NCBI RefSeq assembly: GCF_030028105.1
Contig: NC_092380.1
Coordinates: forward strand, 69,871,717 to 69,935,716
Reading direction: 5' to 3'
DNA: 64,000 bases
Source of the DNA: Mobula birostris
Lineage: Eukaryota
Shown: piece after piece, positions 1-64,000 of the stretch
Layout of the letters: each line of letters starts with the position of its first letter
How positions within the stretch are numbered: position 1 is the stretch's first letter
Program-made: the position numbers and the translations under genes
Notes under the pieces: model-generated
The model's database searches: none
The model's input: the letters and a program-made list of their open reading frames with translations, nothing else
Told to the model about the DNA's origin: nothing

Positions 1-393
1 TGCAGGAGCCTCAGGACTCACACTACTAAGTTCAGAAACAGTTACTGCCCTCAACTATTACACTCTTAAACCAAAGCAGATAATTTCACTCAACTTCACT
101 TGCCCCATCATGAAAATGTTCTCACAACCAATGGACTCCCTTTCAAGGATTCTTTATCTCATGTTCTTGTTAGTTAAAGCTTATTTATTTTTTTTATTAT
201 TATTTCTTTCATTTTGTATTTGCACAGTTTGTTGAGTTTTGCACACTGGGTGAACATTCAAGTTGGAGCGGTCTTTCATCGATTCTGTTATGGTTATTAT
301 TCTGTAGATTTCCTGAGTATGCCTGCAAGGAAATGAATCTCAGTGACAATGTATATGTACTGTACTTTTATAATAAATTTACTTTGATCTTTG
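1..393 (+). mobile_element. Rex1/Babar-type LINE 3' end
   Basis: Degenerate ORF end (RSLRTHTTKFRNSY) followed by a 3' UTR ending aataaatttactttgatctttga. Similar to copies at 22320-22860 and 58910-59510 (- strand). Confidence 0.65.
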
Positions 394-427
394 AAAAAGC
401 TTTCACCAATTGTATAGTACTAGATTC

Positions 428-1120
428 CAAGCATCACAGGTCCTCACCCACCTGTGAATAAATTCACTAGGGGTGACTATTATTTTTGGGAACATGGAAG
501 AGAGGATTATCCCATGCAGCACGAGCCCATTCTGCTAGTTAATGAGAATATGAGATATGTATCTGAATTCCATTTGCCTGTAATCAATGTTTACATATTT
601 TATCTAGCAGGAATGAAGTTAAGAAATAATTTTGCATGCAAAACAAGGTGAAACTATGAAACTACTTCGTGAATAGATGAATGGATTCTCATTCAGTTAA
701 TACCTCTCTATCTGAAACTGGTAGACTCTTTTTGGGTAGACTTTTTTTGATGGACTATTTTTGATAAATAATCGAAACAAAATATGTAGATATCTATTAT
801 AGGTGAATGGAATTCAGATACATATCTTATTAAATAGCAGAATACGCTCAAGTTCTCCATGGCATAATCCTCTATTCTATGTTCCCAAGAATAATAGTAA
901 CCCCAAGTGAATTTGCTCACAGGAGAGTGAGGACCTGTGATGCTTGTTTCCATTATTTATCAAAAAATAGTCCACTTTAAAAAAAAGTCTATCTAAAAAA
1001 AACTCTACCAGTTTCAGATAGAGAGGTATTAATTGAATGAGAATCCATTGATCTATTCAGGAAATAGTTTCATAGTTCCACCTTATTTTGCATGCAAAAT
1101 TATTTCTTAACTTCATTCCT
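428..1120. repeat. Interleaved double inverted repeat A-B-A'-B'
   Basis: 428-601 is the reverse complement of ~779-946, and 609-780 is the reverse complement of ~944-1120. Both pairs are imperfect. Confidence 0.9.
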
Positions 1121-3494
1121 ACAGAACTTGTTTCTGATCTTAAGATTACATCTTTTTGTCTGAAGTGTTCTCACTAGAAGGACAGCTGGAACCATTTTCT
1201 TTTCAAAGTTGCCTTAGGCTAAGGCACTGAAGCAATTCTATCACTGCGAAAGTTTAGGAGGAAATTTAACATTGATCCATCTGATATCTCTTCTTAATTC
1301 CCTTGATGTAACTTTAAATTGAACATTTGAATCCCTTCAAGAATCCACCTTTGAATTTTCCTGATTTGTTTCACTCAATGTTGTACTAACTTGATTATGC
1401 ACAGTTCACTACTATATCAGGAGAGTTATAGGAACCCAAGTCAAATAGAATTATTTATATAATTATCTTGCTTATTAAACAGTCAGAATGTAGATTGGCA
1501 TGACTCTTACATAGCCAAATAATTCATTGCTTTAAAAATAAAGTGTAACAAAGTCTAGCCTCTTCAAATTGACACCAAGCATCAACAGCTTGCTTCATCT
1601 GGTGAAAGTCATGACTTGTAACATGATAATCCTTCTGACAAGCAATATGAATATAATTTCCAGTGCAGCCTACTTCAAGTGAGAAAAGTCATGCCTATTG
1701 TTTATCAATTTAAAGTTTGCATGGTTGCTAAGTGCACTTGAAGTACAGGAACACCATGATCATATTTAATAGCAAAGCAGGCTCAAAAAATCTTGTAATC
1801 TATTGTTGCTTATGGTATGAAAATATCAAAAAGTAATTGTTCAGTATTGTGTCTGTACCTGTGTCTGGGTGAGTCAGAGAAAGAGAGGGGAACAAAGAGT
1901 GTTAGGTGGGGAGACGGTGGCTGACGGTGGTACTGTGATAAGAAGCAAAATTGTGATGTGGATGTGAACAGAAACTGATAAAGGTAGATCCTGTGGATCA
2001 GGTAGGATCTTAGTCAGGTTCCACAAGCAAAAATTTCACAGAATTCTTGGTACTGTGCAGCATCAGCTGGTGGAATGCCATGGTAGATCCACCAATTAAA
2101 GTCTGTCAGTAGATCTAGGATTTAGGCATTTGATGCAAGGCTATGGAATGGGAACAAATGATGGGATCAGTATAGCATCATTTTAGCAAGGAGCCACAGA
2201 TATTGGATTGAACAACAGTTTCTGAACTGTAAACCTTCACTGTTCATGATCATTTCCATTTCCTTTTTCCATAGCTGCATCTATGACAAATCACTGAGTG
2301 TCCAGGCATTTCAGTTCAGAAGGCAACTGTTGCTAATTGCCAACAGTTTCACCCTCAATGTCTTCAATCCAGGCAGTACTTGTACTGCCAGCAATCTGAA
2401 AAAGCTGTCTTGAGTGGAAAATACCAAAAAGTGATCATGTTCCTCATTCTGGTCATCTAAGGGAATATCCTTCAGAATGAAGCATGAACCTAGGACTCAA
2501 ATGAAACCTTATGTAAACTGATCAATATGAATTGTCTCCAGACACAAATTTATTCTTTGTATCCTCCTTATTTCAGTCCCAAATGGCTTATTCCTTTTCC
2601 TCAGACTGTATGTGCTTCATGTGAAAGCATGGCTTTGCTTGCTTACATGCTACGTGTGTGCATGATTTTGCCATCAGCAGGTCGCCCATGTTACCCTACC
2701 TGCTGCCTCAGTTAGTGATGGTAGTTGAACAGCCATAGAATAATGGCACAATGATTGTTGATAAGATACTGAGATAGTGGAATACTTGTTATTTATATGA
2801 AAAGTAAATGATCATAGTCTGCAATAGAGGAGTGAGGGAGGTTGGGGAAGAGCAGTCATCTAATCTGAGTAAATATGCAAAAGAAGTTGAGGGTGTGGAC
2901 ACAAGCTGGTAAAAGTACTGATGTAGTTAATATCATCATAAAGAAATGAACAAAGCACTAAATTATTTTTCAGGAGTGTCAGAATTGAAAAGCAGAAAAT
3001 TCTGTCTTGAAAATAGAACAGTGGGCAGTTCTGATCATCAAATCCTAAAAAAAGGGCAGATTTACTGAAGAAGTTAACATTTCCATTAATGTTATCAGAA
3101 TGAAAGATTCAACAGACTAGGCCAGATCTTTCTGGTTATGGCAGGCTTTAATGGAGCAGATATAGAGAAGATGATCCTGTCTAAAGTTGCAAGAATGGAA
3201 TGACTTTTGGAGGTTGAATAGATTGCATTGATGTGACTCTGGCATGCTTAGCTCTACCAATTAGGGGTGAATTTCAAGGTAGATGCTTCCAACTATTGTG
3301 AAAGACCAGAACCAGGAGCCATAAATATCCAATACTCAGGATCTTTTCACCAAATATGATGAAAATATCAGTTATGAAATGTCATATTAATACCAGAGAT
3401 GAGAGCGTTTATTTATTTTGCAAGGTGATACAGCACATAGAAAGCATCTTTAAAACATCAGGGATCCATGGATAATACTGACCTCAGAAGCTCA

Positions 3495-3600
3495 TGTGTG
3501 GAGTTTACATCTTCTATGTTAACTTGTGGGATTCTCCTCTGCGCTCTGATTTCTTCCCACGTCCCCAAGGTTAGTTGACCCCTGTAAATCACCTAGGAGC
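3495..3600 (+). mobile_element. Degenerate V-SINE fragment
   Basis: gtgtggagtttacatcttct...gtgggattctcctctgcgctctgatttcttcccacgtccccaa resembles the V-domain core seen at 7345-7420. Confidence 0.5.
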
Positions 3601-4034
3601 ATAGTTGGGTGTTTAGGATAATCAAACATGACTTAATAAGCATAGGTGGATGGTTAGAATGATTAAAGAGGAGTTATTGAGCAAAAGAACAAGGCAAAGT
3701 GCATTGCAGGAGTATAAGGAAATAAGGAGGGAATAATGGAACCAATAGAATTGTTCTAATGGGAACTACAATGGGTCTGATGAACTGAAATTGTTCCCTT
3801 CTGTATCACAGTAAGTAAGAACTATATTGAAGAGTTTTTCATAATTCCTCCTTACCATGAGGTGTTTCTAAATGAAGTTTGCTTCTTACCTCAGACAAAT
3901 AATTTATTATAGAATTTCATTATATATTCTTACATATTAGAATAATCTTTAATGATCTAGGTAATTGTTATTCCACTTGACTTTGGGGTTTTTGCCCAAA
4001 TGGGCAGAAAATTATTTTGTCTATCCATTACTAT

Positions 4035-5772
4035 CTGGAAAACTGCAAATGTCACTCCACTATTTAAGAAGGGAGGGAGGCTGAAAAATGAAAATTATAG
4101 GCCAATTATCTTGAATTCAGTGGTTGGGAAGATGTATGGGGTCCATTATTAAGGATGAGGTTGCGGGGTACTTGGAGGCAAATGGCAAAATAGGAGAAAG
4201 TCAGCATGGTTTCCTTAAGGGGAGACCTTTCACAAATCTGTTGGAATTCTTTGAAGAAATAGCAAGCAGAATAGGCAAAGGGGAGTCAGTGGACATTGTG
4301 TACTTGGAGTTTCAGAAGGCTGCTGCACGTAAAGCTGCTTAACAACATAATTGCACCTTTTGGAACAGACTCATTCAGCTCCACTGTCATAAGGATCATT
4401 ATAGAAAATCTTTCCTATCAAATGCAATAAGCATGTACAGCAGTTCATCTCTGTACAACAGGACAACACACATCATAGTACAATAGTTTCTGTTTTATTA
4501 TTTCGTACATTATTATTGTACGTTGGTACATTATTATTGTGTATATTATTATTCTGTACATCATTATTATTTAAGTAGTGTTTTTTAAATGTTGTTGCTG
4601 TAACAAAAGAATTTCCCATTTGGGATCAATAAAGTAATTATTATTAAGAGCCCATGGTATTAATGGAAAAATACTAGCTAGCATGGATAGAAAATTAGCT
4701 GATTGGCAGGAGGCAAAGAGTGTGATAATGGGGACCTATTCTGGTTGGCTGCTGGTGACTCGTGTTCTGCAGGGGATGGTGTTGAGACTGCTTTTATTCA
4801 TGTATGTATCAATGATTTGATGACAAAATTGATGGTTTTGTGGCCATGTTTGCAAATAATACAAAGATTGATGGAGAGGCAGGAGGTGTTGAGGAAACAA
4901 GTCTGCAGAAGGACTTAGACAGATTAGGAGAATGGGCAAAGAAGTGGCAGATGGAATATAGTGCAGGGAAATGTATGGTCATGCACTACGGTAGAAGACA
5001 TAATGGTGTAGAGTGTTTTCTAATAGGGGAGAAGATCCGGTGTAAAGGGACTTGGGAGTCCTCATGCAGGATTCCCTAAAGGTTAACTTGCTGGCTGGCT
5101 TTGATGATAAGGAAGTCAAATGCAATGTTAGCATTCATTCTGGGAGGACTAGAATATAAAAACAAGGGTGAAATGCTGTGGCTTTACAAGGCATTGGTCA
5201 GACCACACTTGAAGTATTGTGAGCAGTTTTGGGCCCATTATCCATGAAAAGATGTGCTGGCATTGGAGAGAGTCCAGAGGATGTTAGTGAGAATGATTCT
5301 GGGAATGAAAGAGTTAGTGTATAAGGCGTGTTTGACGGTTCTTGGCCTGAACTTGCTGGAGTTTAGAAGAATGGGGGGGGGGAGGTGGATCTCATTGAAA
5401 TCTTTAGAATACTGAAAAGCCTAGGTAGCGTTGATGTGGAGAGGATTTTTCCTGTAGTGGGGGAGTCTAGGATAGATGGCACAGCCTCAGAATAGAGGGA
5501 CGTCCATTTAGAACAGAGATAAGAAAGAATTTCTGTAGCTAGAAGTGTAATGAATCTGTGGAATTCATTGCCACAGATGGCTTTTGAGGCCAAATCATTG
5601 GCTATAATTAAAGCGGGGTTTCACAGATTCTTGATTTGTCAAGGCATCAAAGCCTACGGGGGAGAAGGGAAGTGAATGGGATTGAGAGGGATAATAAATA
5701 AAGAATAATGGAATAGCAGAGCAGACTCGATGGGCCAAGTGACTTAACTCTGCTCCCATGTCTTTTGGTTTT
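4035..5772 (+). mobile_element. CR1 (HER1-like) LINE, 5'-truncated and decayed
   Basis: RT fragments (SQHGFLKGR..TNLLEFFEE, VDIVYLEFQKA, FANNTKIDG..LQKDLDRLGEWAKKWQMEY) and a typical 3' tail (cagactcgatgggcc...ctgctcccatgtctt). Confidence 0.9.
4351..4645 (+). mobile_element. Rex1/Babar-type 3' fragment nested in CR1
   Basis: Interrupts CR1 at ataa|gagccc. Encodes RLIQLHCHKDHYRKSFLSNAI and ends atttcccatttgggatcaataaagta(att)n. Confidence 0.6.
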
Positions 5773-6172
5773 ACTGGCTGCTCTACAGTGACTCTTAGTG
5801 AAAGGTGTGTGTGTGAGTGTGCATGTATGTACCTATTCAGTGCTTGCAAGAAGCAGAATTTGTTATGAAATAGCTCAACTGTCACAAACCTTGCTGATGC
5901 ATTCAGTCTGGACTCACAAAAGAAGAATAGTCACCTAAGAAAAATGTTGGAATGTTACAGACTAACTGGAAATTTTGTTCCAATTACACTTGCAACCTCA
6001 TGAGAAAATAAAAAAAAGAGAAATGACTGAAGAATGTATATATGCTCCCTTTCCTTTATGTTGTTTGCTAAAGAACATGAATAATTCTTACTGTTCAATA
6101 GTAATACAAAGTGTAAATACTCAACTTTATCATTATTTCAATTATTAACTCAGGTATTTTTTTTTGCTATAG

Positions 6173-6415
6173 CGATATATTTTCTACAAATACTCAAGAG
6201 AAGTGAAACCTCCAGAAGACCTGCAGGACTTAGGTGTCCGATTCTTGCAACCATTTGTGAACCTGCTCTCCAAAGGCACCTACTGGTGGATGAACACCTT
6301 CATAACAACGGCACATAAAAAACCCATTGACCTTAAAGCCATTGGCAAGTTGCCTTTTGCCATGAGGGCAATAACCAATTATACACATCTGAAGGAAGCA
6401 TTTGAAGTACAAAAG
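6173..6415 (+). CDS. ABCC8: ABCC8/SUR1 coding exon (human exon 5 equivalent; L0/lasso linker)
   Basis: tttttgctatag|CGA...AAG|gtagct; 243 bp, phase 0/0. Translates [89 protein letters not shown] and SKGTYWW are SUR1-type. Confidence 0.96.
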
Positions 6416-6814
6416 GTAGCTCACTTAAATACTTAGAAATGTTTAGTTTTACTTTCTGTGTCGTTAATAGTCTGTGCTTTGTTTCGGGCTATTTTGACTA
6501 ACCAAAGGGCAACTCCCAACACTCAACAAAAGTTTGTACTGGGCCATGAGGAGAGTAATGTTCAATGCCTCAGCTGCAAATCTAACTATTGTTAAATACT
6601 TCAATCCAGGATAGGGGTGGAAGAGCAGTATCTTCACGTTTCCTTTCTAGGGAGAGAAAAAGCAGGTAGATTCTCCTGCTTCAGATCATGTACAAGATGC
6701 ATGTGCAACAAGGCATTATGATGAAATGTGAGAAAAGGAACAGCATTGGTGTGGCTGTGAAATCCCACCATGGTTACATTGCCGACTGATACTAAGATAG
6801 CACCAGAGCAAGCA

Positions 6815-6990
6815 GCATAAAACAAACTGCTGGAGGAACTCGGCAGGTCAGGTAGTAGACGTGAAGGGAAATGGACAGTTGACATTTTCAGTCAAGACCA
6901 TTCACCTGTGCCTTGACCCAAAATACCTGCTGCCCATTTCTCGCCACAGTTGCTGCCTGACCCATCGCGTTCCTCCAGCAGTTTTCACTT
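6815..6990. mobile_element. Old palindromic Penelope-derived mini-element
   Basis: aaactgctggaggaac... and ...gttcctccagcagttt form inverted arms; the centre is degenerate. Confidence 0.65.
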
Positions 6991-7277
6991 TGCTCCGTGT
7001 TGCAGCGGGTCACCAGAACAAATTGACGTGGATTGCTGCACCCTTGGGATCCCTCTTCAACAAAAGCCACTATCCTCAGTAGAAAAGTGTAAACGCCGAG
7101 AGGAGAAAGAAATAACATAACAATTAATGCTGTTTTATTTGATATTAATATTTTGTAATCAATTTATCAAAATACAAGTTAGAAAATTTTATCGGTGCAA
7201 TAACAGTTATAGATTCTTCATATCTGCGCATTCTGCACTAGTTCTGAAAACTATTTACAATAATGATTAGTAACTAT

Positions 7278-7543
7278 GCCACAGTAGCGTAGCAGGAACC
7301 ATACGCTATTACAGTTTAGGGCATTGGAGTTCAATTCTGGCACTGGAAGGAGCTTGTATGTTCACCCCATGACTGCATGGGATTCCCCCAGATGTTCTAG
7401 TTCCCTCCCACAGCCCAAAGGTGTACTGGTTAGTAGGTTAATTGCTCATTGTAAATAGGCTAGGTTACAATAGGTGGGTTGCTGGACAGCGTGCCCATTG
7501 AGCTGGAGGGCCTGCTCCACACTGTATCCTTAAATAAATAAAT
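7278..7543 (+). mobile_element. tRNA-derived V-SINE (HE1-like)
   Basis: Degenerate A box (tagcgtagcagg), B box (gagttcaattc), V-domain core and (TAAA)n tail. Confidence 0.75.
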
Positions 7544-8319
7544 ACCATTCATAAAAGAGATCATTTCCACCTTACTGGCTGCATGAAACAGTTCACCTTT
7601 CAAATATTCTCACTGGAGCATGCGAGCACCACACATTATTAGTAACGGTTCATAAAAATGTCAGTCAATTATTTGAATCACCGCAATATTCATTCACTGA
7701 CTGTTTTAAAAGACTATGTTTTGTTCATATTCACTAACAAGTCACAATGAAACTATCATTGCTGCCTTAACAAAAATAGTCCCATTGTTTTGCTACCACG
7801 CTGTTCTAAGAGTACCTGAGTGACCAACAATTCTCATATTCCTTATGCACTTAAATAAATTTCATTGTTGGTTTTAGAAAATTAGAATTTGTCACTGCTG
7901 TCTTATAGGGGGCAAATTACAGTTTCCCACAACAACAAGTTTTACTTCCAATGACATCTTGAGTGGTGACTTAATTACTTTTCTCTTTAAATATAAACAG
8001 AACTTTCTGTTATTTGACTGCTAATTAAAAACACCTTATAAGGCAGCTTGCCGATCAGTTAAACTAGACTCTGTGAAATTCAGTTTCCTTTTGACTTTAA
8101 CTTTTGGTTATGTACAACAAATGAATCTCAGACACCCAGTTATTTATAATTAAAATCCTGTTGGAATAAGGTAATTTGTCAATTCTTCTATAACTACCAG
8201 TTTCAAAGTCCAGCATTCTTTGTGACAGTCTGTATCAAAGTCCCTCCTAAAGTAAGAGAATAGATATCCACAACATGTTGGAGGAACTCAGCAGGTCGGG
8301 CAGCACCCGTGGAAACTAT

Positions 8320-8357
8320 GAGTCGACGTTTCAGGCCGGAACCCTTCATCAGGACTG
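8320..8357 (-). ncRNA. Minimal type I hammerhead ribozyme motif (Penelope pLTR)
   Basis: Minus strand reads CAGTC CTGATGA A GGGT TCCG GCCT GAAAC GTC GACTC. Confidence 0.7.
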
Positions 8358-8470
8358 TAGGGGGAAGGGGCAGAGGCCCTATAAAGAAGGTGGGGGGAGG
8401 GTGGGAAAGAGAAGCCTGGTAGGTTCCAGGTGAAATACCAGCAAGGGGAAAGACAAAGGGGTGGGGGAGG

Positions 8471-9607
8471 AGTCCCAGCTATGCTTGCCTCTTTGTTGGT
8501 TATGTGGAACAGTCTGTGCTCCAAACCTATTCTGGTACTGTTCCCCAACTCTTCCTTCGGTAGATTGATGACTACATTGGTGCTGCTTCTTGCACCCACG
8601 CTGAGCTCGTCAATTTCATCGACTTTACTTCAAATTTTCACCCAACCCTCAAATACACTTGGTCTATCTTGGACACTTCTCTCCCCTTTCTCGATCTCTC
8701 GGTCTCCATCTCTAGAGACAGACTGTCCACTGACACCTTCTACAAGCCCACTGACTCTCATAACTACCTCAACTATACTTCTTCCCACCCTGCCACATGC
8801 AAAAATGCCGTTCCCTATGCCCAGTTCCTCTGTCTCCGCCACATCTGCTCCCAGGATGAGGCTTTCCGTTCCAGGACATCTCAAATGTCCTCTTTCTTTA
8901 AAGATCGTGGTTTTCCATCTACCGTCATCAATGATGCCCTCACCCGCATCTCCTCCATTTCCCGCACTTCGGCCCTCACCCCATCCTCCCGCCACCACAA
9001 CAGGGACAGAGTTCCCCTTGTCCTCACCTACCACCCCACCAGCCTTCGGATCCAGCATATTATCCTCCGCAACTTGCGCCACCTTCAACAGGACCCTACC
9101 TCTAAGCACATCTTTCCCTCTCCACCCCTCTCCGCTTTCCGCAGGGATCAGTCCATCCACGACTCCCTTAGCCACACGTCCATTCCCACTGATCTCCCAC
9201 CTGGCACTTATCCCTGTAAGCCTAAGTGCTACACCCGTCCCTACACCTCCTCTCTTGCCATCATTCAGGGCCCCAAACAGTCCTTCCAGGTGAGGCAACA
9301 CTTCACTTGTGAGTCTGTTGTGGTCATCTATTGCATCCGGTGCGGCCTCCTCTACATCGGTGAAACTCGACGGACATTGGGGGACCGCTTCATTGAGCAC
9401 CTCCGCTCCGTCCGCCACAACAGACAGGATCTCCCAGTAGCCACCCACTTCAACTCTGCTTCCCACTCCCATTCAGATATGTCCATACATGGCCTCCTCT
9501 ACTGCCATGATGAGGCTAAACTCAGGTTGGAGGAGCAACACCTCATATACCGTCTAGGTAGTCTCCAGCCCCTTGGTATGAACGTAGAATTCTCCAACTT
9601 CTGGTAA
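8471..9607 (+). pseudogene. Penelope RT / GIY-YIG endonuclease remnant
   Basis: PSYACLFVGYVE; FLR*IDDYIG (catalytic YIDD Tyr replaced by TAG at 8561); LPFLDL; YKPTDSHNYL; Cys linker YPCKPKC; VIYCIRCGLLYIGETRRTLGDRFIEH; GMN terminus. Confidence 0.9.
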
Positions 9608-9879
9608 TTTCCCCCCCCCCCCCCCCCCGCTTCCTCTATCTCTATTTCACTCTGCCCCCTCCCCCAGCTGCCTATCACCTCCCTCATGGTTCCACCTCCT
9701 TCTACTACCCATTGTGTTTTCCCCTATTCTTTCTCCACCTTTCCTGCCTATCACCTCCCTGCATCCCCTCCCCCACCCTTTGTCTTTCCCCTTACTGGTT
9801 TTTCACCTGGGACCTACCAGGCTTCTCCTTCCCACCCTCCCCCCCACCTTCTTTATAGGGCCTTTGCCCCTTCCCTCTA

Positions 9880-9917
9880 CTGTCCTGACGAAGGGTTCCG
9901 GCCCGAAACGTCGACTG
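9880..9917 (+). ncRNA. Minimal type I hammerhead ribozyme motif (Penelope pLTR)
   Basis: CTGTC CTGACGA A GGGT TCCG GCCC GAAAC GTC GACTG: core boxes CUGANGA and GAAA, helix II with a UNCG loop, GUC cleavage triplet. Confidence 0.75.
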
Positions 9918-10737
9918 ATCGTTCCCACAGATGCTGCCCGACCCGCTGAGTTCCTCCAGCGTGTTGTGAGTGTTGCTTTGATCCCAGCATCTGCAGATTA
10001 TTTTGTGTTTAAGAGAATAGATATAATTTTTATAACCATTTCAGGTCATGTTAAAATGAGTAAGGGTATGATGAATATCGTTTTCTATTTCTAAGTTCTC
10101 TTATTATTTTTTTCATACTGATTGATTTCTGTAGAGTTTGCAGGTGACTGTGGGTGAAAGGAGATTAACAAGATGTTTTCACATCTCTGTAACCCATACT
10201 TCGTAAGATATTCAAGGATGTTTCAAATTAGCAATTATTTTTGTGTGAGTAATTATTTTAAATGACTTACAACCCTTGATCAGGATTGTTCATCTACAAA
10301 CAAATTGCATTCAGTGATCTGTAGTGTTACTTATTCATGAATCATTACAGTTACATAAAATCTGGTGTTTATGTCCAATAAGTGGTTGTGACTTATACAA
10401 TAGTGAGTCACAACATTAGCTACGGCTGCATTCGACCCCACCACATTGCCTCAGATGCTGAAACTAAGCCCTTGTCAGACTAATGCTTTACCGATGTTGA
10501 AATTTTTGCTCGAATCTTCCTTCACCCCACCCCTGAAGATGTTAGCTACTGGACATAAATGCTGACTCCCCATACCTGACCCACTCTGCTGAATTAAAAT
10601 TTCAAATAAGGGGCAAGAAGAGAGATATAGCTCTGGTGTGGGAGAGAAAATGGAGGGAAGATGAGGGACTTGTGACAAGTATTGTGCTTGTGAGAGTGGG
10701 AGGAAGGGATGAAAGGTGAGAAAGGGAGAACTTGAAA

Positions 10738-10941
10738 ATCTCTCTCTCACTTTCACCCCTTCTCCCTCTCTCCCTCTCTCTCCCACACTCGCCCTGTCTC
10801 TCTCCCACGCTCGCCCTCTCTCTCTCCTCCTCTCTAACACTCACCTCCTCTCTGACACTCACCTCCTCTCTCACTGTTACCCTCTCCCTCACCCACCCTC
10901 TCCCTCCCCCTCCCTCCCTCACACACACACTCTCCCACACA

Positions 10942-10987
<46 letters not shown>

Positions 10988-12095
10988 CTCTCTCTCTCCC
11001 ACACACTCTCTCTCTCCCACACACTCTCACTCTCTCTCCCACACACACTCTCACTCTCTCTCTCTCTCCCTCCCACACACTCTCTCTCCCTCCCACACAC
11101 TCTCTCTCCCACACACTCTCTCTCCCACACACACTCTCTCTCCCACACACACTCTCTCTCCCACACACACTCTCTCTCACACACTCTCTCTCTCCCACGC
11201 AACACACTCTGTTTCTCTCTCCCACGCACGCACTCTCTCTCCCGCACACGCACTCTCTCTCCCGCACACTCTCTCTCTCTCACACACACTCTCTCTCCCA
11301 CACACTCTCTCTCTCCCACACACTCTCTCTCTCACACTCTCTCTCTCTCTCACACTCTCTCTCTCACATTCTCTGTCCCACACACACTCTCTCTCCCACA
11401 CACACACTCTCTTTCTCTCTCCCACACACACACACTCTCTCTCTCCCTCCTGTACACGCACTCTCTCTCTCCCACACAATCTCTCTCTCTCACACACTCT
11501 CTCTCTCCCACGCACACACTCTGTTTCTCTCTCCCACACACACGCGCTCTCTCTCCCGCACACGCACTCTGTCCCGCACACGCACTCTCTCTCTCCTACA
11601 CACATTTTTCTCTCTCACACACCCACTCTCTCTCTCCCTCCCACACATACACTCCCTCACTCTCACACACACACTCCCTCACTCTCACACACACACTCCC
11701 ACTCCCTCACACACCCACTCCCACTCCCTCACACACACATCCTGTCTCTCTCACACACACACACACACTCTCTCCCGCTCACTCTCATCCTCTCTCTCAC
11801 ACTCCTTCACCCTCACCTTCAACCTCAACCTCACTTTCACCCTCAATCTCACCCTCTCCCTCACCCATTTCCTGTCCCTCTCTCATCCTCTCTCTCATCC
11901 TCTCTCGTATCCTCTCTCTGTCACTGTCTCTCTCTGTCTCTCACTCTCTCTCTCTGTCTCTCACTCTCTCTCTCTGTCACTCTCTCTCTCACTCTCTCTG
12001 TCAATCTCCCTCTCACTCTCTCTCACTCTTTTCACTCTCTCTCACTTCTAACTCTCACTCTCTCTTTCTCACTATCTCTCACCCTCTCTCACACT
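10738..12095. repeat. Compound (CT)n/(CA)n microsatellite, ~1.35 kb
   Basis: Nearly G-free + strand made of ctctct/cacaca/ccc blocks. Confidence 0.97.
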
Positions 12096-13060
12096 GTTCC
12101 CCCACCATCATCTTTTCCCCTCCATGCTGCAGTTCCCTGTCAGTTTTCCTGCTGCCTTATTATTGAATTATTCATATTCAGTATATGGCTGCTTTGCAGC
12201 TGTCTATAGATACAGAGAAGCACTAAAGTTTCAGGATTTCCTTTCTAAACCTACAAATCATGTGGCATGGCCAGTGAGCTGTGAAGGGCAAAGAACATTT
12301 TATAAAAAAGACGCTGGATAGTTTTTCAAGAAGCGCATTTTCTAAAAATTGAAATTCCCAGAAGCTGGGCAGAAGGGGCTATGGGTGGACCTTACAAATT
12401 GGTAATAATAAATTTACAACAGTTCTCGGAACTATTAGAGAATATATGACCTAGAGTAAATGCAATGAAGTTTTCTTGTCTTATAATGTCATCTGTGATA
12501 TTGTATGTGTTGCATTTCTCATTTTAGTAACTGGATCACCAGAGAGGAGGTCATGTTGCCTCTTCTACATTACAGCAAAATTAATCATTAGAAGCTTATG
12601 GAATTAATGAAAGCTAATGTTTCCTATTTTTCCCTTTGAGCCTATTCTGATGTTCATAATTCAGAATATAAACATAAAAGTATGTTTTTATAAACAACAC
12701 GAGTTAAAGTCTCGAGTTAATTACCAGGTCTAGAATTTTTTTTAAATCACACCAATAAAACAAAGAGGATTTGATTCTGTATGAAAGGCAATTAATTTTT
12801 TGGAATTAACTGTTCGTAATTTTATCGTAATTGGTCTGCATGCTGAAATTCAGTAACTGAATAATAATTGTTTGGCTTTCTTTATGATATAGAGCTGTCA
12901 GTGTAGGTTGAAAGATGGATGCAAGGAGATGCAGGGACATTAGATATAAACACAGCAGGTGGAATGTAACATGGAAAATGTAACCTATTAATAATAGGCA
13001 TTAGAATGCCAAACAAGGAATGAATTACTTGGGATTTGATGGTGCCCACATTAAAAACAT

Positions 13061-13166
13061 GGTCCTGAAGAACAGAAGGATGTCGGCCTGAAACGTCAAG
13101 TGTTTACCCTTTTCCATAGATGCTGCCTAATCTGCTGAGTTCATCCAGTGTTTTCTGTGTGTTGGT
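13061..13166 (+). mobile_element. Short Penelope-derived insertion with degenerate hammerhead
   Basis: 10-bp TSD ttaaaaacat (13051-13060 / 13167-13176); gtcctgaagaa...ggcctgaaacgtc...tttccatagatgctgcc. Confidence 0.75.
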
Positions 13167-15094
13167 TTAAAAACATTGTGTAGGTTCATTTATGAGGAAT
13201 GGCAGCGTGTATATGGTATTGGGTGACATAGAACCAATTAGTTCATTTCTGTACAATTTTCAGAAAGGGATAATTGAAGGAGAGCATAAAAGCCCACAAA
13301 AGTAACGCGGATTGTATATTTTCATACAGCTCACAATTGTATGTGCCAGCTATTCACATTAAAATATATTTGGATAAATAAATGGATAGGCAAGATATAG
13401 AGGGATGTGGACCAAATGTATGCAAATAAAACTAGCTTAGGTGGGCACCCTGGTCAGCACGCACAAGATGAGCCAAAAGGCTTGTTTCTGTGCTGTATGA
13501 CTCTGTGACTCTATCTACCTTTTCCTGCACCTGTTGAGCTGTGAATTTCTGTATTTCTTAGCTTCCTCTCACATATTGTGTAATCCCTTGCTTTTCTTTT
13601 GCCTTCCGTAAGTACACTACCTCAGCATGTTTCTGCCTTCCTGACGCATCCATTGATACCTTCACGTAGCAGCATAATTAACACTTGGGTGGTATGGTGA
13701 GGGATTATGGGATTTGGCAGAAGAAGAGTGACTTGAGTTATAAATTGTGCTTCTTTGTACATAATTTGTAATTGGTAAGAAAAACACAAAGTGAAAATGA
13801 TGGAATTGCAAAGCCACTGATAAATTGCAAGAAATAACTTAAATGAATCTTAACAAAATGGAAGTAATTCAAGTGCTCTGAATAATATTGGTCACAGAGT
13901 AGCACAGAATGCCTTCTAAAAATATACAACAGTTGTAAGTTCTTTTTTTAATCATAAAGGAAGTAATTACTCAATTTTCTCTGTAACCATAGCTTGTTAA
14001 CAAAGGGAATTCATATGTTGAACATTATCAGCAGCAGAATCATTTTGACTTTGTGAACTCTGATGCTCTGCTGCAGAATTCATTTTCTAAAGATCAGAAT
14101 GGGAGATGGATGAAATATGTCTGAGTTCAGTGTGCATTTTTTGTATACAGAGTATGCTAAAGAATATAAAAATTGTTATATTATGTTCAGCATTTACTTC
14201 CATTCTCCCAGTTAAAAATCTGGGTTTAAACTTTTATGTAGATTATGATCCTAGAAACTTAGTAGTGATGAGTATAAGTAAAGATTTGTACCATTTCTCT
14301 ATTTGGATGATATGGATGGAGGAAAGCTCTATTAAGGTTCAAATCTTCATTCCCTTCATATACTCTGTCATTTTAAAAAATAATTTGAGACTTTAGATTG
14401 TGATTGATCATATCAATACAAGAAGATTTAATATTGTTAATCGGGGGGGTGGAATTAGACTAAGTATACAAACTATTGGGCTCATCTATAACTTTACCTT
14501 GTTATTTTTAAACCCTCCTTTTTATGGACAGAAGAATAATTTCTCCTTCATATAAATTATATGTTGTCTTTCCCACAACAAATAAGTATAATTTTCAATG
14601 TAATCTAGTAAATGATTCATTCTCTCAAAAACTGACCTTTGCTACCTTTCACCATCTGTTTTTTAAATTACTTTGGTATTAAATAGAATAAAATAAACGA
14701 GAGAAAGAAGTAAAAACAATTATTTGCATCAGAACATTGTAGAAAATCAACAGTTCTATGGGTTGAAAGATTGACAACTGGTGTATCTTTATCTTCTTTT
14801 TATTAATGTAGACATTTTGCTGTATTTTCCTTTCACGTTGTTGAATCTGGTGAATAAAATCACAAAGGTCAGTAATTAATAATTAATGGATGTTGATCAG
14901 CTAATTATAAGTTCTGCTAAATTAATCAATGGACTTCAATTTTCAAAGCATCCAAAAACTGCATTGTAACTTTCCAAGAGTCTCTGACAGCCTTTGATTA
15001 TCCAGAAGTTAATAACTTTAGTTTTAGCATTCAGAAACATGACCATCTTCTAAAATAAAAGGTGACTGAGGCAATACAGTTATATTCATGCATA

Positions 15095-15215
15095 CTACAC
15101 ATACACACACAACTTCACAAGCGCATGCACACACACAGAACTACACAAGTGCATGCGCATGTGTATGTGCACACACACGCGCGTACGTACGCATACTCCC
15201 ACATACATACATATG
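15095..15215. repeat. Alternating purine-pyrimidine (CA/TG/CG) low-complexity tract
   Basis: gtgcatgcgcatgtgtatgtgcacacacacgcgcgtacgtacgcatac. Confidence 0.7.
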
Positions 15216-16322
15216 GATTGATGAGAGTGCTTCAAGAGCTGGTTTAGACACAAGAGGCTAAATGATCTCCTCTATGTCATAATAAAATAGGAGAAATATA
15301 AACATGAGAATAGAAATATATATAAAAATATTTTCTAAAATTGAATTATTATAATTATTTTTTGAATAATATTCATTCCTATATTTAAGAACTTGTTATC
15401 GTTGACCATGGGTTTCCAATTATAATAATCATTTTAAAAGTTAACACTTGTGAGTAATGATTTAAAAATCACCATTTGGTCTGATACATCAGGGAAACCA
15501 AACACAGCTATTTCCAAAGACAGATCAGCTGCCGTTAACAAGCCTTCACCACCTTCTGTCCACCAGCTTTGATACCACTTGTATATTTCAATCTCTCTTT
15601 ATCAGTTCTCTGTCACTAACACTGCTTCTCTTCACTCCACAATCACCCCGTCACAGAAACATGAAATGTGTTTAATTTCTAACCTTTTTTTTCCAGTTCT
15701 GGTGTACATTTATCAACCTAAAATGTTAGCTCTGCTTCGTTGTCCTTTCCCTCAACCTATAGAGAGTTTGCAACATTTTTCAGCTTATTTTTCAGACTTC
15801 CAGCATCTGCAGAGCCCTGCTTTTTAAAATACATTGTTTTGTTATTTGTCAAGTCTCCCTCGTATTTGTTCTTTCATTAACCAAAATTCCCCTTAAACAA
15901 TCTCATTCTTAGAGAAGATGTTACAAATTTACTTTCAGCTGGACAATATTGACTTTGTTAGTAAAGATATTATATTCTCCCTAATTCATATATGGTATGT
16001 CAGCATTCATGTATTTCCCACCTCATCACTTCTGTTTGCAGGCTATCACTATCTTGCATACAAAGAATAAAGAAGAAAGCTAAACATTACAACACACAAA
16101 ATCAACTTTGTTTCAATTTCCATAAATGTTGCTTGACCTGCTAAGTATTTTAGCATCTTATATTTTTATTTTAGATTTCCAGCATGTGCAATTTTTAAAT
16201 GTTTTGACTGCATGACTTCCTGTTCCTTAATTCTTTTGTTAGTGTACACACTGTTTGATCAATTTTACTGAAATCCTATTTTTACAGTATAAAAAAAGTA
16301 CAAAATCTTGTACTTTTCGGTA

Positions 16323-16710
16323 AAGCAGCCAACGTAATCAAAGATCCCATCCACCTTGGACATTCTCCCTTCTTCTCCCTCCCTTCGGGCAAAAGATTCA
16401 AAAGCCCGAAGACAAATATCATCGGAGTCAAGGACAACTTCTATTCTGATATTAAATGAACATTGATTGGTCCCCTAGAATGATGAGATGGACTCTTGAC
16501 TACAGAACATATCTTATTATAACCCTGCACCTTACTGTCTACTTCTCTGCACTTTCTCAGTAACTATAATACTTTATTCTGAATTCTGATATTGTTTCTC
16601 CTTGTGCAACCTCATTGTACTGATGTGATTAAGTAATCTGTATGAACAGTATACAAAACAAAGTTTTTCACTTTTATCTCGGTACATGTGATAATAAACC
16701 AATTATCAAT
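16323..16710 (+). mobile_element. Rex1/Babar-type LINE 3' fragment
   Basis: KAANVIKDPIHLGHSPFFSLPSGKRFKS, then a 3' UTR ending gtacatgtgataataaaccaatt. Confidence 0.7.
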
Positions 16711-16853
16711 TTATCACATAGGGTTTGAAATTGGTCATCAAAGAGCTTGTTTCTCAATGCAGTGTGGTATAGTGGTATTACTGAAAATCTGATTATATGT
16801 CATGGAGAATGTACTGAAAACTTCATCAAAACATGTTTTACTTTTTGTTATAG

Positions 16854-17042
16854 AAGAAGGGTACTGTTGGGCCTCAGGACTCAAAGCTGTTTTGGCGTGT
16901 GCTGCGGCAGGCTTTTGGTCGCCCAATCATCCTCAGCAGCACGTTTCGTATTATGGCCGACTTGCTGGGGTTTGCAGGCCCACTTTGTATCTCTGGGATT
17001 GTACATCACCTGAGCGATGAAAACAAGACATTTCGTCCACAG
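16854..17042 (+). CDS. ABCC8: ABCC8/SUR1 coding exon (exon 6 equivalent; TM6)
   Basis: tttttgttatag|AAG...CAG|gtacaa; 189 bp. KKGTVGPQDSKLFWRVLRQAFGRPIILSSTFRIMADLLGFAGPLCISGIVHHLSDENKTFRPQ. Confidence 0.95.
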
Positions 17043-17819
17043 GTACAACAATTTTATTGCTACTCCAAAGCACAATTCTAGCATCTGTTCAGGTCAATCA
17101 GAAATCTATGTCATACAACCCAGTGTAGTTAGTTTGATCGTCTGTTAATAATACGCAGAATATCCCCATGAATTTATTGCCTATATTATCTGATAGTGCA
17201 CAAGTTCTATAACTCAGTTCAGAAATGGAACAGATAGTGTGTCAGGGATTTCTCTGTTAGGCATCCTGTTCTTCCAATTTATTTTAATGAGGACTATGTT
17301 AAGTAGCAACAAAATATCTTTGTGTTCATCTAACTGGCATCCTTCTTCAACTGGGTTTATTTTCTTGCTGTAATATTTGTATGTTCCTGCAGCACACTGG
17401 CCACACCATCGGATTAAACTTGTCATACTGATAATAGCTATAACATTGTAAAGCCAAGGTAACATGAAAAAACAGCAGGATTCTCAATCAGGCAGCAGTT
17501 TCCATGTTGTAAATTTTTTTTAAAAAACTGCTAAATGAGTGACGGTTTCAAAACAGGTTACACAAAGTCAATTACAGAAAAGATCACATTAAATTTAATA
17601 TCATGAGTTAAAAATAAATTCAGCTTACAGGTTTTGAAATGTCAAATCTTCAATCTTCTCTATTATTATTGAGAGCTAGCAATCATTTATATTAATTATT
17701 CGTTTGAAACTTTATTCAAAATTCATTTATTTAAATATTGCCACACATGTTGAGTTAAATTATTTTAATAGTTGAAATTAAACCACATCATATTAAAATA
17801 AATCATGTTAATTAGTTTA

Positions 17820-18857
17820 ATGCTTTTTGCATTATATGTCAATGATTTGGATGATAGAATTGGTGGCTTTGTTGTGAAATTTGCAGACAATATGAAGATA
17901 GGTGGAAGGGCAGATGGTTCTGAGGAAGTAGAGAGGCTATAGAAGGTCTTAGACAGATTAGGAGAATGGGCAAAGAAATGACAGATGGAATACAATCAAA
18001 GGAAAATCTGCAGATACTGGATAGCCAAGCAACACACAAAAGATGCTGGAGGAACTCATCCGGCCATGCAGCATCTATGGAATACAGTGTCCGGAAGTGT
18101 ATGGTCATGCACTTTGTCAACCCTTTCATTTCTTTCACCAATTTTCTAAATGTAGTGGAAATATAAAAAAACTGAAGTGCAAAGGGACTTGGGAGTCCTT
18201 GTGCAGGATTTCCTAAAGATTAATTTGTAGATTGAGTCTGTGGTGAGGAAGGCAAATGCAATGTTAGCATTAACTTAAAGAGGACTAGAATATAAAAGCA
18301 AGGATGTAATGTTGAGACTTTATAAAGTACTGCTGAGGCCTCACTTGGAGTATTATGAGTAGTTTAGGGCCCCTTATCTTAGAAAGGATGTGCTGAAACT
18401 GGAGAAGGTTCACCTAAGTGATTCCTGGTTTGAATGGCTTGTCATATGAAGAATGTTTGGGCCTGTATTCACTAGAATTCAGAAGATTGAGGGTGACCTC
18501 ATTGAAACAAGGGTGAAAGCCCTTGATAGAGTGGATATGGAGAGGATGGTTCCTATGGTGGGAGAGTCTAAGACCAGAAAGGTCAGCCTCAGAATAAACA
18601 GGCATCTTTTTAGAACAGAGATGAGAAGCAATTTCTTTAGACAGAGAGTAGTGAATCTGTGAAATTCTTAGCCACAGGCAGCTGTGGAGGCCTAGTCTTA
18701 ATGTATATTTAAGAACAGAGGCTGATAGATTCTTGATTGGTCAGGGCATGAAGGGATATGGGGAGAAGGCAGTTGGGGAAGAGAGGAAAATTGGATCAGC
18801 TGTGATGAAGTGGCAGAGCAGACTCAATGGGCCAAATGTCCTATATCTTACAGTCTT
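17820..18857 (+). mobile_element. CR1 LINE 3' fragment
   Basis: YVNDLD..KFADNMKIGG and LRPHLEY motifs plus CR1 3' tail; same family as 4035-5772. Confidence 0.88.
17995..18076 (-). mobile_element. 82-bp Penelope 3'-tail insertion within CR1
   Basis: Flanked by atggaataca duplication (17985-17994 / 18077-18086). Sequence is the reverse complement of the pLTR tail. Confidence 0.75.
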
Positions 18858-19024
18858 AGTGTATTCTTGTAATAAACTCTCTAAGTTCTGATAATAAAGA
18901 ATATTTGTTAACATACATGTATTACAAAGCAATAATTCAAGAACAGCTACATGATATACCACTCCCATGTATTAAATTCTATTATAATTACTTTTTCAAA
19001 CATAATAACAATAAAAGAAAAGTG

Positions 19025-19315
19025 CAAGAAATGTTGGAAAAATTCAGCAAGTCAGGCAACATCTGCGGAAAGCAAAGCAGTAAAAGTTTCGGTGGAAGAC
19101 CCTTCATCTTACATCAGAGCAGATGTCTTGCAAGACCTGTTTTACCAACACACACACATACACACAATTGTTTATTCATTTCCATAGATGCTGCCTGACC
19201 TGCTGAGTTCTTCCTGAATTTTGTGGGTGTTGTTCTGGATTGCTAGCATCTGTGGAATCACTTAGGTTATGATTTCCTGTTTTTATTTCAGATTTCCAGC
19301 ATCTCTGGTTTTCCT
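19025..19315. mobile_element. Degenerate palindromic Penelope-derived element
   Basis: aaatgttggaaaaattcagcaagtcaggcaacatct ... agatgctgcctgacctgctgagttcttcc inverted arms plus tail. Confidence 0.65.
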
Positions 19316-19830
19316 TTATAAAAATAACATCTTGTTAAAGATTTGCATGCGATAAAGTTATAAAATTCATAGATGATGTAAGAGGTAGTGATGAGGTTAA
19401 TACTGAAGAAGAAAGCTGTATACTGCAGGAAACTGAGAGGCAGAAAAATAGAAAATGCAACTAATTCCAATGACATATGATTATGTATGTAAGAGCAAGC
19501 AAGGCAAAAAAATACACAGTGAATGGTAGTATTCTCAGAAATAGGAACAGAACAAACTTAGCATGCATGTTCAGAAATCTTTGAAGGTCAGAGGTCATGT
19601 TGAGAAGTATGGGTGAAAGAGCAGGACTCTTCCATGTATAAGTATCAGACATTTTTTATACGCTCCTCTCCAAATAAGCCAACTTAAATAACTTTACATC
19701 CAGATCATATTTTGGACCCAATAATGTTTGAATAATTAAATCACTCAATGATGTTCATGTTGTCAAGAAATGATAGCTTCTAAAAATGCACTGCGGATGG
19801 AAAGTTACAGGCAACTTTTGGTCTCTGCAG

Positions 19831-19995
19831 GTCAAAATATTGGGCGTTTACTTCATTTCCTCACAGGAGTTCTTGGCCAACGCTTATGTTATTGCAGTTC
19901 TCTTGTTTCTTGCTCTTCTTTTGCAAAGGACATTTCTTCAAGCATCCTACTACATTGCCATAGAAACAGGAATCAACCTACGAGGAGCAATTCAG
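19831..19995 (+). CDS. ABCC8: ABCC8/SUR1 coding exon (exon 7 equivalent; TM7)
   Basis: ctctgcag|GTC...CAG|gtactt; 165 bp. [68 protein letters not shown] and GAIQ are diagnostic of SUR1 over SUR2. Confidence 0.96.
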
Positions 19996-22319
19996 GTACT
20001 TGAGCTTTGATTAATGTGTGTTCATTCAGGAGATTTGACATGTACAGTTTCCAATCATTTGTTTTCTACTTAATAAAGGACTAATTTTCAACCCTGAGGA
20101 GGAGCAATTCCAAACATATGTTGTTATGGCAATAGGTGTAATGTATTCAAACATGAACTGTAGTGCATATTTTAATAGAAAATATTTTTTTTTCTCTGAA
20201 TATTAATGATGGTAAGTGGATTGTGTGTTACTTATATAACATGGTTAAATATAGCATTGTGCTGAAGATGCAGCATCTTCTTTCCTGCTGTGCTTTCTGT
20301 AAATGTAAAATAATTGGTAACCCAAACACAGGATGTGCAGTAAACAATAAAAACACTCAAGTTGACATCAGGTAGTTGAAACTCAATATAACTGTTGCAG
20401 TTTTACACTAGAAATTCATACCACCAAAATCCCAGTCCTGATTTTTGGTGCACTGTGGTTTGTAAACATAGAATCAAATCAATAATGCACAATTTTGTAC
20501 TGTTTGTTCTTGGTACAAGGAAGGAGTAGGAGCACTAATTTTCCCCTCCAAGTCATCATTCTTATTTAGGAAGACTATAGGAGTGAAATTCTGTTGATAT
20601 AATAAATTAATGTTCTTCTGATATTTTTGTACCTGAAATTCAGGTATTTTGTATCATGTTGCCCACCTGCAAAAAATAACCACTAAAATAATTTGATTCT
20701 TGCAACTGGTGTCATGGGAACATTTGAAAAGCTTGTAAAAGCAGAAGTCAAAGGATGTTGTCCAAATTTCACTGGCATTGCTATGAAATTGCTGGACATG
20801 CACTTCTACTTTGGATTTGGTCGTTCCTTTCCCGAACATAAAATGCGTTCATGAAAAGTCAGCTAAATGCTCTGGTTTTTAACTGGAGACTTGATTAGTA
20901 GCTGAAAATCTGCTGAGGCATTGTGGAGTCATTAACAACTTGATTCGATTTTCATGAAGGTCTTTAAATCAATGAACAGTGTGAGTGTGAACTGTTGAGA
21001 TGACCTAACTTAATGTCTTTAACTTTCTTTAACAATCTTTTGCATTGACAGAACAGATTGAGGTAGGCACAACCAATTTGAAGGCATGTTATTTCTAAGT
21101 TCCCCTCCTCTTTTTCCTTATCCTTTTCACCTGTGTCATCCAATGCAGAGCAAGCTTGTAAAATCTGCCACTTAGATCTGATTTTCTACCCCTGCCTGAG
21201 AAATTACAAGTGGTCACTTGCAGGTGGAGGATACCATCTCCCAACAAAAATTTTCAGATTTGATGAGACAGTAGAGATCTCTGGTAGCACAAGGTACCAA
21301 GTTTGCAGATTTAACACACAGCAGGCTTAAGAATCATGTATCCTAGGCTTAAGAATCATGTATCCGTTATTAAGTTTCCAAATGACCCATCATGTCTGTG
21401 CAGATCGGAAAAGAGTTAATCAACTTAATCCTTTCTAAGATGCAGATTTTTAATCACTCTATCAGTTCTAATGTTTGCTTTTGTGTCTTGTGACACTATC
21501 TAAGGAATCTCTATCATTTTTTCATAGAGTGTGACAATCAAGTTTTATCCCAAAATCCTCTGATTTTCTCCTCACTTGCTGTGGTAGGGAACTGTATTGT
21601 GAATCTTTAGTGACAAGGATGAAAATAAGGACTCAGCAGTTAGGAAGATGAAACCGCCCCAAAGTGAAACACTCAAGTGTTAGCCTATTTAAACCTTCCA
21701 AATAACGTTTGAAATAATTAAAGGGAATTTAGCCTATGGATTTTGACCCACACTACTCTTACACATTAAAAGGCAAAACTGTTTACTGAGGCATAGAAAC
21801 AATATCAATTACATGCTAAAGGTCAGTTTGACCTTTGAAGGAACAGTGACGCTATAATTAAAATTCACTGAAGCCATATAACTGAATTGTAAAGATAGAG
21901 ATGTATGGTGGTGATAGAGGATAGACAAGGTTTTGCAAAAGGCGAACCAGATCAAAATCAGGACAGATTGTGGGTTAATTAGCAGCTTTGGGTATAGTAA
22001 ACCAGAACCCTGGAAGGACCAGACAGTTGATTGCATGAAGGAAGCTAAATCTGTATTACAGTATTTTATATGCAACCTTTAGGTTGGAAGTTTTCTGCTT
22101 GTATGGTCCAAGTCAATAAATAAATTAATATTTCACTGTTTTGAGCACAAGTAATCTTCTTGTGGAATGATGATGATATGAAGTCCATTTGGCAATAAGA
22201 TGGAATTAATACAAGAGAGTGGAGTGAGAAAATCAACAGCATTTAGCGAGAAAACAACCTTAAGAAAATGTTTTCCGACACATTTATTATTTACTATACA
22301 TATTATGCAGAAGAACATC

Positions 22320-22860
22320 AATATACTACACTAAGATTAAATTTTCTTGCAGGAATACAATATAAATATTGAAGTACTACACACAAAGACTGAGAACCAA
22401 CGTGCAAAATAAAATAAACTGTGCAGATACAAAAAAAGTAGATAATAATGAATAAATAATAGAGAACATGTTGTAAGTTAGTCATAGAGTCATAGAAATG
22501 TACAACATAGAAACAGGCCCTTTGGTTAACCTAGTCCGTGCTGAAAATTTTAACCTGCAATGTCCTTGAAAGTGCATAGTTTGTGGAATCAGTTCAGTGT
22601 TGAGGTGAGTGAAGTTATCCTCACTGGCTCAGGAGCGTGATGGTTGAAGGGTACTAACTGATCCTGAACTTGGCGGTGTAGAACCCGAGGCTCCTGTTTG
22701 CCCTTCCTGACTGCAGCAGCAAGAAGAGGGCATGGCCTGAATGGTGGTGGTCTTTGATGATAGATCAGTACTGCTTTCTTGTTGCAGCATTCCTTGTAGA
22801 TGTGCTCAGTGGTGGAGAGGACTTTTCCTGTGATGGACTGTTCTGTATTCACCAGGAAAT
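22320..22860 (-). mobile_element. Rex1/Babar-type LINE 3' fragment (with a short CR1 tail at ~22480-22550)
   Basis: Reverse complement resembles 1-393; degenerate QSITGK..EHIYKECC. Confidence 0.65.
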
Positions 22861-23729
22861 GTTTGCAAATATTCTGCTTATCTATTGGCAAGTGATAAGT
22901 AACTCAAATGAAAATATGACGTTCTGAAGTGATTAATATCACTGGGCCTCGTATCACATAAATCCATAGCATGAGTAATACCAACCAGTTGAAATGAAAA
23001 TTGAGTTGCTTATAAATCAAAATCCAACCTCTATCCATTATGTATCTCACCTGTTCATGGGTAACTTTTACCTCATGGATCATCAAAATCTAAAAATTTG
23101 GAGTGTTATATTACTGAAAAGACGATAAATATCTCAATAGACAGCTTTACATGATAGAAAGAAGTGGTGTATTTGGAGGTTAAATTAGATAGCCCACAGA
23201 AGCAGTTGTGGAAATCAAGAACAGCAAATTTTAATTGCCTGCACATTACAATGATTTTGATAACTAACCAGTATCTGATACACTGTAAATGGTTTAGTTC
23301 TTCAGCAGAGAATCCAATTTTATGAATAGATAGCTTGTTCTACTTAAAGCTAGTTTTAACTTTCTAATGCGCATGCAGCAGGAATGGGAAGTCATTGTGG
23401 AATTTCTAGAAACTTTCCAAAAGACTCAAGGCATGACATTAGAAAGAAAAGGCCCAGCTCTGTATGGCCTGATGGAGAGGATGTTAAATTTGATGTATTC
23501 ACTGGTAACCAGGTGATTCTCATGCAGCAACCTTCCATAGTCCCAGGACTTTCATTGTATCAAAGCACAATAGGTGTAGGCACCTCAAACTCAAGCATCA
23601 TTGGAAGATGAGTTATTAGTTGACGGTTCTACACTCTTTGGCGCATTGTGATATTGGTACATTTGGTCAGTGGGGGAAAAGTTTGTTGCTCATTCCAGAG
23701 TCACAGAACTCTGAAAAAGAAGTAGTGTG

Positions 23730-24126
23730 ATAGACTGTTAACACCGTAAATCAGCGAGTTGTTTTGTTGTGTCTCCCCTCTCACCGTGAAAGGGGACACT
23801 TCTTGTTCCCTTTATTAGTGGGAGAGAGAGCCTGTTGTACATCAAATTGTTGGGTGAACAATTAGTTTTTGTTGCACTGAAGATCATGGTCTTTCTTGGG
23901 AGCTTTGCTATTCATGCTTGGTGGGTGGAGGGTGCTGATGCTTTTTTACGAAAGTGGGTGCGGGTGGGGAACAGTCATGGTGTGCTGCTGCTTGTGTGTG
24001 GGAAGGGGAGTGGGGAGCTTTGGGACTCCTATGTCTTTACTGTCACTCACTCTTCTGGTTTCGTGGATGTCTAGGAAGAAAAAGAATTTCAAGATGTTCT
24101 TCTCTGATATTAAATGGAACTGTTGA
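23730..24126 (+). mobile_element. Unclassified interspersed repeat, LINE 3'-UTR-like
   Basis: GT-rich body ending tctctgatattaaatggaactgttga; family not identified. Confidence 0.35.
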
Positions 24127-24415
24127 GCTATGTGTTTGGTTTGGAAATTTTTATTTCAATTTTGCCTTTTTTATAATCTTATCTGAGAGGTAGCTGTAAT
24201 GATTAGCGACAGAGGAAAAAATTGCTGTGGACAGTTTATGAAAGTGAAATTTGGCCTTTGTCTAATGGTTGCACGATTAAATAAGTTGGTCATGGATGGC
24301 AAGACAAGAAAGGAGCGATGCAGGTTGCTGGCACCCTCCCTTTTCTTCATCCTCCGCTAGTTCTGCAGTTGTTTTCTGGGGAAGGACTGAGTTCTCTGAT
24401 TCCTCATCTTCTTTT

Positions 24416-24797
24416 CCGGTCCTGATGAAGGGTCTCGGCCTGAAACATCAACTGTACTCTTTTCCATAGAAGCACACATCAAAGTTGCTGGTGAACGCAG
24501 CAGGCCAGGCAGCATCTCTTGGAAGAGGTACAGTCGACGTTTCGGGCCGAGACATTTCTTCAGGACCTTCCTGACGAAGGGTCTCAGCCCAAAACATCGA
24601 CTGTCCTCTTCCTAGAGATGCTGCCTGGCCTGCTGCGTTCACCAGCAACTTTAATGTGTGCTGCCTGAATTTCCAGCATCTGCAGAATTCCTTGTGTTTG
24701 CGTCTTTTCCATAGATGCTGCCTAACCTGCTGACTTCCTCCAGCATTTTGTGTGTGTTGTTTCGATTTACAGCATCTGCAGATTTTCTCTTGTTTGC
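24416..24797 (+). mobile_element. Penelope pLTR fragment with a palindromic Penelope mini-element (24471-24702) nested inside
   Basis: 13-bp TSD tcttttccataga (24458-24470 / 24703-24715). The insert has ~95-bp inverted arms and a ~40-nt tail. Three hammerhead-like motifs. Confidence 0.88.
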
Positions 24798-25975
24798 GAT
24801 TGAGTTCTCAGAATAGTTGATTTGTGCATCATGGAGTAGACGACTGTAAATCTTGAGACTATCTCTGCTGTGTACCGCAGTGCAAGCAGTAGAGTCATTA
24901 TCTAAGCATGCCAATGGACTTGTGTACTTTTCATCATTAGTTGTAAGTTGCATGACAAGTTGAAGGACTAGAGTGTAGGCTGCTGAGTTCCTTCAGCATT
25001 TTCTGTGTGTTGAATGTAGGATGTGTAGTTATTGAAAGGTGAACCCTTTTATCACAATGGCTGAAGTATCAATGGTACATTGGACTACTGCTGAATAAGC
25101 ACATCATGACTGCAACCCGGATACTCAATACTAATGCTACTGATGGGCTGTGAATAGTCACACATTAGCTGGATATTAAGAGAATGGAAATCTTTCAATT
25201 TGCAGTGCATTGGCCAGATAATGATGGCACGCGAATGGTTGCATACTGATTCTTGAGGGAGCCAGGAAACATTGCTATACTACATAATTAGCAACCTCTA
25301 TTAAAAGAGAATCATATATTTATAAATCTCTTGAAAAAGAGTGCATCAGTGATTCCTTTTTTGCTGAAATGGATTGCATATGTTGCAATTATCTCCAATT
25401 CTTTGTGTTAACATTCTTAGTGACTGTGACATGTCCAAACAATGAAGCAAATTTTATGACTTTGGAGATACAGCTAAAAACATGCTTTGAACTTGATTGG
25501 TAAATACTTGTTATTAAGTTCAATCATGATAAACAAATAAAACTGCTCGAAGGCCAACACTTGGAAATGAAAGTGGGTATGAGTAAAGCCCAGAGCAAGA
25601 TCCAAAGCCTTTTATAATCAAGACCTTTCTTTCTCACCAGTGAGAAGTACACAAAGAAAATCTAGTATGGATGGGTTAGGGCTGGGATTTTGCAGGAAAA
25701 AGAGATATCTAGAGCAGAGGTCATGGATCAGAACCGTCAATGTGTGAAGTCAGGGTCTTTATCAGAGGATCGGTGCAAGGTAGGTCTGGTTGTTGAGTGA
25801 GGAATGTTTCACTTGCTTTGTGGGTGCATTACTTTGACTTATTATTATTTAAAATTCCTTACAGTTATCATTTAAATTGTGTCAATTTTATTCTTATTCA
25901 AACTCTTGGTAAAAATAAATATTTTGCATGAAAGATTTTCATCATGGTTACTAATAATAGCTTCTTTCATTTCAG

Positions 25976-26131
25976 GCAAAGATCTACAATAAGATTCTTC
26001 GTTTGTCAACTTCAAATATGTCCACGGGAGAGATGACGGTAGGACAGATTTGCAATCTGGTCGCCATTGACACAAACCAGCTGATGTGGTTTTTCTTTCT
26101 CTCTCCCAATCTATGGGCTATGCCCGTGCAG
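25976..26131 (+). CDS. ABCC8: ABCC8/SUR1 coding exon (exon 8 equivalent; TM8)
   Basis: ttcatttcag|GCA...CAG|gtaatt; 156 bp. [52 protein letters not shown]. Confidence 0.96.
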
Positions 26132-26445
26132 GTAATTTTATGCGATACTAATGCTGAACTTCTTAAGCCTATGGCACCTCAACTTCAGTGATGGTTATTA
26201 GAGTATTAAGCAGATAATAAACCTGCTGGAAAGTGAGTCTAATCTGCATCACTTCAGCATGTCCCCAATTACTTGTTCAAATATTTTGTCTCAAACCTCT
26301 TCCAGAGACCGTCCAATAAAGCACGAGCAAGGGTCCACTGAAAAACTGGAATTTGATGCATTCTAAATTTGCCCATACTGTAATACCTGTGTGACCTCTC
26401 AGAAACTAGGTTCTATCAAACTGATGAAACTAGGTCTCATCAGGC

Positions 26446-26850
26446 TGGATTGCCTCCAATCTGATGGTATGAATATTGATTTTGCCCTCCAGTAATAAAA
26501 CATTTCCCTCCCCCTCCGATCTTCTTCTATTCCCAGCTCTGGCTGGCCTTTCACCTTTTCTTACCTACCCATAACTTCCCCCTGGGTCCCTTCCTTCTTT
26601 CCTATCTCCCATGGTCCACTCTCCTCTGCTATCAGATTCCTTTTTCTCCAGCCCTTTACCTTTCCCACCCGCTGGACTTGATATCACCTTCTAGATAGCT
26701 CCTTGCCATTCCCCTCACCTTTTTATTCTGTCATCTTCCCCCTTCCTTTTCCAGTCCTGAAGGAGGGTTCGACATGAAATGTCAACTGTTTATTCATTTC
26801 CATAGATGCTGCCTGACCTACTGAGTTCCTCCAGCAATTTGTATGTGTTC
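26446..26850 (+). mobile_element. Older Penelope 3' fragment
   Basis: CLQSDGMNIDF matches the ORF end SLQPLGMNVEF; pyrimidine-rich UTR; degenerate hammerhead at ~26752-26788. Confidence 0.75.
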
Positions 26851-27224
26851 CTCTGTCTAAAAGTGTTAGTGGGCCTGAGGTGGGGACTCGGAATAGTGGC
26901 AGATTGTATTAGAGTTCTTCGATAAACATTCGATAAAGAGATGGTTGGTGATTGATGCAGCAGAGAATACAGATGTACCAAACTTCTTCAAATAGTCAAC
27001 TTTTGATAATTTTTAACATTTTTACAATTAAGAGTGGCTGAGTTATCTTGCAGACCGGGTATACAAATTCTCTACTACAAGAGCACCTCAGATTTCCTCA
27101 TTTAAAAATTGTTTAAGCTTTTGGAATAGTATTCCATTGACTGTAGTGTCATTATAATTAAATCAGTGGATTATTGTGTCAAGAAGTCTGGACTGTCAAC
27201 AGTCTTGATTTAAATCTTGCTATT

Positions 27225-27465
27225 GTAAATGACAAATTTGAATTCAAATCAGTAAATAAAACTGTAATAAAACAAAATATTAGATGGAATTAGTGCTGGC
27301 TACATGATGCTGGAAATCTGCCATGCTTATCTGGTCTGCTCTATTTGTGACCAGACACATTAAAGTGATTGATTGTGAAATGGGTGCCTTCTGCAGTGGC
27401 CAGTTGGGATGGACAGTAACTTATGGTCTTGCCAGTGACAGTTAACACCCATGAACAAATAAGTC
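27225..27465 (+). mobile_element. Ancient SINE fragment (same family as 44875-45050)
   Basis: ggaaatctgccatgcttatctggtctg...gggatggacag...ccatgaacaaataa. Confidence 0.45.
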
Positions 27466-28992
27466 AATTAAGTCTTTAATTAGTGGAACTTTCACTTTTA
27501 AGTAGGAAGAATGTGAATTCTAGCATATGGCAGTAACTGAGCACATGTTGACTTAGATTTTGTAAAAAGTGGTAAATCATTTGTACTCACTTCTGTCAGA
27601 GTAAGCCATCACAAATGTCCATGGATTTCTGTGGCATTCTGTTCCCTTTTCCAACATTGTTGCAGTCAGCTTCAGTTCTCAGATACTTTTGGAGAATTGG
27701 AAAAGAGTAGATTAACTAGCTCAAAGAGGATTCCATCATCTGCAGTCTCTTGTGTCTTCAGATTAACTGTCCACTTGGTTCATGTACTATATCCATATCA
27801 GCTGTCATATTGCCTTTTTAATAGTTGCTGCACTTCAAAAAGTAATTCATTCAAATTAATGCTATGAATGTCCTCACCAAAGTTTGTAATGCATTAATTT
27901 CATAGCCTCTTTAGTTTATTCATGGAAAATCATATTTTAGGTTAGTAAGTAGAAAATACTGACCAAAAGTGCTCCAGAGGAAATATAAATAGAGGGAAGT
28001 GAATGGGCTATAATGAGAAAAATAAAATCAATTCACTTAGATGGCATCAATAGCATTTGTTTCACCTGTAATCCCCTACTCTCCACCCTATCACATACAG
28101 TACATTCCCTTTATTTTCACACTCTTCCCCTTTTTGCCAACTTAAAACATACCTGTTTTCTCAGTTCCCAGTACTATAGGAAGCCCAAGAACCTGAATCA
28201 TTAATTCTGTGTCTCTGTCTAAAGATGCCGCTGAACCTGTGGAATGGCTCCAGCATTGTCAAATTTTATTTTTAAAGGTATTTGATATGGAGGATATGAG
28301 TAAGAAGGTTGTTCAGAGGTCAGGAAGGACATTCATTTCGCTCCAGCTGAAATGAGTTCCACAATGCTTTGCCACATTTTACATGTGCTGAGCAGCAGTT
28401 TGTTTAGAGATGATTGGTTAAGCTGCTTATGCCTGGAACCAATGGGCAAAGTGTATGTGGTGCATGTATGCATAGAGCACTTTTCCCTCATGGTTCTTAA
28501 CAATTATAAAATGCTTCAGAATTGTAATCTGATGCGGTCTGGGTCCTGTCGTAGTAACTGTCCTCTGACATGCTTGCATTCTTGCATTTAAATTCTTGGC
28601 AGTCATATACAGATGATTCAAAGTATGATCACCTTCATGTTTCCCTCTGGTCATAAAATATTCTGACCTAGATATATCCTTCATTGCTGGATTAAAATAC
28701 AGAAATTCCATAGCTGTTAGTAAACAATGTCAGCATTACATTATTCCAGGAGAAGGTCTGCCACCTCCATGGGTGGTCATCAAAATTAGCTTGCCAGTAT
28801 TGCAAACAGTCCAACAATATTTAAAGAAGAAATAAATTGTGGAAGTACAGTAGTTCCAAATGATGACAGAAAGTGGGTCTTTTCTTGCCCCTTTTTACAG
28901 TGGGCCATCTCTACACGTCTCAGTCGTTGGCATGGAACTCTCGATCTTCCAGATCCTCATGTGAGCCCAGTAACCTGGGAACGTAATCAGCA

Positions 28993-29021
28993 TACACTCA
29001 GTGGCCACTTTATTAGGTACA
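28993..29021 (+). mobile_element. Solo Tc1/mariner-like terminal repeat fragment
   Basis: TA|cactcagtggccactttattaggtaca; no partner end seen. Confidence 0.45.
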
Positions 29022-30142
29022 AGAGTTAGTAATGATAAAGTTACTATACTCTAAATTGATAAAAAAAGTTTTCATTTTTAATGGAGTTATTTCGGTGTTA
29101 ATCCCCAAAGAAGACTCCTGGAAACTAATAGTTTTTGTGATATCAATGTACCCAATGGCATTACGCTTCTTCAAGCAAAAGAAGATAGCCTCTGTGATTT
29201 ACAAACAAAAGAGCTATTGCCTTTATTTCCACTGCACTAGATCACCACTGGGAGTCATTAGATTTAGAAGTAAAATTACTTAGGATTTATTTTGCACTTC
29301 ATAAAATTATAGGTAGGATGTGCCATTTATTATTTCAGTCAAAAAGCCTTTGCTGCCTGCTTCATTAGTGTACAAGACACTGGGTATTGCAATCAATCGT
29401 TGGATGTTCTTTTGTGCACTGTGGAGCCTGAGATGTTCAAGTAGGGCCAAGTTCTATGAAAATAGCAGAGCGAATGTATGAGATCAGTCTCCAGGGACTG
29501 TTTGCAGACAGTGTGGTGACTGGACCAATCAAAGACCCAGTGCTTGTGATGTTTTGACGTGAAGGGGATGAAATGGGTGGACAGCTGTTAATGTGATAGT
29601 AATGTTGAGGTAGCAGAGGAGATAAGTAATAGAACTGACCTATGTTCCATGACCTGAGTGGGATCTCAGGCCTGAAGAACAATTAATAAAACATGGGTGT
29701 TTGAGGAGCTCTTTGAAACAACATGTTCTAATTTACCTATCATTGCGCCAAAAGGTATGTTGAATGAGGAATATTGTCAGTTGACTTGAAAATTCTGACA
29801 GATATGCAAGAAATATTGACAACTGAATCTGGCTAATTGAGTGACTGCAGTGGTGCATTTAGAATAAGAATTGGTTCTAAATGCAGACCAAACAGGAGAG
29901 AAACCATTTTATTTTCCTGGAGCTTAGAATTAACAAATACTGTTGAATGTCTTAATTTTTAGGCCAGAGTTTCACGCATGCACATAGATCACACATTTTT
30001 TTTGATACAAACCTTCGAGGATAACCCCAAAAATTAAAAGCTCAAAGATAATCAAGTGAAATACTCATTATCATTTATAACTGAAACAGGTAAATACTCA
30101 CCAATATTACTCCCTTTTGTTGCATTTATATTACATCCCAGT

Positions 30143-30400
30143 GAAGTGGATGAAGTCAGGGCAGTCGATGTTGTCCACATGGACATTAGCAAGGCATTTG
30201 AAAAGGTCCTGTTTGGGAGGTTGGTCAAGAAGGTTCAGGCACTTGACAATCGAGAAGAAGTAGTAAATTGGATTAGACATTGGTGTTGTGGGAGAAGCCA
30301 GAGAGTGGTAGAAAGTGGTTGCCCCTTTGACTGGAGGCCTGTGACTAGTGATGTGCCACAGGGATTAGTGCTGGGGCCTTTATTGTCTGTCATCTATATC
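30143..30400 (+). mobile_element. CR1 RT fragment
   Basis: VDVVHMDISKAFEKV...WRPVTSDVPQGLVLGPLL. Confidence 0.85.
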
Positions 30401-30971
30401 CTGCTCCAGGCAGATTTACATCTGTGTCATATTCTTTCCATTTCTTGATGATTGACTTAACTATACTCTAAGGGGATATTCAGTGACTTGGAAATTTTCT
30501 TGTATTCATCTCCTGACTTGTGCTTTTCAATAACCTTTTCGTGGAGCTGCTTGGAGTGTTCTTTTGTCTTTATGGTGTAGTTTTTGGCAGGATACTGACT
30601 CACCAGCTATTGGACCTTCCAGACACAGGAGTATTTTTACTACAATCAATTGCAACGCCATGACTGCACGCAGGTCTCCAAATACAGATCTCTATTTAGT
30701 GAATTATGTGACTTCTAAAACCAATTGGCTACATCAGTGATGATTTGGTGTGTCATATTAAAAGGGAGTGAATACTTTCGCCATCAATTATTTTGTGTTT
30801 TATATTTGTAATTAATTTAGATCTCTTTGTAGAGATTATTTTCACTTTGACACAAGAAAAGTCTTTTTCTGTTGAACAGTGTCTAAAAAGCCAAATTAAA
30901 TCCATCGTGATTCAATGTTATAAAACATGAAATCTTCCAGGGGTGGGAGGAAATACTTTTTATAGGCACTG
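30401..30971 (-). mobile_element. Tc1-like DNA transposon 5' part
   Basis: Ends ...ataggcactg|TA. Reverse complement of the TIR/N-terminal region of the element at 52030-55924. Confidence 0.85.
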
Positions 30972-31559
30972 TAATGCATGGTCGCACAGTTTAGAGGGAA
31001 GTGTTAACATGGCTCCTTTACTGGTAGTGAAAATGACAAATTGTCATTCATTATTTATCCATGATAGCCATAAAGTTAAACTTATGAAAGTATGTGAGAT
31101 GTGGAAAGAATATTTTTATTGATGTATATGATGATGCTACTCGAAGCTTAAAAGCAATGTATAAACGGTTCCAAACCTGCTGTGATGCTGCGATACTGTA
31201 CTCTATTCTCCAGCATTTTTAATACTCAATGTGACTAAAATGTACAATCCTTATAACTGGCTTTCAAAAATAATTGATAGAGTAGAGTTGCTTTTGCTGT
31301 ATCTGTATCAAAGGCTTTGTTTTGCATAATGTTTCTGGCAATTAGTTTGGTAATTTCATAGTTTTTAAGAGAAAGAAAGTAGGACTTTACAACTCCCTGA
31401 CTTAGCAGAAACTAATACTGGTCATGATTTTAAAAGTACAGTAAGGAAGTAATTCATATATTTCTTTATTTTACATGATATTTATAGGCCTGTTGATTGC
31501 ATACTTGAGAGGTGGGAAGGAATGGCTTAGTCTCCTGCCTCACTTTCACAATATATTCT

Positions 31560-32240
31560 ACACAAGGTCCCAGAACACATTCTACACAATCAGGAAATCT
31601 CACCAATGCCTGTACTTTCTGAGGAGGCCCAAGAGAGCTGGACTATGCACATCTATACTCACATCATTCTACAGATGCACAGTAGAGAGCATCCTAACAT
31701 GCTTCATCACTGCGTGACACAGAAACTGCACTGCGGCAGACAAAAGGGCTCTACAACAGGTAGTCAAAACTGCCCATTGTACCACCAGCACCAGCCAACC
31801 TGCAATCAAGGACAGTTGCCATAAAATATGCAGTAATATCATAAAGGATCCCACCCACCCTGCTCATGGACTGTTTCTCCCACTTCCATCAAGTAGCATC
31901 CATTCCAGGACCACCATTCCAAAATTTCCCCAAACCATAAGGCTGATCAAACCTTCACTCACGAACCCACCCCTCCACACCCCCCACCACCACTACATTA
32001 TCATTTCCAGTCAGTCAATGTATGTATACAAACAGTCATGTGCCTCATGACACTTATGGACCTGCAATCAATCAATGTTTATAAGTTATCTTATGTATTT
32101 ATATTTATTGCATATGTTAATTATTGCATTCTTTGTTTTATTGTGGGTTGTTTTTGTGCTTCATTGGTTCTAGAGTAACAATTATTTCATTCTCCTTTAC
32201 ACTTGTGTACTGGAGATGACATTAAGTAATCGTGAATAAT
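31560..32240 (+). mobile_element. Rex1/Babar-type LINE 3' fragment
   Basis: KSHQCLYFLRRPKRAGL..FYRCTVESILTCFITA (Rex1 C-terminal domain). Confidence 0.8.
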
Positions 32241-33464
32241 CCGGGTCAGTGAGAGCCAAGAACATGGGCTGCACCTGGCCTATGAGCAAACACTGCACTG
32301 TGATTTTGTGAAGCAGGCAAAGGTGCTGTGATAATTTGACTTCTGTACTTTATCCAACCCACATTCCCCTTCTATTAATTTGAATCATACATATGTATGC
32401 TTATTCTCTGAGTGGTGACCTCCATCAGCAAACATTGGGTTTGTTGCTCCCACTGCAGAGAGTGGACCAGGAAATTTAGCCCCACTGTTTCCAAAGCAAA
32501 TAATGTATTTGAAAAGGCATGGTATTCCATTGCATTTGAAAGGTAAAGTTAAAATGAAGATTATTCTAATCCATGTATAAAACTGATTACAAAGAATTAT
32601 TTCTAACCTCTTTTTGAACATGTATTTGATTGTGGGAAACAGGACATGGCAGCATTTAGTTTCTGATGTCATATGATTGGAAGTGACTAAGTGTCAGAGA
32701 CGTGAACTGCACTCAACTTGATAGGAAACATGCGACAGTCAATAGTAGCTCTAGCTAACAGACAATTTGAAATTTTCAAAGGCCCAGGAATGATGAACAA
32801 ATTAGGAATTCATGCTGCTGCCAAAACCCAACGGGAGACTTGTCTTGAAAGTGATAAGTATGATGTGTTTGAGGTTTTCAGATTATTCAGACTGCATTAT
32901 GCGGGTTGTGATTGCAGTACACGAACAGTTGGAGACCAGTAGCTATAGGGTGTACGTGTAACTGGGGAAAACTGACAGGGTGCAATTCAGTGCAAAGCTC
33001 TGCCTTACTCACTGATTACCTTTTATCTTGTTCAGATGTTCTAGTATGTTAACTTCTAAGTTTATTTTTATATAATTCTTTATTCTTTAAAATCGTTGAA
33101 TGGAGTTAATTTTGTTCTTTGTCATGCCAACACCGCAGCAAATTCCTAATACATGTAAATGCATATGGAGAACAAAGATTTTCCCTTAACCGTTGATCCA
33201 TGTTGGATATGCAGTAAAACTCCATTAATCCCTCATGCCCAGGACTTTGGTGGTGTCATATTAGCATCATCCGACTAATGGCTATTATTCTGTTAATACT
33301 CCAGTAAACTTTTAATTCATATTTTTAGATAATGAACAGGAGTATAATAAATTTCCCAACAAACCTGGTAAGTTTAAATGAAGTACAGCAAGCAAAGTAC
33401 CAGTTAGTTTAAAAGGAGCAGGAAACCAAAGCAATAGAGTGGGAGCTGGGACCCCTGTGAGTAA

Positions 33465-35370
33465 ACCTGACAAGTTTAGTGAACCCTGTCTGTTGAGAGA
33501 CATTGAAGCTCTGGTTAACAAAAAGAAGGAATCTTACATTGGGTTTTGGAGACGAGGGACAAATGAGTACCTTGATGACTATAAAAGGATTAAGAATTCA
33601 TTTAAGAAGGAAATCAGAAAGATAAAGAGAGGATATAAGATGGATCTGACAGGGTAGGTTAAGAGAAATCCCAAGAGACTCTATAAATGTATGAAAAGTA
33701 AAGGAGAGGTTGTGGAGAAAGTGGATCCCCTTAGAGTTCATCAGGGGTGCGTACATCTCAAGCCATAGGAAATGGGTGAGGTTTTAAACAAATATTTTGC
33801 TGTTTACTGAGGACAAAATCATGGCTCTCAGTAGATAAGGAAAACAAATAGAGATGTTTTGGAGAACATTCCTTTTACCAGGGTAAAAGTAATTGCTACC
33901 TTACAGTGTGTTAAGTTGGATAAGTGTCCAGGGCCTGACCGTGTGGATCCCCAAACTTTGTGGGAGGCTAGAGAAGAAATTGCCAAGGCCCTTGCAGAGA
34001 TATTTGCTTCATCATAACTCACTGGTGAAGTTCCCGAAGACTGGAAGGAACCTAGCATCATTCCATTGTTCAAGAAGGGTAACAAGGACAAGCGGGAACT
34101 ACAGGCCAGTCAGCCTGATATTCATGGTGGGGAAGTTACTGGGGGGAATTCTGAAGCACAGAATAGCAAGCGTCTGATTAAGAGGAGCCAGCATAGCTTT
34201 GTGTGTGAGAAATCATGTTTGGCAAATCTTTTAGAGTCCTTTGAGAAGATATACAAAAACATAGGGCAGTGGATATTGTCTGCTTGGACTTTAGCAAGGC
34301 ATTTGAAAGGATCCTTATGGAAAGCTGATCTGGAAGATTAGGTCCCATGGAAAGCTAGATAACTGGGTTTAGAATTGGCTAGGAAGTAGAAAGCAGAGGG
34401 TGGTGGATGAAGGCAATTTCTTGAAGTGGAAACTAGTGGTGTACTACAGGGGTCGGTTTTGGGACCCATTATTAATTATTTATATAAATGATCTGAGTGT
34501 GAACTCACATGACTTGATCAGCAAGCTTGCAGATGACTCAAGATTAGGAGGAGTTGTTGATAATGAAGGAGCTTATCGTAGAATATTCAGAGGATCTCGA
34601 TTGGTTTGGGAAGTGGGCCAAGGAGTTGCAAATGCATTTCAGTACAGACAAGTGTGAGCTGATGCATTTTGGAAAGTTAAGGCTACGCTATGAATGGTAG
34701 GGCACTAGGGAGTGTAACAGAACTGGAGAACCGAGAAGTCCAAGTGCATAGTATGTTGAAAGCAGTAGAACACGTAGACAGGGTAGTGAAAAAGGCACTT
34801 AGCATGTTGGCCTTCATCATTCAGGGTCATTATACTGCAGTTTTATAAGTCATTGGTGAAGTCACCAGTGTTTTGGTTATCCTGTAATAGGAATAATGTG
34901 GCTAAACCGGAATGAGTGCAGGACAGATTTATGAGGATGTTGCCAGATTCAGAGGGCTGAGTTATGGGGGAGGGAGGAGTTGGTTTGGCTAGGCCTAGTC
35001 TTTGTTCCTTAGAATGTAAGAGATCCAGAGAAGACCTTATAGAAGTGTTTAAAGTTATGAGAGGCATAGATGAGGTGGATTATAACAGTCTTTTCTCCAG
35101 GGTAGGGGTGCTCAAAACTAGGGGCATAGATGTAGGGTGAGAGGGGGAGTAGTTAAAAGTAACCGGACGGTCAACTTTACATGCAGTGGATGGTGATTAT
35201 ATAGAACAAGCTGGCAGAGCAAGTGGTTGAGGCAGGTACAACTACATTTAATTCAGAAAGCACTTGGATAGGTACATGGAGGGGAGGGACCTGGAAGGAT
35301 ATGGGTCTAGCTGGTTGGACAACATGGATGACATGGACTGTAGCCATGTTGTTTTGCTCTGTGATTCTTT
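33465..35370 (+). mobile_element. CR1 LINE, decayed (different subfamily)
   Basis: KCPGPDRVDP..EIAKAL..FKKGNKD, NYRPVSL, SQHSFV..SCLANLLE, KLADDSRLGG. Confidence 0.88.
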
Positions 35371-35600
35371 GAGTTTAAAGCAAGAGTCAGAACCAGGGCT
35401 GAAGTGTGTAAATGGGAGTTCAAATGGGCCATAAAACCATAAGATGTAGGAGCAGAATCAGGCCTTTCAGCTCACCGAGTCTGTTCCACCATTTGATAGT
35501 TGTTTCTTTATTATTCCCTCTCAACCCCATTCTCCTGCTGTCTCTCTATGACCTTTGACACCTTTACTAATCAAGAACCTATCAACCTCCGTTTAAATAT

Positions 35601-36136
35601 CAGAATCTGAATCAGGTTTAATATCACTGGCATATGCCATGAAATTTGTAAACTTAGTGGCAGCATTACAATGCAATACATGATAAGTATTAAAAAATGA
35701 ATTACAGCAAGTATATACTTATATTAAATAGTTAAATTCAAAGTTTCAAAGTGCATTTATTATCTAAGAATGTATAAATTTGTTTGCTTACAGACAGTCA
35801 CAAAGCTAGGAACCCGAAAGAACCCAATTTAAAAAAAGACCAACCTCCCCAGTGCCCAGAGAGAAAGAGAGAACAAAACACAAAATGAATCATATAAACA
35901 ATAGAAGCGAGCAACAACAACAGCATTCCGAACCAAATTGGGTTCTTAGGTCCAAATCCCCACAGCACCAAAATAACATTGCAAAAACAGAAATAATATA
36001 AAGTGAGGTAGTGTTCATGGGTTCAACATCCATTTAGGAATCAGATGGCAGAGGGGAAGAAGCTGTTCCCGAATCACTGAGTGTGTGCTTTCAGGCTTCT
36101 GTATCTGCTTCCTGATGGTAACAATGAAAAGGGGGC
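35601..36136 (-). mobile_element. Rex1/Babar-type 3' end, itself interrupted at ~35738-35965
   Basis: cagaatctgaatcaggtttaatatcactggcat tail; same family as 56527-56850. Confidence 0.6.
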
Positions 36137-36309
36137 ATATACACAATGAGTTGGCCTCTACAGCTTTCTGGCAATGAATTCCACAGTTTCACCACCCATG
36201 GCTCAAGAAATTCTTCCCCATCTCTGTTCTAAAGGGATGTCTTTTTTATTCTGAGGCTGTGCCCTCTGGTCCTAGGCTCTCCCACTACTGGAATCATCCT
36301 TTCCATGTC

Positions 36310-36527
36310 AACACTCACAACACGCTAGAGGAACTCAGCAGGTCGGGCAGCATCCGTGAAAGCAATCAGTCAATGTTTTGGGCCGGAACCCTGACAAAGG
36401 GTTCCGTCAGGGTTCCGGCCCGAAACGTCGACTGATTGTTTCCACGGATGCTGCCCGACCTGCTGAGTTCCTCCAGCGTGTTGTGAGTGTTGCTTTCACC
36501 CCAGCATCTGCAGATTATTTTGTGTTT
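36310..36527 (+). mobile_element. Palindromic Penelope mini-element
   Basis: ~85-bp inverted arms and a tail nearly identical to the 3' end of 8268-10010. 17-bp TSD with 2 mismatches (36293-36309 / 36528-36544). Confidence 0.88.
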
Positions 36528-36930
36528 ATTATCCTCTCCATGTCCATTTATCTAGGAATTTGAATATTCAGTAGGTTTCAATGAGAAGCTCCTTGTTCTT
36601 CTAAACCGTGATTACAAGCCAAGCCTTCAAACACTCCACATGCATTAACTCTTTCATCCCCAGATAGCTCTTGTAAACCTCCTCTGGGCCTTCTTTAATA
36701 CCAGCGTATCCTCTCCTTTTATATTGGGCACAAAACTGCTTACAGTACTCCGTGTGTTCTGAGCAATGCCTTAAAAAGCCTCAGCATTATATCCTTCCTT
36801 TTATATTCTAATACTCTCAAAATGAATGCTAACATTGCATTTGTCCAACTCAACCTGTAAGTTGATATTTAGGGATCCTGTACTAGGATTCCCAAGTCCA
36901 CTGGCAATTTCAGAAATCTCCCCCTATTTC

Positions 36931-39065
36931 AGGCAGTGATAGTAATGTGATAGAATTCACCATGCAGTTCGATTAAGTCAGGTGTACCAGTATTACAGTG
37001 GAATAAAGGGAATTCATTGAAGATGTACCTAGCAGGATAGATAAAGGAGAGTCAGTGGATGTTGTTTTATTTGGATTTTCAAAAGGCCTTTGACAAGGTG
37101 CTGAATATAAGGCTGCTTAATAAGGTAAGATCCCATGATATTACAGGGAAAAATACTAGCATAGATAGAAAATTGGTTGACTGCAAGGAGGCGGAGAATG
37201 GGAATGGGTCTTTTCTAGTTGGCTGCTGGTGACTAGTGTTGTTCTGCAAGGGACAGTGTTGGGACCATTTTTTTCACCTTATATGTCAATAATTTGAATT
37301 ATGGAATTGATGGCTTTGTGGCCAGTTCTGTGGATGATACAAAGATAGGTGGAGTGGCAGGCAGTGTTGATGAAGCAGGGAGTTTGCAGAAGGACAGACA
37401 GATTGGGAGAATGGGCAAAGAAGTGTCAGATTGAATATGGTGTAGGGAGGTGTATGGTCATGCACTTTGGTAGAAGGAATGAAGGCATAGACTAGTTTCT
37501 AAATGGGGAGAAAATTCAAAATCAGAGGTGCAAAGGAACTTGGGAGTCCCTATGCAGGATTGCCTAAAGGTTAACTAGCAGGTTGAGTCAGTGGTAAGGA
37601 AGGCAAATGCAATGTTAACATTCATTTTGAAAGGGCTGAAATATAAGAGCAAGGATGTAATACTGAAGCTTTATAAGGCATTAGTCAGACCACACTTGGA
37701 GTATTGTGAGCAGTTTTGTGTCCCTTATCTAAGAAAAGATGTGCTGGCATTGGCGAGAGTCCAGAGGAGGTTCACGAGAATGATTCTGTGAATGAGGGGG
37801 TTAACATATGAGGAGTTTTTGATAGCTCTATGCATGTACCTCCTGGAGTTTAGAAGAATGGGGGGGTGGGATCTCATTGAAACCTATTGAATATTGAAAG
37901 GTCTGGATAGAGTGGATATGGGGAGGATATTTCCTATTGTGGGTGAGTCCAGGACCAGAGGGTAGAGGATCAGAATAGAGGGACGTCCTTTTAGAGCAGA
38001 GATGAGGAGGACTTTCTTTAGCCAGAGGGTAGTGAATCTATAGAATTCATTACAACTGATGGCTATGGAGGCTAAGTCATTGAGTATATTTAATGCAGAG
38101 GGTGATAAGTTCTTGATTAGTCAGGGTGTCACAGGTTATAGGGAGAGGGCAGGAGAATACTTTATACTTTTATACTTTATTGTCGCCAAACAATTGATAC
38201 CAGAACGTACAATCATCACAGCGATATTTGATTCTGCGCTTCCTGCTCCCTGGATTACAAATCGAGAGTAAATATTAAAAATTTAAATTATAAATCATAA
38301 ATAGAAAATAGAAAAATGGAAAGTAAGGTAGTGCAAAAACACTGAGGCAGGTCTGGATATTTGGAAGGTATGGTCCAGATCCGGGTCAGGATCTGTTCAG
38401 CAATCTTATCACAGTTGGAAAGAAGCTGTTCCCAAATCTGGCCGTATGAGTCTTCAAGCTCCTGAGCCTTCTCCCGGAGGGATGAGGGACAGAAAGTGTG
38501 TTGGCTGGGTGGGTCGTGTCCTTAATTATCCTGGCAGCACTGCTCTGTCAGCGTGCGGTGTAAAGTGAGTCCAAGGACGGAAGATTGGTTTGTGTGATGT
38601 GCTGTGCCATATTCACGATCTTCTGCAGCTTATTCTGGTCTTGGACAGGACAACTTCCATACCACGTTGTGATGCACCCTAGAAGAATGCTTTCTACGGT
38701 GCATCTATAAAAATTAGAGGGAGTTTTAGGGGACAGGCCAAATTTCTTTAGTTTTCTCAAGAAGTAAAGGCGCTGGCGGGCCTTCTTGGCAGTGGACTCT
38801 GCTTGGTTGGACCAAGTCAGGTCATTTGTGATATTGACCCCGAGGAACTTAAAGCTTTTGACCTGTTCCACTTGCGCACCACCGATGTAAATTGGGTCGT
38901 GCAGTCTACTACTCCTTCTGAAGTCAACAACCAATTCTTTCGTCTTGCTGACGTTGAGGGATAGGTTATTGAAGGAATAAGATTGAGAGGGATAATAAAT
39001 CAGCCATGATGGAATGGTGCAGCAAATTTAATAGGCCAGTGGCCTAATTCTGCTCCTATGTCTTG
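36931..39065 (+). mobile_element. CR1 LINE (+) inserted in the CR1 (-)
   Basis: LDFQKAFDKV and VRKANAML..LYKALVRPHLEYC; 3' tail at ~38975-39065. Confidence 0.85.
38158..38970 (-). mobile_element. Rex1/Babar LINE 3' fragment, relatively young
   Basis: ORF 38548-38934 VVDFRR..FKFLGV..KKARQRLYFLRKLKKFGLSPK..FYRCTVESIL; (ACTTTAT)n tail. Confidence 0.88.
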
Positions 39066-40029
39066 TTTAGAAAATAGTCTGCATCTTTATTCTTTGTGCC
39101 AAAGTTCATGATCATACACTATCTAAGTGATATTCCATTCTCCACTTCTTTGCCCATTCTTCCAACCTGTCCAATTCCTCACGCAGACTCCCTGCTTCTT
39201 CAACGCCAACTGTCCCTCCATTGATCTTAGTAGCATCCAAAAATTTGACTAAAAAACCACTAATTCTATCATCCAGATCAATAACATATATTGTGAAAAG
39301 CAACTGACCAAACACTCAGCCCTGAGAAACATCACTGTTCACTGGCAGACAACCACAAAAGGCGCCCCTTTCTTCCCACTCTTTGCCTTTTGCCAGTCAG
39401 CCGTTCTAACAATGGGTATTCAATACCATGGGTATTTATCTTGTTTAACAGCCTCATGTGGCACATTTTCAAAGGTCTTCTGAAAATCCTAGTGAACAAC
39501 TCTCCTTTGTCCATTCACACTTGCTACTTCCTCAAAGAGTTATAACAGATTTGCCAGGCAAGATCTCCACTTAAGGAAACCATGATCACTTAGCCCTGTT
39601 ATAGGACTGGTGTGTTGCTGAGAGCATGGAAACCAGGGCCCCTGTGTGTTAATGGGAGTGGAAGTTAGCATCCAAGTGGCTAGGTGCCAAACCAAAGGAT
39701 TAATGACCAATGGGATAACTGATTTATGGGGTTTTCCTGACTCCTTCTTCCTCAAGGAAAATAAGAAAACCTTTAAATGGTATTAGTAGAATCATACTTC
39801 CAGAAGAACTAAATTCAAATTGAACACTGGCAAAATGTACATGCCAAACTTCCTGGAACTTTTACGTTGGATGTTTGGGTTTTTGTAAATTCTCACATCT
39901 CCTGTTTTCTCATCAGTAAGTTAAATAAATTAATGATGTATTTTGTCAGCAAAACAAAATCTGACACTTTATGCTTCACAAGAATATTCAGTGAATGCTA
40001 CCAGTTCAATGCCTGTCCATTTTGGCAAC

Positions 40030-41207
40030 TGTTAAGTACTCAGCAATAGTGGCACTGAATCAGAACTCTTCACTGTCAAGTCAGGAGTCAAACAGGTCTG
40101 CATCATTGCACCCACCCAATTTGCCAACTTAATTGCTGTCACCTCAGTGGTCAAAAACTGCCACAGGGGATCATAACTGTGTGTAGAATTTTTTAACCTC
40201 AAGGCCAAGAACTAGGTCAGCACCACCTCTATCGTGGAGCTTCAGTATGCAGAGGACAAGGCCATTGTAGTGCACTCTGAAGACCACCATTGTATCCTGA
40301 ATGCCTTTGCCAAGGTATATAGAGTCCTAGGTCTTGTTTTGAATGTAAAAAAGACACAGTTCCTATATCAGCTACCATCCAGCCTCCACAAAAGTTGATG
40401 ATATCGCCCTTGAAAACGTTGTTCACTTTCCCTACCTTCGCAGCATTCTCTCCTCAAAAGCAGGCAGTGAGTCAGAGATCAAACGCCGCCTGATTAGTAC
40501 TAATGAAGCCTATGCAGGATTAAAGATAAGAGTCTTTGAAGACTGCAACCTACAGATCTAAACAAAACTTCTGGTCTACAGAGCAGTTTGTCCTTCCTAT
40601 ATTTTTGTATGGAGCTGAGTTGTGGACCACTGACAGTAGACACCTGAAAGCCATGGTAGAATACCACCAAGGTACCTTACAAAAGACTTTGAGGATCAGC
40701 TGAAAGGACAGGCGCACTAACACAAGCGTACTGGAGGAGACCAACATTAACAGTATTCCCACGTGATAAAACAACCGCAACTCTGATGTCATTTGGATGC
40801 CTAACTCAGATCCTTTACTCCCAGTTGAAGGAAGGTCAGCGTGCTCCTGGTGGGCAAAGGAAATGTTTCAAAGATAACATCAAAATCATCCTGAAGAAAT
40901 TCAGTGCTACATCTAAAAACTGGGAAGACACCACACTCAATAGATGCACCTGGAGGAAATCTGTTGAAGAGGGAGCTGCACTACACGAGAGCGACCTCCA
41001 CTATGCCACAGAGAATAAGCGCTTGCTGCAAGAGGATGAACAACCAAAATACCCAACCACTAATCACAGCTCCCTCTTACTTTTGTCCACACTGCAGCAG
41101 AATATGTATATTGATCCCAGAGCAGCCTCTACAGCCACCTGGGGACCTACCAATGGACAACCCCTGAGGAGAATTTCTTACTAGTCTCGAGTGATCACAC
41201 TACTACT
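40030..41207 (+). mobile_element. RTE-clade (BovB-like) LINE fragment
   Basis: FTVKSGVKQVCIIAPT, IVELQYAED, HFPYLRS, LYSQLKEGQRAPGGQRKCFKDNIK; (CTA)n tail. Confidence 0.82.
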
Positions 41208-43129
41208 TTTAAGATATGAGACTTTATTTATGCTTATTTAAACTGTGTAATTACCAACATATCCTTTCTGTTCCATGAGGCTAACTATGGCTATTGTTAA
41301 TTTGAGTCCTCCAGAGCCTCAGTTGTGAACGATTGATAAAAATAACCACTGACTGCATATGTGAAGACTTCCATTGCTGAGCATTATAAAAGCAATTAGA
41401 TGTGTAGTTTAAAGACTAACAAATTATTTTTACTTGTGTAAAAGAGACTCTCCAATATCATTATGAGAAATGGAAAAATGAATATTCTGGTGCCTATTTA
41501 TAGGAAATAGTGTCGGGAAAGCTCAGCAGAGCTATACTTTTCCTGGTTGTTGAACAATCATCAAGCTTAGGACAGCTGATGAAGATCACGTTCCAATAAT
41601 ATAGTGTCTCCACTCAACTTAGCATCAGCAGATTCCAGTTAATTGGCATTCCAGTAGCAAGCAGCTGCTGTGAAACTTTATCTTGTTTTCACATTTGCAA
41701 TCTGAGAGTGGATTTTAACTTTCAACAGTGGTGAAACCAGACAGTGGAGGGTATGTTATTCATTACATGCTCCACAAGTGAGGCTATTCAGTATTAGGCT
41801 TGTTGTACGAAAGGCAGCTAAATCATTATTGACCACTTTCTATGGTAGCTCTTCAGTGTTACACAGAAATAAAAACTATTACATTTAATATATTTGTGCT
41901 TCATGCACATCAGATGTCCAAATCATTTTGAGCTGCTTGCAGATTGTTATTTTATTGATATGCATTTTGTCAATAACTAGAAACATTCTTGTAAATCAGC
42001 AAATGAGCCGTTCTTTATCTTGAACTTAATCTGTGAACATTGTCAAGCATGAAGGTCATGTCACATTCATCTCCAGGCTGGTTATTAATAATATTCGCTA
42101 GATATCTCACACAGAATGCTTGATAATATTTTCTTGAGGCCAACAGATGAATTGTACTTGGCTACATATTAGAGACCAGCATAAGCCAGGTAAAGTTTGA
42201 CATCTCTCCTCTAATCCTGACACAATGCATGAACGACCTCTTTCCACGCTGTGTCACTCTACCTCGGTAATTCAATAAGCAAGCTTAACTCTGGAATTGA
42301 ATGTAAATCCAGTTTGTCTCTCTACTTACTTCAACAATATGTTGCACTTTTTAAGAACTGGAGAAAGAAAGGAAACGTTCTGTCCATGGCGTAAACCAAG
42401 CCATTCTTGGTTGATGCCAGTGTCTGACCCAGCAGGTACAGAAATCCTCCTCACTAACAGCTGGGGGCATGCTAAAATGGGAAGAACAATCTTGCAGGTA
42501 GGTCAAGCAAAAGTCTGATATTCCTATCATAGTTTGTCACAATTTCGTCTTCCACCCTGCCTATTTTCTATTCCATTGTGATAGAATAGTGACAGTGGTA
42601 TGCGGTCTTGAAGCAGTGGCAGCTATTTGCATACGCTCGATGTCCCATTACTTTGAATCAAATGGTAACAGATCAAGAAAACGGTTTGGTGATCCCCATC
42701 TCCGTTTGCTGGTGAATCCCCACTCTTTCATGCTGAAAATTATTTGCATTAAACAGCGAGGTTCACACAAGGGCACAGAAAGAACTTGGTGGAGAGCTCC
42801 TGTGTGAAGTGAATCATTGTGAAGTCAAAGACGCTTCTCTCACTCAGGATTTTAGCCTTTTGCCTTGCCCCTCCTTTTTCCTGGGTATGTAAAGGCACAG
42901 ATACAGATCAGGCAGCTCAAACTGGGTATCTGTGAGTGATCTTCCGTTGTAAATGTGTTCTATGTCTAAATCAAATTTATTGACAAGCAAGAAGAACGCA
43001 CACAATACATCTTATACTGAGCTGCTGAATTAATAATGTCACACTGCATATATGATAAACTGTTGTCGGAATATTTTAGAGTTAAGCAGTTCCTTAACTG
43101 ACAAATCAGATCTGATATCCTGTCATGTC

Positions 43130-45550
43130 CCATCATGGGTATTGATGGAAATTAAGAACCTGATAGAAGAGGCTTCAACAGCATCTCTGTCCTCAATATT
43201 GGCATGTAGTTGCAAATGCCAAACAAAAACATTCTTAAGCATCTTCAACAAGAAATGTCAGGTGAAAAATCCAGCTCACTTCTCCTGATACCCCACCATC
43301 ACAGATGTAAGTCATCAGCCATTTTGATTAAAACCACATTATATTAAAATCCTGCTGAATTTATGAGAAAATTAATGATTTCAAAAACTTCTGGATATAG
43401 TGCTGAAGACTAGAATCTCATATCAGCCCTGCTTAAAATTCCAGCCAAATTGTCTACTTAGCAATTTATCAGTGCCTCTAACTAACATAGCTGAATTTCT
43501 CAGGCAAATCCAACCCAAATCCAATTCCGTCCATTATAATTCCTTCTCTACCATTCTTACTCATCAGCATAGTGATGGTGGGTGCAGTTGAGAATGCAGT
43601 AAAGTCACACTTCTCAGTTGCCTAAAGATTGATTCCCAGTTGAACTCCAGCAGAATCACTTGTCCCCAGGCTTTGTCACAACCTTGATCCAATCCTGTCA
43701 AAAAGGTCCAGGTTCCAGAAGCAATTGAGAGCCAGTGTTGGAATCAGGGAATCCATGTGTAATTAAAGTCAGAAGGATTGAATTTTGTGCCTTCCTGCAA
43801 CCATAGCAATAAACAGAAATAACTTGTCTTGGTGCAGGTCATCCATCTCAGCCCCAAGTCATTGCTGCAGGAGTCTCTCAGCACAGAGAGAGTGCTGCAC
43901 AAATGACTTCTCTCCCATCATGGAGTAAGATGCTTTACTGATAATTGCAATGCATAATTCTTAACTAACAAAATTGTCAGGATTTATAAACATCATTTGG
44001 ACTTGGGTTAATAACTGAGAAATAAGTTACATCACATATGCCGATGAAACTGGCAGTCTGCAACATCAGAGGATCTCACTACTCACTCATTGTTCATTGA
44101 CATTGAATCCCCAGCGTCATTGAAGGTAGTGAAAAGGGGAAGGCAAAGTCACTACGAACTGGCCAGAAACTTAAGAATCAGATTCAGATTCAGATTCATG
44201 TTGCCACGCCGTCTAGCACCAACACAGCATGTCCACAGTGTTCAGCAGGACAACAGAGTAGGACAGGTACTTTTCTGCCTTTACCACCCACTCAAACACA
44301 CAGACCGGCCTCCAAACCCAGGACTAACCACCTCTGGGCCTCCAGCCTCCAGTGGACTCATGAACTTGCAGACCTCGGGCTTCAGCCATTGAACATCGGA
44401 CTTCCAAATTCATTGACTTTGGTCTTCAACCTTAGGGCTTTGATCTTCAGTATTGACTCCAGGATTCACTGATGACAGAACCCTGAACTAAGGATTTACT
44501 GAACTAGCGAGTCACCAGCTTTTGCCACCTGCCCATACAGACCTTCAATCACAGGGCCCATGTACCTTGGGGTGGGGTGGGGGGGGGGTTGCTCACTGAC
44601 CTGGAGGGGATCATCAGCCCTCATCCTTGCTGACAATTCACAGCGCTTGTGATCCAACATTAGTCCACAGGGATCCTTGGCCTTCGAGCACAGAGGAGAG
44701 GCCTAGACTCTGGCCTGACCTCTAATTGCCCCACTTCTCTGTTCCTAAACCTTAACTTGACCTCTAACTCCCTGCTCACTCTTCTCCCAAAACCATCTCT
44801 ACAGATCTAAAATACAACTCAGTCTGAGCCTGATTTCAATGACTATAGGAATGAGTCACCACAACACCACTAACTGGCGGTCATAAAAATCCATCTGGTT
44901 CACAAACATCATTCAAGGAAAGGAAGTATGCAATACTGACCCAAGCTAGCCTATGTGTGAGTTTACATCCACCACTGCAGTTGATTCTTGTCTGTCTTCT
45001 CAATTCCGGGCATTTAGGGATGCCAGCAATGTCCATGAATGAATCAGAAAGAGAAATAAATTGGGGCCTGGATAATGCGCACCTCTTCATTACTTAAACG
45101 TTTCCATTACTTCCAATGCATGATTTGATGGCATATATTGCAGTGCTATTCAGTAACATGATAAAGCAGCATATTTCAGAATTCCACAGTCTCGTTCACT
45201 ACCTCCATCACCACTACAGTATAGTTATTGTATTTACCATGTACAAAATGCATTGGGGCAACTTGCCAAATCTTTAGCAGCACCTCTCACAACTCCGCCA
45301 GCTAGACTACAAGAGCAGCAGTGAAATGTACAGTGTGTATCATCACTTGTTTGCCTCCAAGCCTCGTGTTATCATGGCTTGCCCATTTCTTCAAATCAGA
45401 GCATTGGAATCCTGGGATTCAATGTCCGCAGCACTATGGGAATACCTTCATCAAATTGCCTGAAACATTACATGAAAGGCTTCATCAACTCCTTTTCTTG
45501 GTGAGTTAGGAATGGGCAATAAAAGTTGGCCTTACCAGGGATGACTATAC
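43130..45550 (+). mobile_element. Ancient, heavily decayed CR1/L2-group LINE with internal insertions
   Basis: Degenerate KSNP..S..SK and AGVSQ motifs; 3' end gttaggaatgggcaataaaagttggcctt. An unclassified repeat (~44175-44820) and a SINE (~44875-45050) lie inside. Confidence 0.5.
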
Positions 45551-46164
45551 TCTGTAGATAAATTTTTAAAATCTTCTGTGAAAGAAAACTAGGATGAATA
45601 TGAGCACAAAAGCTATAAAACACTAGTCTGAAAGTCTTTCACCCACCACGTATGGTTTCACATCTTCGTTAAAAAGCTCTGATTTTCTTTATCCCCATTC
45701 CTCACATTTCAGCTGAGACATCTTCCATTCCATTGTCAATTAACATTTCAGATTACACCATCAACCGTCAAATATGGACTGGTCTCTAAATAGCATCAAA
45801 CATGTGTGAACAGGAATGCAGCTCCTTCTGATTTATAAATAATCTCCATTGTACTCCATGTTAGATTTACTTAAGCTTCCAAATTTAGTTCAGTTAACTT
45901 GGGATTCCATTCTTGTAATGAAATCATTGTCACCCCCCCTTCAACTTCATTAACAATAATGTTGTTGGAAGTGGTAATGACGGGTGCAAGATGAACAGGC
46001 TTGTTTTTTACTTTGAAATTATTATAGTAATCCATTGTTATTTTGATTAAAATGAAGTTATTTTTACATGAAAGTTGATATAACGGCAGATTTTTTCTAT
46101 CCTATTGTTGCAATGAAGAATTATTGTGACTCCTGTGTAAATTTTGTTTTTTTTCTGTTAACAG

Positions 46165-46299
46165 ATCATTGTAGGTGTGTTTCTTCTCTATTACCTCCTT
46201 GGAATTAGTGCCTTAATTGGAGCAACAGTAATTGCATTGTTGGCCCCAGTCCAGTATTTTGTAGCAACCAAATTCTCTCAGGCCCAGAGAAGCACATTG
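46165..46299 (+). CDS. ABCC8: ABCC8/SUR1 coding exon (exon 9 equivalent; TM9); not in the ORF track
   Basis: ttttctgttaacag|ATC...TTG|gtgagt; 135 bp. [45 protein letters not shown]. Confidence 0.96.
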
Positions 46300-48618
46300 G
46301 TGAGTATTGCTTCACAAAATAATAACCCTGGAATAATTATTGGGTAAACCAATAATGTTCATTGGAATTAATTTGGTTCCTTTTGATCTCTTTAACACTC
46401 AAATATGCTACATTTCTCAATCAGGTGGACAAACATGTGACTTGCTCCCAGAGTTACATCATTGTTCTTAATGGATAGAGTACATGTGTGCTGCACAAAT
46501 TAGTCTTACTGCCAGTTCAAACATTATGACAAAAACATCTTCTAATTTCTGCTTTCCTCCTAATGATCCAAGCTCAAGTGGAATTTTTTTTTGTTGCAGC
46601 CAACTGGCTTGAGCTGTCCTAGTGTGTGACAAAATGATAGTGCGATAAACTCTCCTTATCTATAAATTGTGAGTTCATCTGAATAGATGTTCAAGACTGC
46701 GTGCATTATAGAGAATATTAGGATTTCATGGGTTATTGGGCCCTAACTGATTAAGACTTACATCAATGGAAAATTTGGAAAATGCTTTTCTAAATTTACA
46801 AATTTAGAAAATGTTTAAAAATGATTAAGTATGAGGAAGGTGCAATGTTCATGTGGTATGGGACCATAAAACATAGGAGCAGAATTAGGCCACTCAGCCC
46901 ATTGACTCTCCTTTGCAATTCCATCATGGCTGATGTATTATCCACCTCAACCCCATTCTCCTGTTGTCTCTCCATAACTTTTGATGTCCTGACTAACCAA
47001 GGACATATAAACATACTCAATGACTTGGCCCCCACAGCTATCCGTGGCATTGAATTCCAGAGGTTCATCACCATCTGGCTAAAAAAAAAAAATTCCTTCT
47101 CACCTCTGATGGATGTCTCTCTATTCTGAGGCTGCACCCTCTGATCTTAGCCTTCCCCGCTGTAGGAAGCATCCTCTCCACGTCCACTTTATCCAGACCT
47201 TGCAATATTCAATAGGCTGCAATGAGAACTCCAGCGAGTACAGGCCAGAGCCATCAAATGCTCCTCATAAGTTAGCCATGTCATTCCCAATATCATTATC
47301 AAGAAATGCCCTCGGATCCTCTCCAATGCCTGCACATCTTTTCCGAGACAAGGAGTTCAATACTGCTCACGATACTCCGAGTGAGGTCTGACCAATGCCT
47401 TAAAAAAGCCTCAGCATCACATCGTTGCTCTTATATTCTAGCCATTTCAAAATGAACGCTAAATTTGCATTTGCATCCTTACCTCTGACTCAATCTGAAA
47501 GTTAATATTTAGAGAATCCTACACAAGGACTTCCAAGTCCTTTTGCACCTCAGATTTTTGAATTTTCTTCCCATTTAGAAAATAGTGCATGCCTTTATTC
47601 CTTCTACCAAAGTGCATGACCTCACGCTTCCCTACACTATATTTCACCTGCCACTTCTTTGCCCATTCTCCCAATCCAACCAAATTCTCCGTCAGACACC
47701 CTGACCCTCCACCCCTCTTTGTATCTTTGTATCATCTGCAAACTTGGCCACAAAACCATCAATTCCATCATCCAACTTAATGACATATTATGTGAAAAGA
47801 AGCGGTCTCAATACCAACTCCTGCGGAACACCACTTGTCGCTGGTAGCCAACTAGAAAACGCCCCCTTTATTCCCACTTTATGCCTCCTGCCAGTAAGGC
47901 AATCTCCTAACCATGCTGGTATCTTCACTGTAAAAATACGGGCTTGTATCTTGTCAAGCAGCTTCATGGGCAGCACCTTGTCAAAGTCCTTCTGAAAATA
48001 TAAGTACACAACATCCACTGACTCTCCTTTGTCTGTCTTGCCTATTATTTCTTCAAATAACTCCTACAGGTTTGTCAGACAAGATTTCCCCAAGGAAACC
48101 TTACTGACTTTGGCCTTCTTTATCCTGCCCCTCCAAGTACCCGAAACCTCATCTACAACTTCCCAATCACTGAAGTCAGGTTAACTGGCCTGTACAGTAG
48201 TTTACTTTCTTCTGCCTGCCTCCCTTCTTACAGAGTGGAGTGATATTTGCAATTTTCCAGTCTTCCGAAACCATTCCAGAATCTAGTGATCCTTGAAAGA
48301 TCATTTCTAATGCCTACAATCTCTTCGGCTACATCTATCAGAACACCAAGGTGTAGTCCATCAGGGCCAGGTAACTTATCTACCTCTAGACCTTACAGCT
48401 TCACAAGCACCTTTAACTTAGTAGTAGCAACTACACTCACTTCAGCCCCCTGACACTCTCGCCCACTCTCGAGTGTCTGGCGCAATGCTAGTGTCTTCCA
48501 CAGTGAAGACAGACACAAAATACTTATTAAATTCATCCACCATTTCCTTGTCCCCCATTACTACTTTCCAGTGTCATTTTCCAGCATTCTGATATCCACT
48601 CTCACCTCTCTTGTATTC

Positions 48619-48998
48619 TTTCCAGCATCTGCAGAATTCCTGTTGTTTGCATTTTAAAATTCACTACTGCGAAGCCTCTTCCGGTGATGCCTACACCGAA
48701 GAAGTTTAGATCCTCTCTTCAACGGGAGCTCAGTGAAACCATCTCTCACTGCTCCCCATCTGTAATTTCTTCGGCTCTTCAACTTTTCGACCACATTTTG
48801 ATCATATTGGATCTCCGCCTCCCCCTCCCACTTTCAAATCTCTTACTAACTCTTCTTTCAGTTAGTCCTGACGAAGGGTCTCGGCCTGAAACGTCGACTG
48901 TACCTCTTCCTAGAGATGCTGCCTGGCCTGCTGCGTTCAACAGCAACTTTGATGTGTGTTGCTTGAATTTCCAGCATCTGCAGAATTCCTGTTGTTTG
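48619..48998 (+). mobile_element. Non-autonomous Penelope-derived / retrozyme-like insertion with terminal direct repeats
   Basis: 31-bp perfect direct repeat tttccagcatctgcagaattcctgttgtttg (48619-48649 / 48968-48998). Flanking duplication ttgtattctt (48611-48620 / 48996-49005). Confidence 0.85.
48863..48900 (+). ncRNA. Minimal type I hammerhead ribozyme motif
   Basis: TAGTC CTGACGA A GGGT CTCG GCCT GAAAC GTC GACTG. Confidence 0.75.
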
Positions 48999-50319
48999 TA
49001 TTCTTCGTATGTCTGAAAAAAACTCTTGGTATTGTTTTTGATATTTTGTCTTTTCTCTCATTATGTTTGTTTTTAACTTGCCTTCTGTTGGTTTTTAAAA
49101 ACTTCCTAATCCTCTACCTTCCCACTAATTTTTGCTATATTATTTGCCCTCTCTTTTACTTGAATGCTGTCTATGACTTCCCTCGTCAACTACAGTAGCC
49201 TCATCCTCCCTTTAGAATACTACATCATTTTGGAACGTGTTGATCCTGCACTTTCTGAATTGCTCCGCAGAAACTCCAGCCATTTTGTTCTCTTGTCATC
49301 TTTGCTAGTGTCCCCTTCCAATCAACTTTGGCCAGCTCCTCGCTCGTACTTCTTTAATTCCTTTTACTCCACTGTAATACTGATACAACTGACCTTGTCT
49401 TCTGCCTCTCAAACTCCAGGGTGAATTCTATCATTTAAAACCACTGCCTACCAGGGGTTCCTTACTTTAAGCTCCCTAATCAAATCTGGTACATTGCACA
49501 GTACCCAATCCAGAATTGCCTTTCTCCGAGTGGGCTTAACTATAAGCTGCTCTAAAAAGCCACCTTGATGCATTCCACAAATTCCTTCTCTAGGGATCTA
49601 GCACCAACCTGATTTTCCCAACTCACCTCCATATTGAAATCCCTCATGAATAACATAATATTGCCCTTATTACATGACTTTCTATTTGTAATTGTAATTT
49701 ATAGCCTATATCCTGGCTACTGTTTGGGGGCCTGTATATAACTCCCATCAGGGTCTTTTTGTCCTTGTAGTTTCTTAACTTTACCCACAAGGATTCTTCA
49801 TCTTCTGATCCTTTGTCACCTCTTTCATTTTTTACCAACAGAGCCACCCTACCCCCTCTGTCTGTCCTTTCAATACAAGTTATGTCCTTGGATGTTAAAC
49901 TTCCAACTGTGATCTTCTTTCAACCACATTTCAGTAAAGCCCACAACATCATAAGTGCCAATCTCTAGCTGCGCTACACGATCATCTGTCTTATTCGATA
50001 TACTGTGTGCATTTAAGTATCCATATACTGTGTGCATTCAAATACAACACCTTCGGTCCTTTATTCATCACCCTTTTCGATTTTGCCCCCATGTTACATT
50101 TCACTTCATCCCACTGAAAACAATTTTCCCCTATCATCTTCCTGTCCTACCATGTGTAGTAGCATCCATAATTCTTTCCATAGGATGTCATGGAGTTAAG
50201 GCATCATATAGGACAGAAACAGGTTTTTCAGCCAAACATGAAGCACCTTTCTACACTGCACCAGTCCCATTTTACTCCTTCCACATCCTCAAAAACCTCC
50301 CATAAATTCTATCACTCAA

Positions 50320-50525
50320 CTGAACACTAGGGGCAATATAAAATGGCAACTAATCTATCAAATGTCACATCTTTGGCATGTGGGAGGAAAGCTGAGGACC
50401 TGAGGGAAGCCCATGCATTCACAGTGAGAATGTGAAAATTCGATACAGACAGCACCAGAGGCCAGGAGTGAATCCAAGCACACTGGGGCTACGAGGAAGT
50501 AACTCTTTTAGCCATGCCATTCTGC
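50320..50525 (-). mobile_element. V-SINE (HE1-like)
   Basis: tgtgggaggaaagctgaggacctgagggaagcccatgcattcacagtgagaatgtgaaaatt is the reverse complement of the V-domain. Confidence 0.7.
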
Positions 50526-50904
50526 TGCTCAATAGCTAGGACACTCCTACTGCACTGAAATCCTACTTCAGTTGCATTTTTGTGCAAAGTATATTTGACA
50601 AGAAATTCTGTAGGGATATTAGATGGGCTTGGTGGCCCTATGTTGGCAAATATTTCTGTCATCAGTCTTTCGTTGAAAGCTTCAGTTGAGATTAAGTCTT
50701 AAGGAAATGAAGATAAGCAACTAGATTCTCCCTTTCAAGGCAACATTCAGGAAAGTTAGCACCTGATCCTATGAACCTATGCTGTAAGCAGGATAGGGAA
50801 GGGTACCTCCGCTCTGAGAAATCCTGCAACCTACTCCCATAAACCCAAACAACTATGAGTACGAGGAGCATGAAGGTGATATGAGGTGACTTATTGGTGG
50901 AGAA

Positions 50905-51070
50905 CAAAGAGTGGATAGGAGTGTTCCAGGGGGAATAGTCAATTTGAAATGCTGAAAGGAAAAGGAAGGAAAGGTATGTTTGGTGATAACATTACACTAT
51001 AGCTGCACCAAATGGCAGAAGATCATTCTTGGAATGTGGAGGCTGGTAGGGTCAACACAAGGGGAACCTG
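50905..51070 (-). mobile_element. Old Penelope ORF fragment
   Basis: Reverse complement aligns by eye to 9010-9180 (VPLV..PTSL.I..II). Confidence 0.6.
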
Positions 51071-51474
51071 GAAGGAAAGAGGTCTGAGAGAAGTAATGGA
51101 GGAAATGAAATAGATTTGTTATCTTATCTTCATGGGGAATCCACAGATGAGGTAAAAGGAGTTATAATCTCATTCGAGCATTGGTAAGTAAAATAGAGAA
51201 AAGGATTGGTACTTTAAAAAAAAATTGATGTAGTTGAATTTATGCCTCTCATCCTGATTAGTCCTGAACATTGTTACCTTGGTAGGGAAGTGCTCCATTC
51301 AGCAACTGTAACATTTAAAATGTTAATGAACAAAATAAATAAAGAGTTTGAAAGAACCGCATTACATGATGTTTAAAATACTGAGACCTGGGAGACGAAT
51401 GTTAAGGTTTTCAGCTATCATGATTGTTTAATTTGTTTTTCTCCAAATCCTGCTAGTGATTGTTCTTATTTTAG

Positions 51475-51637
51475 GATTACTCAAGTGAGCGCTTGAGGAA
51501 AACGAATGAAATGCTACGAGGAATCAAACTGCTTAAGCTCTATGCTTGGGAGCAAATCTTCCATAACAGTGTAGAAGAGACTCGACACAAGGAGCTCACA
51601 AGTCTCAAATCTTTTGCTCTCTACACCTCCATATCTA
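51475..51637 (+). CDS. ABCC8: ABCC8/SUR1 coding exon (exon 10 equivalent); not in the ORF track
   Basis: cttattttag|GAT...TCT A|gtaaga; 163 bp, ends in phase 1. [54 protein letters not shown], with the ABCC signature [11 protein letters not shown]. Confidence 0.96.
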
Positions 51638-52918
51638 GTAAGAAATAGTTTATGTTTCATTTGAACTGTTGCAATTCCAGTTTTTTTCAATTTTGTGCTT
51701 TCGTTTTTCAAATAATTGAAGCTATATTTTTTATTCTGGACAGCAGAAACAGTAAATATAAAATTTTGGTGATCTTTGTAGAGATCAAATTGAAGTACTT
51801 ATTCTTACTCTGGTTTTTCATATGACCATAAGCACTGGTATGAGTTATGTAAAGGCCCAATAATGTGCAATCAGTACGTAACTCACTCACTCATTAGTAC
51901 TTAGATTCAATCTATAGATTTACTATCAATCTTATTACTTGTCGGTTAGACATCTGTTGCTGGAGGTTTGGAACAGATATGAGGCCAGAATCAGGGTTAC
52001 CAGGAAGAACATCAGGGATCTAGTAACTACAGTGCCTTTAAAATATATTCACCTCCCCTTGGAAGTTTTCATGTTTTATTGTTTTACACATTGAATCACA
52101 GTGGATTTAATTAAACTTTTTTTTGACAGTGATCAACAGAAAAAGACTCTTTCGTGTCAAAGTGAAAACAAATCTCTACAAAGTGATCTAAACTAATTAC
52201 AAATATAAAACACAAAATAATTGATTGCAAAAATATTCAACCCCTTCAAGTCGGTATTCAGTAGATGCACCTTTGGCAGCAATTACAGCCTTGAGTCTGT
52301 GTGGATAGGTCTCTATCAGCTCTGAATATCTGGGCACTACAATTTTTCCCCATTCTTCTTTACAAAACTGCTCAAGCTCTGTCAGATTGCATGGGGATCA
52401 TGAGTGAACAGCCCGTGTCAAGTCCTGCCACAAATTCTCAATTGGATTGAGGTTTGGACTCTGACTTGGCCACATCAGGACATTAACTTTGTTGCCATTC
52501 CTGTGTATCCTGGCTTTATGCTTGTGGTCATTGTCTTGCTGGAAAACACATCTTCTCCCAAGTCGCAGTTCTCTTGCAGATTGCATCAGGTTTTCCTCCA
52601 GGATTTCCCTGTATTTTGTTGCATTGATTTTGCCCTCTATCTTCACAAGCCTTCTAGGGCCTGCTGCAGTGAAGCATCCCCCCCAGCATGATGCAGCCAC
52701 CACCATGCTTCAAAGAGATCTAAATTAATTACTAATGTAAAATACAAAATGATTGATTGCATAAGCATTCGTCCCCTTTAATATGACAAACCAAATCATC
52801 ATTGGTGCAGCCAATTGGTTTTACAAGTTATATAAGTAGTTAAATGGAGACACTGTGTGCAGTCAAGGTGCTTCAATTGATTTTAGTTAAACTACACCTG
52901 TATCTGTACACCTGTATA

Positions 52919-53172
52919 GGTCGGCTGGTGGCGCAGTGACATCAGCGCCGGACTCCGGAACAGAGGTTCCCGGGTTCGAATCCAGTCGGGCCGTTCCTGA
53001 GTACAATATCCATCCGTGCTGGGTTGAGTGTTATAAATAAAGAAACATACTGCGAAATGTCTGTGTGAGGAGTATTGCGCCACACAGACTTGTAAGCGCC
53101 TTGTAAGGCATGAAAATGCCCGACGCTAGCCTGTCAGGCCTGAGTTGACACCATCATCATCATCATCATCAT
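52919..53172 (+). mobile_element. tRNA-derived SINE with (CAT)7 tail
   Basis: A box tggcgcagtgac (52929-52940), B box ggttcgaatcc (52973-52983), CpG-rich; tgtat(ctg) duplicated at the flanks. Confidence 0.82.
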
Positions 53173-53432
53173 GTATCTGGAAGGTCCAACTGGTTGTGAG
53201 TGTGTGCTGGCAAAAACTAAATCATGAAGGTGAAAGAACTCTCCAAACAGCTCTGAAAAGGTTGTTGAAAAGCACAAATCAGGAGATGGATACAAAGAAA
53301 TTTCCAAGTCACTGAATATCCCTTGGGACTACAGTTAAGACAATCATCAACAAATGGAAAGAATATGGCACAGCTGTAAGTCTGCCTATAGATCAGGCCA
53401 TCCTCATAAACAGAGTGACCGTGCAAGAAGGC

Positions 53433-55760
53433 TACCAGACTAGATGCTATGTTTAGCATAATATGCTATGTTAGGTAATGAACCGGGTCAGGTCATAGAT
53501 CTCTCAATGGGTGAGCATCTGGGGGACAGTGACCACCACTCCCTGGCCTTTAGCATTATCATGGAAAAGGATAGAATCAGAGAGGACAGGAAAATTTTTA
53601 ATTGGGGTTGGGCAAATTATGAGGCTGTAAGGCTAGAACTTACAGGTGTGAATTAGGATGATGTTTTTGCAGGGAAATGTACTATGGACATGTGGTCGAT
53701 ATTTAAAGATCTCTTGCAGGATGTTAGGGATAAATTTGTCCCAGTGAGGAAGATAAAGAATGGTAGGGTGAAGGAATCATGGGTGACAAGTGAGGTGGAA
53801 AATCTAGTCAGGTGGAAGAAGGCAGCATACATGAGGTTTAGGAAGCAGGGATCAGATGGGTCTATTGAGGAATATAGGGTAGCAAGAAAGAAGCTTAAGA
53901 AGGGGCTGAGAAGGGCCAAAAGGGGGCATGAGATGTCCTTGGCGAGTAGGGTAAATGAAAACCCCAAGGCATTCTTCAATTATGTGAAGAACAAAAGGAT
54001 GACATGAGTGAAGGTAGGACTGATTAGAGATAAAGGTGGGAAGATGTGCCTGGAGGCTGTGGAAGTGAGCGAGGTCCTCAATGAATACTTCTCTTCGGTA
54101 TTTACCAATGACAGGGAACTTGATGAAGGTGAGGACAATATGAGTGAGATTGATGTTCTGGAGCATGTTGATATTAAGGGAGAAGAGGTGTTGGAATTAT
54201 TAAAATACATTAAGACGGCTAAGTCCCTGGGGCCTGACGGAATATTCCCCAGGCTGCTCCACGAGGCGAGGGAAGAAATTGCTGAGCCCCTGGCTAGGAT
54301 CTTTATGTCCTCGTTGTCTACAGGAATGGTACCGGAGGATTGGAGGGAGGCGAATGTTGTCTCCTTGTTCAAAAAAGTTAGTAGGGATTGTCCGGGTAAT
54401 TATAGACCAGTGAGCCTTACGTCTCTGGCAGGAAAGCTGTTGGAAAAGATTCTTAGAGATAGGATCTCTGGGCGTTAGAGAATCATGGTCTGATCAGGGA
54501 CAGTCGGCATGGCTTTGTGAAGGGCAGATCGTGTCTAACAAGCCTGATAGAGTTCTTTGAGGAGGTGACCAGGCATATAGATGAGAGTAGTGCAGTGGAT
54601 GTGATCTATATGGATTTTAGTAAGGCATTTGACAAGGTTCCACAGGGTAGGCTTATTCAGAAAGTCAGAAGGCATAGGATCCAGGGAAGTTTGGCCAGGT
54701 GGATTCAGAATTGGCTTGCCTGCAGAAGGCAGAGGGTCATGGTGGATGGAGTACATTCGGATTGGAGGGTTGTGACTAGTCATGTCCCACAAGGATTGGT
54801 TCTGGGACCTCTACTTTTCGTGATTTTTATTAACGACCTGGATGTGAGGGTAGAAGGGTGGATTGGCAAGTTTGCAGACAACACAAAGGTTGGTGGTGTT
54901 GTAGATAGTGTAGAAGATTGTCGAAGATTGCAGAGAGACATTGATAGTTTGCAGAAGTGGGCTGAGAAGTGGCAGATGGAGTTCAACCCGGAGAAGTGTG
55001 AGGTGGTACACTTTGGAAGGACAAACTCCAAGGCAGAGTACAAAGTAAATGGCAGGATACTTGGTAGTGTGGAGGAGCAGAGGGATCTCGGGGTACATGT
55101 CCACAGATCCCTGAAAGTTGCCTCACAGCTGAATGGGGTAGTTAGGAAAGCTTATGGGGTGTTAGGTTTCATAAGTCGAGGGATAGAGTTTAAGAGTTGC
55201 GATGTAATGATGCAGCTGTATAAAACTCTGGTTAGGCCACACTTGGAGTACTGTGTCCAGTTCTGGTCACCTCACTATAGGAAGGATGTGGAAGCATTGG
55301 AAAGGGTACAGAGGAGATTTACCGGGATGCTGCCTGGTTTAGAGAGTATGTATTATGATCAGGGATTAAGGGAGCTAGGGCTTTACTCTTTGGAGAGAAG
55401 GAGGATGAGAGGAGACATGATAGAGGTATAGAAGATATTAAGAAGAATAGGTAGAGTGGATAGCCAGCGCCTCTTCCCCAGGGCACCACTGCTCAATACA
55501 AGAGGACATGGCTTTAAGGTAAGGAGTGGGAAGGTCAAGGGGGATATTAGAGGAAGGTATTTTACTCAGAGAGTAGTTGGTGCTTGGAATGCACTGCCTG
55601 AATTAGTGGTGGAGGCAGATACACTAGTGAAATTTAAGAGACTACTATACAGGTATATGGAGGAATTTAAGGTGGGGGGTTATATGGGAGGCAGAGTTTG
55701 AGATTCGGCACAACAATGTGGGCCAAAAGGCCTGTACTATGCTGTACTATTCTATGTTTT
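53433..55760 (+). mobile_element. CR1 LINE, young 5'-truncated copy (ORF2 broken by few stops)
   Basis: ORFs 53468-53656, 53684-54007, 54008-54478, 54517-55431 and 55456-55701 form a continuous EN-end/RT: HLGDSDH, KSLGPDG, NYRPVSLTS, DFSKAFDKV, VPQGLVLGPLLF, KFADNTK. Confidence 0.93.
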
Positions 55761-56526
55761 GTCATCAAAAACACATCATCCCTACCTGAAGCATGGTGGT
55801 GGCTGCATCATGCTGTGGGGTTGCTTCACTGCAGCAGGCCCTGGAAGGCTTGTGAAGATGTTGTAAAACAATAAAAACATGAAAAATTCCAAGGGGGTGG
55901 GGTGAATACGTTTCATAGGCACCGTAAGTATCTGGAGCGAGAAAAAAACAGAAGTTGAGAGTGTGCACACTACCTTTAAACTCATTGTGTTCATTGGAAA
56001 ATTTGTGTTGCTACTGTGTAACATGTTTTTTAAAAAGTGAAGTAATTATTTGCTAGAGTAGTAAGAGAAATATCTAACAGTTTTTAGAATTTGCTGGTGT
56101 AGCACCACAAAAGAGCTGAGGGCACCAGATTCCCTAAGGGGAAGTCAATAAGGGAAAAATTAATTTCATTATCCCTTCGATAAAAAAGCTAAAGCTAATT
56201 ATGCATATTTTTAAACAAAGTTATATAATGTCAAGGAATTATAAAGTTGGGATTATACCTCCTGTGATGTGTTTCACATGCTGGTTTTGTATCAGCAATT
56301 TTGTAAGATATTTGAAGATTCACATTATTTTAAAATGTAACTTCATTGCTCATCATAACTGAAAATAATTGGTTTGAGAAGGAGCTTATGTTTTGAAATG
56401 TTTATGATATTATTCCTATCTGTATCTTTAGTGACGATTATAATGCATACGAATGAGGGATAGTATTATCAAAGGTGATTTCGTCTGAGTTCTCTTGTTT
56501 CATTGGCAGTCTGACTTAGTAACTAC

Positions 56527-56850
56527 AGAATCAGAATCAGGTTTAATATCGCTGGCATGTGTCATGAAATATGTTGTTTTGCAGCAGTATTACAGTATTA
56601 CAGTATTACATAATAAAAAAACTATAAATTACAAGAAGAAATATATGTACGTACATTCACAGGTTCATTGTCCATTCAGTAATCAGATGGCGGTGGAGAA
56701 TAAGTTGTTCCTAAAGCATTGAGTGTGTGTCCCAGACCCCTCTACCTCCTCCTTGATGGCAGCAATGAGAAAATGGCATGTCCTGACTGATAGGTGTCCC
56801 TAATGATGTTTGCTGCCTTTTTGAGGCATCGCCTTTTGAAGGTGTCTCAA
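56527..56850 (-). mobile_element. Rex1/Babar-type 3' end
   Basis: cagaatcagaatcaggtttaatatcgctggcat tail; similar to 35601-36136. Confidence 0.6.
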
Positions 56851-57442
56851 TGATGGTTTACACAGGAAGATGCTGTCTGACTTACCCAGGGAGATATCAT
56901 TTTGTTGAATAATTGCAGCAATTAACCAGAGGATAGAAAAAGAAGTCTACATTTATTGAAATGAAAACGCAAACAAACTGATCAAGCTACAAGGAGTATA
57001 CTACAAACTACCGAAGAGTGGAAAGTTGCATATGACATGAATACAGGCCATGGAATAATAATTTATGGAATCATAATTTGGAAGAATCAATTTCATTATA
57101 AAATAACTGAGTGATGATTTGTACTAATTTACTGATCTTATTAAAAGTCCTTAAACTGTTGAAAAAGAAACTGAAATTGCTGGAAGCAGTCAGGGGGTCA
57201 GGCAGCAGCTGAGGGAAGAGAGACAAAGTCTACATTTCAGATTTTCAGCTTGATTTTCACCCCTTGGGCAGTTGATTTGGGTAATGGAGCTTTTACAAAT
57301 GTGTCATGCTGATGTTGTTTGTTCCAAGCCTGCAGCTGGGGGAAATGCTATTAATTTTTAAAACATATCATTCCTCTTGCCTCTTCCATTGGTTGCTTCC
57401 ATAAACATTTAATATTTGGAGAAAAGATACAAAATTGCAGAA

Positions 57443-58050
57443 TCACTATCAGGTTTGTTATCACTATCTTAAATGAAATTTGTTGCTTTGTGGCAGCAGA
57501 ACAGTGCAGGACATAAAATTGCTATAAAATACAAATTAATTAATTAGTGCAAAAAAATTGGAATAACAAGGTAGATGTCCACCTAATCCTGATTAAGGCT
57601 CTTGGCCTGAAGCATTGAATGCTTATTCCTCTCTTAGATGCTGTTTGACCTGTTGATTCCCTCCAGGGGCTACAGCCTCTGAATACGAGGACACCCCTTA
57701 AGAACAGAAATGAGAAGGAATTTCCTGAGCCATAGGGTGCTGAATCTGTGGAACCCAAATCATTGGGTATATTTAAAGCAGAAGTTGATCGGTTCTTGAT
57801 TAGTATGTACGTCAAAGATCATGGAGAGAAGGCAGGAGAATGGAGGTTGAGAGGGATAATATATCAGCTTTGATTGAATGGTGGAGCAGATATGATGGGC
57901 TAAATGGCCTAATTCTGCTCCTACGCCTTATGGTCTTATAACTTTTAATCCATTAAAAATGCTAGAGGAAGTCAGCAGGTCAGGCAGCATCAATGGAATC
58001 AAGACCATTTATGATTTTCTAGATTTATAGCCTCTGCAGAATCTCTTGTA
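57443..58050. mobile_element. Cluster: Rex tail (-), degenerate Penelope pLTR (~57580-57665), CR1 3' end (+, ~57670-57940), Penelope fragment (~57955-58050)
   Basis: Each piece resembles other copies in this window. Confidence 0.6.
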
Positions 58051-58909
58051 TTACTATCTCACTGGTTTTGTTCCTTTGGTTCTGTCAGTTACAGATATTT
58101 CTTAGTAGTTCAATATTAAGGCAGATATGTCATTAATGGCTTGCTATTTTCATTAACACTAATATACTGCTGATGTTGTAAAGGTAGACAGCTTCATTTC
58201 AATGACAGATATTGTCCAAATATAATGAAGGTTTAAGACAACTGGGTTATATGGAATGTCTAAAGTGCAGCCAAGCTGCCACTACTGCAATCTAATTCCA
58301 ATTGGCATGAAGTTAGCTATCAGAAGACAGCTCTAGAAAAATAGTATATTAGCATTATGAGATAATAAAATGTTACACTGAAGATTTAAACTTATTGGAT
58401 ATCATCAATGAAAAGAAAATTTCTTTAATGGTGAGTGTTCTGATTGTAATGGGATGGCAATATGTTTCACTAATTAAAATCTCACAACCTTACTGGAATT
58501 ATTCATTAAATAAAATTTGATTTCTCACCAACTATGTTTGATTTCTGGTGACTCCCAGTAATATTAAGTAAACTCCTGATAAGTATTTTAGGATCAGTGT
58601 TAACCCTGTTTGTGCACTGAGAATGGTGTTGGGGTAGCACTAAAATGACAGTCAGAAGCTACAATCTGCTTTTACATGCTTTTGTGTGCAATGATTGTAA
58701 TTCCATGGTTTTTGAAAGTATTGATGTTTTCACTCCAGACAGGCAGGCAAAGGGAATGGCATATTCAGATTACATAGTTTGTCACTCTGTTTTAATTGTT
58801 TGTTGGACCAACAATTTGGTGCATAGGTTAATACTTTGATTAATGGTTTTGTGTGAACATGAGTGACAAGAATGTATTTCCACTGTCCCAAACTCCCCTG
58901 CATCTCTAT

Positions 58910-59510
58910 TCACAAAGTTCAGAGTATTTTTTATCAAAGTACATATGTCAGCATATACAACCCTGAGATTCATTTTCTTGTGGGCATACTCAAGTCTATA
59001 ACAGAATAATAACCATAATAAAATCATTGAAAGACCACACCAACTTGGGCATTCACCTAGTGTGCAAAAGATAACAAACTGTGCAAATACAAAAAGAAAG
59101 AAATAATAATAATAATAAATAAGTAATAAATATCAAGAACATGACATGAAGTGTCCTTCAAGGTGAGTCCTTCAAGGTTTTGGGAACAATTCTGTGATGG
59201 AAGAAGTGAAGTTTAACCTCTTTTCTTCAAGAGCCTGATGTTTGAGGGGTAATAACTGTTCCTGAATCTAGTAGTGTGAATCCTGAAGCTCGTGTGCCTT
59301 CTTCCTACTGGTAGCGGCAAGAAGAGAGCATGACCTGGGTGGTGAAGGTCCCTGCAACAGTGCTCTGTGTAGATGTGCTGAATGGTGGGAGCATTTACTG
59401 TGATGGACTGAGCCATATCCACTGCTTTTTGTAGGATTTTCCATTCAAGTGCATTGGTGTTTCCATACCAGGCTATGAAGCAGCCTGTCAATATACTTCC
59501 CACCACACAA
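58910..59510 (-). mobile_element. Rex1/Babar LINE 3' fragment
   Basis: ORF 59213-59527 VVGSILTGCFIAWYGN..HHPGHALFLPLPVGRR..TTRFRNSYYPSNIRLL. Confidence 0.82.
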
Positions 59511-59764
59511 GAACTATTATCTCCCATCTCCTGCCAGTTGCTGATTTGTGTAGTAGACAGTTTTCTATTTCCTTGTGAGAAAAATTATCCCCATCGCATA
59601 TTATTCATCCCTGCTAGCTTTAGATAAGAGCTAGCATAGCAGAAATTGTGTTAAGTCTCGCTGGAGCTTCAATCTTCATCCAATTCCCTGTAAGCTAGTC
59701 TCCAACCTTCATAAACATAAGGGTCTATTCGATATTTTCCTGGTAACCATGTTCTTTTTAAAAA

Positions 59765-60260
59765 ATTTTTTATTCATTTAAGGGATATTGGCTTCATAGC
59801 TTGAGGCAGCATTTAAAGGCCCAATCCTAAAAGCCCTTGAGCTGGTGATGGTCAGTTGCCTTCTTGGATCACTGCAGTTCTTGAGGAAGGGGTATACCCA
59901 AGATCCTGTTAGGGAGTGGAACACCAGGATTTTGACCTGGCAATGATAAAGGAACACTGATTTATTTCCAGGTCAGGATGCTATGTGGCTTGGAGGGCAA
60001 CTTCCAGGTGGTGGTGTTCCCATACTTTTGTTGTCCTTGTCCTTTCATCTGGTAGAGGTTGTGGATTTGAAAGGTGCTTTCTAAAAAGACTTGGTGAGTT
60101 GCTACAGTCATCCTGTAGATGGTAAGAACTGCTGTTACTGTGTGTCAATGGTAGAGAGACTGAATGCATGTGCATGGAGTGTTTATCAAGCGGGCTACTA
60201 TGTCCTGTATGGTGCCGAACTTCTCGAGTTGTTGGAGCTGCATTCATCCAGCAACTGAAG
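59765..60260 (-). mobile_element. Ancient CR1/L2-group LINE 3' end
   Basis: Reverse complement resembles 45100-45550. Confidence 0.55.
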
Positions 60261-60730
60261 AGCAGTTCGATGCACTCTTGTGAGGGAGTGGTAGCTGTTT
60301 TCTCTTTTCCCTTGCCAAATCTAACACTTTGTTCCTGTGCAACAAAATGTTGTTAAATCCATACCTGGGAGTAGGGTTTGTCCTGTGATGAGAGATTAAA
60401 CAGTCTCAAAGTTAGAGGTTAACCTGTCAGGAGATACCTGAGAAAAAAATTGTTTCTTAAGAGGTTAGTGAATCTTTATACCAAAATTTTCTTGAAATAT
60501 TCAACCCAAGAGTGCTTTAGGGACTTTGTCACTGAGTACATTTGAGAAAAATATTGATAGTTAATTTTTGTATTAGGACAATCAGGGGATATGGGGTTTG
60601 AACATGAAAGTGGTGCTGACGTAAAACATGAGGGGCTGAATGTTATGTTTTAAACTTACAGCTGTCAATTTGGTGTTAATTGTTAATTAAACTAATTAGC
60701 TTTTAAATACTTCTGCAGAATTAATATTTA

Positions 60731-60748
60731 TTGCACTAGATGGCAGTA
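60731..60748 (+). promoter_or_regulatory. Possible CTCF-like motif
   Basis: ttgcactagatggcagta resembles the CTCF core CCACTAGRTGGCAG; single motif, no supporting data. Confidence 0.25.
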
Positions 60749-63554
60749 TATTCCATAAGTAGTTTAGTAAGAAAAAAGAAGTTCCCTTCTAGGTTAACTT
60801 GCAGGTTTGTCTTGAATTCGTACAATGAAAAGATCTCCATTCATTTCATAATGGAAGATTTAATGTTGACCCTTAGGGATGAACCAGTCCCTAAAGTGAT
60901 CTTACATGTATTTACATGAACTCAAACTAGGTTTCATGGAGTCATTAAAACATAAGAAATAGTCATTTATATTCCTCTTAGTAAGTCACTCCAGCAGCTT
61001 TTTCAAGTTCTAATCTCGTTTACTCCATAATCTCCTCAGAGACAACTTCGTCCCTCCAATTCTGCCTTCTTAATCTTCCCTAAATTCTCTTCCTAAATCT
61101 ATCTGTTTCTTTATTTCTCTTTTCTCCCTTCTGAGATTCCCCAAAATTTAGTTGCTTGGCTAAGTTTGTGTTCATCTGTTCTAATTTCTCTATGAAGTGA
61201 CTTGGTATCTTTTTTCTTGCTGTTCCTTCTAAAGTATCTTGACTATTTTGCTAATTAGTGGTCATTATATCAATACAAGTTGCTGCTGCTAACTTTGAGC
61301 AATGATGTCCAGGATAACAAGTATGTAGAAATGAGTCAAAGACATTGAATTCATGTTGCTTTTCAGTGTGTTATTAGTAATATGGTCTGTGTCTATTATT
61401 CCTTGGTGCAAACAAATGTATTTGGTGTGGATAGGCATTAACAGCTGACATGTTCAAGTTGGGCTAAGTAGTCCATTTCTTTGCTGTATAACTTAATGCT
61501 TCTCCGATGATATTTAGTATCTAATGAGGCCTGTGATTCGCAGGTAGGTGATAAATAGCCCAAGGTATTTGGGAAAATAAAGTATTTATAACTGATAGCA
61601 GTTCTGCAAGATGTCAAGTTACCAGTGGATCATTAAAGATTGGAATGAACATACTGAAGAAAATGTGCGTAAGTTTCTGGATAATGTTGAAAGTACATCC
61701 AAGTGTGGATGCAAAAGATACAAAGCCTATAAATAAGTTTTGATAAATGGAAGAAGGTAACCTTCTCTGTCATTGTTTCTAAATATAGACAAGTGTAGAA
61801 TAACTGTTACTCATTGTTTTACATGTGTTGTGATGGACAGGCAGAGATTATGACCCCCACAAGACCATTCTTTATAAGGCCCAGCAACAATTGTTATGTA
61901 AGTCCTTTCAAAGTACCAACCAGAATTAAGGTGTCTATAATGAGAAGTTATCATACCTTATACATGTAGGTATAAATCTTTAACATCTATTATGAAAGAG
62001 CAAGGCACTGAGTAGTGAACACATAGAACACTGTGAATAATCTTTCTATTTGCAAAAATACCCATCAAGTATCACTGTTTGCTTCCTAACAGTCGATCAA
62101 TTTTTATGCAATTTGCCACCTGCCCCCTTGGATTTCATTGGCTTTTACTTTTACTTAGGCCATTTAGATCCTCATCATAAGCCTCGCCTGAATTCATGTA
62201 GAGTACATCAAAAGCACTTACTCATCAACAGTCTGTTACCTCTTCAAAAAGTTCAATCACGCCCATCGTACATGATCTTCCCTTAACAAATTATCTTAAG
62301 GATTCATCCCATCCTATTGAATAAATAACAATTTACTCACCATCAAAATTAAACTGTAATTACTTGGTTTATCTCTTCCTTTTCAAGCAACAGTACCATG
62401 TTAGACGTTCTCTGGTCATCTGGGACCAAAAGTCTATGCAGGTAGGATTGAAAAACTGAAAACCCTACAGTTCTATTTCATCATATTAATTTTCCATGAA
62501 TTTAATTAAACTAATTATCACTACCACAAAACATTCTCCCACTCCTACTCCATTTACCCGCCCAGTCTCCTTCCCTAAAACTAGACCTCTGCATTCCTCT
62601 TGTTTGGGAATGTTGGGACAGACTGTCATAAGAGAATACAGTTTAGGACGTCTGTGCCCTCCATGCCTTTTATACTAACTGCATCAGAGTTAATAGTAGG
62701 TCATTGAAATTGCTACTTTCGATAATAGAATATTTTCAAATGCCCTAATGTTAAGTGCATTTGCAATCGTCATGAGTTTGCCTACAGATTTGCTCTTTAT
62801 CTCCCTTGAACTGTTCTCAACGGTGTGATTAAGGATTTAAGCAGGCAATCTAAAGATGTTTATTTTCAATATGGCAAACTCACTAACCATCTACCTGGTG
62901 TTATTTGTGTGGAAAATCTCAGATAACTTGAGAAAATGAGAGGGAGTATTTGGAAATGCAAGGGCCAATTGATTATTTCCTGGAAACACAATATTGACAA
63001 AAATGAGCCATGATTGTTATTTGAATGGTAGTATTGGCAGTATATCCCGAATCTTCAAACTGACCTTCTAGTTTCTATGTTCCCATAGATATTTATTAGT
63101 GATTTTCTGACTGATGGATAGTTATGGGAATACAACAAATTATTAGTGTATATGGCTTTCAATTATGAAAGTATCTTCATTAGCACTTGATGGAAGAATT
63201 TGGGTTTAAGATTGGAAAACATTTTTCTTGAACTGTAAGCATAAAGGATTCTGTAAATGGTTGTTAGTTAAAATGAAGAATATAGGGAGGAGAAGCCAAA
63301 AACACTTTAGTTATTAAAACTAATACCTTTGCTGCAAGCCAACATACCAGTGTTATGCCTTAATAATTTAAACAGACATTAACACAATTATTTACTGATG
63401 CTGTGATTTTAATTTTGAAAAAATAACAAAATACCAATCTATTTAATATTTTCTAAAGAATTATATATTTCTTGTAACATTTATAATAAACTCTTCTTGT
63501 TTAAGTAGATTATTCGTAAAGTTTTTCAAAAATTCAGCGCCCATCTTACAGCAC

Positions 63555-63815
63555 AGAAAACACAAGAAAATCCAGAGTAGGCGTAGCCCACCAGGCCCCT
63601 CAAGCCTGCCTTGTCATTCAGTGTGATCAAGGCTGACCTATGCTGGTCTCAACTCCTCTTCTGTGCCAGTTCCCCATAACCTTCATTTTACGAATCTTCC
63701 AAATGTATATCTACCTCCACTTTCGATATATCTACTGAATTGGCCTCCGCCACCCATGCAGTAGAGAATTCCAGAGATTCTCTACTTTCTGAAAGAAGAA
63801 ATTTTAATACATCAG
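63555..63815 (-). mobile_element. CR1 3' end fragment
   Basis: ggcccctcaagcctgcc..attca..gatcaaggctga; gagaattccagagattc..aagaagaaattt. Confidence 0.6.
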
Positions 63816-64000
63816 CAGAAAATGGGAATCTCGATTCTATGCTCATTAAAAGCCAACTGCTTACCAGAAACAATTTACAGAGGGTGTCACTTTAGTTTTG
63901 TCATTTGATAAATGAACCATTGGTTGTCTAGCTGATGTGCATCCTTTCCTAACTTCAGTGACAATGTGATTCTGCTACAAGCAGGATTTTTATAGATGAA

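Follow-up and report, generated by a model that had tools for sequence, protein, structure and literature searches.

Minimal hammerhead motifs in the ABCC8 introns of Mobula birostris belong to a very high-copy Penelope-like element and are likely inert relics

The hammerhead motifs scattered in the introns of the ABCC8 gene of Mobula birostris are very probably minimal hammerhead ribozymes (min-HHR) carried in the terminal repeats (pLTR) of a very high-copy Penelope-like element (PLE), and their copies in this gene appear to be inert relics that leave the pre-mRNA uncut. The window analysed comprised 64,000 nucleotides of contig NC_092380.1 (assembly GCF_030028105.1, positions 69,871,717–69,935,716, forward strand). 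The element has a clear anatomy and a copy number in the tens of thousands, its copies show no strand bias, and the ribozyme core decays like its flanks. A preliminary description of the window had assigned the motifs to the dimer-dependent minimal hammerheads of Penelope pLTRs and had proposed that two intronic copies could pair and cut the ABCC8 pre-mRNA; the assignment was borne out, while the pairing was not. The host gene and its orientation on the + strand had been recognized correctly, as the exon at 25976–26131 scored 97 bits against SUR1 and 88 against SUR2.

Ten motif sites had been claimed, and each was present at, or at most about 10 bases from, its reported position, with the predicted cut sites after 9912 and after 48895 rightly placed. 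The C3 positions of the cores are 8352(−), 9885(+), 13065(+), ~19100(−), 24422(+), 24563(−), 24571(+), 26757(+), 48868(+), and 57589(+) (Table 1). The core segments CUGANGA, GAAA, and UH follow in type I order at 9885(+), 48868(+), and 8352(−), and are broken or truncated in most other copies of the window. These three copies have the full core, the ACGU palindrome, and a base-paired helix II, and the only fully intact sense min-HHR of the window lies at 48863–48900. The copy at 9880(+), said to be near-intact, has the site and the core as reported, but the claimed AGTC reads TGTC, which results in a U.U mismatch in helix I. Since the 8321–8356 motif is antisense to ABCC8, the pre-mRNA contains no such ribozyme. 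The proposed Infernal search did not detect a hammerhead family among 39 Rfam matches with E values up to 5. In reversed DNA, the 3′-flank profile used below to collect copies gave zero matches.

Table 1. Element copies, hammerhead motifs, and ABCC8 exons located in the window
Feature	Position	Strand	Remarks
pLTR-end inverted 5′ copy	8269–8470	−	~90% identical to 9767–9968; holds antisense hammerhead
min-HHR, family B, UUCC loop	8321–8356	−	core and stems intact; G10.1.U11.1 wobble
Penelope-like ORF, 5′-truncated	8564–9607	+	end of RT region and C-terminal GIY-YIG endonuclease; 347-aa frame
pLTR	9608–10011	+	pyrimidine-rich stretch, hammerhead, 3′ hairpin region, tail
min-HHR, family B	9881–9916	+	core intact; G10.1-C11.1; helix I U.U mismatch; predicted cut after 9912
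Decayed min-HHR	13061–13100	+	insertion disrupts helix II
Decayed antisense min-HHR, approximate limits	19078–19112	−	head to head with 3′ pLTR piece 19176–19258(+)
Decayed min-HHR	24418–24453	+	helix III is ACAU, no palindrome; first helix I pair lost
Family A pLTR ends, head-to-head pair	24473–24700	both	24563(−) helix II broken; 24571(+) G12 to A; helix I is the start of both arms
ABCC8 exon	25976–26131	+	SUR1 residues ~392–447; fixes host gene and strand
Decayed min-HHR, family C	26753–26790	+	A9 changed; helix II damaged
Family B pLTR ends, head to head	36309–36392; 36409–36528	−; +	5′-truncated inside hammerhead, without CUGANGA
ABCC8 exon	46162–46298	+	upstream of intron with intact 48863 copy
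Young family A insertion	48619–49002	+	35-base tail at both ends, 48619–48653 and 48968–49002
min-HHR, fully intact	48863–48900	+	CUCG loop; G10.1.U11.1 wobble; predicted cut after 48895
ABCC8 exon, next after 46162–46298	51474–51637	+	
Decayed min-HHR	57585–57622	+	G8 and A15.1 changed

Judged by sequence, the motifs represent type I hammerheads of the minimal form, located in the pLTR of a Penelope-like retroelement, and they fit the PLE min-HHR class by every testable feature except the variable 10.1–11.1 pair. Like the min-HHR of Cervera and de la Pena 2014 (PMC4209133, in its available part), they are of type I without loop 3, have a palindromic 15.2–16.2, contain a single additional base between 9 and 10.1, are located in the pLTR, and occur mostly as single dispersed motifs of truncated elements with some opposite-strand pairs. 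The extra A behind CUGANGA and the loop-less ACGU helix III were as described earlier: the additional base was A in 104 of 109 aligned copies, and the palindrome at 15.2–16.2 was ACGU in all three near-intact copies, as it was in five of six family references. Unlike the published motifs, those found here have a helix II of 4 bp and include a small family with C at position 6 (8 of 9 copies). The 10.1–11.1 pair, a conserved G-C in that work, is G10.1-C11.1 in the 9885 copy and in 14 of 16 family B copies, but G10.1.U11.1 in 48868, 8352, and 25 of 45 copies of family A, the youngest one. The reading of N7 (U/C) as subfamily variation applies to family C, where U was found in 70 of 87 copies, but not to family A, where 41 of 45 young copies have C and the U is probably due to decay of the CpG in which this position lies. 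No cartilaginous fish is named among the hosts in the accessible part of PMC4209133, and a literature search covering few subscription journals found no paper on Penelope hammerheads of cartilaginous fish; these data extend a known motif class to another genome, where it reaches a very high copy number.

In the 347-aa ORF of the window, GIY-YIG was matched with an E value of 0.0015, which is below the Pfam cut-off, and Pfam gave nothing at E 0.001. A relative, L203, which has a single 816-aa frame, contains RVT_1 (E 1.5e-7) followed by GIY-YIG (E 6e-5), both over the cut-off. The window ORF shares 86–91% identity with the 116 best other copies (117 scored among 231,407 candidates). Its stop is separated by 279 bases from the 9885 copy, and the motif lies ~190–330 bases past the stop in most of the 83 ORF ends examined. 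According to the available text of 10.1101/2021.04.23.441226, EN+ Penelope-like elements are marked by 5′ truncation, an inverted 5′ copy, and a 30–40-base tail; such marks are present here as the inverted copy at 8269–8470 and the 35-base tail at 48619 and 48968, and an inverted upstream piece was detected in 52 of 192 young copies. Many copies consist of the hammerhead and ~110 bases, nothing more, and their diagnostic bases are common to ORF-bearing copies. The Poseidon element PAc of Anolis carolinensis (Frangieh et al. 2024, PMC11167929, in the part available) is similar in having RT followed by GIY-YIG, a hammerhead in the pLTR, a 30–40-base tail downstream, and genomic copies that fit an uncut template. 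This likeness is one of element layout, not of clade placement, and the ORF start at stem II is a PAc feature.

The 35-base degenerate motif had 31,922 exact matches in the 4.0-Gb genome (15,743 forward and 16,179 reverse) and the reversed pattern none, well above chance expectation, while PMC4209133, as far as its text was available, reported ~4,000 copies in coelacanth and ~9,000 in Xenopus by another method. The suggested comparison of sense and antisense copies was carried out on 1.814 Mb of genic DNA in 21 intervals, which were oriented by exon matches of ABC transporter and ion channel families on the assumption that each held a single gene; the sequence flanking the window (30 kb upstream, 10 kb downstream) was likewise assumed to lie in ABCC8. 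Copies were collected with a 3′-flank profile (335 of 357 matches passed E 0.1), and since the profile was built from the 3′ flank alone, the core could not bias their detection. No bias was found: 165 copies were sense and 170 antisense, the core-intact copies were divided 41 to 33 (p 0.42; sense share 0.55, 95% interval 0.43–0.67), and the fully intact ones 10 to 11. With family D left out, an intact core was seen in 31/75 sense and 26/76 antisense copies spanning it, and the core mismatch rates were 10.5% and 10.3%, respectively. Strong purging of sense copies is therefore excluded, strong purging being what the power of this test is limited to, and no orientation bias is expected if cutting does not harm splicing.

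The core was said to be kept across the subfamilies, but all 11 core bases were found in just 57 of 151 core-spanning copies. In an uncorrected test the core seemed better kept than the flanks in family B (p 0.0004) and in the pooled copies (p 0.014), while p was 0.22 in family A and 0.49 in family C. After the CpG-type and subfamily-diagnostic columns had been removed, 97 copies remained (23 A, 6 B, and 68 C; family B, which had mixed young copies with misassigned old ones, was cut from 15 to 6), in which mismatches amounted to 54/781 (6.9%) in the core and 243/3160 (7.7%) in the flank (p 0.50), the outcome that the preliminary description had named as speaking against its idea. It is worth mentioning that the signal vanished only with column removal and the reduced family B. 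G12 was changed to A in 29 of 110 copies, its frequent mutation being explained by its position in a CpG. Thus, a core conserved above the flanks after insertion, the sign of host domestication, was absent family-wide over the 97 copies, a measure that a single selected copy could escape. The core is the same in all family references except for position 6 in family D, suggesting that selection acts on master elements and not on inserted copies; the ribozyme would then be maintained only in active master elements.

The 5′-ends of young copies were found to cluster at helix I. Among the copies with flank divergence up to 10% (n = 191), 109 had a true 5′ junction in the span from 70 bases before to 9 bases after the cut site, and 37 of these fell in the 8 bases formed by the helix I 5′ strand and C3 (expected 10.9, p 1e-11; this 8-base window was picked after the histogram had been seen). 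The cut site was not enriched (9 of 109 compared with the expected 10.9). The junction calls of families C and D are possibly inflated by upstream subfamily differences; in family A, 15 of 38 junctions were in the helix I zone and 1 of 38 at the cut site. When the first 100 of 60,165 family A matches, selected by the 3′ flank only, were inspected by eye as a second sample, 32 junctions were seen, 16 of them in the helix I zone and 0 within 3 bases of the cut site. Only 1 of 135 3′-ends was exactly at the cut site, numbers that are small for testing. The clustering at helix I holds, and its cause may be fold-back at a rod formed by the motif, a transcription start, or a splice acceptor. We tentatively propose, as a possible though somewhat doubtful reading, that the front edge of the hammerhead rather than the cut site sets the ends of the copies: reverse transcription would start in the tail, pass the uncut site, and stop or fold back where the 36-base rod has its base, so that in transposition the motif would act as a boundary and fold-back structure yielding short solo copies and the 5′ inversions for which Penelope-like elements are typical, with cleavage being rare or secondary. 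A transcription start or a splice acceptor is also possible at the rod base. An intron reaching from the ORF stop to helix I was rejected as a general feature, because the GT donor near the stop, present in family B, is absent in family A. Loose contig ends were heaped at 48864–48865 in three of four runs. As regards an additional G derived from a cap, which would point to a transcription start, the base before helix I was G in 675 and A in 647 cases, G being above the genome composition and many of the rows seemingly element-templated. The literature search, with few subscription journals covered, returned no report of 5′ junctions clustering at helix I. The min-HHR class has been known since 2014; what deserves to be retained here is the clustering. 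In its available part, 10.1101/2021.04.23.441226 describes the function of the hammerhead in EN+ Penelope-like elements as unclear, and a family whose copy ends mark helix I and not the cut site is well suited to asking whether the template is cut.

It is highly improbable that a double hammerhead forms between two sense copies of the same ABCC8 pre-mRNA, cuts an intron during transcription, and affects the gene. A heterodimer of 9885 and 48868, both with intact core and ACGU, can indeed be drawn, and the truncated 36409(+) copy, which retains ACGUC-GACUG, could in principle provide a substrate strand. However, the window contains just one fully intact sense copy, and its only near-intact partner, at 9881–9916, is separated from it by 39 kb and four exons on the upstream side; an antisense twin of ~200 bases lies in the same intron as this partner and is transcribed 1.3 kb earlier. 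The fold-back duplex of 8269–8470 with the 9885 copy was calculated at −385.8 kcal/mol, hence 9881–9916 is predicted to be sequestered; the 36409 copy also has an inverted twin (−169.8 kcal/mol at 36400), and −158.0 kcal/mol was predicted for the pair at 24500. Many copies would be masked by an adjacent inverted twin in the same way. No inverted twin accompanies the 48863 copy within its own intron. For a lone motif, a rod of −11.5/−11.6 kcal/mol is predicted, compared with −7.0/−7.6 kcal/mol for the hammerhead stems. In this rod, the CGUC that comprises helix III and the cut site is taken up by GACG of the core; a lone copy is thus expected to be inactive. Family C showed no association of N7 with 16.2 that would indicate compensatory pairing in the rod. 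The designed 9885 + 48868 dimer (−13.2 kcal/mol) was much weaker than the mis-registered duplex (−31.8 kcal/mol) and weaker also than two rods, as judged by nearest-neighbour energies, which are blind to the tertiary contacts of the hammerhead core. In published assays of PLE min-HHR, monomers were inactive and dimers weak (PMC4209133, available part). The lack of both orientation bias and core conservation also argues against such cutting, as does the direct joining of exon 46162–46298 to 51474–51637 in contigs of four of four runs. The latter evidence covers only the intron with the 48863 copy, the RNA origin of the contigs is a guess (one run is probably DNA by its label), and mature contigs are blind to cut introns.

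Cutting in trans at a low level, in which RNA or protein of the element occasionally activates lone intact copies such as 48863 while splicing is unaffected and no selective trace is left, is somewhat easier to imagine, but still unlikely. In four of four runs, the contigs guessed to be RNA gave a very high summed depth at the pLTR end, a value that is not an expression measure. As far as the accessible parts of these papers show, the anole PLE hammerhead is cleaved only with added PLE protein (PMC11167929), and an intron cut by a hammerhead is still spliced (PMC2995048, citing Dye 2006 and Fong 2009). On the other hand, the core of lone copies is predicted to be hidden by the rod fold, anole RNA-seq contained zero reads ending at the cut site (PMC11167929, in its available part), and in the present genome junctions were not in excess at the cut site at either the 5′ (9/109) or the 3′ (1/135) ends. 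We give hardly any credence to the view that the short copies form a separate non-autonomous retrozyme family spreading via ribozyme-cut circles. Their reduction to the hammerhead and its short flank would suit this, and non-LTR retrozymes, which according to the available part of 10.64898/2026.07.22.740005 originate from pLTRs, were found in the one chondrichthyan genome sampled and have a type I hammerhead of the same derivation. Retrozymes are, however, tandem units with intact hammerheads, while single or head-to-head copies of a coding element are seen here; the window contains no tandem array of intact units, not even two tandem units with complete hammerheads, and its nearest near-intact same-strand pair is the one 39 kb apart. 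The retrozyme reading is also contradicted by the junctions, since copies start at helix I and not at the cut site, and by the diagnostic bases that the short copies have in common with ORF-bearing ones.

Under the favoured reading of decaying pLTR copies, the ribozyme of the active master elements would adopt the double-hammerhead fold within tandem element RNA, perhaps with help from the element protein. A vertebrate genome evidently tolerates thousands of core-intact minimal hammerheads on the sense strand of introns, which fits the need of min-HHR for a partner or the element protein. Amniotes have conserved intronic hammerheads, which are canonical and small in number, act as monomers, and persist across species. 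The motifs described here resemble them in their sense orientation inside a host intron but, unlike them, the ABCC8 copies are decaying repeats among tens of thousands. Their density in ABCC8 is ordinary for the genome, with 17.3 copies per 64 kb, the 21 intervals averaging 11.6 and ranging from 3.7 to 22.4.

In the minimal hammerhead ribozyme of the pLTR, U occupies position 11.1, forming a G.U wobble at 10.1–11.1, in 25 of the 45 family A copies, including the window copy at 48863–48900, and it was also found in 24 of the first 30 exact genome matches listed. This base abolishes the CpG at the catalytic G12, and in family A it looks like the state of the master element rather than the product of decay. 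Family D carries a different change: within the genic sample the core A6 is replaced by C in eight of the nine copies spanning the core, and C at position 6 is a heritable core variant of this subfamily.

In all families helix I is preceded by a pyrimidine tract ending in YAG (window 9860–9885 and 48840–48868), which matches the consensus of a splice acceptor and also that of an initiator-like site. In Drosophila virilis, the end point of an intron lies at helix I (PMC4209133). The 3′ part of the pLTR (window 48905–48990) is likewise conserved in all families and is predicted to fold into hairpins; it may be the counterpart of the protein-binding and RT-start region described for the Anolis carolinensis element (PMC11167929).

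Elsewhere in the genome, two exact motifs lie on the same strand at a spacing of 202 bases (locus L026, G000:C1:3182947 and 3183149), constituting a natural tandem pair suitable for a dimer assay. Another locus of the same Penelope-like family (L203, G000:C7) retains an uninterrupted 816-aa frame with RT plus GIY-YIG.

The introns of the window also contain other repeats, listed below together with a simple repeat of the window. The microRNA matches obtained over the CT/CA-rich interval were rejected as spurious, their source being the short hairpin that starts the simple repeat.

Other repeats in the window
Feature	Window position	Match or detail	Class
CT/CA-rich simple repeat, 1.5 kb	10640–12200	short hairpin at its start	
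Open frame	38548–39027	ALKBH8_N match	intronic repeat
DDE_3 transposase fragment	52398–52709		intronic repeat
LINE-type RT	54008–55698	RVT_1 match	intronic repeat

Follow-up and report, generated by a model that had tools for sequence, protein, structure and literature searches.

Miniature Penelope derivatives with private internal joints in Mobula birostris, reached from a 349-nt hammerhead-bearing insert

About half of the sampled copies of a Penelope element that retain its 5′ end in the genome of Mobula birostris are miniatures made of the two ends of the element, mostly with a joint of their own. We came to this class, in which the value of the present work lies, from one small insert in a window of 64,000 nt (the whole stretch of DNA analysed: NCBI RefSeq assembly GCF_030028105.1, contig NC_092380.1, positions 69,871,717 to 69,935,716, forward strand). 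The reading we favor for the insert, to which we give slightly better than an even chance, is that the parent's reverse transcriptase (RT) jumped end-to-end on a short linear fragment of Penelope RNA; everything we say about mechanism is read from genomic fossils. The insert and related features are given below in window coordinates, and parent coordinates are those of a natural copy, L066.

8269..10011, plus strand: the 1.74-kb Penelope cited by the earlier note; 5′-truncated, of a related family, not the parent
46955..48610, resuming at 49006, minus strand: old LINE hosting the insertion, with RT-like frames
48611..48620, plus strand: left copy of the target duplication; its last 2 nt overlap the 5′ end of the element
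48619..48649, plus strand: upstream partial repeat of 31 bp (parent 3491-3521), the putative start of a second pass over the template
48650..48801, plus strand: parent 5′ end (1-150), with 5′ UTR and ORF start; 97% identity to L066
48687..48801, plus strand: first 38 codons of the parent's 1015-aa RT/endonuclease ORF, from the ATG at 48687
48801, plus strand: internal joint, parent 150>3324, with microhomology of 1 nt and the parent lacking 3.17 kb
48801..48998, plus strand: parent 3′ end (3324-3521), with 3′ UTR, hammerhead, pLTR and tail; 95% identity to L066
48863..48900, plus strand: minimal hammerhead of type I that lacks a stable stem III (hand-set pattern; type according to the accessible text of PMC4209133); predicted cut 48895/48896
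48968..48998, plus strand: second (3′) copy of the 31-bp repeat; its end, parent 3521, is one of the two preferred 3′ ends of the family
48996..49005, plus strand: right copy of the target duplication; its first 3 nt overlap the 3′ end of the element

The terminal redundancy described in the earlier note (31 bp, period 349) is exact, since the direct repeats at 48619-48649 and 48968-48998 are identical at 31/31 positions with a spacing of 349. In parent coordinates the insert reads 3491-3521, 1-150 and 3324-3521, i.e. 1.09 units with one hammerhead, and it differs from the majority of miniatures at 8/346 positions. The proposed 10-bp target duplication is also present (TTGTATTCTT at 48611-48620 and 48996-49005, with an unambiguous part of 5 bp), and it is real because a single, uninterrupted copy of the target is found at 14/14 paralogous loci of the flanking LINE examined. 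We take this host LINE (46955-48610) to be a CR1. The statement that the insert has no RT/EN coding sequence holds in a narrow sense only, as 48687-48801 is the start of the parent ORF. Taken alone, the window locus is likely inert, an ordinary dead-end Penelope derivative; it sits downstream of an ABCC8-like exon, some 22 kb away.

The parent was reached by searching the species' own genome with 48652-48800 and then with longer surrounding sequences. It is a 3,521-bp unit with a single 1015-aa ORF, whose ATG corresponds to window 48687. The suspected involvement of Penelope machinery is supported. A YIDD motif is found in 12/14 motif matches, and a linker of the form CX2-5CxxC (CKRNKCYTC or variants) in 21 matches. 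Pfam reports RVT_1 (E 0.003) and GIY-YIG (E 0.0009) on the ORF, both under the curated cut-offs, and a comparison of the ORF with PDB gave no match. The single ORF with RT and C-terminal GIY-YIG is the layout of EN+ Penelope-like elements (PLEs), and partial tandem pLTRs, inverted 5′ arms and a 30-40-bp tail are present as well. The CX2-5CxxC linker between RT and EN marks Neptune/Nematis in the accessible text of PMC8557442, and by its predicted linker we class the parent as a Neptune-type Penelope. The family resembles Neptune and Nematis, as far as the accessible parts of PMC8557442 and PMC11167929 describe them, in its RT, linker, C-terminal GIY-YIG, partial tandems, inverted 5′ arms, hammerhead in the pLTR and two 3′ ends separated by about 35 nt (85/199 family 3′ ends fall at 3481-3495 and 91/199 at 3513-3521); it differs from the EN+ PLEs described there in that about half of its 5′-bearing copies are miniatures, with joints that are clustered but private. 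It is true, as the earlier note held, that 48650-48860 is missing from the 1.74-kb Penelope copy; that copy, however, is a 5′-truncated member of another family (76% identical to the parent across 1929-3102), which is why the parent was missed.

We define a miniature as a copy of at most 700 nt, with X as the last position of the 5′ segment and Y as the first position of the 3′ segment at the joint. In a first search (best 40 of 3,629 candidates), units of about 350 nt were many, and the joints differed among the 30 loci compared, whereas the earlier note had looked to such a search for many ~349-bp copies sharing one junction. We then refer to a junction-blind sample, selected with the exact 24-mer at parent 91-114, to which any X below about 113 is invisible: of its 531 matches the first 100 were considered, and 90 of these, minus three duplicates, make 87 loci (six further ones among the 100, five miniatures and one full-length copy, were met through other searches and stand outside the 87). 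These 87 loci include 41 miniatures, 22 full-length copies, 15 long copies whose structure is not settled, 6 larger deletions and 3 others. By extrapolation, about 250 miniatures genome-wide carry the exact 24-mer, and the total is higher. The insert is hence not a one-off, and its junction is not unique to the locus, the condition under which the earlier note would have given up its case; the exact window joint occurs at two other loci, on another parent haplotype, and these differ from the window copy at the parent-polymorphic sites 3372 and 3410.

Pooling all searches, we found 63 different joints in 77 miniature loci, with X mostly at 130-180 and Y mostly at 3250-3335; miniatures measure about 220-640 nt. 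Two hammerheads in tandem are present in 22/77, and none of the miniature loci mapped holds an array of more than about 1.8 units. Microhomology of at least 1 nt is seen at 48 of the 62 flush joints (77%, against 51% expected), and 15/77 miniatures carry extra bases at the joint. Back-splicing was rejected (0/62 joints fit GT..AG), and so was premature polyadenylation: eight A's occur at a single joint (L073), with no AATAAA near it.

The partial repeats upstream of the 5′ segment tell whether the joint was already in the template. Our set comprises 63 cases (61 loci, two counted twice), junction-blind and BLAST-selected loci pooled. None of the 63 direct upstream repeats goes beyond Y into the parent by more than 10 nt (L045 is ambiguous at -7), and in full-length or long copies 12/26 partial repeats start upstream of 3250. 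Comparing only junction-blind miniatures, 0/22 pass their own Y versus 12/26 of the full-length or long copies (Fisher p = 1.5e-4). Fifteen upstream repeats reach Y, where six repeat the joint exactly and continue into the 5′ segment (L015, L025, L028, L036, L100 and L134) and nine stop within 2 nt. Nine stops compare with 0.56 expected from the stop rate elsewhere (p = 1e-8; 5/11 and p = 7e-5 without the class with Y near 3387), and they point to a physical RNA end. These results agree with the earlier proposal of reverse transcription slightly more than once around, in that a short template would already have held the joint and the upstream repeats never run through Y. Among inverted arms that reach Y, the joint is repeated in 9 loci, the arm stops in 3 and runs through in 3 (L003, L100, L149), and further arms of each kind exist, those that run through Y being at L126 and L185, so a second template can serve the other arm. 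At L017 an untemplated-looking AGA is present in both arms. That the 31-bp repeat falls inside the tail was set down as coincidence, as the upstream starts spread over 3260-3491. A tandem locus, L215, carries two joints that differ from each other; later mutation could account for this, and the locus is outside the counts.

As to the hammerhead, the single motif reported at 48863-48900 was recovered in its minimal form with a hand-set pattern: stem I UAGUC/GACUG, core CUGACGA (48868-48874), stem II AGG/CCU and GAAA (48888-48891), with a palindromic ACGU where stem III would be and a predicted cut after 48895. Rfam gave no hammerhead in either the whole window or 451 bp, and folding of the motif on its own yields another minimum-energy structure (z -0.2); a z of -3.8 for folding of the whole insert was set aside, since both copies of the terminal repeat and a hairpin inherited from the parent lie in the region. 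At 48887 the insert has T, the majority allele of the family (95 T, 34 C), and not a decayed base. According to the accessible text of PMC4209133, the minimal PLE hammerhead has no stem III, and its monomer showed no activity in the one test made there. The one-hammerhead window copy is likely a dead end. Judged by position, the hammerhead would not have made the window joint, which is parent 150>3324, whereas the cut is predicted at 3418; the hammerhead-closed circle of the earlier note is not supported.

The geometry of the miniatures is seen again, on a smaller scale, in hammerhead-sized repeats (135 pattern matches, the first 100 hand-classed into 80 loci). Their joints lie at 3417-3418, i.e. 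at the predicted cut, in 28 loci, with 6 ambiguous or adjacent; by the same hand classing 11 are at 3421, 1 at 3422, 19 at 3424-3426 and 15 at 3428-3441. The predicted cut is the sharpest peak, though others exist, and the pattern suggests hammerhead cleavage in vivo. We mapped 31 small-repeat loci (12 from a search minus one duplicate, plus 20 chosen, mostly with cut-site joints), and 0/31 extend more than 1 nt upstream of their own Y. Y is mostly at 3383-3388 in small repeats, and the preferred 5′ end of the family is at 3387 (1003 matches versus 176 at 3392; related families may swell the 1003). An untemplated G precedes Y in 19/27 small-repeat joints (hand count). An excess of G before Y is expected if the cap is copied. 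At plain 5′ ends the excess of G is weak (29/100 versus 5/46 in the control, hand counts), and the miniatures' own Y (mostly 3250-3335) lies away from the 3387 end. An apparent peak of 5′ ends at 3419, the hammerhead product, was rejected as evidence (182 versus 192 at 3423, about 1.5-fold after allowing for the patterns); many of the 5′ ends at 3419 are probably inversion joints through stem I.

In the end-to-end jump that we favor, the template would be an RNA fragment across the pLTR/ORF-start boundary, with its 5′ end at Y (3324) and its 3′ end at X (150); as a guess, trimming of the RNA to a protein-protected core might make these ends. The enzyme would initiate inside the fragment at 3521, run off the 5′ end Y, jump to the 3′ end X of the same RNA and copy back through position 1, and in the window the second pass would halt after 31 nt, leaving the terminal redundancy, with the hammerhead carried along uncut. 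Hundreds of such accidents, with differing ends, would give the miniature class, and the miniatures with two hammerheads (22/77) could be raw material for retrozymes. Several steps have counterparts in the accessible parts of published work: in vitro, the anole PLE initiates internally at two sites 30-40 nt apart, requires RNA downstream of the start, extends both target strands and uses uncut RNA as its main substrate (PMC11167929), and the R2 enzyme can jump templates (PMC8857657, PMC3414825). The two 3′-end clusters here match the two-site initiation of the anole PLE. Against jumping are the joints repeated identically within a locus, including the AGA of L017, for which a circle is simpler; the weak G excess at plain 5′ ends and a miniature Y that is not at 3387; the inverted arms that run through Y; and an excess of identical joints in our length-selected set (see below). 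The broader claim is that Penelope RT circles linear RNA scraps by end-to-end jumps in vivo, that this would yield partial tandem pLTRs, tiny hammerhead arrays (the hammerhead setting the matching RNA ends) and retrozyme-sized miniatures, and that there would have been hundreds of independent retrozyme births, none yet a family; we put it forward tentatively, at somewhat less than an even chance.

The main rival to jumping is a ligated RNA circle: short RNA fragments would be ligated into circles with private joints (again not at the hammerhead site) and copied slightly more than once. A proposal of circular templates for the partial tandems of PLEs dates from 2014 (PMC4209133, accessible text), and base-identical joints in 6/6 direct repeats and in most inverted arms reaching them, inserted bases included, are what a circle would give. 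We still regard it as unlikely, given that in 9/15 cases the second pass ends no more than 2 nt from the joint, which is unexpected unless the ligated bond stalls the enzyme, that RNA ligation leaves the microhomology excess unexplained, and that a capped 5′ end, itself a weak signal, could not be in a circle. Less probable again, and in our view decidedly so, is a Penelope RNA of full length, tandem or circular, in which a persistent block or nick at Y makes the enzyme skip the ORF at each encounter. Such a template would do without a special short RNA and would suit the microhomology excess and the clustering of X at 130-180 and of Y at 3250-3335, but it requires a different base-precise block for each molecule together with the same landing each time (6/6), full-length copies pass the region freely (12/26), and a block of this kind amounts to an RNA end.

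We consider very improbable the discrete 349-nt retrozyme family with one common junction that the earlier note had proposed, spreading from masters as a hammerhead-cut circular monomer RNA. It could draw on the many units of about 350 nt, on the window joint at two other loci, on the 22/77 miniatures with two hammerheads and on the length-selected set (27 loci), in which identical joints make 9 pairs against 2.0 expected (p = 0.002). A cruder permutation over all 77 loci likewise gives 19 identical-joint pairs versus 1.9. The junction-blind set (50 loci), however, has 2 pairs against 1.3 expected and thus no excess, loci with the same joint share private variants no more than other pairs do (0.74 vs 0.67), and the window copy is unlike its two same-joint loci at 3372 and 3410. 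The 63 joints in 77 loci, the spread of sizes (about 220-640 nt) and the lack of arrays above about 1.8 units in the mapped miniature loci also speak against such a family. Among recurrent joints, 4/10 were found on both parent subfamily backgrounds (by eye). Limited secondary spread of miniatures may have occurred, or unmodelled hot spots may be at work.

Loss of the middle of an inserted full-length Penelope by later microhomology-mediated DNA deletion, of a kind described for rotifer Penelopes in the accessible text of PMC3846280 and compatible with the 1-nt microhomology at the window joint, is highly improbable for the window locus and is ruled out for the miniature class by the bimodal sizes (41 miniatures versus 6 larger deletions in 87 loci), the joints repeated inside single insertions and the 0/63 upstream repeats that run through Y. 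The earlier alternative of an internally deleted Penelope with a partial tandem pLTR has the anatomy right, but the deletion appears to have arisen in the template and not after insertion.

With regard to retrozymes, the 349-nt unit falls within the size and hammerhead definition (type I, non-coding, about 150-450 nt) while keeping 38 codons. The window copy is short of the two or more successive units, each bearing a full hammerhead, that define an "active" retrozyme in the accessible part of the preprint by Li, Clavereau and Pollet (2026; 10.64898/2026.07.22.740005), and in place of one monomer with many copies from masters there are 63 joints in 77 loci. As far as that preprint is accessible, it reports PLE-derived retrozymes in one chondrichthyan (mean consensus 363 bp), proposes a PLE terminus as the origin of retrozymes and calls on unequal crossover for a local tandem expansion; our loci point instead to reverse transcription more than once around at insertion. 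Like the metazoan non-LTR retrozymes described in the accessible parts of PMC7229834 and the preprint, the miniatures are a few hundred nt long, carry a type I hammerhead, encode no intact protein and derive from PLE ends; unlike them they form no consensus family or long array, and they have their own joints, an ORF start and the minimal PLE hammerhead. By analogy, the insert would work like a non-LTR retrozyme precursor.

R2 SIDEs are likewise short, internally deleted and ribozyme-bearing (PMC3414825, accessible text), and template jumping with untemplated bases has been proposed as their origin (accessible parts of PMC3414825 and PMC8857657). Whereas those accounts describe few founders and then families, there are hundreds of independent events here, and the jump would wrap round an internal start site and so leave terminal redundancy.

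The bacterial defence reverse transcriptase DRT2 reportedly jumps again and again on an RNA that is not circular and so makes tandem cDNA. The likeness holds only if the jumping explanation does, and DRT2 makes a fixed, programmed jump on an unrelated RNA.

No account of miniatures formed independently and in mass, or of end-to-end jumping by a PLE, turned up in the openly accessible literature, although preprint supplements may list the family. Penelope-derived retrozymes have already been reported, including from a cartilaginous fish, and against the accessible parts of these reports it is the repeated birth in mass that may be new. Whether PLE copies longer than a unit come from a circle or a jump, and how animal retrozymes originate, are given as open questions in the accessible parts of PMC4209133, PMC7761336, PMC11167929 and 10.64898/2026.07.22.740005. 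Wrap-round copying of broken RNA is a likely way for hammerhead retrozyme repeats to arise. Hundreds of privately marked events let the enzyme's second pass be followed base by base, which makes the question of PLE copying testable from the genome together with the existing in vitro system. In assembled contigs of five runs, which are not on record as RNA, the parent family is present in other organisms too.

Among the loci of this Penelope family that were picked junction-blind, by an exact 24-mer at parent 91-114 (L128-L187), miniatures and full-length copies are dominated by opposite subfamilies of the parent: the miniatures comprise 17 B, 3 A and 6 mixed copies, and the full-length copies comprise 19 A, 2 B and 1 mixed. 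One full-length sub-lineage (L067, L068, L069, L074, L075 and others) carries an internal tandem duplication of 212 bp (parent 675-886), and this segment is present three times in L069.

We also observed a further class of deletions (L033, L041, L064, L073, L160, L164 and L179), in which a point in the ORF, anywhere in parent 145-1663, is fused to 3387-3388, i.e. the front edge of the hammerhead; the joint of L073 holds eight A's. A single miniature, whose 5' segment ends at parent 277 and is fused to a 3' segment starting at 3161, is found in three copies (L175, L176 and L177; C4:114572-370867) inside a segmental duplication close to one end of a contig.

At seven loci (L216, at G000:C9:21103500-21108500, L217, L218, L219, L220, L221 and L203), the hammerhead itself is repeated in tiny tandem arrays, with units of 28-58 nt and up to about 9 copies. 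In several of these arrays, the unit ends fall on or next to the predicted cut site of the hammerhead (parent 3418).

Other features of the window include an exon and further repeats, some of them from the same Penelope family:

10675-10789, hairpin with a weak Rfam score as a microRNA family; it is a low-complexity inverted repeat
24419-24797, compound insertion of direct and inverted pLTR stubs, among them pieces of the same Penelope family with 90% identity
25976-26131, + strand, exon from a gene resembling ABCC8 (SUR1); it matches ABCC8 chains with E 7e-26
36309-36528, hairpin with a weak Rfam score as a microRNA family; it consists of two Penelope pLTR stubs in inverted orientation to each other
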